Origin: Chiloscyllium plagiosum
Lineage: Eukaryota
Assembly (NCBI RefSeq): GCF_004010195.1
Contig: NC_057752.1
Location: forward strand, 8,754,387-8,818,386
Direction: 5' to 3'
Length of the DNA: 64,000 nt
Every line of letters starts with the position of its first letter. Position 1 is the first letter of the stretch. The translations under genes and the position numbers were made by a program. Positions 1-64,000 of the stretch are shown piece after piece. The notes under the pieces were generated by a model. The model ran no database searches, had not been told where the DNA came from, and worked only from the letters and a program-made list of their open reading frames with translations.

Positions 1-625
1 GCTTCTCCTGGGAGCAGATACGGCGGAGGTGGAGGAATTGGGAATATGGGATGGCATTTTTGCAAGAGGTAGGGTGGGAAGAGGTGTAATCCAGGTAGCT
101 GTGGGAGTCGGTGGGTTTGTAGAAAATGTCAGTGTCAAATCGGTCGTCACTAATGGAGATGAAGAGGTCCAGGATGGGGAGGGAGGTGTCAGAGATGGTC
201 CAGGTAAATTTAAGGTCGGGGTGGAATGTGTTGGTGAAGTTGATGAATTGCTCAATCTCCTCGCGGGAGCACGAGGTGGCGCCAATGCAGTCATCAATGT
301 AGCGGAGGAAGAGGTGGGGAGTGGTGCCGGTGTAATTACGGAAGATCAACTGCTCTACATAGCCAACAAAGAGACAGGCATAGCGGGGGCCCATACGTGT
401 GCCCATGGCTACCCCTTTGGTCTGGAGGAAGTGGGAGGATTCAAAGGAGAAATTGTTAAGGGTGAGGACCAGTTTGGCCAAACGAATGAGTGTGTCGGTG
501 GAAGGGTACTGTTGGGGACGTCTGGAGAGAAAAAAAACGGAGGGCTTGGAGGCCCTGGTCATGGCGGATGGAGGTGTAGAAGAATTGGATATCTATGGTG
601 AAGATGAGGCGTTGGGGGCCGGGAA
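1..625 (-). mobile_element. Penelope-like element reverse transcriptase fragment (young copy, continues past the left window edge)
   Basis: Minus-strand translation over 420-241 gives KGVAMGTRMGPRYACLFVGYVEQLIFRNYTGTTPHLFLRYIDDCIGATSCSREEIEQFI: Penelope-type G-x-A-M-G motif and catalytic YIDD. CpGs are retained. The + ORF 29..601 is its antisense shadow. Confidence 0.85.
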
Positions 626-2050
626 GCTGAACTGGTCCTCACCCTTAACTTCTCCTTCCAATTCTCCCACTTCTTCTAAACCAAAGGGGTAGCCCTGGGC
701 ACCAGCATGCCTGCCTCTACGTCGGGTACATGGAACAGTCCATCTTCCACAGCTACACCGGTACCATCCCCCACCTTTTCCTCTACTACACTGATGAATA
801 TAATCTGCACTACTTGTGCTCCCATGAGGAGGTTGAACAGTTCAATTTTACAAACCTTCCACCCTGACCTGAAATTCACCTGGACCATCTCAGAAACCTC
901 CCTCCCCTTCCTGGACCTCTCCATCCGCGGAACCGTTGAACCATGGACATCTACTACAAACTCACCAGCTCCCACAGCTGCCTGGGCTACACCTCCCACC
1001 CTGCCGCCTGTAAAAATGCCATCTCTTATTCCCAACTCCTAACTCATCTGTTCCCAGGATGAGGAATTCCACCATAGAACATCCCAGATAGCTTCCTTCT
1101 TCAAAGACTGCAATTTCCCCTCATGTGATCGACAATGCCCTCCACTTCCTGCACCTCCGCCCTTAAACCCCACCCCTCCCAACACAACAAGGACAGATCC
1201 CCAAGTCCTCACCTTCCCCCCTCCAACTTCTGTGCATTGCATCATCCTCCGCCATCTACAAAAGCAGACCCCATCACCAAGGCTGTGTTTCCCTCCCCAT
1301 CCCAAAGATGGGGAGAGACAGTTCCCTCCACAACTCTAGTCAGATCCACCCGCTCCCCCACCGGCCCACACCACTCCTGGCACCTTTCCCTGCCACTGCA
1401 GGAAGGGCGAAACCTGTGCCCACACCTCCTCTCTCACCTCCATCCAAGGCCCCCAAAAAGGATCCTTCCACATCCGACAGAAATTTACCTGCACTTCCAG
1501 TGTAATCTACTGTATCCGATGCAGTCTCCTCTACAATTGGGGAGACAGGACGCCTGCTTGCAGATCATTTCAGAGAACATCTCAGGGACACCTGTACAAA
1601 ACAACCCTACTGCCCAGTGGCTGAATACTTCAACTCTCCCCTCCCACTCCACCAGGGACTTGCAGGTCCTGGGCCTCCACCAAACGCTTACCACCCGACG
1701 CCTGTAGGAAGAATGCCTCATATTCCACCTTGGGACCCTGCAGCCACACAGGATCAATGTGGATTTCATCAGTTTCCTCATTTCCCCACCTTATCCAGTC
1801 CCAAGTCTCCAACTCAGCACCGCCCTCTTGACCTGTCCCATCATCTTTCCAGTCTATCCGCTCTCAGACCTATCACCTCCAGCTACCTATTGCATTTTTA
1901 GCTACCCTCCCCCCTAGCCACACCGCCTCCCATTTATCTCAGCCCTCCGACCCACAAGCCTCATTCCTGATGAACGGCTTATGGCAGAAACATTGATTCC
2001 CCTACTCCTCAGATGCTGACTGACTGGCTGTGCTTTTCCAGCACCACACT
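626..2050 (+). mobile_element. Degenerate Penelope-like element (RT, GIY-YIG endonuclease remnant, 3' terminal repeat)
   Basis: Frameshifted RT remnants (ELVLTLN, KGVALGT, TFHPDLKFTWTISETSLPFLDL), GIY-YIG-like remnant near 1500-1780, pyrimidine-rich 3' region, terminal repeat with decayed CTGATGA...GAAAC at 1967-1991. Confidence 0.8.
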
Positions 2051-2124
2051 TAAGGTGTAGATAAATGTATCACTCATTAAACAGTGTTCATTCATTTATG
2101 CTACATGACTGGCTATTTGATTCA

Positions 2125-2254
2125 AAGTTACAAATCACACAACACCAGGTTATAGTCCAACAGGTTTAATTGGAAACACTAGCTTTCAGAGCGTCGCTCC
2201 TTCATCAGGTAGTTGTCCTGATGACCTGATGAAGGAGCGACGCTCCGAAAGCTA
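2125..2254. mobile_element. Penelope-type terminal-repeat fragment containing an inverted pair of hammerhead-like motifs
   Basis: Reverse complement of the terminal sequence seen at 37715-37805. Minus motif 2208-2180 and plus motif 2226-2254 (CTGATGA-A-GGAGC-GAC-GCTCC-GAAA-GC-TA). Confidence 0.7.
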
Positions 2255-4673
2255 AATGAAAGTCAAAAGGTGTTGTTCATCAAGTGCCTGTAGTTGCGAG
2301 GAAGGACAGTCACTATTTACTAGGGAATGTGACTCAAAAAAAAAGCACAATTGAAATACCAATGAGATAGTGAACTGATGTGAAATAACATCCTGGAAGA
2401 TGGACTTAAGAGGACCTCTAACTTAGTCTAATCCTCCCTGTTTCAACATCAAGCTTTGGTCTTCCACCATAACAGCCGTCATGAAATCAATAATTGTTTC
2501 CTCAAAAGTGCTTATAGTGCAACAGCATTGCTGGAAGGACCTTATTCCAACAACAACCCACTTGTATCAGATCAAAGATACGCTCGAAGTTCATTTTTGG
2601 CTTTTTTGTTGTTCCCCCAAGCCATATTGAAACACAAGTAGGCACCTTTTTACTTTGAATGTAACATGAATGTCACTTAAAAATTTGGTTTGTTCAAAGC
2701 AAATTGTGAAACATAGAAAACAGGTGCAGGAGTAGGCTACGCAGCCCTTCAAGCCTGTTCCACCGTTCAATATAATCATGGCTGATCATCCAACTTAGTA
2801 CCCTGTTCCCACATTTCCCCCCTACCCTTCAAATACCTTTTCATCCCTTTAGTTACAAGAAAGTGTTACATATGTACAAATTAAATCTAATAATTATGAA
2901 CAGGGATGTAAAGTTACCATGCCAGTAATATACATGTAGATCATGTCTGTCATGCCATTTCTAATTTAGTCATAGAGCTTGGAGTTGAGTTCTCATTATT
3001 GGTTTTGCATGTACTTATCTGATACATAGGGATAAAACATTCCTCTATATGCCCAAAGTGAACAAACCCAGTCTCATTTTCCAATTAATGAAATCAATGC
3101 AAGGCATGAGAAATTTAAAAATTCATTAAGTAATGATTCATACCACAATAGCATTCAGAAACATATTTCTTACTTTGCAACAGGAGAATTTAGATACTAA
3201 AATGGAGTAGATACTTAGATCACATTTTGCCTGTGATCACCATCTGAGGCTTACAATTAATGAATGTCCATCACACTGAAATCATGTGACAAAAAAGCAC
3301 CAAGGGGAAGCAAGTAACCAGCAGAAAAAGCACACAACCAAATCCCTCAAATGTTTTCAAATCTAACATTTGCACATCAGCAAATACCACAGAACCAAAC
3401 TGGTTAATTTTTTCCCCACCTCTTATCTGCCATTTTTCTTCACTCAGCTAGAAATAACTGAGTGAAGTGCTTTAGAAATATACGCATGCATTTCTAAAAT
3501 AAAGTAATGCCTAGAGCAGAATAATCTGTATTTATCTAAACAGGCAATGGGATCATAGTTCAAAATCTCATCCAAGACAATACCTCTGCCAATAAAACAC
3601 TCAGCTTTGCACTAACACGTGAAAGTGTTCTTAAGCTTTGAAGTGATATTTGAACTACCACAAACTAACTCAGTCAGAAACACAGGTACTCAAAATGAAC
3701 TATGTAGTCACTGTAGTTTTGAACATATTTGGGATTTAGAAGTTCAACAGTTGAAGGAGGAATGTTGAAGGTGCAGAGGAAGATGGGGAGATAGGGGATC
3801 AATGGAGCTAAGCTAGGAAGTTGTCAATAACAAAACATTTTCATTAAATAGATCACAAGTTCCCATTCACTTTCTCCAACAGAGAATTTTATTTTACTTA
3901 AGGGTACTGTTTCCATTTAATATCACTATTGAAACTCTGAACCTATTGGGAAATCTCTTCGAAAAAGCTTATCTGCAAATTGAAAATAATGGGCACGTAG
4001 GAACATTAAAAAGGTCCTTATAATAGCACAAGTGATTTTTAATAAAAACAATGCAATAATTAGCTGAAGTTTGATTCCCATCCTAGTCTCTGAAGTAATG
4101 ATTTTTTTGTATTTCCTAAATCAACTTGGTCCAAGCTGTTATTATATACCTCTGGAGCAGGTGGCAAGCCTCTGGCTCAGAAGTAGGGACATTGCCACTG
4201 TGCTACCAGAGCACCTCATAAGATTAAGAAATAGGAGGTGCAGGTGGCCATGTGGCTTGACCTGATTAGCTGCTCTTGATGACAACTCCATCTCAAGAAG
4301 CATCCTAGTGAATCATTTTTGAACTGCCTTCAAGGTCAGTATGTCTTAAATATGGAGAATAAAACCCTACACAGTACTTCAGGTGCAGCCTCACCAACCT
4401 CCTGAAATTCTGTGACAAGACTTCCTTATTTTTAATCTCTAATCTACTGGCAATAAAGGCCAAAAATCATTTGACTTCTTAATTACTTGCTGCACCTCAT
4501 GGTAACCTTTTCTGTTTCATATACCAGAACACCCAAACCCCTCTGTGCTACACTGTCTCTCCTTTTAAGGAACCAGTCTTTTGATTCTTTCTCCTAAAGT
4601 GAATGACCTCAATTTCCTACATTAAATACCATCGATCAAGTTTTTGCCACTCAACCTGTTTATCCCCTTGCAA

Positions 4674-5438
4674 GTTTTTCCAGACTGGAGGCCTGTGACC
4701 AGTGGAGTGCCACAAGGATCGGTGCTGGGTCCACTACTTTTTGTCATTTATATAAAATGACTTGGATGTGAGCATAAGAGGTATAGTTAGTAAGTTTGCA
4801 GATAACACTAAAATTGGAGGTGTAGTGGACAGCGAAGAAGGTTACCCAGGAGTTGGGAGGTCATGTTGCGGCTGTATAGGACATTGGTTAGGCCACTGTT
4901 AGAATATTGCGTGCAACTCTGGTCTTCTTCCTATCAGAAAGATGTTGAGAAACTTGCAAGGGTTCAGAAAAGATTTACAAGGATGTTGCCAGGGTTGGAG
5001 GATTTGAGCTATAGGGAGAGGTTGAATAGGCTGGGGCTATTTTCGCTGGAGCATCGGAGGCTGAGGGGTGACCTTGTAGAGGTTTATAAAATCATGGGGG
5101 GCATGGATAGGATAAATAGACAGAAGTCTTTTCCCTGGGGTGGGGGAGTCAAGAACTGGAGGGCATAGGTTTAGTGTGAGAGGGGAAAGATATAAAAGAG
5201 ACCTAAGGGGCAACCTTTTCACGCAGAGGGTGGTATGTGTATGGAATGAGCTGCCAGTGGAGGCTGATACAATTGCAACATTTAAAAGGCCTGTCTGGAT
5301 GGGTATATGAAAAGGAAGGGTTTGGAGGGATATGGGCCAGGTGCCGGCAGGTGGGACCAGATTGGGTTGGGATATCTGGTTAGCGTGGACAAGTTGGACC
5401 CATGGGTCTGTTTCCATGCTGTTCATCTCTGACTCTAC
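4674..5438 (+). mobile_element. CR1 LINE 3' fragment with internal deletion
   Basis: [11 protein letters not shown] and KFAD motifs; ORF 4863..5168 LYRTLVRPLLEYCVQLWS...RLRGDL; conserved 3' UTR ending in gactcta tail. Confidence 0.93.
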
Positions 5439-5519
5439 ATTCCTTATGTTCTCATAACATTCCCTTCAACCCATTTTTGTACAGTCAGCACGTGTGTATA
5501 CACTACATTCTGCCCCTTC

Positions 5520-7100
5520 TTCAAAGTCATCAGTATGAATAATAAATAGGACTGGTGATAGTGAATGGTTTCCCTAGATCTTTTGCTGCTTCTGGCTGTG
5601 TCTGTGCCCAGGTGAGGATTTAGAAGGGGTTAGACGTTTAGCTAATAGAGTTGATTTTTGTTGACAGTTCAAAGTTGTTCACCTGTGGCAAAGATCTTTT
5701 TACTTATAATAATTGATGATCTGGTCAGTGTTCTCGGTTAACTGACATCTGATAGGCAAATTGGGGACTTTACATACTTTGATCAAAAGTATTTTTGTAA
5801 TGTCTTCAGGAATAACAGGGCTTGATTTCCTAGTGAGGTGTAACAATATTCAAATTTGAATGATTTGTTCTAGCTAGGAACAAATATGGGATTTTAAAAA
5901 GTTTGAATTCTTTTGAGTATAGCTCCTTCAATACAGTTGCAAACAATCCACAGTTTAACATCAGGTCACTCAAGATTTTAATTCAGGTACAACCTCTACT
6001 GCATGGTAAAAGTTTAATAGTTGTTACTATGCATCATGAAAAATTGTCTTATCAAATTGCCTGTATGGTTTCAGTCTCAACAGCTCATTGATGCAGGGTT
6101 GGTGAGAAATGGAAAAACCAATGAATATTGGAGGAGCTCAAATAATCTTGGATCAAGCAGCGGTCAGTGAAATTCCCAACAACCCCCATGTCTTATTTCT
6201 TGACGAGCCTACAATGATACCAATAAACAAACATTCTTCACATAAAAAAGCATCCGTACAGACTTTGTATTGGCAGTTTATGCCTACCACTGGCAGCATT
6301 AAAATCAGGCTTAAAGCTCCCCCTATAGAGGGGGGATTTATTGCATTTATACAGTGCTTTTCACAAAGTGAAGTTAGTCCACAACACTTTACAACCTATT
6401 GTGATGGAAGGTATGTAATGTATTCCATTTTTGAAATGCAGATTGTTTCAAACTAAGGCAGATGGATGTGGGTTGGTGCTGTGAAGGTCCAATTTTTTTT
6501 TAAAACAAGTAGTAATTCTGAAGGTAACCTAAATGCATCAGTTCCAAGAAAACATGGCTACAGTCAAGTACCTGGCAAACCCCATGCAGTGTTAATGGAG
6601 AGGATGTTTATTATTTGTTTGCCTATCAATACTAAGTCATTAGTTTAGCTTTGATTACTCAACTAAACAATGTTCAGTTCTGAACAGAAGTTTCTCTGCA
6701 AGCAAGTGAACTAATCACTGTGGTAGTCCTGTTTTTTAGTTTGGAAGATTCACAAACCAAAAAATTTTGGGATAGACATTGAATTGAAAAGGCTTAGGCC
6801 ATTAAAATTGGGAAAGATTTATGCCATCAAATTCTGAAAGGAGTCAAAATATCACAATTCAAAAAAAATAAACTGGACGGAGACAGTTAAGTATACTCTT
6901 GACTCTTAGGTTTATAACTTCTCTGGACAGGAGTCTAACAGATCATGCTGGTAAAGATGAAACTTGCATTATGATCTTTCTAACAAGTCTATATTTCTCA
7001 CTTGTTTTTTCATTTGTATAATTAAAAACCTGAAGTTTAACAACATCTGCAAACTCATGTGAATATATTTCAGTGGCTAACCACCCCAAGTAACCAACTG
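5520..7100 (-). mobile_element. Possible ancient L1/Tx1-like ORF2 remnant
   Basis: AT-rich, stop-riddled minus strand with QKYF..., FAYQ and G....KIN patches near 5790-5650 that resemble the L1 EN-RT linker. Weak, by-eye similarity only. Confidence 0.3.
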
Positions 7101-7196
7101 CCAAAAATTAAAATATGGCTCATCAACAGGTTTTATTCTGGACTCATTCTGTAGTATGATGTGACTGGGATTATAATACAATTTTTTTTGAAGTGC

Positions 7197-8465
7197 AGTG
7201 GGACTGATTAGGGACAGTCAGCATGGCTTTGTACATGGGAAATCATGTCTCACGAACTTGATTGAGTTTTTTGTAGTAAAAAAGAGGATTGATGAGAGCA
7301 GGGCCGTGGACGTGATCGATATGGACTTAAGGTGTTTGACAAGGTTTCCCCATTGGACACTGGTTAGCAAGGTTAGATCTCATGGAATACAGGGAGAACT
7401 GTATCCATTTGGATATAGAACTGGCTCAAAGGTAGAAGACAGAGAATGGTGATGGTGGAAGGATGCTTTACAGACTGGAGGCCTGTGACCATCGGAGTGC
7501 CACAAGGATCGGCTCCACTACCTTTCAACATTTATAAGTGATTTAGATGTGAACACAGGATGTAAAGTTAATAAGTTTGCAGATGACACCAAAATTGGAG
7601 TTGTACTGGACAGCGACGAAGGTTACCTCAGTACAAGGGGGTCTCATCAGATAGGCCAATGGGCTGAGGAGTGGCAGATTGAGTTTAATTTCAGATAAAT
7701 GAGAGGTGCTGCATTTTGGGAAAGCAAATCGTAACAAGACTTATACACTTAATGGTAAGGTCCTAGGGAGTGTTGCTGAACAAAGAGACCTTGGAGTGCA
7801 GGTTCATAGCTCCTTGAAAGTGGAGTCACAGGTAGACAGGATAGTGAAGGCAACGTTTGGCATGCTTTCCTTTATTGGTCAGAGTATTGAGTACAGGAGT
7901 TGGGAGGTCATGTTGTGGCTGTACAGGACATTGGTTTGGCCACTGTTGGAATACTGCATGCAATTCTGATGTTGTGAAACTTGAAAGGGTTCAGAAAAGA
8001 TTTACAAGGACGTTGCCAGGGTTGGAGGATTTGAGCTACAGGGAGAGGCTGAGCAGGCTGGGGCTGTTGTCCCTGGAGCCAAGGCTGAGGGGTGACCATA
8101 TAGAGGTTTATAAAATCATGAGGGGCATGGATAGGGTAAATAAACAAAGTCTTTTCCCTGGGGTGGGCGAGTCCAGAACTAGAGGGCATAGGTTTAGGGA
8201 GAGAGGGGAAAGATATAAAAAGGGACTTAAGGGACAACTTTTTCACGTAGAGGGTGGTGCATGTATGGAATGAGTTGCCAGAGGAAGTGGTGGAGGCTAA
8301 TACAATAACAACATTTAAAAGGCATCTGGATGGGCATATGAATAGGAAAGGTTTCGAGGGATATGGGCCAAGTGCTGGCAACAGGACTAAATTAGGTTAG
8401 GATATCTGGTCGGCATGGACAGGTTGGACCAAAGGGTCTGTTTCCAAGCTGTACTTTGAGGACTC
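7197..8465 (+). mobile_element. CR1 LINE, 5'-truncated
   Basis: SQHGFVHGKSCLTNLIEFF, KFADD, LYRTLVWPLLEYCMQF; shared CR1 3' UTR. Confidence 0.94.
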
Positions 8466-10789
8466 GAAATGCAGTAGCCAATTTATGTATAGTCATGCTC
8501 CACAAACAGTAATAGAATCATAACCAAATCAGTTTAGTGACATTGTTTGAGGGACAACTATTTATCAAGAAGCCAAGAAGAATCCCCATTATTTTCTTTG
8601 AGGACCACGGGCTCTTTCTGTATCTAGATATCGATGCATGTGTCACCCAGTAGTGTAGAGTCATAATGAGAAAGAAACCCAGTGTTACAATTGTGCTCTG
8701 CAGAGGTTGGTTTAGGGTGGTTGGTGGAGGAGGAGGAAAAAACCCTCAATCAGCAATGCTGTTCCAAATTGGTATTCAGTGATATCTTGCAGGATAGTGC
8801 ATATACATGGATGTTACCAGAGGACAGTCAAGCTCAGCTGTGAGGATCTCCCCTTTTTGGGTTGCCTGCCACCACTCACTATGCGTTCTCTTGCTGGATT
8901 GCAGCAGGAATGCTGGAAAACTTGACAGAGGGAAAAGCCAGTCTCGCGGTCTGCTTTACACTTGATCTGACTTTGTTTTCCATGGACTTCAAAATGTCAA
9001 ACAGGTTTCCAATTTTCTATTGTCCAATGTGTGGTGCCCAAGAGGAATTACCAACCCATTACCTAGAGTATGGAAAGAGAAAAGCTTCAATGAGCTAGGA
9101 GTGACGCTGAAAGGAGCAGAGGGGAACATTGAAGAGAGGTGGTGTGTTGAAGTGACTCAAAACCCAAAATTGAAGAAAACTTCCCAGCATGAGGAAATAT
9201 AATGTAGGAGTGGCTTCATTTTAATAATCTAGCTAAAATTCACAGGTGTCAAAAACGTTACTTCACAAGATGACCCAGCATTCCTGTCAAACAGTCCCAC
9301 ACATTGAATATTCACTGTTCAATTAACTTTAAAAGCCACTGAGGCTTTGATCATAGTTTGCATGATTAAGCCTTTTATTGCATAACAACGTTATAACACT
9401 GTCCATGGCAAACTTTACAGTATGTCAATAGTTTAATGGCATGCAATCAGTAATTCTTACTTCATTTTTCCTTCAAGATTTATTAGAAGTTACCAATTCC
9501 CTCATTCTGCTGTTAAATTCTTCACCTTGGCTGGAAAACTGCACTCAGTCAGCTGGAGGGAGAGGGGATCTGACTACCCTAGGAATCTCCAATTTTCAAT
9601 CTGATCTCAGTCACAGTGTATTATCCTTTGGGTAGCACAGTTCCTCTTCATGCCCATGAAGTGTTAAAGAGATAAGTTACATCATGGCACCTACTTCCAT
9701 TGTCCATAAAAAGAAATGGGAAGAGTTTTAGTTTTCAATACAGATCCAGTCATCTCTGCTGGCTTTCATGGAAGTTGAAGTAAAGCGATGACAAAACACT
9801 TGCATTTTAAAATAGCAGGACAATAAGTCAGCAGGCATATCAATTTGTGATGTTATTTATCAATGTTAAGGAATTGAGGAGGAGTTGTAGTTAAGACTCA
9901 GTTTAAGTGTACAAGACAGTTATTTTAATTGCAAGGCATATTTTTCCTCTCTCCCCTCATAGGGGAGCATAGATCCATGGACAACAGCAGTGCTCCAATA
10001 CTTCACATCTCAACAGGGTACTGTATCAACACAGCTAAGCCTGGTTAAACATGAGCTATGGTCAGATTCCAATCCAAATATTGCACAGTTTTGGGCACTA
10101 CATCTTTGTAAAGTTATATTTGCTTTGGTGTGGGTGGGGGTGCAGTGCAGATTCATCAGAATAATACCACGGTTAAAGTGTTCGGTTATGGAACAAGTGG
10201 TATAAATTTGTGGTGTTGCACTGTCCAGAGCACAGAAAATTGAGAAGTGTTCTAATAGGTTTTTATGATAAAGGATACAGATAGTACATAGAGAGAAAAA
10301 TCTCTCTCCACAGAGTAAACATAGGATATAATCTTAATAAGCGTGAAGCCAAACCACAGTGAAAGCAGGAAACTTGTACACAGGATCATGGAAATCTGAA
10401 ATGCTCCCTTAAAGGCTTTAATGAAAGGGTTCAATTAGATTTTAAGACTGCAATTGATTGATGCACTTAGAATAAAAATCTAAGGCAAGGAAACAGGGTT
10501 AAGATACAGCTCAGCATGATTGAATGGAATCGCAAAACAGGCTCAAGGGTTGAAAGGTCTTCTCTTGTGTTCCTCATTTTATTTTACGTTTTGAAAAAAA
10601 AAAGCACATGTAAGAATCTGACCTGAACACCGTTTACAGCAAATGGTGGGACCAAAGAACAATCACATCACAAAGCCAGAAGGTTTCAGCAAATGAACCA
10701 TGACGTTATGGAAGTGGGAATAGGCAATCTTGTGATGAAGCAGATAGGGAGATGCATGTTCAGTACTGGGCAGAGAGATTCATTATGAA

Positions 10790-11180
10790 GCAAGGTTGAG
10801 GTAGTTAGGGCTTTTCTCACTGGAGCAAAGGAGGATGAGAGGTGACTTGATAGAGTATAAGATGATGAGAGGTATAGTTAGAGTGGATAGCCAGAGACTT
10901 TTTCTGAGGCAAAAGTGGCTATCATGACGGGGCATAATTTTAAAGGTGATTGGAGGAAGGTTTGGGGAGATGTCAGAGGTCAGTTCTTTACACAGTGATG
11001 GGTGCGTGGAGTGGTAGCAGAGTCAGAGACATTAAGGACATTTAAGCGACTCTTGCGTAGGCACATAGATGGTAGTGAAATGAAGGGTATGTAGGTTAGT
11101 TTGATCTCAGGAGTAAGCTCAAAGGTTGGCACAACATCAAAGGCCAAAGGACCTGTACTGTGCTGTACGGTTTTATGCAC
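10790..11180 (+). mobile_element. CR1 LINE 3' end (second subfamily)
   Basis: LGLFSLEQRRMRGDLIE-like remnant followed by a CR1 3' UTR (ggacctgtactgtgctgtac). Confidence 0.8.
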
Positions 11181-13994
11181 TAAAACAGGAACATAACAGA
11201 TGTGCATACAATCTACATATAAAATCAAGAAACTCGAGCAAAGGCAGTACATGCTAAATGACAATGGATTTTGATGTTTGGGATTTTTAAAAATAAAAAC
11301 TGAAATCTATTTGATACCATTTAAGTTTTTCAATTCTCAAAAGGCACAACACTGAAAAGGGTACTGTGGGAGTAAACAGAAAGGGTAAATAAACAGATCT
11401 AGTCCAATGGAAACAACTTAAGTGGGGATCATTTGTGTTTACTATTTCTGATGAACTATAAAGAGGAATACAGAATCTTGCTAAATAAAAATTTTGTCCC
11501 CAATTCTGCATCTGAGATTATAGAATTCAATGTGGAAAGATCATGTCAGGCAATATCATTAATCTGCTGAGGCTTTGTTCTTGTGCTTACCTGAACCCCT
11601 CAATGTTACTGCCTTTTAAAAACACTCCAGACTATGTTTCCTTCTTTGTAACAATATTGTGAACCATTGTTTGCATTGCATTGAGCGTCGTGGGGGTGCC
11701 TATTAAGAGGGTGCCGCTGTGCTACGCAGTGCAGCCACTAGCCAGAACATGTGGCAGAAAGCCTCCAACAGCTGAATGTCATCTCACCACAAGAATTTGA
11801 GAATCTTAAAGACATTGCTATTTTCTGACTTGAGGTGCTAATTGTTAAACTTTTGAATTAAGAAATTACTTACCAAAACTACTTTTATGCAAAAATAAAA
11901 TTCAGGACACATTTGGTATTTCATAACATAGGGGAGACAAACATTATGGACTCAGTGTAGGTCTTTCCCTCTTGCACTTAAACATGCATGATCTGGGCAA
12001 ATTAAGCAGAGAGGAGGAGAAGTTTGATGGGGAGTAAAAGGATCAAACAAAATCCATACAATTTCCTACTGTTTATTTCAGGGAAGTGAAAGGTGCCCAT
12101 TTCACCAGTGGTGCACGCATGTTTAAATTGTAACATTAAGTCTCTTGAGGCCACACAAGATCCTTTTGTTTGTAGGAGAAATAGTGATCATACAAAAATG
12201 ATAGAGTCCTCAGAGCAACAGACTGGAATCTAAGATGGTCAAATTAGGATCTAACTTGACCTGAACGGTGAAGAAGCATTCAGATTGCCGAACAATCATT
12301 GAGGTTGACTTGCTGAACTTAAAGATGTTGAATGCCTGTCGGCATCTGCAGGTGACAAATAATCCTATTTTAAACACCTGGAGTACTTTCTCCATTGTCT
12401 CACACAATGAATTACTTCACAAATGGAATACAACTCACAAACAGACCTTGGTTAGTGTCTGCCTGCCACAAGCAATATCTGTTGGTGCTAGCTCATCCTA
12501 AATTCTCTTCCTGTCCACATAGGAAATACCTAGTTTCCAGATAGTCTAGATTAAAATGAGCTCAACATAAGGCACAGAACATATGGTGTGAACTCAAACT
12601 ATTGTTTCCCCAAACTGAATGCAGATTTGAGTGAGTTTATTTTGTCTGGGCATTTAGAATATCTGCACTATTCTTTGAGTGTAAAAGGGTATGCATGATG
12701 AAAAGACAAATATTCCATGATGTTCTTCAATGATGAGTTGGAAGTTCCATAAATCAACATTTTGCACTCAACTACCACCAAGAAAGAGAAATAAACCAGA
12801 TATTGATTTCACTGCTATTTGAAATATTAGGTATTGAGCAGAGTGGTTGCCACAAGTGCTTGCATAATCACAACTGACAACGCACTTCAATCAATGAGAA
12901 ATGGCCTGGGACCCCTGGAGTTATGCAGCAAGCCACTGTGGGATACGTAATTAAGTTGGCTAGATTCAACAATATTTAGAAGCCGATGTCTACAGTGCTA
13001 GTTCTGCCATCTGAGGTCTTGAAATTTAATCGGAGTTCGTGTTCGGTCTTAGCCTACCCATGGATTTGGTCATTAATATAGAATATTTGGTCATAATTTA
13101 AGCTATTTAACATACACATCAAAAAGTCAAAAGTTTAAAATAGGACTTTGAAATATTTACACTAGTTATTGTTAGGTGATTATTATAAGTACTTGCCTAT
13201 TCATAATGGCTAAGTAGTAGTTTGGGAGCACTTTGCATGCCTATTTTCTTCTAAGAAATTGTGTACTGACCTGATCCATTAGAAGAGGAATGTATCGTAA
13301 TAATCATTACAGTGGTACTATTACCTTCCAAGCAGCCTTAAGGTTGGAAAGAGAGGTTTAAAATCGGAAAATCAACCCAAAAAAGGCGGTGAATGCTGGG
13401 ACAATTGAAGATTAAAGTCTAAGATCAATATATTTTTGATGACTACCCCTCAGGAGAAATAATTGGTCAGGTGAACACTTCAGCCCAGAGAGACATCAAT
13501 GAACAACTTAGAGGACATATTAGGAGTGACAACGACAAATCAATACATCAAAAAGCTAGATACAAGGAGGCAAAAATTCTAGAATCACTGCAACATCCAG
13601 CTGGTTCTTAAATGAGGAGCTTTAATATATTCCTGCGTAGAAAAGAGATGGGCTGAATGACCTTTTTGCTTTTTGTAAAAAGTGGCCTGCACTCATTGTC
13701 AGAGCTTACATACCAAAAATAGTGTCATTTAAGTAAACTACTGGAACAGAGACTGTACCCAGACTATGAACTCACCCGTTTTGGTGGTGGATGTGTAGAA
13801 GGGGTGGCACAAACTCAATGGAATGAGAGAGGAGATTTAAAGCCTGTGATCAAATCTCAGGATTGTTCCAACTGCTCAAGATTGAGCGCTTCGCCTGATC
13901 CTTCAATTTTAGTTCTGCCTTAAAGCTCATTTCCAGCCATCTGCTACTCTTAATGAAATATAAAGAATTTAAGTTCTAACTATACACTGGTAGT

Positions 13995-15325
13995 TATAGA
14001 CCAGTGAGCTTTACTTGAGTTGTGGGTAAAGTGTTAGAAAAAGTTATAAGAGATAGGATTTATAATCAGCTAGAGGGGAATAAGTTGATTAGGGATAGTC
14101 ACTGTTTTGTAAAGGGTAGCTCATGCCTTACAAATCTTACTGATTCCTTTGAGATGGTGACCAAACAGGTGGATGAGGGTAAAGCAGTTGATGTGGCATA
14201 TATATAGATTTCAGTAAGGCTTTTGATAAGGTTCCAAGGTAGGCTATTGCACGAAGTACGGAGGCATGGGATTGAGGGTGATTTAGCGGTTTGGATCAGA
14301 AATTGGCTAGCTGAAAGACGACAAGGTGATGGTTGATGGGAAATGTTCATCCTGGAGTTCAGCTACTAGGGGTGTACCGCAAGGATCTGTTGTTTTGGGG
14401 CCACTGCTGTTTGTCATTTTTATGAAATGACCTGGATGAGTGCATAGAAGGATGGATTAGTAATTTGTAGATAACATTAAAGGTTGGTGGAGTTGTGGAT
14501 AGTGCCAAAGGCTGTTGCAGGTAACAGAGGGACATAGGTAAGCTGCAGAGCCGGGCTAAGAGATGGCAAATTGAGTTTAATGTGGGTAAGTGTGAGATGA
14601 TTCCCTTTGGAAGGAGCAACATCAATGCAGAGTACTGGGCTAATTGTAGATTGTTGGTAGTGTGGATGAGCAGAGAGATCTCAGTGTCCATGTACATAGA
14701 TCCCTGAAAGTTGCCACCCAGGCTGATAGGGTTGTTAAGGCACACGGTGTGTTAGCTTTTATTGGGAGAGGGATTGAGTTTCAGAGCCACAAGGTTATGC
14801 TTCAGCTGTACAAAACTCTGGTGCGGTCACACTTGGAGTATTGCGTACAGTTCTGGTCACCGCATTATAGGAAGGATGTGGAAGCTTTGGAAAGGGTTCA
14901 GAGGCGATTTACTAGGATGTTGCCTGGTATGGAGGGAAGGTCTTAAAGGCCGAGGGACTTGAGGCTGTTCTCATTAGAGAGAAGGTTGAGAGGTGACTTA
15001 ATCAAGACGTATTCAGAGGGTTAGATAGGGTGGACAGATAGCCTTTTTCCTCAGATGGTGTAGCTAGCACAAGGGGACGGTTTTAAGAGGTGATAGATAT
15101 AGGACAGATGTCAGAGGTAGTTTCTTTACTCAGTAGTAGGGGCAGAATGCACTGCCTGCAACAGTAGTAGATTCGCTAACTTTATGGGCATTTAAATGAT
15201 CATTGGATAAACATATGGATGATAATGGAATAGTGTGGGATAGATAGGTCAGAGTAACAATCTGAAGCCTATGGAACCGTCGAGGGCTGAAAGGGCCTGT
15301 ACTGCGCTTTTAATGTTCTATGTTC
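13995..15325 (+). mobile_element. CR1 LINE, 5'-truncated
   Basis: YRPVSLT, SCLTNL, GVPQGS, LYKTLVRSHLEYCVQFWSPHYRKD; tail tgttctatgttc. Confidence 0.93.
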
Positions 15326-15499
15326 ACCAACCCCTTCTCCTTGGTTGTTTTCTTTTGAGATGGCAGCGCAAAGATAAAAAAGGCAAAGAGATTTAAAATC
15401 TTCTAGTGCTGAAACAAGATAAAATTCCTCACACAAATGATTAAAGACCAAATAACAGGAATAAAGTCAGTCAGCCATTAACATGGCTAGAGCTAAGAG

Positions 15500-17040
15500 A
15501 TTCTGGAGATTTTCCCCCAACTGCCTCCAACCTTATAGTCTCCCAACCCCGATCAGCTCATTCCGAAAATCCATAAAATCCACAAACCAGACTGCCCCAG
15601 TAGGCTCATCGTGTTCCTGCCCTACCAAGATCAGTTCCTCCTATCTTGATTCCATCCTCACCACTTGTCCAGAGCCTGCCCACCCACATCTGTGATTCCT
15701 CTAATGCCTCCACCATATTGACAATTTCCAGTTTCCTGGCCCTGTCTCCTGTTCACCATGGATGTCCTCTATACCTCCATCTCCCACCAGGATGGTCTGA
15801 GAGCTCTCGGCTTCTTCCTAGACCACAGGCCTAAACAATCACCATCCACCGCCACTCTCCTCTGTTTGGCTGAATCTGTTCTTACTGAGCAATTTCTCTT
15901 TAATTCATCTCACTTCGGCCAAGTCAAAGAAGTGGCTATGGCTACCCACATGGTAGCAGTTATGCCTGCCCCTTTATGGGGTATGTGGAACAATCCTTGT
16001 TCCAGTCCTACACTGCACATCTACCTCCCCCGACCCCACTTCACAACTCTTCAGTACATCAATGGTTGTTTCAGTGCTGCTTCATATTCCTCCCTGGAAC
16101 TTGAAAAAAAGTGTTCTTTTTGCCTCCAATTTCCACATCATCCATTTACAACACTTCCTTTCCTTGACCTCTCCATCAAGAAATAAACTGCCCACTACTA
16201 TCCACCACAAAGCCACAGACTCCCAAAGCTGCCTTCACGACAGCTCTTCCCACCCCACACCCTGCAACGATGCTATCCCATTCTCCCAGTTCCTTCGCCT
16301 ACGTCATATCTGTTCAGACAATGCCACCTTCCAAAACAGCATTTCCAACATGGCTTCCTTCTTCCATTACAGTGGTTTCCTGCCCACTATGGTTGACAGG
16401 GCCCTCAAACATATCCGATCTATCACCCATGCTTCCGTCCTTGGCCTTTCCCATCACTCAACAGCATGATCAGGTCCCCCTTGCCCTCACTTTTCACCCA
16501 ACCAGCCTCTGCATTCAAAGGCTCATTTCTCACCATTTCAGGCAACTCCAGCAGAACACCACCTCTAAACACATCTTCCCCTCACTCCCCCATCTGCATT
16601 TCACAGGGATTGATCCCTCTGGGAGGCACTAGTCCATTCATCAACCACCAACACAACCACCCCCTTCCCACGTAACTGCAGAAAGTGCAACACCTGCCCT
16701 TCACCTCCTCCCTGCTCATCATCCAACAGCCGAAAAACAGTCTTTTCAGGTGAAGCAGCATTTCACCTGCACTACCTCCAATCTTATTGTATTCGCTGAA
16801 CCCAGTGTGGCCTACTCTACATTGGAGAAACTAAATGCAGACTGGGCGAGCGCTTTGCAGAACACCTCTGGTCCATGCGCAAGCATGACCCCAACTTTCC
16901 CATATTGTAACAGTCATTTTAATACAGCATCCTGCTTGCCATGCCTACTTGTTTGTCCTTGGCATGCTGCAATGCTCCAGTGAATCACAGCGCAAACTAG
17001 AAGAGCAACAGCTCATGTTCAGACTGGGCAGTTTACAACC
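15500..17040 (+). mobile_element. Degenerate Penelope-like element (RT + GIY-YIG); 3' end resumes at about 19400-19800
   Basis: MDVLYTSISHQDGLRAL, LAESVLT, VAMATHM, QYING, AIPFSQFLRLRHICS, GLLYIGETKCRLGERFAEHL (GIY-YIG). Confidence 0.88.
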
Positions 17041-17111
17041 TCATTCATGATGAAGGGCTTTTGCCAGAAATGTCGGCTGTCCTGCTCTTCAGGTGTTGCC
17101 TGACCTGCTGT

Positions 17112-19335
17112 CGAGAATCCAGAAGTATATTCCTGTCAGGGTGAAAAGGAAAGGCCTGGTAGGTATTGGGAATGCTGGATGACAAAAGAAATTGAGGGTT
17201 TGGTTAAGAAAAAGAAGGAAACATATGTAAGGTATAGGCAGGATAGATCAAGGGAATCCTTAGAGTATAAAGGCAGTAGGAGTATACTTAAGAGGGAAAT
17301 CAGGAGGGCAAAAATGGGACATGAGATAACTTTGGTAAATAGAATTAAGGAGAATCCAAAGGGTTTTTACAAATACATTAAGGACGAAAGGGTAACTAGG
17401 GAGAGAATAGGGCCCCTCAAAGATCAACAAGGCAGCCTTTGTGTGGATTCACAGAAAATGGGGGAGATACGAAATGAGTATTTTGCATCAGTATTTACTG
17501 TGGAAAAGGATCTAGACTGTAGGGAAATAGATGGTGACATCTTCCAAAATGTCCAGATTACAGAGGAGGAAGTGTTGGATGTCTTGAAATGAGTAAAGGT
17601 GGATAAATCCCAGGACCTGATCAGGTGCACCCGAGAACTGTTGGAAGCTAGGGAAGTGATTGCTGGGCCTCTTGCTGAGATATTTGTGTCATCGATAGTC
17701 ACAGGTGAAGTGCCGGAAGACTGGAGGTTGGCAAACGTGGTGCCACTGTTCAAGAAGGGTGGTAAGGACAAGCCAGGGAACTATAGACCGGTGAGCCTGA
17801 CGTCGGTGGTGGGCAAGTTGTTGGGGGGAATCCTGAGGGACAGGATGTACATGTATTTGGAAAGGCAAGGACTGATTAGGGATAGTCAACATAGATGTGT
17901 TGTCCCAGTCGAAATGGTGTTTTTTTTCATCAGTGTGTAGGGCTACGAGGGAGAGAGAGGGTAGTGTCTTTTTGTGGCTAGCTGGTGTTCATGTATCCTG
18001 GTGGCTAACTTTCTTCCTGTTTGTCCTACGTAGTGTTTGTGGCAGTCCTTGCATGGAATTTTGTCGGTGACGTTGGTTTTGTGCAAGGACTGATTAAGGA
18101 CAGTCAGCATGGCTTTGTGAGTGGGAAATCATGTCTCACAAATCTGGTTGAGTTTGTTGAAGTAAAAAAAGAGGATTGATGAGGGCAGAGCAGTAGATGT
18201 GATCTATATTTTTGTCGGTGACGTTGGTTTTGTGCAAGGACTGATTAAGGACAGTCAGCATGGCTTTGTGAGTGGGAAATCATGTCTCTCACAGAATAAA
18301 GGGAGAACTAGCCATTTGGATACAGAACTGGCTCAAAGGTAGAAGACAGAGGGTGGTGGTGGAGGGTTGTTTTTCAGACTGGAGGCCTGTTACCAGTGGA
18401 GTGCCACGAGGATTGGTGCTGGATCCTCTACTTTTTGCCATAAATGATTTAGATGCGAGCATAAGAGGTAGAGTTAGTAAGTTTGCAGATGACACCAAAA
18501 TTGGAGGTGTAGTGGACAGCGTACAACAGGATCTTGACCAGATGGGCCAATGCAAGGTGCTGCAGTTTGGGAAGGCAAATCTTAGCAGGATTTATACACT
18601 AAATTGTAAGGTCCTAGGGAGTGTTGCTGAACAAAGACCTCGCAGTGCAGGTTCATAGCTCCTTGAAGGTGGAGTTGCAGGTAGATAGGATAGTGAAGGT
18701 GGTGTTTGGTATGCTTTCCTTTATTGGTCAGAGTATTGATTACAGGAGTTGGGAGGGTATGTTGCGGCTGTACAGGACATTGGTTAGGCCACTGTTGGAA
18801 TACTGCGTGCAATTCTGGTCTCCTTCCTATCAAAAAGATGTTGTGAAACTTGAAAGGGTTCAGAAAAGATTTACAAGGATGTTGACAGGATTGGAGGATT
18901 TGAGTTATAGGGAGGCGCTGAACAGGCTGGGACTGTTTTACCTGGAGTGTCAGAGGCCGAGGGGTGACTTTATAGAGGTTTACAAAATGATGGGGGGTAT
19001 GGATAGCTTAAATAGGCAAAGTCTTTTCCCTGGGGTGGGGGAGTCCAGAACTAGAGGGCATAGGTTTAGGGTGAGGGGAAAGATATAAAAGAGACCAAAG
19101 GGGCAACGTTTTCATGCAGAAGGTGGTATGTGTATGGAACGAGCTGCCAGAGGAAGTGGTGGAGGCTGGTACAATTGCAAATTTAAAAGGCATCTGGATG
19201 AGTATATGAATAGGAAGGGTTTGGAGGGATATGGGTCAGGTGCTGGCAAGTGGGACTAGATTGGGATATCTGGTCGGCATGGATGAGTTGGACAGAAGGG
19301 TCTGTTTCTATGCTGTACATCTCTTTGACTCTATG
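17112..19335 (+). mobile_element. CR1 LINE (about 2.2 kb, 5'-truncated) nested in a Penelope terminal repeat
   Basis: IKENPKGFYKYIK, WRLANVVPLFKKG, NYRPVSLTSVVGKLL, KFADD, 3' UTR with gactctatg. Flanked by tgctgt on both sides. Confidence 0.94.
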
Positions 19336-19399
19336 CTGTGCTTTTTCAGCATCACAGTTTTGATGATAATCTCCAGCATCTGCAGTCCTCACTTTCTCA

Positions 19400-19803
19400 G
19401 AGTTGATTACAGCCTTCTGGGCTCAATATGGAATTCAATGCCTTCAAACTGTGAACCCACTCCTTTCCCTTGTTTAGCTTTGTTTGTTACATTCTAACAC
19501 CCTCTTTCTTTCTCCCCCTCCCCCTCCACCCCAGTAGGACTGTCTGTTCTTTCCAGTCTGGCAGGTAGACCCACCATTGTTCTGTCATTCTCACATTCTG
19601 ATCAGTTATTCTCCACCAGCACTCCAACACATTCCCCCACTATTACACAAGTGCTGCCCCCTCCACTCTTCACATCAGCTGTGATAATGAGTTATCTAGA
19701 CTGGAAATGGTAGCTTGCTCTCCATGGACGTTGCCTGACCCACTGATGTCCAGCATTTTTTGCTTTTATTTCAGTTTCCAGCATCTGCAGTAATTTGCTC
19801 CTA
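19400..19803 (+). mobile_element. 3' end and terminal repeat of the Penelope-like element begun at about 15500
   Basis: LQPSGLNMEFN C-terminal remnant, pyrimidine tract, terminal ...ccagcatctgcagtaatttgctcc. Confidence 0.7.
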
Positions 19804-21639
19804 AAGTGAATCTTGTTTGGATTACTAAACAAAATAGGGAAAGTGGCACCTGTAAATTAGATAGCGAGTCAAATTAACCAGAAGAATTTGAAAGCTACAA
19901 GTCCCCCCCAAAAAAAAGTATCTCAAGTTGAGAAGCAATTCACAACAACTTGCATTTACATAGTGCATTTAACATTATAAAACATTCCAATGATCAATAA
20001 ATCAGAACAAATGCTGGACAAGGAGATGAAAAACTTTTTTTGCTACTAATGAATAGACATGTATGAAGGGGAAATTAAAACCCCAAAATTCAAAAATGGA
20101 TGTCAGAATTGAACATGACTAAAAAGATGAAAACCAAGTCAGTCATTGAGTGTTGCACTGTCACGTATTAGCCCGCAGGATAAAAGGTATTTTAAATATT
20201 ACGAGGCAACTTAAAAAGGAGTTTCAGTGTGAGAAGGTAGTCAGCATTAAGCATCTTTGCTTATTTGGTGGCACTAGTTAGAGCAGAAAGAGGAGTTCCA
20301 AGAATAAAACGATCTGGGGAAGATGAACTTTTGTCAAAATCATGCATTTTGATGTTTTTGCATCTGACTGTTTTTCACCTGTCTTTGCTGAAACGTCACA
20401 AATCTTATTCTGGCAAAGTTTAGTTTTCAACAAAAAAAAATTGAATTGAAACACCTATTGAAGGGACAGAAGAGCTTCAATATCCATGTCAGATTTCAAT
20501 AAACTCACCAATGCAAATAACAGACTGGTCTGCCAGTGCAAACAGGAAGCCTAAACAATCAGATGTAAAAGAATCTGAAATCTCATGTTAAAAAAAAAGA
20601 ATAAGTGCGATGACTACCAAAGATGACAATTAGAAATTATCCTGGTCTGTTGTGGATCTCATTTAAGATCTGGGACAGAACAGATTGCGTGTCATTGGCT
20701 GCATATTGACTCACTACCAGCAGTACAGAGGCACCATTTTATACAGAATATTTTCATTGCAACATTCCAATGCAAATCGAGTCATGTATCAAATCATGAA
20801 AAAAATAGGGGCTTCCAAACCACTTTCTCTTCAAAACAGCATCACCTTTCCTTCCCAGTTGTTGAGAGTTGGCATTTACAGCAGTCAGCAATGTAGTGAA
20901 ATCAAAAACCCTAGACGAAGCAGCATCTTTAAGAGCATGCACGCTGTCACACTAAGGTCAGAGCTCTCCTGTCCAAATAAATTGCGCATTCAATAACTTA
21001 CACCATTCAAAATATTAGGATATATAGACAGATGTTGATCCATAAAAATGTAGAATAACCACAAGCGAATGAGTAGGAAAAACTTGGTATCTAATTAAAT
21101 TACAATTTTGAGGAAAAGCCGCGAAATTAAAGCATCTGAAAACATGATGATACGGGATGGCACTGTTTGATAACATTTTATTAAAATATTCATGTTGCAG
21201 CAGATATCAAAACTCGAAGCAATAAAAATTCTTCAGTCGGACTGACATCGCTGACATGTTCTTGGCCCAGGATTCATCCTCGTCGCCTTCAAGGTTAAGC
21301 TGTTAATGTGCAAGCACTAGTGTTCGTCCACCTCATCTCCCTTTCCCTCGATTTACTGTTCTAAGCCTTTTATCCGGAGTAGCCGCCGGTACTCAGGAAC
21401 GCAGAACATGCACGCAACACACATGACAGAAATATTAAAATGTCACTGCCGCATTGACTGGAATAGTTTTACCTTCACAATGAGGAATGAAAAATATCTT
21501 CAGAGAACGCACACAAGAGCCAACGGAAGCAATCAAATATTAAACATCGTTCATCACATTTTGGAAATAAATTTAATTAACTACAGTCAATCCTACCATT
21601 TATGAACATTTTTTAAAAAGTGAAATATTTAACGTTAAA

Positions 21640-21965
21640 TGAAGAAACACACGCACATCAGACGCTCCAAAGGTCAGGCACGGTACCTGGTAACTGAGGG
21701 CACACTCAGATTCCTGGCTCCCAGCTGGCATGGTTGCTGCTCACAGAAACGCTGCCGATCTTCACTGCTGACTGAAGCTGCAAGCGGTCAGACGGACAAT
21801 TGCGGCCGGGAGGGTCGGAGCGCGTGCTCAGTATAGCCCCCTTACACAGCGCGCGCGCTCCTTACTCGTTCCACCAGCGACACACGCAGCGCGAGTAGCA
21901 TCAGCACCAGCCTTATAACTTCCCTGAGTGGTTAACCGGCTAGGGGAGTCTGCCAATCACCATCG
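21640..21965 (-). promoter_or_regulatory. CpG-rich promoter/5' UTR of the SLC4A8-like gene
   Basis: Local CpG enrichment (gcgcgcgc, cggccgg) in a CpG-poor window; TTATAA TATA-like element at 21913-21918; CCAAT box at 21953-21957; both upstream of the ATG at 21731. Confidence 0.65.
21687..21731 (-). CDS. SLC4A8: First coding exon of a Na+-driven Cl-/HCO3- exchanger (SLC4A8/NDCBE-like); remaining exons not recognised in the window
   Basis: gcagcaaccATG (A at -3) CCA GCT GGG AGC CAG GAA TCT GAG TGT GCC CTC AGT TAC CAG|gtaccg = MPAGSQESECALSYQ, phase-0 donor. Recalled human SLC4A8 start is MPAAGSNEPDGVLSYQ|RPDEEAVVD. Lies in the CpG-rich patch. Confidence 0.8.
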
Positions 21966-22144
21966 TTCATCCTTTAATATGTGCACAGGGGAGGGTTGAT
22001 GGAGAAAAGCAGAGTGTATTTGAGTGATCATCCATCTTCGGTCAAAGTTTTTTTTAAACAAATTGCAGCTGTTGTATTAGTTTTTTTAAAAAAAATACAT
22101 CTAAATTTAATCTCATTATCAAGTCCATCGTTTTATAAAACAAA

Positions 22145-22360
22145 GAACCGTAGATGCTAGAAATCTGAAACAAAAACAGAAAGTGCTGGGAAAACTCAGC
22201 AGGTCTGGCAGCATTTGTGGAGAGAAACAGAGTTACGTTTTGACGCTTCATCAAAACTTCTTTAGGGTTACTGGACCTGAAACATTAATCCTGTTTCTCT
22301 CTCCACAGATGCCGCCAGATCTGCTGAGTTACTGCAGCAACTTCTGTTTTTGTTTCGTCA
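22145..22360. mobile_element. Older palindromic Penelope-terminus mini-element
   Basis: Inverted arms (aaacagaaagtgctgggaaaactcagcaggtctggcagcatttgtggagag / ctctccacagatgccgccagatctgctgagttactgcagcaacttctgttt) around a decayed core. Confidence 0.7.
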
Positions 22361-24949
22361 TTTTATAACCTAAATGTTTAAGACATTTCAACCTGATCGA
22401 AGCATTGTGTTTTGCAAATAGAATCATGTCATAGAAAGAGACAAGGATCACTGACAGGAAGCTAGTCAACTCACCCAGTACACACCAAGTTTTTTTCAAG
22501 AACTACTCAGTATCTCACTTTTTATTTTGCACTGTAGGTGTCTATCAATTCTCTTCTGAAGGCCTTAATTGTACCTACCTTCACTACACTTTCATTTCAC
22601 ATCCAAATCACTCGCTCTTATTTTTAAAAATCCTCATGTCCATGGTTCTTTGGCCATTCAAGTTACATTGGTGTCTTCTGGTTTTCAATCCTTCTGCCAA
22701 TGCAGAATTTCTCCCTCTGGAAGTATGTAAGTAAATGCAATTGTATAATGTAGTGCAGGTAGATTGAACTGTCAAGCAACTTTATAAATACACAAAATAA
22801 TAATGGAATAAACCTCATCATCATGTCAGTTGTATGTAAGACAATATTCTACTGACACTTCTTCCCTAAAAACAGAAACTGTCAAATATTTATTAAATTG
22901 AAACATAGTGGCCCAAAATCATATAAAAAACAACCCTTTATTACACCTAAACCTTACCAAAATGTTCAAACCTAAATAAAGTAAATATCACACTGCTTTG
23001 GGGTTGAGTCTTTGCATCCTGTATGATTGTCTTGGTATTCTCACCCATACCATAAACTGTTCTCAGGGAAGGAATGATCTATTTCTTTTAACTGCATCAC
23101 TGAAGATCAGATATTTTAGCAACTTATTACCTCCCGTTGTATGCCCCAAGTGAATGCAATACATTTTCTTCAAAATAAGGGGGAGATGCAATGGCGGAAG
23201 CTGTGACAGGAGGCAGTGTCCATTAAAATTAAATTAACTTCCAGATTCTTCAGCAGTATATTACATTTTCCATATGTCAAATTGAGAAAGGGCCAAGATC
23301 TATGGTGCAGGACATAATCAAATTTGAAAACAGGAAAAGATAAAATAAATCAGCAGTTGAGTGGCACTAAATTTGGATTTTAAAAATCATGTACACTTTG
23401 GAAGGATGGGAAGGCTGCAACATGTAAGCAGTTTTGAAACATGTGAGGCATTCTGTTACCTGAAGTTGCATTGGTTTATTTCCAAGGATAACATTCAGCT
23501 TTATGTTATTGTCTCAAGTGGTCAATAAGATGAAGTCTATCTTATTACATTCAGACATGATTGAAATAAGTGGCATTGTTTGCCTCAAGTGATTTCAGAA
23601 CATAGTTTTGCTGACTTTCAATGTGACCCTTCAAATTGTTGCAACACCCACCAGACCTTTGGCTAATTGGTTCCTAAATCTAGTTTAATTTTCACATTAT
23701 AAAAGGAAAGTAGGCCTGAAATGCCAGTGTAGCATATAAGCACACAAACATTTAACATTACTTCCATTTAAAATTCCTTCCTTTCCTATCCTAAGAGGTT
23801 TTAGCTGATGTAAACATAAATTGATCAAGTTCTCCTTTAAAGCAAATAAATTAACTTGATAAAAGTAAACCAGATCAGAAATTTAGACAATCATTCATAC
23901 CCTAATATTGCATGGCATAATGTCAGGTCCAACATTCCTTAATTGGCATTGTTGACAATGTAATCACTAACATTGGGATGACTGTCAGTAAAATTACAAA
24001 AAGCACTACACATAGACTCTTAGTTTCCAACTGTTGAGCACACAGCTGTCCTTAACTCTTTAAAGTGTGCATTTTGTTATTCAAAAACCATGTGGAGACC
24101 CCTCACTATCAACTGTCAGACTTGTCCTGAGGTGAGAAAAGAATATCCAATTCCTCAGCAAACCCATTTTCAAAACTCCTCAATGTACATGACTATTGGA
24201 AGATAAATAATGGTTGATCATTTCCACTGGTCAATGAGACAGGAAAGAGGGCATAAATTGAAGGCAATCACAAAAAGAGTTAAAGAGGTTTGAAAGAAAA
24301 ATCTTTATGCAGAGAATGATTAGCATGTGGAATTATCTGCGAGAAGCTTCTGTTGAAGTCAAGTCAGCCAATTTAGTTAAAAGGAAATTAAGTAGGTGCT
24401 TAAAATGGGAACATGAAAGGTTATGACAAGAGAGTAGGACAGTGGGATTAAGCTAGGTGGCTGGATGGAGAAAGCATGGACACAAACACGATGGGCCCCA
24501 TGCCCTGTTTCTGTACTGCAACATCCCTTGTTTTTATAGAAATAACATAGCTGCATGCAACTTTTCTGAAAATAATAATCAAGCTCTTCAGAGATTTTTA
24601 AAAACATATTCTCAATCCCCAGATGAGAGCACTGCTTTATAATCATTTCCAATCTATCATACCATGGCTATATTAATCCGCACATTAGATACTCTTTTGA
24701 CAGAGTTGATCCCTTATGTGCATACAACAGATTGCTTTAGATGTTTAAACTTCAGCTTTCTTTATTTCTTTATCATCTATAAATCACAAAAAGCGTTCCT
24801 TGCAACCACATAGTGACAATGAAGAAGCATTTTAAGCTAACCAATGAAAACAGAAACTTCCAGTCATAGCCAGAATTTTGCAATTTGCTTGGACTGTTTT
24901 GATAAAGAGGTTTTCATGTTGACATCTTCACATTAATCAAGCCTAATGC

Positions 24950-25160
24950 TGGGAATTCTCCTGATGTCTTTGTCAACATCCCAGCTACAACCACTACTAT
25001 CTCAAGTTAATCTGGTCATTTATCCAATTGTGTTTTGGGGACAATGTTAGTGCATAAGGGCTGCTGTGTTTGCCAAAAATAATCACTTTTTAAAAATGGT
25101 TTTTATTGGGTAAAGCAATTTGAGCCATTTCAGAGCCATAAAGCAATATATAAATGCAGG
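24950..25160 (+). mobile_element. Deu-domain SINE remnant (SacSINE1/AmnSINE1-like)
   Basis: tctggtcatt...gctgctgtgtttgcc...gcaatatataaatgcag resembles the recalled Deu-domain and 3' tail. Confidence 0.5.
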
Positions 25161-25263
25161 TATTATTAGTTTCGTTGCTGCTACCCTTCCAAAAGCCATC
25201 TTCAACATGTACAGAAGCTGAGCTATGTATCTCTGCTTCACATTCATTGACTTATTATAAAGG

Positions 25264-25469
25264 AGGAGAAAGTGAGATCTGCAGATGCTGGAGATCAGAG
25301 CTGAAAATGTGTTGTTGGAAAAGTGCAGCAGGTCAGGCAGCATCCAGGGAACAGGAGAATCGACGTTTCGGGCATTGATTCCTGAAGAAGGGCTTATGCC
25401 CGAAACGTCGATTCTCCTGTTCCCTGGATGCTGCCTGACCTGCTGCGCTTTTCCAGCAACACATTTTCA
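25264..25469. mobile_element. Hairpin Penelope-terminus mini-element with 17-bp TSD
   Basis: Near-perfect inverted arms; TSD acttattataaaggagg (25250-25266) / acttataataaaggagg (25469-25485). Confidence 0.85.
25382..25409 (+). ncRNA. Minimal type I hammerhead ribozyme motif
   Basis: CTGAAGA-A-GGGC(TTAT)GCCC-GAAA-CG-TC: CUGANGA and GAAA core, 4-bp helix II, palindromic ACGT helix III, GUC cleavage triplet. Confidence 0.65.
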
Positions 25470-28400
25470 CTTATAATAAAGGAGGGTCTATATTCTCCAC
25501 CAAGTTTCTCAAAAGTGTAGACATTAGAATAAAGCGATGTTCCTGACTTTTTAACTCATCCCACTTTATTTTTCTAAAATTACAAAAAGTGACAAAATAA
25601 TTTCCAAGATACTTTGCAGAAGTTAACAATACAAGAATTTTAAGAAAGCACAATATTCTGCATTGTAAATCCTATATTTGTAAGAACCCAAAATGAGAGA
25701 GAAGCTTTTTAACATATGCTGATTACATTTGAAACAGATAACATGCTTAATTGTAAACAGAGCTTTCCTACAGACAGTAACCCAACTCAAGAGGTTTGGA
25801 ATTTGAATGTTAAAGAAATGTAATGCTTGTGTTGGATGTCCAGGAGACTTTCTAAGAAAATCTAAGAAAAATGGCGAGCATGGAAAGGAAGAGAGGCTAT
25901 AGTTACTTTTTGGCCTACCAATAATAGGCTTTGATTGAGCATTGTTCTAACTGCAGGACAGGGGAGGTGTGTACAAACTGGTAAAATACAAGTTCCAGAC
26001 TGTTATTAGGAAGACCTTCTGCAGACAAAGAATAATCAATGTCTGGACAATATCTGAGAAGGTAGTGAGGCAAAAAAATTAGATCGAAGGAACAATTTGA
26101 TACCATCTGGTGGAAATGGGGATTTGTGAAAAGATGAGCTATTTGGAAAAACAGACTATTCTATCTGTATGGAGCTTTGCAACTCATCACTGAGTATCAC
26201 TGCAGATACAACCCAATCTTCTCAGCTCCAATTAAAAAAATGCTAAACTCTTATGATTCTTTGTGTAACTGTAATCCCTCACCCTAAGAAATCTAAACTG
26301 TACCCTTTCAATTGCTGTCATATCTTCCCATGCCTGGGAAGCGAATATGCTTGGGAAGGTGCTGGTCAAGTTTTAGTTAAAGCAAAGCAAGCCAAATAAA
26401 CACAATAATTTTGAAAAGATTTGGGTACACTACTTCACTGCTTCTTTTATCCTTGAACTTTTACCTTTCCTTCTATCCTCTGACTTAAGCCTTTTCCATC
26501 TGCCAAAATGTCAACTCCAGCTGGGAGAGAGCAGAATGATGACAATTGCATACATGGCCCTGGCCTACGCTGTTCAAAGAATCAACCAGCAGAGGGCATA
26601 AAATCCCTATAATGAAATAGGAATCCACCTCTCCTGTTAGATTTATTCAAGAGCTTGATACAATGCCTCACAACATTTCCACTGACCTACCTTCTCAAAC
26701 ATCAGCTAAATTGACAGGGATTATATTGCAATTACTCTTGAAAAGACCTGCTTAGACATATGCATGTTTATAATGAGTCCTTATCCTATACTATCTTGAT
26801 AGATGTGGTGAAAATGCAGCAAATAGATATTGTGCAAATTAATACATTCTTTGGCAGTGTTTTTAGCTCATGTATAGTTTTCATTTTGCAGCAAACACTT
26901 ATGTTGTCAAAATATATGAAAGACCTTAATGCTAAGTATTATGAACATTTAGCAGGAAGAAAATCCCTGTTACAGTTGTGCACATCTCATTTGGACACCT
27001 ACTGGGAGGCACAGGACTTCTCCAGGTGGAAATTTAGAAAAATGGATGACAAACTACTCTCTTAAGTTTCCCATCGATTTTAAGACAATTAAAGTTGCCC
27101 ACGCTCCAGGATAGTGCTGGCAACTCCAGCGATTAGAATAAGTTTCTGGACAGTGTTGTGATATGAGCTTGCAAGTAAGGAGAAAACTCCTGTGGAACAT
27201 TTAAATTTGCAAATTTTTGTCAATGGTCATAAAAATGTTGCAGCTGGGGAGGACAGTTGTAAGCAGGAGGTCATGAGATGAAACCTTCACAAATACAACC
27301 AACCAGATGTGGTAACCTTATGAACAGCAGCATTCTCAGCGACACAGACAAATCAGAATTCCATTTTATTCACTTCATCGTGATTCTGCACACAGGTCTA
27401 AAGCCACAGGTCTCTCAGAAGACTTTATTCCATTTCCAAATAGGACAAGACAGTGGTGAACAAGGTGCCAACATTTTCACAACTGAACCAGAACTAACAG
27501 CTGGACATGCAAATTTAGTAAATTACCAGAGTAATCAGATATATTTCAACAGTTCAATGGTAAGCTCATTACTTTGAATACTGAGCCAGATTAAATTAAC
27601 ATCTGGGTTTTTTTTGCCTTGTGGAAGTCTACAGATTTTAGTTGATAATATAAATGGCATTATGATTTAATCAATAAAATAAACATATTTGTTTTTTGAA
27701 TAAATCCTAAAGAGACATGAACCAATCATATTATATTCCTTATGTGCAACATTTTGCTACAAAAATGACATGCATGTTCTTCTGACCTTTCTTTTCTTCC
27801 CCGCATTTCGTTCCCAAAAATAAAAGTCTGGCAAACAATTCTCAAAAGGAAATTGGGCAAGCACTTGAGAGAAATAAAACTTGCAAGGTTATCGGACTGA
27901 CTGGATTGCTCCACAGAGAGCCAGCATGGACTTGCTGGACTGAATGGTCTTCTGTTGTGCTGCAATAATAATTCTCGAAGTTAATGAGCTTCCAGAAGAA
28001 ATAAATGTAATTATAGCATTTAAAAATCTTTTTGCCCAAAGATATGAATATATAGCGTACTACCGATAAGACTAAATTCTCACACTTCAGCACACTTCTT
28101 TTTCCTGCACCATGCTTTTGTCACGCTTTGAGACATCTGCTTATATTTGCTTGAATAGACATGGTTGTAATGCCTGATTTACTACTGTATTTCCTTGTCT
28201 AAATGTTACCATCCTTAAGTTGTGTCTCCCAGCTCACCACCACATGCCATAAAATACTTATGTTAAACATTTACACGCTTGAAAAATATTCTCAGATCAT
28301 TTCTACTGAAGATTACATTTAAAAAATGTCCCAAGTGCATTCAAATGCTCCTAGTTAAAGTCTCCTCAGCAATTCGGTTTTACCTTGTGGGAAAAATTAC

Positions 28401-28879
28401 CATAGAACCAAGTGTAATAATGGTGAATCAGATAGAATAACAAATCTAACCATGTATTGAGAATATATAGTTATACTTACGGGCTGTATGCAAACCTGGA
28501 AGATATAGAAATGTTGGAAACTCTCTGTATTAAAGAAGGTTTACCGTGTGGTTTCTTGGAAATTAAGTTGACAGTTTAATGCGTGATGTTTCCAGAAAAT
28601 CATACTACCTGAGGGGAGAAGACAAGTAAAACTTTTAGGAAGATAATGGAAAATGTTTATGGGCCTTAATTTCTGGAAATTGTTCTCACAGAACTAGGCA
28701 GCCATAAGGCAGAAATCCCTGTAGCTGAATGTCTCTGTCCATTTCTCAGCAGAGGCTTTTTTGGAACCTGATAAAGTTTACAGACACCAAATATTTCTGG
28801 CTACCTGATAAACTTTGAAAGGTTGAAATGTAACCATTTTCCAAAGACTTGGATCAAGCTTGATTTCACTCAGACCTAT

Positions 28880-29600
28880 AGACTCATAGAAGTTTTCAGC
28901 CTATCATTTCCAAACAGGTCAATAAACATCTAACTCAAAGTGCCATTTTCCAGCTTTCATTCCATAGCCCTGGGGTAATGCAAATGCATATATAAATATT
29001 GCTCCAATGTTTTGTGAATTTTTCAATTCAACCACCCCTTCAGGCAGTGTATTTCAGACTTCTACCACCATTTGTCTGAAAGATATTGCCCTCAAATCCC
29101 CTCTTACCTTAAAGCTATGCTCCGGGTTATTGACCCCTCCACTAATGGAAATAGTGCCTTCCTAGCCCCAACAGCTATGACCCTCATAATCATATACACC
29201 TCCATCAGATTCCCTCTCAACCTTTACTGCTCCAAGGAAAATAACCCTAGCCTATGCTGGTTATTGCCACAATTGGAGTACTGCATGCAGTTCTGGTTAC
29301 TACATTATAGGAAGGATGTGATTGCACTATAGAGTGTGCAGAGGATATTTACCAGGATGCTGGTATTCAGTCAATTCCATGATTCTATTATCTATCCAAA
29401 TTCTATGATTCTATGATTCAATGAAAACATTTATCATAGCTCAAACCCTCCAGTCCAGGCAGCATCCCGGTAAATATCCTCTAACCCCTCTGTAGTGCAG
29501 TGGCATCCTTCTTATAATGTAGTGACCAGAACCATAGCAGTATTCCAGTTGTGGCCTAACCAACATTTTATACAGTTCCAGCATAACTTACTCGCTCTAT
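28880..29600 (-). mobile_element. Old CR1 fragments (minus strand) with a short plus-strand CR1 piece and (ATTCTATG)n tail
   Basis: Reverse-oriented CR1 3' region; QLEYCMQFWLLHYRKD at about 29270-29330; ttctatgattctatgattc near 29401. Confidence 0.7.
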
Positions 29601-30255
29601 TGTGACGAAATGTGCCTTTGAGAGGGGTTTGTCCTGTTTCTCTTGAAGACAGGTGTTGTAAACCTGGTGCTGAGGTGTCTGCTTCATGGAAAGTAATTAG
29701 CTTTGGGTTTTTAAAAAATTAGACAAAAGAAGCATGAATGGGCGGAGTCAGGCTCACACAGACCTAGAGTTTTAGTTTTTCTTTCAGTTGTTGAAAGTTG
29801 GGGTGTTTGGAATTGAAGCTGCTAGATACAGCTCTCTATCTGCTGCTGCAAAAAGCTTGACATCCCTCTCTGTTGCTAGATTCATTCTGACAGTGTTCCT
29901 TCTCCTGGACTGGAGGAGATAGCGAATGAGGAAAATCTGTTTTTTATGAATTTACCTTTGCCAAGCTTGTGTTTATAGGATGCAGCAATATTGAAACAGT
30001 TGATGAGTAGTAGTGAGATAATATTTTATTTTGTTAATTATTTTAATAGAGTTAAAGTCATACCAATTCTTCTTTTTGTTTTTGCTTTGACTGTGGTGCA
30101 AGAATAATGTATGCTTTGCTTAAACTCTAGTAGTTTGACCAATGAAATCACATCTGAAACACAGCACTCTAACACTTACCTTTAAATAAGATAAAAGTTA
30201 GGGACTAGGCTATCTCCTGGATATGTTTTGGGGAGGTTTGGTCTGGTTCATAACA
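29601..30255 (+). repeat. 5' LTR (type A)
   Basis: Starts TGTGA and ends TAACA; its first about 350 bp recur at 40866-41215. Confidence 0.88.
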
Positions 30256-30636
30256 AGCTGGGGCCTCTTATCTGGATCAAAATCACTAATTCCAGATTGG
30301 GTTTAGGATTATTGGACTTAAAGGCAGTGAGTGGATGAATGTTGGTGTTCTCCTTTCAGGTGTTGCATTCAGTTGGTTTTCATAGGGTGTGTCTTGTGTA
30401 ATGATGGCTGTTTCAGAGGCTAAGAGTTTGCTAGGTGTGGCAGCAGTCTCTTGGGGTGATTTATAGATGGAAAGAAAAGCGAAGATTTTGGAATTGGCAG
30501 TCAGGCTGGAGTTGGGTTTGCCCTTGAGGAAAGGGAAGGTAATTGCAGCGATAGTTCAGCATTTACAATTGCCAGAAACACAATCGGAATAATTGAAAAT
30601 GGCTAAAATTCAACTGCAAATAGAATAGTGTGAATA

Positions 30637-31240
30637 TAGAGCATATGACATTGAACAGTACAACACAGGCATGGGCCCTTCAGCCCATGATGTTGTGCTG
30701 AACATGATACCAAATTGAACTAATCCCTTCTGTCTGTCCTTGGTCCATATCACTCTGTCCTTGCATATTCATGTGCATAACTAAACATCCCTTAAATGTT
30801 CCTATCATACGGTGCTTGCACCACCCTCCCTGGCAGTGCATTCCAGACTGCTACTACTGCCTGTGTAAATGCCCCTCACATCTCTTTTGAATTTTTCCCT
30901 AATCCACAAACGCATGCCCCTTAGTATTAGACATTTTACCTCTGGGAACAAGATTCTGACCGTTAACCCTAACTATATATCTCATAATTTTAACAACTTC
31001 TACCAAGTCTCCCTTCAGCCTCTGCCACTCCAGAGAAAACAACCCATGCTTTTCTAGCCTCTCCTTATAGCTCACACCCTCTAATCTAGGCAGCATCTGG
31101 TAACCTCTCTCCATAGCCTCACATCCTTCCTGTAATGGAGCGACCAGAATTCAATGCAACACTCTAAGTGTGGCCTGACCAAAGTCTTACAAAACTTCAA
31201 CATGACATCTTGACTCTTGTATTCAATTCCCCGACCAATA
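30637..31240 (-). mobile_element. CR1 3' fragment inserted in the Gypsy gag
   Basis: ORF 30899..31114 MLPRLEGVSYKERLEKHGLFSLEWQRLKGDL; gag resumes at 31241. Confidence 0.88.
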
Positions 31241-34200
31241 TGAAAAGGAAATGAAACAGTTTGAGTTACAATTGAAAACAGAAGAAAGGGATAAAAAGAG
31301 AACTTTTGAACCTAGGAAGTTGGAACTAAAAAGTGAGAGCCAACTTAAAACAGTGGAGGCAGAGGTGAAAGATAGGATTTATAACAAGGACAATGATGAA
31401 GAGCAAACCCATTGTAGACAAAGGCCTACTGGAGATCTGTTTAAATATGTCTGACCATTGCCTATGTTCAAGGAGAAGGACATAGTGGTATTTTTCATTT
31501 CATTTGAGGAAGTGGCTAGACAAATGAAATGGCCACTGACCATGTGGGTATAGGTGATTCAAAGTTGGAAGGTAGAGGTAGCGAGGTGATTGTCTCAGTA
31601 TCAGAAGAGGCATCTGGGGTGCATGATGAGGTGAAAAAAGCCATCTTAAGTGCATATGAACTAGTACCAGAAACCTACAGACAACGTTTTAGGAATCTGA
31701 GGAGGGAATGTGGTCAAACAAACATAGGGTTTGAATGGATCAAACAAAGTAACTGTGATATGTGGATCAGGGCTTTGAAACTGGATCATATGATGCTCTT
31801 AGAGAGATGATTATTTTGAAGGAGTCCAAAAATTCACTTCCTGAAGTAGTGACGACTCATGTAGAAGAGCAGAGAGTTAAGACTGCAAGATTAGCAGCCG
31901 AAATGGCAGATGATTATGAGTTGGTTCAAAAATCAAAGTTTAGCTTTTGCCATCAATTTCAATTTGTGAGAAAAAAGAGAAATCCTAACGTGATAAGGGA
32001 AAAGGAGATCTCATTGAAGATAGTAAAGATAGTTTACCACAGTCTAAAAAGGAAACCCATGAGGGGGAAAGAGAAGTAAAGAAGCTCAGGTGTTTTCACT
32101 GTAATAAAGTAAACCAAATGAAGTTGTAGTGTTGGTAGTTTAGAAAAAGCACTGGGAAGGTGGATGTGGGAAAGCAGAATAAGCTAATGGGCTTTGTTAA
32201 AGTGGTAATGGAAAGGACAGGGGAAGGTAAAGCACTGTAAAACAATGTACAGCCTGGTCAGGGGTTGGTTGAGAAAAAAGTGCCAGATCACTTTAAAGAA
32301 TTTATTTGTGAGAGTAAGGTTTACTTATGTATGCCAGGAGGAGCAGGTAAATAAATTAAGATTTTAAGAAATATCTGAGCAAGTCAATCTTTGATAGCGA
32401 TAGATGAGGAGATATGTAATTCAGAAGGAGTGTTGCTAAAAAAGAGGTTAATATGTGGAATTCATGATGTGAAGAGCTGTGTTCCATTGTACAAGGTGAG
32501 GTTGGAGAGTCTGGTAAAAAGTGGTGAAGTGGTGGTGGGTGTAACAGAGAAATTCACGGTTCCAGAAATACAATTTTCCCTTGGCAATGCTAGAGTTGAA
32601 TCATAGGAAGGAATGACGCCTACTGTGGTTGAAAAGCCAGTGGAAACTCAGGTAACTGAGGTGATACAGGAAGTATATCCTGGGACTCTTCCTGACTGTG
32701 TGGTAACAAGGTCACAAAGCCACAGGTGGAAACAAGAGGAGAAATCAATGAGTAAAGATAAGGAAGTTGAAGTTCAATTATCAGAGACTGTGTTTGAGCA
32801 AGTGGTTGAGAGAAAACACAAGAACAGGTGGAGCATAAAGTGGATATTTCTAGTTCAGAGAAATTAGCTGAATTACAACAGAAAGATGAAAAACTAAAGC
32901 ACTTGTATCAAAAAGCATACGCAGAAGAAGAATCTGAGTGTATCCCAGAATGTTACTATCTTGAAGATGAAGACTTGATGAGGAAATGGAGACCATCACA
33001 TCAACCAGATGAGAAATGGGCAGAAGTTCATCAAATTATATTACCAGTGGGTTATAGAAAGGAGGTGTTGCAGGTAGCACATCAATTACCAGTAGGAGGT
33101 CATTTGGCAGTAAGAAAAACACAAGCTGAAATACAAAAGCATTGTTATTGGACTGGACCATATAAAGATGTGGATGAATTATGCTGGACATGTCATACGT
33201 GTTAAGTAATAAGTAAACCTCAGGCAGTGATAAAACTAGCACCCTTAATATCCTTTCCAGAATTTGAAGAACCTTTTACAAGAGGTTTAATTGATTGCGT
33301 GGCGTCCCTCCCTAAAACAAAAAGCGGGAATTGGTATTTGGTGACCATAATGGATGTGTCTACTAGATTTCTACAAGCCATTCCATTATGCAGCATCATG
33401 GCTAAAAGGATTACAGAAGAGTTACGCAAATCTTTCATTAGATACAGACTACACATAGAAATACAATCGGATCAAACTTTACGTCAAAGCTGTTCAAGCA
33501 AGTTATGGATAGCTTAGGAACAAAACAATTCATACCATCCAGAATTGCAGAGAGAATTAGAACAGTGGCATCAAACTTTGAAGACCATGTTGAGGGCCTA
33601 CAGTCAAGAGTATCCAGAGGCTTGGGAAAAAGAAATTCATTTGTATTTTTTTGCAATTTGGGATGCACCTAATGAATCAACTAAATTCAGTCCATTTGAA
33701 TTAGTTTTTGGACATAAGGTGAGAGGACCACTGAAATAAACTAAGGAAAAGTTGATGAGTCAGAGTTCAGAGATTATGTATTTGGACTATGTGTCAAATT
33801 TTAGGGAGAGATTAAATAAGGCGGGTGAGTTGGCTAGATAGCATTTGAAAATAGCACAACATGTGATGAAACAAGAAGCAGACAAGAGATTAAAAATTCA
33901 CAATTTTGTTCATGGAGAGAAAGTGTTAGTGTTAGTACCAGTGATAGGTGAACCTATAAAGGCAAGGCTTAGTGGGCCTCATCAAATTGAAAGAAAATTG
34001 AGTGAGATGAATTATTTGATAAGAATGCCAGAGTGTGTCACATGTATGTGCTCAAATGGTATTTTGGTAGGGAAGGAAAGCAAAAGGAGAACATGTTACT
34101 GGTTACAACTCAGAGTGAAGAACCAAAACCAGATAATTCTGAACTTGATATCCCTTAAACTAAATTGGATAATGAGGAAGTTCTCAAAAACTGGGGTTAA

Positions 34201-34448
34201 TTATTGAGTTACCTTCTGGAGGAAAATTATCAAAATAACCTGAAAGAGTTATTACAATCACATGGGGAGATACATGGGAATAAACTGAGAAGCAGTAAAC
34301 TGATTACGCATGATATTGATATAAGAAAAGCTATTCCAATTAAGCAAGACCCTTATAGGTTTAACTCTCTAAAGTTGGGACAGGTTCAAGAAGAGATTGA
34401 AAGCTTGCTCAAAGACAATATAATCGAAGTGAGTTGCAGCAAATAGAA

Positions 34449-34573
34449 GGAGAAAGTGAGGTCTGCAGATGCTGGAGATCAAAGTTGAAACTTTATTGCT
34501 GGAACAGCACAGCAGGTCAGGCAGTATCCAGGGAACAGGAGATTCGACGTTTCGGGCACAGGCCCTTCTTCAG
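34449..34573 (-). mobile_element. Short Penelope-terminus element with intact hammerhead motif, inserted in Gypsy RT
   Basis: Perfect 12-bp TSD cagcaaatagaa (34437-34448 / 34571-34582); minus strand reads CTGAAGA-A-GGGC(CTGT)GCCC-GAAA-CG-TC (34573-34546). Confidence 0.85.
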
Positions 34574-35106
34574 CAAATAGAACTCAACTGTAGTAATAGT
34601 CTCAAATCCAGATGGTACCCAACAATTATGTGTGGACTATCGCAAAGTCAATGCAGTTACAAAATCCAATTCATATCCAATTCCACATTTAGAAGACTAT
34701 CTTGAGAAGGTGGGACAAACAACTTACATTTCTAAGTCGGACATATCAGAGGTTACTTTTATCCGAAAGAGCAAAAGAAATTTCAGCTTTCATGACTCCA
34801 AATGGACTTAACTAGTTTAAAGTCATGCCATTTGGTCTGAAGAATGTGCCAGCCACATTTCAAAGACTAACCAAGATGGTCATTTTGGGATTACCCAATT
34901 GTGTGGTGCACATAGATGATTAGATGATTTCCAGTCATACATGGAAGGAACATTTGGAGCATCTATTGGAATTGTTCAATCGACTTCAGGAGGTGATAAA
35001 CCTGGCTAAGAGTGAGCTTGCAAAAGTCCAAATTGTGTTCCCATGCCTTATCATTGCACATGGAAAGATGGCCCCACGGGTTGTGAAAACAAAGGCTTTT
35101 GGGAAG

Positions 35107-38100
35107 TGGGATGATGCTGCTCCTTTAACAAGGTTATGTTGTCCTTGGTTTCTTTTTCAGGAGGACAGAAAGACACAAGTTCCGAAATGTCTAGGGTTGA
35201 TCTACTGATCTACTTGAGTAAGCAATGAAAGGGGAGTGGCCAGTTCTCCCAGCTCAGCTTTTCTCTGGTTTGTTTTGGTTTTAACAAGCAGAGTTGTGAA
35301 GCTGCTGGATCCAAAGAACTAGGTCCATGCTGATCCTCCCTCTCTCTGACATTTCTAAGAACCTGTGTTGGATTTTTATGGGGTGTTTATGGGGATTGTT
35401 GCAGGCATTTCGAACAGCATCATTAAGTTGGGATGATCTGTTGGGTTTTCAGATAGGCTAAGTTATTCTGTTCTCTTTTGTTTGTGTTTCATTTGCTAAT
35501 CTTGCAAATAAATTCTGTTTTGTTTAAAACTGAGTTGTTGGGCCAGCTGCATCACTCCTGGAAGTTCCACGTTACTCCTGCTTAAAACAATGAGCAAAGT
35601 TAGGGTCTGGGCTACTTTCTTGAAATGCGTGAGAGTGTCTGCTCAGGTCCATAATAGATTGCGGGCTCTTTGCGGGATTTGCTCTGTAGTTCCAAATTGG
35701 GATTAGAGTTGTTGGACTCAAAGGCAGCGATTGATAGGTGTTAGTGTCTTTTGTTCTGGGTGTTGAATTTGGTTGATTTATACAGTGCTTGGGATAGCAA
35801 TGGCTATTTCAGTCAGCAAGAGTTTTCTGGGGGTGGAAGAAGTGACTTTAGTCCAAGAAGGTGATTAAGTCCAAGCTGGAATTAATAGACAAGCTGGGGT
35901 TGGAGCTGCCTCCTTCCGTAAGGAAAGAAGAGATAATTACAGCAATAGGTCAGCATTTAAATTTGCTGGAAACACCATCAAAGTCTTTAGAGATAGTTAA
36001 AGTTCAATTGAAAATGAGGCAGCTTGAGGTTGAGGCAAAAGACAAGGAAAGGGCAACAGAGATGAAACTGTTTGAATTACAGTTAAAAGCAGAGGAGAGA
36101 GAAAAAGAATGAAAAGCCTGAGCAGAACAACAAGAAAAGGACAGAATTGCTTCAGCAGAACAAAAAGAAAAGAAGAGAGAAGAGAGAGAAAAGGAGAGAA
36201 GGGATAGGAAGAAAGAAAGGGAGTTTGAACTTCAGAAATTGGACAGGCACTTAGACAGGAAAGTCAGCTTAACATGATGGAGATGAAGGCTGAAGGTAAG
36301 CTCCGTGAGGAAGAGAGTGAGGATGAGCAAACCCATGGCAGCCAAAGGCCTGGTGGGGATCTGTTTAAATATATTCAAACATTGCCTTAATTTGATGAGA
36401 ACAATGTGGAAACCTTTTTCATCTCATTTGAAAAGGTGGCTAAACAAATGCAGTGGCCGGTGACCATGTGGGTTTTGTTGATCTAAATAGAACTTGTAGG
36501 TAGAGCTAGTGAGGTATTCGCATCCCTATCAGAGGAGGTATCTGGGGAGTATGAGGAAGTGAAGAAAGCCATCTTAAGTGCTCATGAGCTTGAAACGGAA
36601 AGAGAAGTTAAAAAACTCCAGTGTTTTCACTGTAATAAAGTAGACCACATGAAATCACAGTGTTGGTGAATGAGGAAAAACACTGGGAAGCCAAATGTAT
36701 AAAAACAGGATAAGCTAGTGAATTTTGTTGGGGTGGTAACAGAAAGCACAATGGAGGCTAGAACACTGCACCAGAATGTACAAGCTGGTCGGAGGTTGGT
36801 TAAGGAGCAAGTGCCAGTTCTTCTTAAACCATATACCTGCGAAGGTAAAGTTTACTCGTGTAGGCCAGGAGCAGCAGGTAAAGAGGTTACAATATTAATA
36901 GATGCAGGATTCTCTCCATCTGTGATGTTGAAAGCTGAAGAGATATGTACCCCTGAAGGACTATTGCCAGAAAAGGTACTAGTAATAGGAATTCATTGTG
37001 TGTGTGTGTGTGCGTTTGGGGTGGGGGGTTGTCAGTGTCTGTGAGAGAGAGAGAGAGAGAGTATGTGTGTGTGTATGTGAGTGTACAGGGGTCCAAGTCT
37101 GTGAGAGGGTGCATGTGGGAGTGTGGGAATGTGTGTGTCTGCAGGAGTGTGTTTGAGTGTGTGTGACACACACACACTCCCACAGACACACATTCTCCCA
37201 TATTCACACATGCACCCTCTCTCAGACTTAGATCCCTTTACACTCTCACACACACATATACACTCTCTTTCACAGACACTCACAACCCCCTACCCCAAAC
37301 ATACACACACACAAATCCACATGCACACATACATATACGTTTGTGGGGTGAATTTATACTTGCAGAGTTACATTGCACTTTGCTCAAAAACTGCATGAAT
37401 CCATGTAAGACCCTGTTAACACATTTTTTAGATTAGAATCAGTCTAAACATTATGGCACAGGCAACAGCATACAGGGGACTAACACCTTCAACATATTAT
37501 CTAGGCTGACATCAATTGTTAAAGTTAACCTGAGAATGTTACTTTTAACAAAAGTTTTGTAATTTACAAATGAAAGAAGTGAAACTAACACGGTCACTCT
37601 AACAGATGAGAGACTTAACAAACAATCGAGGTATTTTTCAATGAATAATTTCAGTTACATCACACTGTAAACTTTTGCTATAAATTCTGTGTCTTACAAT
37701 TGTGTACTCCACAACCACCTGAGGAAGGAGCAGTGCTCTGAAAGCTAGTGCTTCCAGTTAAACCTGTTGGACTACAACCTGGCGTTGTGTGATTTTTAAC
37801 TTTGTACACCCCAGTCCAACACCGGCATCTCCAAATCATGAAGAAATGGAGACCATCACACATTCAAGCAGAATTTCATCATTCGTATTGCAAGTGGGTT
37901 ATAGAAAGGAGGTGTTGCGAGTGGTGCATGAGCTACCAGTAGGGAGGCATTTAGGGGTGAGAAAAACTCAAGCTAAAATACAAAAAAAATTTTATTGGCC
38001 TGGACTGCACAAGGATGTAGTTGAATTTTGCCAGACATGTCATACATGTCAGGCCATTGGAAAACCACAGGCAGTAATAAATCCGTACCTTTAATACCTA

Positions 38101-38645
38101 TTCCTGCATTTGAGGAACCTTTTACAAGTATCTTAATTGATTGCATAGGACCCCTATCTAAAACAAGTAGTGGGAATCAGAATTTGTTCACGATAATGGA
38201 TGTGTCCACTGGATTTCCAGAGGCCATTCCAATATGCAATATCACAGCTAAAATGATTGTAGAGGAATTACTCACATTTTTCACTAAGTACGGATTACCC
38301 ACGGAGATACAATCAGATTAAGGGTCAAACTTCACATCAAAACTATTCAAGGAAGCTATGATAGCTTAGGAATGAAACAATTCAAATCTACTGCATACCA
38401 AACAGCATGACTTTAAACTGATACAGTCCATTCGGCATTATGAAAACCAAAATTGTCTTTGCTCTTTTGGGCAAAGGTTCCTGCCAGTACCCTCTGAGCA
38501 AGTCCAACTTAGAAATATAAGTTGCTTGTCCCACCTTTTCAACACAGTCGTCCAACCGCGAAATAGGATATGCATCAGTCTTTGTAACTGCATTGACTTT
38601 GCAATAGTCCACACATAACCTCTGGGTACCATCTGTTTTCTGTCC
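35107..38645 (+). mobile_element. Second, related Gmr1-type element nested in the RT of the first
   Basis: Different LTR (type B, about 35107-35656), PBS-like tgcgggctctttgcgggatttg, gag from about 35800, CFHC knuckle at about 36621, protease-like ILIDAGFS, integrase HELPVGRHL...CQTCHTC/LIDCIGP/IQSD, then an inverted RT piece 38388-38645. Confidence 0.85.
36997..37839 (+). mobile_element. Penelope-type 3' region and terminal repeat with 5' inversion and (CA/TG)n tracts
   Basis: Inverted repeat centred near 37166; terminal CTGAGGA-A-GGAGC-AGT-GCTCT-GAAA-GC-TA motif at 37719-37747; terminus matches 2125-2210. Confidence 0.7.
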
Positions 38646-38649
38646 ACCA

Positions 38650-40540
38650 GCCAGTCACCTATCTAAGCTAATAAATTACCCCAATCCTGTATGATCCAAC
38701 TCTGCGAATTAATCTTTTATGCAGCACCTTATCAAATGCCTTCAGACGTCCAGATATATTACATCTACACAATCCCCATTCTCCACTTTGCTTGTTACAT
38801 CTTCAAAGTTGCAAATTACTCAAACATGATTTGCCCTACATAAAACCATGCTGACTCTAATGAATAGTGTTTTGACTTTCCAATTATCCTAATTGATTCT
38901 AACACTTTCCTGACAACAGATATTAAACTAACTGGTCTGTAATTCCCTATATATTGCCTCTCTCTCTTTTTGAATAAGGGCATTGCATTAGCATTTTTCC
39001 AATCCACTGGAACTTTTCCCATTGGAATATTGTAACCAATGGATTCACTATCTCCACCGCCCCTTCCTTTAATACCCTATGATGTAGGCCATCAGGCCCG
39101 GAGGACTTGTCTGCCCTCAATCCTAATTGTTTGCTGAGTACCTTTTCCCTATCGATGGTGATTGTTCTAAGTTCTACCCTTTCTATTGCCTCTGACTTGC
39201 CTATGTTATGGACCAGGCCAGACCCCCTCAAAATATTTCAAGAAGGTAGCCCCAGACCCTGCCTTTTCTAGTTGTATTTAGCAGGGGTAGAGTGAATATT
39301 CCAGGAGTGATGCAGCTGGCCCAACCACTCCATTTTAATCAAAACAGAATTTATTTATTCATAAACCAAAGAGAAGAGAATATAGAACGACATAACTTAT
39401 CTGAAAATCCCATCCACTCTATCACAACTTAATGATGATGTTCTGAATACTTGCATCATTCCCATAAACACCCCCTTGGCAAAAAAAAAAGTAAAATCAC
39501 ACACAGGTTCTTACAGGAGAGATGTCAGCGAGAGAGTCAGCCAGAAAACCTCTGTTGAGTCCGGGAACCTTTTCCCACCAGAGTTTTCTTTGACCAGCAG
39601 TTCCAAACTGACTGCTTGCTAAAACCAGACCAAACCAAACCCTCAGCTGGGAGAACTGGCCACTCCCCTTTCATCGTACAAGTGTTTTAAAAAAATTACT
39701 TTAAAGCCTTCTCATAGTTCCATACATATTGGAACCTATGTCTTTACGACCCCTTTTGAAAAAAATCCAACGATAATGTAACCTTGTTAAAGGAGCAGCA
39801 TCTCGCACCCATTCCAATAGGAATTGTACTATTGTCCTCCACCATGAAAACTGAGGCATCTCTGTCATTTCAGTGTTCCCCACTATTAACTCTCTGGTTT
39901 CATCTTCCAAGGGACCAACATTCACCTTAGCGGCTCTCTTCCCTAGTGAAGCTTTTGCCAGCCTTTTTGATACTTTGTCATGGGTTTCTTTTGTAATTTA
40001 TCTAGCTCTTTTTATTAATTTAGAATCCCTCTGTTTATGTATGAAAGTTTCCCAATCTTCCTGCCACTGGCCTTTGCAATATTGTATACCTTAGTTTTTG
40101 ACTTTATATTGCTCTTGACCTCACTGTTTGGCCATGTATGGTTTTTATCTCCCTTACCATCTTTCTTCCTCACTGGGATATATTGTAGTTGTGAGGAATT
40201 AAGTAGCTCCTTAAACATCTGCCACTGCTCATCCAATGACTTACCTTTTAGACTTCCTGCCCCAATCTACTCTGGCAAATCTGTCCTCATGCCTATGTAA
40301 TTTCCTTTGTTTAATTCCAGAACACCAGTATAGGAGTACACTTTCTCACCCCCAAACTGAATTTTGAATTCTATCATACTGTGGTCACTACTCCCTACAG
40401 GATCCTTAACTATGATGCCATCAATTAATCTCTCCTCATGACACAATACCAAATCTAGAGTAGCCTGCTCCCTGTTTGGTTCCATAACATACTGCTCCAA
40501 GAAACAATCTCTAATTCAATGAACTCTGCCTCCAGAACTT
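38650..40540 (-). mobile_element. CR1 LINE internal fragment, split by a solo LTR
   Basis: TLDLVLC, SSDHSMIEF (endonuclease end), KSSGPDGLHHRVLKE, WKNANAMPLFKK, NYRPVSL. Confidence 0.88.
39204..39807 (-). repeat. Solo LTR (type B)
   Basis: Reverse complement of 35107-35656; reads TG...ACA on the minus strand; flanks ccta / ccca (4-bp TSD, 1 mismatch). Confidence 0.85.
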
Positions 40541-40865
40541 TTGGAAAAATTTAAGGATAAAAGCACAAGACGGTTTAGTTGGAATTTATTGTTACAGCCA
40601 TTCAGTTTGAACATTATACACGTGGCAGGACAAGAGAACATAATTAGCAATGTGTCATCACGACTTTGATGAAGGAAGACAGGTTTTTGGTGGCAGAACA
40701 ATTGAGCTAAGATGGACTGCAGCATTGAAGGTTTGCATGCTTAGATTTAATTTATTGCATATACATACGTATGTATAACATAGCATGCTATTAACATGAG
40801 ACTAAAGTCTTTGAACATGAAGCCATCTTTGTTTACTGATGATTGGATTTTTTTAAAGGGGGAGG

Positions 40866-41215
40866 TGTGATGATATGTGTCTTTAAGAGGGATTTATTAT
40901 GTTCTGTTTGTCTCAAAGACAGGTGTTGTAAACCTGGTGCTGAGGTGTCTGCTTCATTGAAAGCAGAGTAATTAGCTTTGGGGTTTTAAAAAATTAGACA
41001 AAAGAAGCATGAATGGGTGGAGTCAGCTCACACAGATCCAGGGTTTTAGTTTTGCTTTCAGTTGTTGAAGTTGGGGTGTTAGGAGTTGAAGCTGCTAGAT
41101 ACAGCTCTCTATCTGCTGCTGCTAAAAGCTTGAGTTCTCTGCTTTTAGACTCATTCTGTCAGTGTTCCTTCTCCTTCACTGGAGGGGAGACAGCAAGTGA
41201 GCAAAATCTGTTTTA
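40866..41215 (+). repeat. Truncated 3' LTR (type A)
   Basis: Follows the PPT; aligns by eye with 29601-29945. Confidence 0.85.
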
Positions 41216-41374
41216 GCACTTTAGCTCAAGACAAGGTACTACACCACAGGAATAGGAATGGCAGCATACCATAAGAAATAGCTTAGGTCTGCATGAGTAA
41301 TAACGGCTTTATCTCAATTCAAAGAACACTACCAGGAGCACTGATATCTCACAGGGATGGCACCACGCCATAGG

Positions 41375-41710
41375 TCAGGTGTTAGCATAGCATTAATATC
41401 AGTGGACTAGTAATCCAGAACCCTGGACTCTAATGTTCTCGGGATTTGGATATAATCCCACCATGCTGACTGGTGAAATTTTTATTCAGCAAAAAAAACT
41501 AATGGCAACTGTGCAATTACCAGCAAACTAATGTCTGCTAATGCCCTTCAGGAAAGGAAACTGCTTTCCTTACCTACTCTGGTAACTCCAAGCCCTTGGC
41601 AATGAAGTTGATACCTAACAGACTTTGAAATAAGCCACTCAGTTTCAGGGCAATTAGGGATGTGGAGCAAATGCTACCATCGGCAGTTATGCACACATTC
41701 CATCATCACA
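41375..41710 (+). mobile_element. tRNA-derived SINE (old copy, same family as 57265-57640)
   Basis: ggactagtaatccaga...aatcccaccatg head and ggcaattagggatg...aaatgct tail. Confidence 0.55.
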
Positions 41711-41739
41711 TTTACATAAAACATTCCTCAATTAGGGGG

Positions 41740-42310
41740 ACCACACACAAGGAAGAGCGCTATAACACACAAGGAACAGCTCTATAATCACACAAGGGAT
41801 GGCTCTATACCACACAAGGAATGGCTGTATAACCACACAAAGAATGCCTCTATACCACACAGGAGATGGCTCTATACCACACAAGGAATGCCTCTATAAC
41901 CACACAAGGGATGATTCTATGCCACATAAGGAATGGCTCTATAACCACACAAGGAATGGCTCTATAACCACACAAGGAATGGCTGTATAACCACACAAGG
42001 AATGGCTCTATAACCACACAAGGAATGGCTGTATAACTACACAAGGAATGGCTGTATAACCACACAAGGAATGGCTGTATAACTACACAAGGAATGGCTC
42101 TATAACTACACAAGGAATGGCTCTATAACCACACAAGGAATGGCTCTATAACCACATAAGGAATGGCTGTATAACCACATAAGGAATGGCTCTATAACCA
42201 CACAAGGAATGGCTCTATACCACACAGGAGATGGCTCCATATCACACAAGGAACGGCTCTATACCACACAAGGGACAGCTCTATGCCACACAAGGAATCC
42301 CTCTAGACCA
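41740..42310 (+). repeat. Minisatellite, 21-22 bp unit CCACACAAGGAATGGCTCTATA(A)
   Basis: About 25 tandem units; degenerate units resume at 45405-45560. Confidence 0.95.
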
Positions 42311-42311
42311 C

Positions 42312-43458
42312 CGGACCATAAGACGTAGGAGCAGAAATTAGGCCATTCAGCCCATTGAGTCTGCACCGCCATTCAATCATGGATGATAAGTTTCTCAACG
42401 CCATTCTCCTGCTTCATCCCTGTAACCTTTGATCCCCTTGATACTCAAGAACTTATCTATCTTAAATATACTCAATGACCTGGCCTCCAAAACGTTCGGT
42501 GACAGTGAATTCCACAGATTCACCACTCTCTGGCTGAAGAAGTTTCTCCTTATGTCTGTTCTAAAAGGTCTTCCCTTTACTCTAAGGCTGTGCCCTTAGG
42601 TCCTAGTCTCTCCTACCAATGCAAACATCTACTCTGCCCAGGCCATTCAGTAATCTGTATGTTTCAATTAGATCCCCCCTCATTCTTCTAAACTCCATCG
42701 AGTATAGTCCTCAAACATTCCTCATATGTTAAGCTTTTCATTCCTCTGAAACCTCTCCAGGCCCAGTACGTCATTCCTGAGATATGAGAACCAAAACTGC
42801 ACACAATACTCCAAACGTAATCTGACCAGAGCATTACAGAGGCTCAGAAGTACATCCCTGCTTTTATATTCAAGTCCTCTCAAAACAAATACCATCATTG
42901 CATTCCCCTTCCTAACTACTGACTCAACCTGCATGTTTACCTTGAGAGAATCCTGAACTAGGACTCCCAAGTCTCTTTGGAATTTTCTCTCCATTTAGAA
43001 AATAGTCAATGCCTCTTTTCTTCCTACCAAAGTGCATGACCTCACACTTTCCCACTTCTTTACCCAATTTCCCACCTGTCCAATTCCTTCTGCAGCCTCC
43101 CCGTCTCCTCAAAGCTATCTGTCCCTCTACCTATCTTTGTGTCAACTGCAACCTTAGCCAGAGTGCCCTCAGTCCCTTCATCCAGATCATTGATATACAA
43201 AGTGAAAACGTATAGTCCCAACATTGAGCCTTGCATAACACCACTTGTCACTGGCTGCCATCCTGAGAAAGACCTTTTAACCCCACTCTCTGTTTTCTGC
43301 CAGACAGCCAAATTTCTATCCAGGCTAGCACCTTGCCTGTGATACCATGGGCCCTTACCTTATCAGTAGCTTCCTGTGCAGTACCTTGTCAAAGGCTTTC
43401 TTGAAGTCCAGGTAGATAACATCTATTGGCTCTCCTTGGTCTAACCTGCTTGTTACTT
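42312..43458 (-). mobile_element. CR1 LINE (older subfamily), 5'-truncated
   Basis: SGVMQGSMLG, LVRLRLEYCVQFWFSYLRND; 3' UTR at the left end. Confidence 0.88.
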
Positions 43459-43467
43459 AAAGTGATA

Positions 43468-45400
43468 AAGTCATAGAGATGTACAGCACGGAAATAGACC
43501 TTTTGGTCCAACTCGTCCATGCCGATCAGATATCACAACCCAATCTAGTCCCACCTGCCAACACCCAGCCCATATCCCTCCAAACCCTTCCTATTCATAT
43601 ACCCATCCAAATGCCTTTTAAATGTTGCAATTGTACCAGCCTCCACCACTTCCTCTGGCAGCTCATTTCATACATGTACCACCCTCTGCGTGAAAACGTT
43701 TCCCCTTAGGTCTCCTTTATATCTTTCCCTTCTCACCCTAAACTTATGCCCTCTAGTTCTTGACTCCCCCACCCCAGGGAAAAGATTTTGTTTATTTATT
43801 CTATCCATGCCCCTCATGATTTTATAAACCTCTATAAGAGGTTTATGTGATGTGGTATAACATCATTCTTTATGATGCAGCCTGCGGCACTCCAGGGAAA
43901 ATAGCCCTAGCTCATTCAAATTTTCCCTGTAGCTCAAATCCTCCAACCTTGGCAACATCCTTATAAATCTTTTCTGAACCCTTTCAAGTTTAACAACATC
44001 TTTCCGATAGGAAGGAGACCAGAATTGCACGCAGTATTCCAACAGTAGCCTAACCAATGTCCTGTACAGCCGCAACATGACCTCCCAACTCCTGTACTCA
44101 ATACTCTTACCAAATGCCTTCTTCACTATCCTATCTACCAGCAACTCCACTTCCAAGGAGCTATGAACCTGCACTCCAAGGTCTCTTTGTTCAGCAACAT
44201 TCCCCAGGACCTTACCATTAAGTGTATAAGTCCTGCTAAGATTTGCTTTCCCAAAATGCAGCACCTCACATTTATCTAAATTAAACTCCATTTGCCACTT
44301 CTCAGCCCATTGGCCCATCTGATCAAAATCCTATTGTAATCTGAGGCAACCTTCTTTGCTGTCCCCTACACCTCCAATTGTGGTGTCATCAGCAAACTTA
44401 CTAACTATACCCCTTATGCTCACATCCAAATCATTTAAATAAATGACGAAAAGTAGAGGGCCTAGCATCGATCCTTGTGGCACTCCATTGGTCACAGGCC
44501 TCCAGTCTGAAAAACAACCATCCACCACCACCCTCTGACTTCTACCTTTGAGCCAGTTCTGTATCCAAATGGCTAGTTCTCCCTGTATTCCATGAGATCT
44601 AACCTTGCTAATCAGTCTCCCATGGGGAACCTTGCCGAACGCCTTACTGAAGTCCATATAGATCACATCTACTGCTCTCCCCTCATCAATCCTCTTTGTT
44701 ATTTCTTCAAAAAACTCAATCAAGTTTGTGAGACATGATTTCCCATGCATAAAGCCGTGTTGACTATCCCTAATCAGTCCTTGCCTTTCCAAATACATGT
44801 ACATCCTGTCCCTCAGGATTCCCTCCAACAACTTTCCCACCACTGACGTCAGGCTCACTGGTCTATAGTTCCCTGGCTTGTCCTTACCACCTTTCTTAAA
44901 CAGTGGCACCACGTTTGCCAACCTCCAGTCTTCCGGCACCTCACCTGTGACTATCGATGATACAAATACCTCAGCAAGAGGCCCAGCAATCACTTCCCTA
45001 GCTGCCCACAGAGTTCTCGGGTACACCTGATCAGGTCATGCGGATTTATCCACTTTTATGCATTTCAAGACATCCAGCACTTCCTCCTCTGTAATAAGGA
45101 CATTTTTCAAGATGTCACCATCTATTTCCCAACATTTTATATCTTCCATGTCTTTCTCTACAGTAAATACTGATGCAAAATACTCGTTTAGTATCTTTCC
45201 CATCTCCTGCGGCTCCACACAAAGGCCGCCTTGCTGATCTTTGAGGGGCCCTATTCTCTCCCTAGTTACCATTTTGTCCTTAATGTATTTGTAAAAATTC
45301 TTTAGATTCTACTTCACCCTATTTGCCAAAGCAATCCCATGTCCCCTGTTTGCCCTCCTGATTTCTCTCTTAAGTATATTCCTACTGCCTTTATACTCTT
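43468..45400 (-). mobile_element. CR1 LINE (young subfamily), about 1.9 kb
   Basis: ORFs 45036..45272, 44331..45026 (231 aa RT with QHGF, DFSKAF, GVPQGS, FADD) and 43863..44318; 3' UTR. Confidence 0.95.
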
Positions 45401-46684
45401 TCTCCATGGCTCTATACCACACAAGATTGGCACTATACCATACAAGAAATCGGACTATACCACACAAGGAATGGCATGATGCTGCAGCACAGGGAATGGC
45501 TCTTTAACACATCATTAATGGAAGATTCCAGTTCATAAAGAATGATGTTATACCACATCACATGGAAAGGCACTGTACCTCTCCACAACCAACGCCACTG
45601 GGTCAGTGACAGAAATGCCAGTCCTCGTGGTACTCCTGGCATGGACCCCTGACCCGAGCATAATGTGACACCTTGTCTACTGTTGTGGACATTTAGGTTT
45701 ACATTCTATTTGGCTCTTTGGTTGCTGCTTGCCTTAGTTGGATTGTTTTGCATTGAGTGCACAAAATCCCTCAGATTTAACTGTCCAGCACTCAGCCTGG
45801 AATCACCCAAACATCTGACCAGACTATTGAACTTCAAAATCTAAACCCATTGATATTGAATGGAAATATTAAATATGATCACCCAAATTAGGCATGAACG
45901 AATGTAAATCATGTCTATTATATTCTTTTTAGACCCAAAACAACATGATAATAGTACAAGACTTTCTTTTAGAAATGACAGCAACTTGCAGTTGATGAAG
46001 TGGCAACAGAAAAATGTTTACCTTTTAGAAATTTTTGACACCAAAAACGGAGAGCTAGTAGCTTTATGTCTTCTAGTACAACACTTGTTACCAGTGATAC
46101 AGCAACATGAGAACAAGGGCATGTGAAGGGCACCACCGAAATTATTTCTTAATTTCCCTCCAGCAGATGGGGTTCAGCACCATTTATTCACAGTACTGAG
46201 AACAGTGTTTGTCTCCTTCAGGTCTTTGCACAGAACACAGCAACATAGATTAATTAAGCTTCCTCAATGCCAGCAGAACATAAATATTAAACCTGCTCTG
46301 TTACACCAATTATTTCTATTTAAGTATTCAGAATCTGCAAGTATAAAACGTTAGCCTTGACAATCAAGGCTCTATGATAGATGCCAAAAGCCCATTACTG
46401 AACTGAATCACCTTGAACACTTTAAAATTGAAAAGAACATTCTCTTTTAAAATATTAAATTGAAGAATTTCAATATGTTTCAGCCTCACTTACCCAAGTC
46501 TAATGGTTTTCCAAATAATGATATGCAGGGACTGCATTGCATTTATTATCATATCAACCACTGCCTGACTTAAAGGCAACATGCAGTAGAGTGAAACAGG
46601 GAGCACTCGAATTGAATGTACACTTATACAGAAATTACATGAGAAGTGGATATTTTTGTTTCAAAGCAAACAGGTCCTTGAACT

Positions 46685-46895
46685 AGGAGAAAGTGAGGAC
46701 TGCAGATGCTGGAGATCAGAGCTAAAAATGTGTTGCTGGAAAAGCGCAGCAGGTCAGGCAGCATCCAAGGAGCAGGAGAATTGATGTTTCGGGCATGAGC
46801 CCTTCTTCCTGAAGAAGGGCTCATGCCCGAAACGTCGATTCTCCTGCTCCTTGGATGCTGCCTGACCTGCTGCACTTTTCCAGCAACACATTTTC
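46685..46895. mobile_element. Hairpin Penelope-terminus mini-element with 14-bp TSD and intact hammerhead motif
   Basis: TSD caggtccttgaact (46671-46684 / 46895-46908); core CTGAAGA-A-GGGC(TCAT)GCCC-GAAA-CG-TC at 46809-46836. Confidence 0.87.
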
Positions 46896-47589
46896 AGGTC
46901 CTTGAACTGCCAGGTTTAACTATTTGGATTGTTTATGAGCTCCATAATCTTAATATTTTTATTCGATATGAAGCAGGTTCTCAGGTACAGCATGCACAAG
47001 AGGAGCACAACTTAAGAATCAAGTCAGTGATCAGTACAAAAGCTAAACAGTGTAAGACCATTGGCAGGTGTAAAACTAGTTCAGTGTGAACTCAGACCTT
47101 AAAACAAAGAGGTAGTGCAATTAATTTCCTCTAAACGATACAAAAAGGCAATCTGGTCTGGAATTTAAATTGCATTTGTTACAAGAAACTTCTCCAAGGC
47201 CTCTAGGATAATATAGTGAACATAAGAAACAGGAGTAGGAGTAGGTAATTTGGCCCCTCAAACCTGCCTCACTATTCAATAAGATCATGGCATTAAAGCA
47301 TATGAGTTGATTGAAGATGGCAACAGGCTCAAGTATGAAGCCCCCAGAATTGAATAACCTGATGGTACTCATTAACTCATTGCCAATGTCTTTTTGAAAT
47401 GTACTCAAATATGCGTTGCCGACTTCTGGAGAGAACAGAGAGACTTGGAAGAATCCAAAATTGGACAAAAGACAGATGGATCAGCTGTTTTTAGGAAGGC
47501 CTGAACAAATTAGCATTAGGACACTTGTCTATTACATAGAACATCCCGAAGCTGCTACAGCTAATAATTCTACATTTAACGGTATTAGA

Positions 47590-48765
47590 AATCGAGAAGC
47601 TCTGAAGAAGGGTGACTGGACCCAAAACGTTAAGACTGATTTCTCTTCACAGATGCTGCCAGACTTACTGAGCTTTTTTCCAGCAATTTCTGATTTTATT
47701 TGTGATTTAAAGAAGAAGTTATTCAAAGTGAGGACAAGCTCAGCCAGGTGAAGGAGGGTGGTGGTGGATGGGGGATGTCCAGTCCAAGGAAGAAGCAGAG
47801 AGTCTGATGAGGGATAAACGTGCAGAGGGAAACGCATGTCCATGGTGAAGAGGAGGTGGCTAGGACCAGAAAATTGGAAATTATGAAACTGACGTAAAGC
47901 ATCAGAAGAATCACAAATGTAAGTGAGAAAAGACTGGACAAGGGGAGAAAAAATAGAATCATGATAATAAAAAATAAGTTCAGTTGGGCAGGAACAGGCT
48001 GGAATGATGGGCCTGCCAAGACAGTCCTACTGGTATACTTCTTTTAATCAAGTCTGCTATATTTGCTGTTCACAATACAGTCTCCTCTACATTGGCAAAA
48101 CCAAACACAGATTGGATGACCTCTCTGTCCTTAGGAATGACACCAGTCTGCCAGCTGCTGACCATTTCAATAAACCACTTTGCTTTCATGTCAACATTTC
48201 TGTTCTGATCCTGCTGCAATGTTTCTATGAAGTTCAACACAAACTGAAAGAACAACACCTAATTTTCTACTTAGGCATTTCACAGCCTAAAGGATTCAAT
48301 ATTGAATTCTGCATCTTCAGAGCATGACCTCTGTTCTCCATTTTTCTTACAATCCCCCACCCTCCCCTGATCATGTCTTAGTTGCGTCTTGTTGACTTTG
48401 CTCTCTGATCAGCGGACTCATTTTCTCCTTTTCACACCTTTATTTATACCTATTTTACATCTCTATTTCTCCTTTATTACCATGAGCACTGCCTTTGTTA
48501 TTTGTTCTAGGCACCTTCACAATCTGTTCCACTTGTTCCTCCCTGTCGGTCAATGCACAAAAACTATCATTTTTGGGATATCTGTTTGGCATGGATGAGT
48601 TGGACCAAAGGGTCTGTTTCCATGCTGTACATCTCTATGCCTCTATGATTTCCATCCCCCTCCAGTTCTGAAAAGGTCATATGAGATTTGAAATGTTAAC
48701 TCTGTCTCCAGTATTTTTAGTTTTTATGTCAGATTTCCAGCATCCGCAATATATTGCTTTTATTA
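47590..48765. mobile_element. Rearranged Penelope-like element (terminal repeat, inverted RT piece, GIY-YIG, 3' end)
   Basis: Minus HLAELVLTLNNFFF at about 47710-47760; plus VCYICCSQYSLLYIGKTKHRL...QPKGFNIEF (48004..48327); decayed cores at 47602 and about 48668. Confidence 0.75.
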
Positions 48766-48961
48766 TGATTGCAGATTTGAGTCTCAATGAATGTAAATTT
48801 TAAAATCTATTTGTAAATGTTAAAGAACACGAAACATTATTGGCTGCCCCATTACCTACATCTTAATCTTACCAAAATTCTACATGCATTCACAACCTTT
48901 AATAGAATTTCAGTGCCCCCTGTTGTAATTAGTAAGTAACTGCTTCACAGTCTTCACAAAG

Positions 48962-50300
48962 CCATGACTCATACAGCACAGAAACAGACCCTTCAGTCCA
49001 ACCAGTCCATGCTGAACATAACTCCAAACTAAACTAGTCCCATTTGCCTGCTCCTGGCCTATAATCCCTCCAAACTTTTCCTATTCATGTATGTGGATAG
49101 TGCTGAAGGATGTTGTAGGTTACAGAAGGACATAGATCAGCTGCAGAGCTGGGCTGAGAGGTGGAAAATGAAGTTGAATATGGAAAAGTGTGAGGTGATT
49201 CACTTTAGAAGGAGCAACAGGAATAAAAACTGCTGGGCTAATGGTCAGATTCTTCGTCGTGTAGATGAGCAGAGAGATCTCAGTCTCCACGTACATAGCT
49301 CCCTGAAAGTTGCCATGCAGGTTGATAGGGTTGTTAAGAAGATATATGGTGTGTTAGCTTTTATTGGTAGGGGGATTGAATTTCAGAGCCATGAGATCAT
49401 GCTGCAGCTGTACTAAACTCTGGTGTGGCCGCACTTGGAATATTGCGTGCAGTTCTGGTCACCACCTTATTAGGAAGGACGTGGAAGCTTTGGAAAGGGT
49501 TCAGGGGAGATTTACTAGGATGTTGCCTGGTATGGAGGAAAGGTCTTACGAGGAAAGTCTGAGGGACTTGACGCTGTTTTCATTAGAGAGAAGAAGATTG
49601 AGAAGTAACTTAATTGAGACATATAAGATAATCAGTGGATTACAGAGAGTGGACAGTGAGAGCCTTTTTCCTCAGATGGTGATGGCTAGCATGAGGGGAC
49701 ATAGCTTTAAATTGAGGGGTGGTAGATATAGGACAGATGTCAGAGGTAGTTTCTTTACTCAGAGAGAAGGAGGAGCTTGGAGCGCCCTGCCTGCAACAGT
49801 CATAGACTTGCCAACTTTAAGGGCATTTAAATGGTCATTGGATAAATGTATGGATGAGAATGGAATAGTGTAGGGTAGATGGGCTTCAGATTGGTTCCGA
49901 AGGGCCTGTAATGCACTGTAAGGTTCTATGTTCTATCCAAATGTCTTTTAAACATTGTAATTGTACCCTCATCCACCACTTTCTCAGAAAGCTCATTCCA
50001 CACGTGAACCACCCTCTGCGTCAAAAATTTGCCGCTTATGTCTTTTTTAAATCTCTCCTCTCAACTTAAAAATGTGTCCCATGGTCTTGAAATCCCCCAT
50101 CCTCGGAAAAAGGCAACTACCATTAACTCTATCTATACTTCTCATGATTTTATAAACTTCTATCAGATTGCCTCTCAACCCCCTACACTACTATAAGTCC
50201 TAGCCCATCCAGCCTTTCTTTATAACTCAAACCTTCCATACCCAACAACATCCTGGTAAATCTTTTCTGAACCTTCTCTGGCTTGATTATATCCTTCCTA
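48962..50300. mobile_element. Minus-strand CR1 3' fragment with a plus-strand CR1 (49091-49935) nested inside
   Basis: CR1 3' UTR reversed at 48962-49090 resumes at about 49935; inner ORFs 49087..49416 and 49364..49873 are CR1 ORF2 C-terminus. Confidence 0.85.
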
Positions 50301-50384
50301 TACCTCAGGCACTTCAGGTGGAATTAGCCACTGGGACAGTGGAACAACTGTCTTGGTGGCTAATCACTGGATTAATGTTGATCA

Positions 50385-51070
50385 TAGAATCGTTGAATGG
50401 CTACAGCACAAAAGGAGGCCCTTTAGACCATGGAGTCTGTGTTGGTTGCTTGCCATTCCCCAACTCTTACTCTGTAACTCTGCAATTTTTTCCATTTAAG
50501 GTACTTATCTAATTCATTTTTGAAACCTAAGCTTAAGCTGCCTCCACAACACTCTCTGACAATGCATTCCAGATCATAACCACTGATAAAAACTCTTTCC
50601 TCATATCGCCTTTGGTTCTTTTGACAGTCAGTCACCTTAAATCTGTGCCCTCTGGTTCTTGATCTTTCCATTAATGGGAACAATTGTTCCCTACCTACCT
50701 TGTCTGGACTTCCTTATGATTTAGAAAATCTTGATCAATTCCCCTCTCAACCTTCTCTTCTCCAAGAAGAAGAACCCCGGTTCCTACAATCCAGCCACAT
50801 AACTGTAATTTCTCAGCCCTGGAACCATTGGTGTGAATCTTTTCTGCACTTTCCTTGGAGCCTTCACATTCTTCCTAAAGTGTGGGGCTCAGAATAGGAT
50901 GCAATACTCCAGGTGAGATCAAACCAGTGTCTTACAAAGGCTCACCATAATTTCCTTATTAATGTACTCTATACCTCAATTTATAAAACCCATGATCCGA
51001 TGTGCCATTTCAACTGCTTTTTCAACCTGCCCTGCCACCTTCAGAAATTTGTGCATGTAAACCCTCAGGT
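50385..51070 (-). mobile_element. Old CR1 3' fragment
   Basis: SRTRGHRFKV and GFKNELDKYLK remnants. Confidence 0.75.
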
Positions 51071-52469
51071 GCATGATTATAATGGCCACACTTTTAAAGG
51101 TGTTTTTTCAGAATTATAGAATGAAATGGGAGCCCTTTCAGCCCACTGTTCTTCTGCCAGCTCCTCAGAGGTCATAATCAGTCATTGTTACCCGACCTTT
51201 ATTCCTCATAGCTCTGTATGTTTCTTCCCTGCTTCAAGTTGGGCTGGTCTCCCATTAGAGAAAGAGAGAGAGAAGACTGATGGTGGTTTCACCTGAGGGT
51301 CACCACACTTCAGGCGAGCGGAGAGATTGAGAACTCACGCTATTTGGCATCACTCCGTATAGGAAACCAGCCATCCAGCCAATCCATCCTCCCTCTTCAA
51401 GTATTTATCTGAATAAAAGCTTCTGAATCTGCTTCCTTCTGCTTTTTGGAGAGTGGATTCCAGATCATATTAACTTGCTGCATAAAAAAAATTCATATTG
51501 CCTCAGGTTCTTTAATTGGTCCCTTTTGTTAGTCCAATGCCACAGTAAACAGCTTTTTTACGGTTACTCTATCAAAATCCATTATGCGTGTGAAGATCTC
51601 AATGACCTCTGCTCTGAGGAGAGCATCTCCAACATCTCTAGTCATTATATGTAAAATGCTGACAAAGTACCAACAGGCTGTATCAATTCCATAAATATTC
51701 TTTCCTCTAAAAACTACAAAAGGACATCAACACATGCCATGACTTGAGACATATAATTTGAGTCAGGAAAAGGAAGTTTACAGTTCAATTTCCAATTGTT
51801 TACTGAATTGGAGAAGGGAAAAAGGGGAGAAAAATAACTCTCAGTGTACAGCACTTTCCAGTGACCTCGACTTGAGCAAGATATCAGGTCAGAAGTGAAA
51901 TAACTCTACAAAAGGCTAGTGTCCTGTCACCAAGTCACCCTTTACACATAGAAAGTCCTTGACAATGATCCAACTCCTTCAGAGCCAGCTCTCAGAGTAG
52001 CAGAATCTCTGACACTCCTGTTTCTATCTGTCAGCCAGGGTTCCTTGATTGAACCAGATTAACAGCCCCAATTAGGGAACTCATACTCTATGACATCCAT
52101 CTGGCTGACCTTGTTACAATCAGTATAAGGAGAGGTCGGGAAAGGGTCCAAAATACCATACTCTTTCTGTGCTTCCATCAGTAATGGATATTTAGGAAGG
52201 TCCCAGGAAGTTGCTAATTGAACCATTATCCCAGTAAAGGAGTCAATGAGCTGGATTTTCATGCTGGGGCAAGTGGTGAGTGTCAGGAAATTTCCTGAAT
52301 TAGACATATCTCACCCCATATTCCCTCACACATCCATGTCAACTTAATGACCACTCATGCAAACCCATATCTATCCTTGTTTCTACACGCTCCACTCCAA
52401 CTCAGCCTGCAGCTATGACACACAGACCTAAAGAGCCACAGTATAGTTAAGTAAACCAACAATATAAAT

Positions 52470-52740
52470 GGGCAGTACAGTGGGTCAGTGGTTAGCACTG
52501 TTGCCTCACAGTACCAGGGACCCGGGTAGGATTCCAGCCTTGGGTGATTGTGTGGAGTTTGCATGTTCTCCCTGTGTCTGTGTGGGTTACCTCTTGGTGC
52601 TCCAGTTTCCTCCCACAGTCCAAAGATGTGCAGGTTAGGTGGATTGGCCATGCTAAGTTATTCATAGTGTCCATGGATGTCCAGGCAGGTGGCTTAGCTA
52701 TGGAAAATGCAGGGTTTTAGGGATAGGGTGGGATTGGGGG
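52470..52740 (+). mobile_element. tRNA-derived V-SINE (HE1-like)
   Basis: cagtggttagcactgttgcctcacag tRNA-like head; gtgtggagtttgcatgttctcc...tcctcccacagtccaaagatgtgcaggttagg V-domain. Confidence 0.8.
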
Positions 52741-52819
52741 AGAGAGATAATGAATGGAATAGATAAAGTAAAAGGTGCAAGAGATTTTCTTGATAATAAG
52801 CAATTCTATGCTGCATTTT

Positions 52820-52970
52820 TAAAAAACTTACATTTTTACAGCACTTCTCCGAATCACCAGACGCCTCAAAGTGCTTTACAACCAACGAAGCACTTTTGAA
52901 ATGTAATCACTGTAATGGTTTGTGCACAGCAAACACCCACAAACAGCAATTGAAGTAATGACCACATCTT
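52820..52970 (-). mobile_element. Deu-domain SINE remnant
   Basis: caaagtgctttacaaccaacgaagcacttttgaa...cccacaaacagcaat is the reverse of the recalled Deu/3' tail. Confidence 0.55.
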
Positions 52971-53019
52971 CCTTCTGTTTATAACACACAGTTAAGTCAA
53001 ATTGAAAGTCACAATTGAA

Positions 53020-54050
53020 GAGGAAGAACAGAGGGACCTAGGAGTATATGTGAACAAATCATTGAAGGTGCCAGGACAGGTTGGATGAGCAGTTAACCAA
53101 GAATGTAATGGCGTAGGCATGATAAATAAAGGCAGAGAGTATAAAGACAAGGAAGTTATGTCAGACCTGCATTAAACACCAGTTTGGCCTCAAATGGACC
53201 ACTCTGTCTTCAATATGCAGGTGGACTGCAAAAAATCAGGTTGGTAACGGATGCCAAGACAAGGAATTTATAGAATATTTACAAGATGGCTTTTTGGAGT
53301 AGCTTGTGGTGGAGCCCACTAGGGAACAAGCAAGTCTGGATTCGGTGACTTGCAATGAGGCAAACTTGTTTAGGGAGATTAAAGGTAAGGAACTCCTAAG
53401 GGGGAGTGACTATAACATGATAAAGTTCACTCTGCAGTCTGGGAGGGAGAAGCTGGAATCAAATGTAACAGTTTCACAATTGAGGAAAGGTAACTACAAA
53501 GACATGAGCGAGGAGCTGGCCAGAGGTGATTAGAAGGGGAGGCTGGCAGGGAAGACAATGGAACAATGGAATTTCTGGGAATAATTTGGGAAGCCTCGCA
53601 GAAATTCACAAGAATGCTTCCAAGGATGAGAAATTTCAGTTATGTAGATAAAAATTGGGACTGGTTTTCATGGAGAAGAGAAGATTAAGATGAGATTTGT
53701 TTCAAAATCATGAGGGGCCTGGACAGATTAGATGGGCAAAAATTATTTCCATTGGTGTAAAGACAGGGAAGAGGATGCTGATTGTAGCTAACTAGCAAAA
53801 AAAAAAGCAATAGAAACATGAGGAAAAATGTTTTTTTGCAGTAAGTGATTAGGATCTGGAATGCACTACTTAAGTGTGTAGTGGAGGTCGGTTCAATTGA
53901 AGCTTTCAAGATGAAACTGGACGTTATTTGAACAGGAAGAAAGTGCAGGGGTATAGGGAAAAGGTGGGAGACTGACACTAGGTAAATTATTCCGATGGAA
54001 TGCCACTGCAGACATGATGAACAGAGTAGCCTCCCCTCTGTACTGTACGG
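53020..54050 (+). mobile_element. Composite old CR1 fragments
   Basis: QRDLGV remnant; inserted endonuclease piece (EPTREQASLD, SDYNMI); CR1 3' region. Confidence 0.7.
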
Positions 54051-56114
54051 ATATCAGTCCATGAAAATTAAACTAGAATTTATTTGTTCCCCAAAAAATG
54101 CAAACTGAACTATGCAGTGAGAACACTTCTTGTACAAACGACAGATGGTAAGATGTTATAACCTTAAATATTGGAAAGGATAAGAAGAAGGGAGAGGCTG
54201 GAGTGAATTTTGTCTCTCCAAAAAGCTGTTGGCCATGCACAAATTTCAGAAAAGAGCAATTCCGTGAACATATTTTGATAAAAATTGCTAGTTTTAGTGA
54301 ATGATTTTCAGTCATTCCAAACCTATTTTTTGTACCTGCTAAAATAAGTAGAGAAGAACCAAATGAAGTTTTAATATCAAACACACTTTAATTTTCATTT
54401 CTAGTCAAAACAACCAACACGATTGTACTTAAGGCCTTCTAGATGGGAAAGATTTTGACTTTGCAATTTAAAGAAAGCAAGGCTCTTTATAAAAGTCAGA
54501 GGTAAAGGCTTGGCTAAAGTTGAGTCTATCAACACCACATTAATCAGCTCTAGTTCCTTATGTTACAAGGAATAACATAAGCATAGTTGCATCAGGTAAA
54601 GATATCCTGCTTGAGGCAAAACCTACATAATGGTTAGCAGCTTGATTATCTAGAAACAAAACCTACAGGATCTTGGTGGCAGATATTGGAAAAACTATTG
54701 AATATCAACTGGAAAACAGCCTTCAGAATTCAGACAATCCGCAGCATCAGCTTCTAAGATTATACAGCTATGTAGATAGGACACTGACAAGCCAGAAGGC
54801 AAAACTGATTTATTTCTGATTAAAATCTAAATTCTTTCAAATTAGAAGAAACTTCTAAAGGTACTTTACTTAAAGCTAAAGGGGCAGAAGTTGCAAATAC
54901 AAGCAAGGCTGAAAGCTAGAGACCTGTACAGTGGCAATGTATAATCTACCACTCTCCATGTCTCTATCAAAAATATACCAAAGCGCCTGCAGGTTTGATT
55001 TTGAAAAAATAGCAAGAGTTAAAGAGCTCTAAAAGCACAGCTCCAAAGCTTTCCCAAAAAAAATACAGCAACACAAAAACACACTTCAAAAGGCTTTTCA
55101 ATGCTAAGAAGCCTTACCTCTGTATAAAGCTTGCTTGGTTCTACTATTTTCTTTCTCCATCAGCCATACAGATATGCAGATAGGACATTGACAAACCAGA
55201 AGGCAGATCTGACTTATTTCTGGTAAACAGCACCAAAATAAAGTTAAAGCTGGCACGACATCATCATTCCATTGTTTGGCATGAACGCTGCCTACAGGGT
55301 GTAAGCTGCAACTTTAAAAACTACAAGCCTGTAGTTGTCAAACCAATATTCTTAAAGGGGCCAAGGCCAGTAAAGGAGCAGCAACAAGAAAAACACTGGA
55401 AATGGAGGCATTCATGGGAAAAAACAATAGAATGGGTGAAGCAAAACCAATAAAAAAAATAAACAAACAAACACTCTACCTCTTGACGAAAAGCAAAGAG
55501 AAATGAAAGCAAATGCAAAAAATGAAATGTAAATACTTACTTGTAAATTGAACTTTCAATTATATCTTTTCTGAATTACAACTATTCAAACAAAGTAAGC
55601 ATTTTACAGATCAAGCCATAAATTAGCCTCGGAGGAGAATTCCAAAAACAAATGCTGGCACTAGTGAGGTGGAGCTTCACAGAATTGACGTATCTGGTCT
55701 TTCTGTGAAGAATCAGTAAGATCCACAAAAGATGCAGCAAGTTCTGAAAGATCAGCTCAAGATAAGCATTAACTTCTGGATTGACTGACTCCAACTTATG
55801 TCATACAGACAGCAACCCCAAGAGTCTATTGACTAATTTGTCAGATGATGCTACAGCAGAGGCATGAGTGTGACCTCTCCAAAGAAGAACTGTCAGAGAA
55901 GGTCATTCAATTTGTCATTGCCTCTACACCAATTAAAACCTTCAGAAAGTGTCCTTTGGGAAAGAAAAAGAGCCATATCATTGATGTGTTACATGAAGAT
56001 AGACACAAGCATAAAGCCATAGTGGAAGGTTAACAATAATTTGTGCCTAATAATAATTAGTGCAGCCAACACCATTGCTATGGTCAGCAGAGCACACCAA
56101 GCCAACAAAATCTG

Positions 56115-56285
56115 CAACATTTAAGAGGCATTTTGATGGATATATGAGTAGGAAGGGTTTGGAGGGATATGGGCCGGGTGCTGGCAGGTGGGACTAGATT
56201 GGGTTGGGATATCTGGTCGGCATGGATGGGTTGGACCGAAGGGTCTGTTTCCATGTTGTACATCACTATGACTCTATGACTCTAC
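56115..56285 (+). mobile_element. CR1 3' terminal stub
   Basis: Conserved 3' UTR ending ctatgactctatgactcta. Confidence 0.88.
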
Positions 56286-57264
56286 TGTTTTTCTTGCTAT
56301 CCATAAAGCATGCAACATCAAGGGACATTAGGTGAATGTGCAGGAAATCTGGTTTGAAAGGTAAAGCTAGATTCCAGAACAAAACATAAATTACCAACAA
56401 GCTGGTACAATGTCACATCACAGGCAAGGAAAGTGCTAAAACCATGCACAAACACAAATACATCAGTGAGACAAATGAAAGACAAATTTCAGAAGATGAA
56501 CAAGCTTTTCACACCCTCACATGTCATGTCAATAATATAATACAATCAGATGTTTTTAACAACCATTAACATCATTTGTCCTGAAAAGGCAGAATAACAC
56601 ACCCTAAAAGCTAAAACTGACAAGGGGTTGGTGTCAACATATTACCATCGCACATTCTGAAAGACACTTAGCAAGTGGCACTCCAAGGTACAGCCTATGA
56701 GAGACTGCCTCACAATATATAGCTGTAAAAAATACATATTTTTATTGTTCTCTTTTTTTAATTGTGGACTAAAATGAAAACACAGACTGTCTTAAAACCA
56801 AGAACTGATCACTAGATCAAGACAAATTATCAAACCTCCAAAGTGTTACATTGAAGTTTTAAATATTAGCTTTTAAAACCCTATTTTACCAGCTTATATA
56901 ATTATCCAATTGACCACACATGCTCATGTACAAAACCATGTATATCCGTTTGGGATAATTTCTTTATCTTTGGTACAAGATGCATGTTATCGCATGTCTT
57001 ACAGCAGTGTACCATTTATGTATTATGGCATGTAACTTGATGTCATAAAGATCTCAGACTCCATCTTAACTGCAATCACTTGAAGCATGAAACGTTAATG
57101 GAAGAATATTGCCCTGTGATAACTGAATAGCCTAACACTAGCCCAGACACTAATATGACTGTGAAGGTAACAATTGTCTATAATAGCTGTAATAAATGCC
57201 TTTTGGATCTTTCAATACCTAGTCATTTGTACCTAGTTTCTAATATTATGAAGGATATTGGAGG

Positions 57265-57640
57265 GGAGGCAATGGTCTAGAGGTATTTTCACTAGACTGT
57301 TAATCCAGAGACCCAAGTAATGTTCTGGGGACCTGGGTTTGAATACCACCATGGCAGATGGTGTAAATTGAATTCAATAAAAATCAATGAATTAAATTCA
57401 ATAAATTAAGAGTCTAATGATGACCATGAATCCATTGTCAATTGTTGGAAAAACCAGTCTGGTGCATTAATGTCCTTTAGGAAAGGAAAAGGCCATCCTT
57501 ACCTGGTCTGGCCTACATGTGACTCCAGACCCACAGCAATGCGATTGACTCTTAACTACCCACTGGGCAATTAGGAATGGACAATAAATGCTGGCCTGGT
57601 CAGTGACGCCCTCATCATGTGAACAAACAATAAAAAAAAA
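57265..57640 (+). mobile_element. tRNA-derived SINE with LINE-like 3' tail and poly(A)
   Basis: A/B-box-like head (tggtctagagg...gggtttgaatacc), body, ggcaattagg...aataaatgctggcc tail, A-run. Confidence 0.65.
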
Positions 57641-58787
57641 ATCCTGGCACATCAGGGAAAGATATCTTGTCGGAGGCAAAGCTCCATATGCCAAACTAAG
57701 TCAAATAATTAGACATCAAACAAACAAAAATCTGTTAACCTGACTATATGACTATGAGAGGTCACACATCACAATATCATGGCAGTGGAAGTCACAAGGC
57801 TCACATAGTCACATGAAACACTTGACTTCAAGGTAGTTGTAACAAGTTTTTGAAGATGGCACGAAGGTTAATAAAAAAGGAATACAGCATTATTAGCTTT
57901 ATAAAAGGATATCAGGGATAAAAGACATCAGCTTGGACAGGATGTTCGTCTTCAAGCAGAGGGGGTTAAAATACATTTCAAAATCATGAAGCGTTTTGAT
58001 AGTTTGTTTTCCTTATTTTCTGCTTCCAGTGGCAGGAAGGTTGTTAACAAGAGAAAACATTATTAAAGCAATTGGAAAAGAACCAAAGGTAACGCAAGGA
58101 AACATTTAAAAAACAATAAGTGGTTAAGATCTAGAATATGCTCCTTGAAAGTGCAATGGCAAAGTGGCTTTCAAAAGGGAGTTGGTTAGATACTTTAAGT
58201 AAAACAAAATGCTGAGTTATGTGGAAAGCAGGAGAATGGGGCTAATCAGAGAGCTTTTTCAAAGAACTGACACTGGTACAATGGGCTGAAAGGTCTCCTA
58301 TAGTGTTGCATAATCTTACTGATATCACTATAAAGGAGGCGACATGAAATTAGGCATAATGTTACCAAAGTTTGTTTTGTTAGACTGCCTGCTATCTATC
58401 AGAAACAGTAATGTTGCCGCCATGATCTGAAGTCTTCCCTGGTGAGTTGCTGCCTGGTAACACACTCCTGCTGTTTGTTATTCCATGGATCAAACACTTT
58501 CTGCCATCTGTTCTCCGAACTACATGGAGTGTAAAGCAGTCTGCTGTGCAGCAAATTCCGGTCTTTTCGCATTAGTTTAATTACCTTCCCACCACATCCC
58601 GTCCTGAGTGCCATTGCAATCCAGTTAAGAGTGCCCCTCATCCCTATCGTTGTACATGGTCAAGATCAAACACTTTCACCCACACTTGGCCAGTCAGTGT
58701 CTATTGAATTGAGTACAGTGTTGATCAACGGCCTTTTGCAGTAGTTAGTTGGGTTTAATCAGATGCCCACAAATGCAGCCACAGGAG

Positions 58788-58967
58788 TTACTCGAATTCA
58801 ATATGTCCAGTGAGATGCACCAAGTAATCGGCTCGAGTTGCTGCACCAGCTGGGAACACAGCTTGGCAGAATTCACAGACTTGGGAGTTGAGGCTTGATT
58901 CAGAGCTCAGCATGGCTTCATGTCCTGTGCAGCATTCCTCAGCTAAACAATGAGGGCTCCATGAACT
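58788..58967 (-). CDS. TANK-like adaptor, terminal coding exon (UBZ-type zinc finger)
   Basis: Acceptor ggctgcag|AGT, phase 0; SSWSP...VCEFCQAVFPAGAATRADYLVHLTGHIEFE*, versus recalled human TANK PIWKP...VCEFCQAVFPPSITSRGDFLRHLNSH. TAA at 58790-58788. Confidence 0.9.
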   Translation of the reverse strand, partial: SSWSPHCLAEECCTGHEAMLSSESSLNSQVCEFCQAVFPAGAATRADYLVHLTGHIEFE

Positions 58968-59044
58968 CTGCAGCCAATCAGACAACGTAACACTTATCAC
59001 ATAAACACAACCAGTTTGTGTTATTGAAAGCTTTTTTTTTCTCA

Positions 59045-59750
59045 TCCACTCATACATGCACAGACACAAACATTCTCTCACATAAGCACATATTCTCTCA
59101 CACACACACCCTCTTTCTTACACACACATACACAATCTCTCACACAGTCACTCCAATCTCTCACACAGTCACTCTCACACACATGCATACTCACTCACAC
59201 ACACATACACACTCACACACACTCTCAGTCTCTCACATATGGAATCCCTACAGTGTGGAAGAAGGCCATTCAGCCCATCAAGTCCACACCAACCCTCTAA
59301 AGAGCATGCCACCCAGACCTACACCCTACCGTCTCCCTGTAACCCCACATTTCCCATGGCTAATCAACCTAGCCTGCACATCCCTGGTCAGCATGGGCAA
59401 TTTCCCATGGCCAATCCACCTAACCTGCAAATCTTTGGATTGTGGGAGGAAACCAGAGCAGCTGGAGGAAACCCATGCAGACACGGGAAGAATGTGCAAA
59501 CTCCACACAAACAGTCACCTGAGGCTGGAATCAAAGCTGGTGTCTGGCACTGTGAGGCAGCAGTGCTACCTCACTGTGTTACCTTAATGCTCACACACTG
59601 TCTCACACTCATATACACACACACACACACACAGACACACACACAGACACAAAGTCTCTCATTCGCACTTTCTCTCACACATACACACGCACACACACAC
59701 ACAGTCTCTCATTCGCACTTTCTCTCACACATACACACTCTCTCTCTCTC
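59045..59750. repeat. (CA)/(CT) microsatellite tract interrupted by a minus-strand V-SINE (about 59240-59580)
   Basis: Dinucleotide-rich sequence on both sides; the insert is the reverse complement of the 52470 SINE. Confidence 0.8.
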
Positions 59751-61404
59751 TCAGCAGTGCATTGGAAAAGCTCTGGTTTGGCAGAATTTTAAACATATTA
59801 CTTTGGTCTGTTTTGGCTATGTTGCCAAGAATGGATAGTGCTTACTCCCGCCAAGATGTCATTTAAAAAAGCAATTGGGGCCTGACGTAAATCATACAAG
59901 CCCAAGTTGTACATTACTAAGGCCCACTGCCTGAATCAGATAGATGTTTAGCCACTCAGTGCTAGGTCCTTTTGTAAATCAGGTAGGTAAAAACAATGAC
60001 TGCAGATGCTGGAAATCAGAGCAACTGAAGCATCATTGCTAGTCAGACTCTTAAGTGTTATATGGATAGTTATCACATTCACCAGGGAGCTCAAGTTTTA
60101 GCTGTGGGCTAAATCTTACCAGAAATTGGCAAAGTATAATTTTTTGGCACATTTCATGGAGGATTTCTCTCTGCGCACCCTAGCTTCCTCATGCTATATT
60201 CTCAAACTTGTCTCATTATCTGTGTACCACACCCCTATGGTCTCCTCTCATTGTATTCTCCCACGTGTCACAGGCAGAAGTACTGACCACTGATGAGATC
60301 TCCCTGGATTTCCCTGCACCACCTTTAAAACCCAGCAGTGCATTGGGTCAGGCTCTGGCACTCTGCAGCTGCCCTTCACAGTTCCTGTCAATTGCCCCAG
60401 ACACGTTAGGCAGAAGGTAATTGTCACTTCCCCTTTGCTGACAGGGACCTGGAGGTCCTGGTGGATGGGGTGAGGGGGAGAGCAGGCAGTCATTGCCCAT
60501 GGAGCCCTGAAATAAAGGTCTGGAAGAGTAAGCAGTGATTTGAAGTCACCAGGTTACTCATCTGACTGACATGTCGGGAATTGTCTCCGTCTACTTTCTA
60601 TCCTGAGGGTAGGAGAATGGGAATATCAATGAGGCCAGGTGATGTCATAATGAGGCGTTAATGTATGCTAATCAATGTAAATCAGCCTCTCGCTTCTCAC
60701 TAATGAGAATCTCGTCTCATCGTTCAATACTCCGTTGGAACCTTTTACCTTTGACGTCAATAAGGTCCTCACTGGCCATCTCAAACAATTTTCTCAAATT
60801 TCTTGCCAATGACCACATCGTTCAGTGCCTGAGAAATTTCCATCCACTTATGTTTTTCTAAAATCTTTTGCTGAATTGGGAGCTCATTGATATCGTTCAG
60901 TACTAGAAAACACAGCACTTTTCAACTGAGTGCCAGCATCAATGACTCTTCGGTGAGGTATAGTGCAAGCTGCACATAAAATCCTCCACACAGCACACAC
61001 ACTGCTTCATCTCAAGAATATGACAGTGGAACCATTCGTACCAACCATAGTCAATTAGTATTGGGTTCTAGGTGGTTTCATGCTGTGGGCCTGCAGTTAC
61101 TAGGAGTTGTGCTTAAAACTACCCAAATCATTTCAGAGTGGACATCTCTATTTAACGTCAACTCATTAAATTCAGGATCCAAGGTGGAAGGACAGCATGA
61201 CACACCTCTGCACCTCAAATACCTGGGCTAAGGTTTTCATCCTGCCCAAACCACATGGTACAATCTTTTGTGGAGTCACATTACATAGTCTACTTATTGG
61301 CTTTTGGATACTTTCATAATTACTAGATAGTCTTATATGAAAATGTTCCAGACATGTTTGAATGGTGTGACACTGTTATACAATAATAAAATGCAGTTGC
61401 CTAC

Positions 61405-62000
61405 CTGCTGTGGCTCCGCTATCTCTGGAGGGATGGAAAGTTCAGGTAAAACAGATACACAATCTGTGGAACGATAGATAACAGCTGAGTTCAAGTTCCT
61501 TTGCTCTGGAACGTTTTCCAAATCATTACCTGAGTACTGTCTTTCCTGAAAGAGGTAATTCGATTTTAAAATTATATCCCCCTCACCCAGGATGTGGTGA
61601 GAAATATCCATAGCTGGCTGTTCCAATGAACTCCTATCTACATTAAAGTTGTAAGAGCATCTGCAGTCATCATACAAGTTGCTCAGAGAGTCATTAACAC
61701 TTCCGTCAATTGGAGTTGGAGGTTCTGGTTGATGAACAGTATTCAAGTCGGCTAATTTCTCTGGTTCACTTATGAAAAAGCTGGATTCATCTCTGGTTGG
61801 GGGAAATCTGATGTCAAGTCTGGAACAATACTCAAGCTCCTTGCCATGTTTTCTGTCCACCATAATGCCTTGAGAATCAGTAGGAACATTGCAGGCAGCT
61901 ACCTGGAGGACTTTCTGCTTCTGTGGTCTGAGAAAGGGTCCTTCAGATTGGTCTGGCTTCCCAGCATCTGTGCACTGTATTGGCAGAGTGAATGGCCTTT
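61405..62000 (-). CDS. TANK-like adaptor, penultimate coding exon (TRAF-binding motif)
   Basis: Polypyrimidine tract + ttcag| acceptor (phase 1); PIQCTD at 61983-61966; LDIRFPP and SFFISEPE resemble TANK FNVKFPP and STFLHSTPE; ends EPQQ|gtaggc (phase 0), in frame with 58967. Confidence 0.88.
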
Positions 62001-62229
62001 CTGAAAGTAAGCAAGAAGAAGAATCATGAGAAAACAGAAAGATTTTGACGAAAATATATTTCTCACCTTTAAACATTTTAAAAGAGGATATGGAAACAGA
62101 AAATGGAACTATGCAGAAGTTCGGTCAGAGTCTGAGAGAGACAGATGGGTTAGAATTCACTACACGGACAATGGACAATTTGCTTATGTTGAGCCATGGG
62201 TCCACAAATGTTGGACACCCTTAGAAAAC

Positions 62230-62540
62230 TACAGCTGGGGGGGAATAGCATCAAAATAAGAGGGTTCAGATTTTGGACTGAGCTGAGGAGCAACTTCTTC
62301 ACCCAAACAATTGTGAATCTGTGGAATTCCCTGCCCAGTGAAGAAGCCGAGGCTATCTCATTGAATTTGTTTAAGGCAAAGATAATATATTTTTGAACAG
62401 TAAAAGAATTAAGGGTTATGGTGAGCAGGTAGATAAGTGGAAATGAGGCCACAAAAAGATCAGCCATAATGTTATTGAATGCTGCAGCACGTTCGATGGG
62501 TAAGATGGCCTCCTCCTGCTCCTATTTCCTATGTTCTTAT
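62230..62540 (+). mobile_element. Old CR1 3' fragment (intronic)
   Basis: TELRSNFFTQTIVNLWNSLP; 3' UTR. Confidence 0.8.
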
Positions 62541-63109
62541 ATCTCACTGAAGTTTGCATTATTCATGCATAACACTTTCTGGTAAGTTCCAGTCAGGGCA
62601 TTGCTGCCAAAATTGATCCTGTCCACATTCAATATGCACACATTCCAGTGGGGATTGCTGCATCATGTCCAAGACCAATTTCCCTCTGCAATCCAGAGGA
62701 AATGCAGCTAATTGTGACCTACCCCTCCACCACCATTAACTGAGATCAGCTTTCTTGGCACAGCCTGGGAACAGAATCTGGGATTGCTCTGCTCACTGGA
62801 TAAATTTGTCTCTTGCATTCATAATCCATGCCAACATATAAATAGGAGTGCTCCAAGGGTTTTGGTGACACCAACTATATTACAGCAGTTCGGCAGCTCT
62901 GCAACGTCATTGGATTCAAGCTGAAGTGCAAGCATGAGACGCCTGACTACATTCTTTGGTGTCAACATGGCAATTCTGACAGTTTGATAAAAATAAGAAC
63001 CAACATCAGTTGATAAGTGCCCCATTAGCAGTGCCTCTAACCATTGGGGGGGCAGCACTAGTGTAAATACATCAACATGCATATTCACGATATCACTGTA
63101 CATAAATAA

Positions 63110-63330
63110 AAACCTTGCATTTATGCAGCACCTATAATGAACACAGGATATCATAAAGTACTGCAAGCCAACGTATTTCGCTTGAAGTGTTGTTTTGAAG
63201 GTTAATGAAGCAGCTAATTTGTGCAAAACAAAATCCCACAAACAGTAAGCAAATGAATGCCCAATTTATCTGTGTTGAGTGTGTTGACTGAGGGGAGAAT
63301 GTCGGCCAAGTCTTTAGACAAACCCCCTGC
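63110..63330 (-). mobile_element. Deu-domain SINE remnant (intronic)
   Basis: cttgcatttat...gcagctaatttgtgc...atcccacaaacag...gactgagggga matches the reversed Deu domain. Confidence 0.55.
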
Positions 63331-63373
63331 TATGGGATTTGGGGCCATCAGGGGAGTCAGAAACAAGTGGGAA

Positions 63374-63640
63374 AATCTTGAAGTTAGAATTTAGGGGACC
63401 AAAGGGGCAGATTTTCATACAGAGGGTGGTGCGTGTATGGAATGAGCTGCCAGAGGAAGTGCTGGAGACAGGTACAATTGCAACATTTAAAAGGCATCTG
63501 GATGGGTATATGAATAGGAAGGTTTCAGAGGGATATGGACCAAATACTGGCAAATGGGATGAGATGAATTTAGGATATCGGGTCAGCGTGGACAAGTTGA
63601 GCTGAAGGGTCTGTTTCCGTGCTGTACAACTCTATGACTC
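63374..63640 (+). mobile_element. CR1 3' terminal fragment
   Basis: QRVVRVWNELPEEV; 3' UTR ending ctctatgact. Confidence 0.88.
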
Positions 63641-64000
63641 CTTGATTTCAAGGTGAATTCAAGAGGCACACTTTCACACTAAGATGATCAGCATTCTCTT
63701 TGTCCAAAAGGTTGTGGGTGATGGATCAATCAAAATTTTCCAAGGTTGAGATTGATAAATTTTGCTTTGAATAAGGGAGGTCAGGAGGTAAATGGAGCGA
63801 GGTGCAGATTCGCAATGATCTAATTGAACAGCAGAACATTTCTGAAGGAATGAATGGCCCCCTGCTGTTCCTCCATTCCTCAATGAAAGCTAGTTCTGAA
63901 AGGAAAAATAAGCTTTCATGTCAAGGAGTAGACCTGTTGTGTTAATCTCTTCACAATTCTTGCATTATTTCACCATTGTTCACCTTGATGAGAAAGGTTC

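Follow-up and report, generated by a model that had tools for sequence, protein, structure and literature searches.

Two TANK-like exons that lie upstream of the apparent start of an SLC4 bicarbonate transporter gene in the bamboo shark Chiloscyllium plagiosum raise the question of whether they belong to TANK itself or to a further member of the TANK, AZI2 (NAP1) and TBKBP1 (SINTBAD) adaptor family. The DNA analysed here (the window) is a stretch of 64,000 nucleotides, and a preliminary description had placed the two exons on its minus strand (Table 1). Their ends are those of spliceable exons: the penultimate coding exon (exon A) is entered in phase 1 from an AG acceptor behind a pyrimidine tract and leaves by a phase-0 GT donor, and the last coding exon (exon B), whose AG acceptor is served by a poor pyrimidine tract, begins at 58967 and runs to a stop at 58790-58788, with its CEFC at 58877-58866 and two histidines further on. 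Exon A equals residues 48-245 of the RefSeq protein XP_043537882.1 (C. plagiosum, named 'TANK') at 198/198 positions and exon B equals the remainder at 59/59, so that the match is no product of chance and the RefSeq model therefore uses the 61405->58967 junction that had been predicted. A search of sequencing runs listed no RNA run that contains the sequence; three runs presumed to be RNA, with 0.44-0.63 of its words, carry no weight here. The TBK1-binding exon (residues 1-47) finds no match within the 64-kb window and must thus lie beyond 64000, as had also been guessed. Judged from read-through isoform models (three of sturgeon/paddlefish TANK and two of the short form described below), all of which diverge after the GPQQ-equivalent residue, the last intron occupies the position of TANK's last intron. 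The exons taken singly were uninformative: exon A retrieved no homologue among longer proteins, single-exon PDB and Pfam searches gave no useful match and an Atlas search with exon A no usable one, and a repetitive metagenome protein was dropped as a chance match.

Table 1. Features of the C. plagiosum window (positions are those of the window)
Feature	Position	Strand	Remarks
CpG island, likely SLC4 gene promoter	21001..22000		CpG observed/expected 0.92
First coding exon, SLC4 bicarbonate transporter, likely SLC4A8	21687..21731	minus	MPAGSQESECALSYQ, 15 codons
Intergenic stretch	21750..58780		Retroelement remains the sole find
Two ATTAAA hexamers, candidate polyadenylation signals	58576..58759	minus	3' of stop
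Last coding exon (exon B)	58788..58967	minus	Residues 246-304 and stop; 59/59 identical to XP_043537882.1
C-terminal Cys2-His2 zinc finger, UBZ-like as in TANK	58803..58877	minus	C276, C279, H296, H300
Last intron	58968..61404	minus	Phase 0
Penultimate coding exon (exon A)	61405..62000	minus	596 nt; residues 48-245 of XP_043537882.1
Second conserved block DIRFPP	61798..61815	minus	Common to TANK; alignments and motif table
PIQCTD, PxQxT-type TRAF-binding motif (presumed)	61966..61983	minus	Common to TANK; pattern P[IV]Q[CR]T

Related proteins fall into two groups, short forms of about 225-310 aa and the long canonical TANK, with both sharks and bony vertebrates in each. A tree of 39 of the 108 collected proteins (truncated models, near-duplicates, unnamed records and extra frogs and snakes being left out) separates the short forms from tetrapod and shark TANK with support of 100/99, and a 20-row tree without long branches does so with 100/100; the grouping with tetrapod TANK orthologues that would have marked this gene as TANK itself is thus not seen. 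Forcing the cartilaginous-fish rows into a single group gives trees that are rejected (p-AU 0.008 with 39 rows, 3e-6 with 20), which rules out a duplication confined to sharks and places the event before the split of cartilaginous and bony fish. The trees are unrooted and without AZI2, TBKBP1, lamprey or other cyclostome, amphioxus or tunicate rows, and the duplication is thus not tied by them to a genome doubling. Both forms are present in 14 named species, where they are 23-40% identical (best local alignment within species), and in 13/13 species with contig data they lie on records differing in length. By these comparisons the short gene is separate from canonical TANK and older than the shark/bony-fish split, and we regard it as almost certainly an old paralogue of TANK rather than TANK itself, as the preliminary description had proposed.

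The short gene is already in public gene models, under a variety of names. The NCBI name zgc:113184 is carried by the models of Latimeria, Pristis and Polyodon, which implies a zebrafish copy; 'TANK-like' and 'uncharacterized LOC125487416' are also applied, inconsistently, and the RefSeq names are crossed, the short genes of bamboo shark and Xenopus tropicalis bearing the name 'TANK' and the true zebra-shark TANK that of 'TANK-like'. The gene had been thought to be kept in cartilaginous fish, a range that proves too narrow: orthologues occur in sharks, rays, sturgeons, paddlefish, coelacanth, caecilians, salamanders and frogs. None of the 31 short-form representatives comes from an amniote, in searches that also missed teleost copies, mammalian TANKs and even the echidna query row. 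No functional or evolutionary description of the short gene was found in the literature searched, which mostly did not cover the subscription journals where much fish immunology appears.

The order of modules in the short protein is a TBK1-binding-domain helix, a TRAF motif, a long disordered linker and a zinc finger. The Pfam TBD family (PF12845), the exon for which lies outside the window, matches residues 6-58 of XP_043537882.1 with 40.9 bits (cut-off 27) and is passed by 9/9 other short-form proteins scanned. In the short-form alignment M10, L17, L24, Q31 and L38 are invariant and spaced seven apart, and at the aligned positions the NAP1 helix of the NAP1-TBK1 crystal 5EP6 has the same residues (E 0.003, with a query profile that included two TANK rows); the isolated NAP1 helix binds TBK1 at 0.72 uM (PMC5027247). 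AlphaFold2 predicts a helix at residues 2-45 (pLDDT 90-96 over residues 11-40), a disordered middle and a finger of two short strands and a helix (pLDDT about 70-80), and Foldseek returned no match for this model at E<=0.001, those of the finger being non-significant. A PxQxT-type motif, which we take to be TRAF-binding, follows directly behind the TBK1-binding domain, as in TANK; as the sequence pattern P[IV]Q[CR]T it is present in 29/31 short and 40/40 long representatives, one further short form having PIQCS, and it falls at residue 44-56 in short forms as against 163-274 in long ones. The four finger ligands are invariant in 20/20 aligned sequences, are kept across short and long forms, and were counted in 29 of the 31 short representatives (26 by pattern and three more with a Gln-to-His change), the remaining two being truncated models without the finger. 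Of the 108 proteins, 56 long ones but none of the short forms matched a profile built from TANK N-termini, and no N-terminal coiled coil stands ahead of the TBK1-binding domain in the gene models, which are not mapped 5' ends. The plain TANK-like build first described therefore needs amendment: the TBK1-binding helix forms the N-terminus of the protein, and the TRAF motif and C-terminal finger are retained.

The comparison with TANK/I-TRAF (echidna XP_038607647.1 and horn shark XP_067891348.1) extends from the TBK1-binding domain and the PxQxT motif to a DxKFPP-like block, a GPQQ..W.P block, the C-terminal Cys2-His2 finger and the last-intron position. In contrast to TANK, the short form is reduced at the N-terminus by roughly 120-230 residues, the coiled coils among them, is a separate and diverged gene with a tree group of its own, and has an SLC4A8-like neighbour rather than PSMD14/TBR1/SLC4A10, the neighbours of TANK in human. 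AZI2/NAP1 was compared through the 5EP6 helix only, where the N-terminal helix of the short form aligns with the core residues in register. TBKBP1/SINTBAD, likened to the short form by description only, shares the PF12845 domain (PMC11883510), but is much longer and has N-terminal coiled coils; those of NAP1 and SINTBAD bind NDP52/TAX1BP1 according to the same paper, whereas the short form has none.

Downstream on the same strand, at a distance of 37.06 kb from the short gene's stop codon, is a 15-codon exon, MPAGSQESECALSYQ, that is likely to be the start of an SLC4 bicarbonate transporter, and of SLC4A8 in particular. ACC stands ahead of its ATG, it has a phase-0 GT donor, and its 1-kb bin is the only one of 64 with a CpG observed/expected ratio above 0.45, the other 63 being at or below 0.41. 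The place and strand of this exon are as had been described, while its SLC4A8 label has no database match: a PDB search with the exon found nothing, and no further SLC4 exons were found within the 64-kb window. MPAGSQESECALSYQ resembles the human SLC4A8 start. For human NDCBE-A, PMC4664831 reports a unique N-terminus of 16 aa, and for SLC4A7 and SLC4A10 it reports starts that begin with other tetrapeptides. Among the 268 stop-free stretches of at least 50 aa between the two genes, five have Pfam matches (two RVT_1, two Integrase_H2C2 and one weak SCAN) and none belongs to the T-box or JAB/MPN families, although shorter exons would escape, so the PSMD14/TBR1/SLC4A10 succession that follows TANK is not seen here. 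In human, TANK is followed by PSMD14, TBR1 and SLC4A10, with TANK upstream of SLC4A10 on the same strand.

Independent support for the linkage comes from the sterlet, in which the model RXM91736.1, on a 69.7-kb contig, has SLC4 exons fused to a short form at residue 1455. Its residues 637-868 score 449 bits against SLC4A8 (7RTM), as against 435 bits for SLC4A10 (637-867) and 396 bits for SLC4A7 (637-856); the model is visibly misassembled, some exons being repeated and exon 2 misplaced, and over the whole protein the PDB scores, which are inflated by chain length and repeats, rank SLC4A7 first and SLC4A10 second. The short-form records of whale shark (12.2 Mb) and zebra shark (19.6 Mb) fit the published X chromosomes of these species, of ~12 and ~20 Mb, which carry HoxC and match human chr12. 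By size alone these records are consistent with X linkage of the short gene, while those of thorny skate (8.7 Mb) and horn shark (37.8 Mb) fall outside the X range of 16.4-28.8 Mb given in one preprint; the supplements of the papers searched mention neither the short gene nor SLC4A8. A candidate place on the SLC4A8/HoxC rather than the SLC4A10/HoxD block is suggested by a single neighbouring gene in the window, the fused model of the sterlet and, in two sharks, record sizes that fit the HoxC-bearing X, and we consider it very probable that the short gene is a whole-genome-duplication copy on the SLC4A8/HoxC segment.

Three other readings of the locus have to be set against this one. That the gene is simply the shark TANK orthologue, as its RefSeq name has it, accords with the lack of a long C. 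plagiosum TANK among the matches, but in whale, zebra, horn and saw sharks alike a long TANK of 426-490 aa exists as a gene apart and falls with tetrapod TANK in the trees, and the idea, already refuted in these four species (whale and zebra sharks, which have both genes, being of the same order as C. plagiosum), deserves next to no credence. It is very unlikely that every annotated protein is truncated and that the gene is a full-length TANK duplicate whose product has an N-terminal coiled coil, since 0/31 representatives, from sharks to frogs, have more than 12 residues ahead of the first Met; the 5' exons do lie outside the window, that Met could be conserved for TBK1 binding, NAP1 having Met there, and 9-12 residues precede it in some isoforms. 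That TANK, or its 3' half, was duplicated long ago singly or as part of a segment, and that the copy came to its SLC4 neighbour by a route unconnected with the genome doublings, is improbable, if less so: a partial duplication would fit the missing 5' exons, the stretch between the two genes yielded no T-box or PSMD14-like exon, and the trees have no outgroup by which to date the event. Yet the short gene is upstream of its SLC4A8-like neighbour on the same strand, as TANK is of SLC4A10 in human, the linkage is seen again in the sterlet, and the gene predates the shark/bony-fish split and lies on small, X-sized shark records.

As a whole, the best explanation, and one we hold to be likely, is an intact ancient second TANK gene, probably the SLC4A8/HoxC genome-duplication copy, encoding a predicted TBK1/IKK-epsilon and TRAF binder without the coiled coil. 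Binding of TBK1 and TRAF, as predicted from the conserved motifs, is quite likely in its own right. The N-terminal helix would enter a four-helix bundle with the TBK1 C-terminus, at the site contested by NAP1, TANK and SINTBAD, the PxQxT motif would hold TRAF2/TRAF3, and the zinc finger may read ubiquitin or NEMO. The coiled coil of TANK serves self-association; the short protein, lacking it, would neither self-associate nor reach NDP52/TAX1BP1, unlike the other adaptors, and most likely it dampens TRAF-TBK1 signalling by competition, as a brake of the TANK type. The protein is probably a TBK1/TRAF-binding competitor or tether, and if it binds both partners we lean slightly towards a net damper rather than an activator. 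That a protein of the same origin instead acts positively, as a stimulus-specific tether recruiting TBK1 to ubiquitinated TRAF3 complexes and favouring interferon induction, seems rather unlikely, even with all three modules for bridging kinase, TRAF and ubiquitin kept. TBK1 activation needed the TBK1/TANK contact in reconstituted cells (PMC3169550), and the NAP1 helices in the TBK1 complex make no mutual contact (PMC5027247), so that a lone helix can bind TBK1, but the portion that is missing is the long helical N-terminus, which 56 long and 0 short of the 108 proteins contain, and TANK-null mice have overactive immune cells (PMC11883510), so that the closest relative works largely as a brake.

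Beyond the damper that we favour, it is conceivable, at somewhat less than even chances, that the short gene is a fourth TBK1 adaptor of non-amniote jawed vertebrates that completes a set of one per Hox chromosome (AZI2, TBKBP1, TANK and the short gene), has been a coiled-coil-less TANK competitor for >400 million years, is X-linked in sharks with incomplete dosage compensation and hence a sex-biased dose, and was lost in amniotes. The Hox chromosomes were not uniquely paired by Simakov 2020, who left a match between the HoxC and the HoxD chromosome undecided; the short gene adds one gene family that would join these two. In reviews the adaptors with a TBK1-binding domain are counted as TANK, NAP1 and SINTBAD, and optineurin appears as a fourth, distant protein that uses this site (PMC3169550, PMC11883510, PMC5027247). 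A conserved extra member would alter the reading of interferon and NF-kB control in zebrafish, Xenopus, sturgeon and sharks; in these animals a 'TANK' knockout may be masked or may hit the wrong gene. The short gene also offers a natural test of the purpose of TANK's coiled coil.

The exons of the preliminary description, namely exons A and B (the last two coding exons of a TANK-like gene) and a 15-codon exon, are where it placed them when re-read in the window sequence, all on the minus strand. Exon A (198 of 198 residues) and exon B (59 of 59) are identical, end to end, to Chiloscyllium plagiosum protein P0011 (XP_043537882.1), of which they together form residues 48-304, and the splice it proposed between them is already modelled in this RefSeq entry. 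Residues 1-47 of P0011 had no match anywhere in the 64-kb window. The last acceptor in the window has a poor pyrimidine tract. Read-through past the last donor (61404-61336, minus strand) extends the frame by a short open tail, yielding a product without the finger; such finger-less models recur for the short form in ray, skate and Xenopus and for sturgeon TANK (P0008, P0009, P0077, P0095, P0097, P0105 and P0106), and could reflect either a genuine isoform or a modelling habit.

Features of the window
Feature	Position	Strand	Remarks
Exon A	62000-61405	-	AG/GT ends
PIQCTD (in exon A)	61983-61966	-	Encoded sequence
Exon B	Start 58967, stop 58790-58788	-	Encodes Cys2-His2 finger
15-codon exon	21731-21687	-	Phase-0 donor; inside CpG island
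Broken LTR-retrotransposon remains	31500-34450 and 37760-38320	+	Integrase zinc-binding matches; weak SCAN-like match (E 9e-4, below cut-off)
Broken LINE reverse-transcriptase remains	43866-45308 and 38391-38654	-	RVT_1 matches

This gene, the short form, is separate from canonical (long) TANK. The position of the TRAF motif sets two builds apart: residue 44-56 in short representatives (the pattern matched 29 of 31) and 163-274 in 40 long ones. Both forms are present in 14 named species, with 23-40% identity by best local alignment, and in all 13 species with contig data they lie on records of differing length, although assembly versions may differ (short versus long: whale shark 12.2 and 99.3 Mb, zebra shark 19.6 and 108.4 Mb, horn shark 37.8 and 142.0 Mb). 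Maximum likelihood, applied to 39 of the 108 collected proteins, gave an unrooted tree, without AZI2, TBKBP1 or jawless-fish rows, that supported the short/long split (100/99), with cartilaginous and bony vertebrates separate within each side. Since long branches meeting were flagged in this tree, it was rebuilt, likewise unrooted and without such rows of other adaptors or jawless fish, from 20 rows with no long end branches, and the split was supported at 100/100. A cartilaginous-only grouping of all cartilaginous-fish rows was rejected in both trees (p-AU 0.008 and 3e-6, respectively). Read-through isoforms place the last intron identically in the short form and TANK, from which we infer that the two arose by duplication at the DNA level.

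P0011 passes the Pfam TBK1-binding domain (TBD) at residues 6-58 (40.9 bits against a cut-off of 27). Residues M10, L17, L24, Q31 and L38, spaced seven apart, are invariant in 20 short forms and align with the equivalent residues of the NAP1 helix in the NAP1-TBK1 crystal 5EP6 (E 0.003, with a profile that included two TANK rows). In the AlphaFold2 model of P0011 (mean pLDDT 50.8), residues 2-45 form a helix, the middle is disordered and the chain ends in a finger; a Foldseek search with it gave no significant match. Among the gene models of the 108 proteins, a profile of TANK N-termini matched 56, all of them of the long form. The short form thus differs from TANK in lacking the N-terminal region, whereas the TBD, TRAF motif and finger are common to both. 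A TRAF-binding motif and a UBZ finger have been described for TANK (PMC11921546). The TRAF-binding motif of TANK is of the PxQxT type. Among short forms of salamanders (P0025, P0028), one newt carries Arg in place of the motif's Cys, and the Pleurodeles model has no motif. In three hyloid frogs (among P0032, P0034, P0035 and P0037) the Gln that follows the second finger Cys is replaced by His, while the four ligands are retained.

A HMMER search with exon A returned five proteins: whale-shark, electric-ray and caecilian proteins (242-295 aa), echidna TANK and a repetitive protein judged a chance match. Profiles built from the first of these matches, and from eight short forms with two TANKs, returned 23 and 61 proteins respectively; P0011 was one of the matches, and no long TANK of C. 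plagiosum itself was among them. The searches found the short form in sharks, rays, sturgeons, paddlefish, coelacanth, caecilians, salamanders and frogs, a wider range than the retention in cartilaginous fish first suggested. The proposed loss in mammals is no more than a possibility: none of the 31 short representatives is from an amniote, against nine amniote long clusters (eight from the second profile and one from the exon A search), but teleost copies and TANKs of mammals escaped the same searches. Short-form models of Pristis, Latimeria and Polyodon are named zgc:113184, and a 78-member chordate cluster of that name in the ESM Atlas (213 aa), without a common Pfam family, hints at shorter or more diverged teleost copies. 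RefSeq names are crossed, in that the short XP_043537882.1 and XP_004911963.2 are called TANK and the long zebra-shark XP_048389684.1 TANK-like, and in horn shark both genes share one name. The Xenopus MetaClust protein P0079, a pogo-type transposase (HTH_Tnp_Tc5, DDE_1) fused to the short form, is probably a gene-model artefact.

Human gene orders are TANK-PSMD14-TBR1-SLC4A10, AZI2-CMC1-EOMES-SLC4A7 and TBKBP1-TBX21, and SLC4A8 is not known to have an adaptor neighbour. The 15-codon exon had no match in a database search, and the 64-kb window holds no further SLC4 exons; its SLC4A8 label rests on a likeness to the human SLC4A8 start, together with published SLC4 N-termini. Human NDCBE-A, an SLC4A8 variant, is reported to have a unique 16-aa N-terminus, and the reported SLC4A7 and SLC4A10 starts differ (PMC4664831). 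The CpG island around the exon is the sole one in the window (observed/expected 0.92, with 63 other bins at 0.41 or below). Between it and the short form, 5 of 268 stop-free stretches of at least 50 aa match Pfam, all retroelement-type; positions 1-1900 of the window resemble, by eye, another decayed retroelement. Linkage of the short form to an SLC4A8-type gene is independently backed by sterlet model P0084 (RXM91736.1; 1717 aa, 69.7-kb contig) of the sturgeon short-form cluster, named 'Electroneutral sodium bicarbonate exchanger 1', in which SLC4 domains precede the short form, which starts at residue 1455. Compared one stretch at a time, the transporter part of the model scores 449 bits with SLC4A8, 435 with SLC4A10 and 396 with SLC4A7 over nearly the same residues, while whole-protein scores favour SLC4A7 and SLC4A10, whose chains are longer. 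The model is misassembled, with SLC4 exons repeated, and is likely an assembly or annotation artefact, of use only as linkage evidence. The core proposal of a TANK paralogue beside SLC4A8 is borne out; it did not foresee the missing coiled coil. The gene was already modelled.

The whale- and zebra-shark short-form records (12.2 and 19.6 Mb) agree, by size matching rather than mapping, with published X chromosome sizes of ~12 and ~20 Mb (PMC13100897). The shark X is reported to carry HoxC and to be homologous to part of human chromosome 12 (PMC10620051) and to chicken chromosome 33 (PMC11406177). A preprint infers chr43 to be the RefSeq bamboo-shark X and puts the smallest X at 16.4 Mb, which the 16.39 Mb record of P0011 matches in size only; at 8.7 and 37.8 Mb, respectively, the skate and horn-shark records fall outside its X range (10.1101/2025.02.26.637739). 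Incomplete dosage compensation has been reported (PMC12318234). HoxA and HoxD have been assigned to alpha segments and HoxB and HoxC to beta, with the pairing left unresolved in that account (PMC7269912); TANK and the short form, taken as a pair, would be consistent with a pairing of D with C.

The isolated NAP1 helix is reported to bind the C-terminus of TBK1 at 0.72 uM and to make no NAP1-NAP1 contacts (PMC5027247), at a site for which TANK, NAP1 and SINTBAD compete (PMC3169550). NAP1 and SINTBAD are described as binding NDP52 and TAX1BP1 through N-terminal coiled coils, and TANK-null mice are described as having overactive immune cells (PMC11883510). The short form would occupy TBK1 and TRAF sites but could not build the usual adaptor assemblies, and would most likely act as a damper; the main rival reading makes it a positive tether.

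No paper on the short form was found in the literature searched, whose coverage largely misses subscription journals and in which the gene name is only partly searchable. Already present in public gene models under names such as TANK and zgc:113184, the short form is real and conserved, a wrongly named variant within an established adaptor family.
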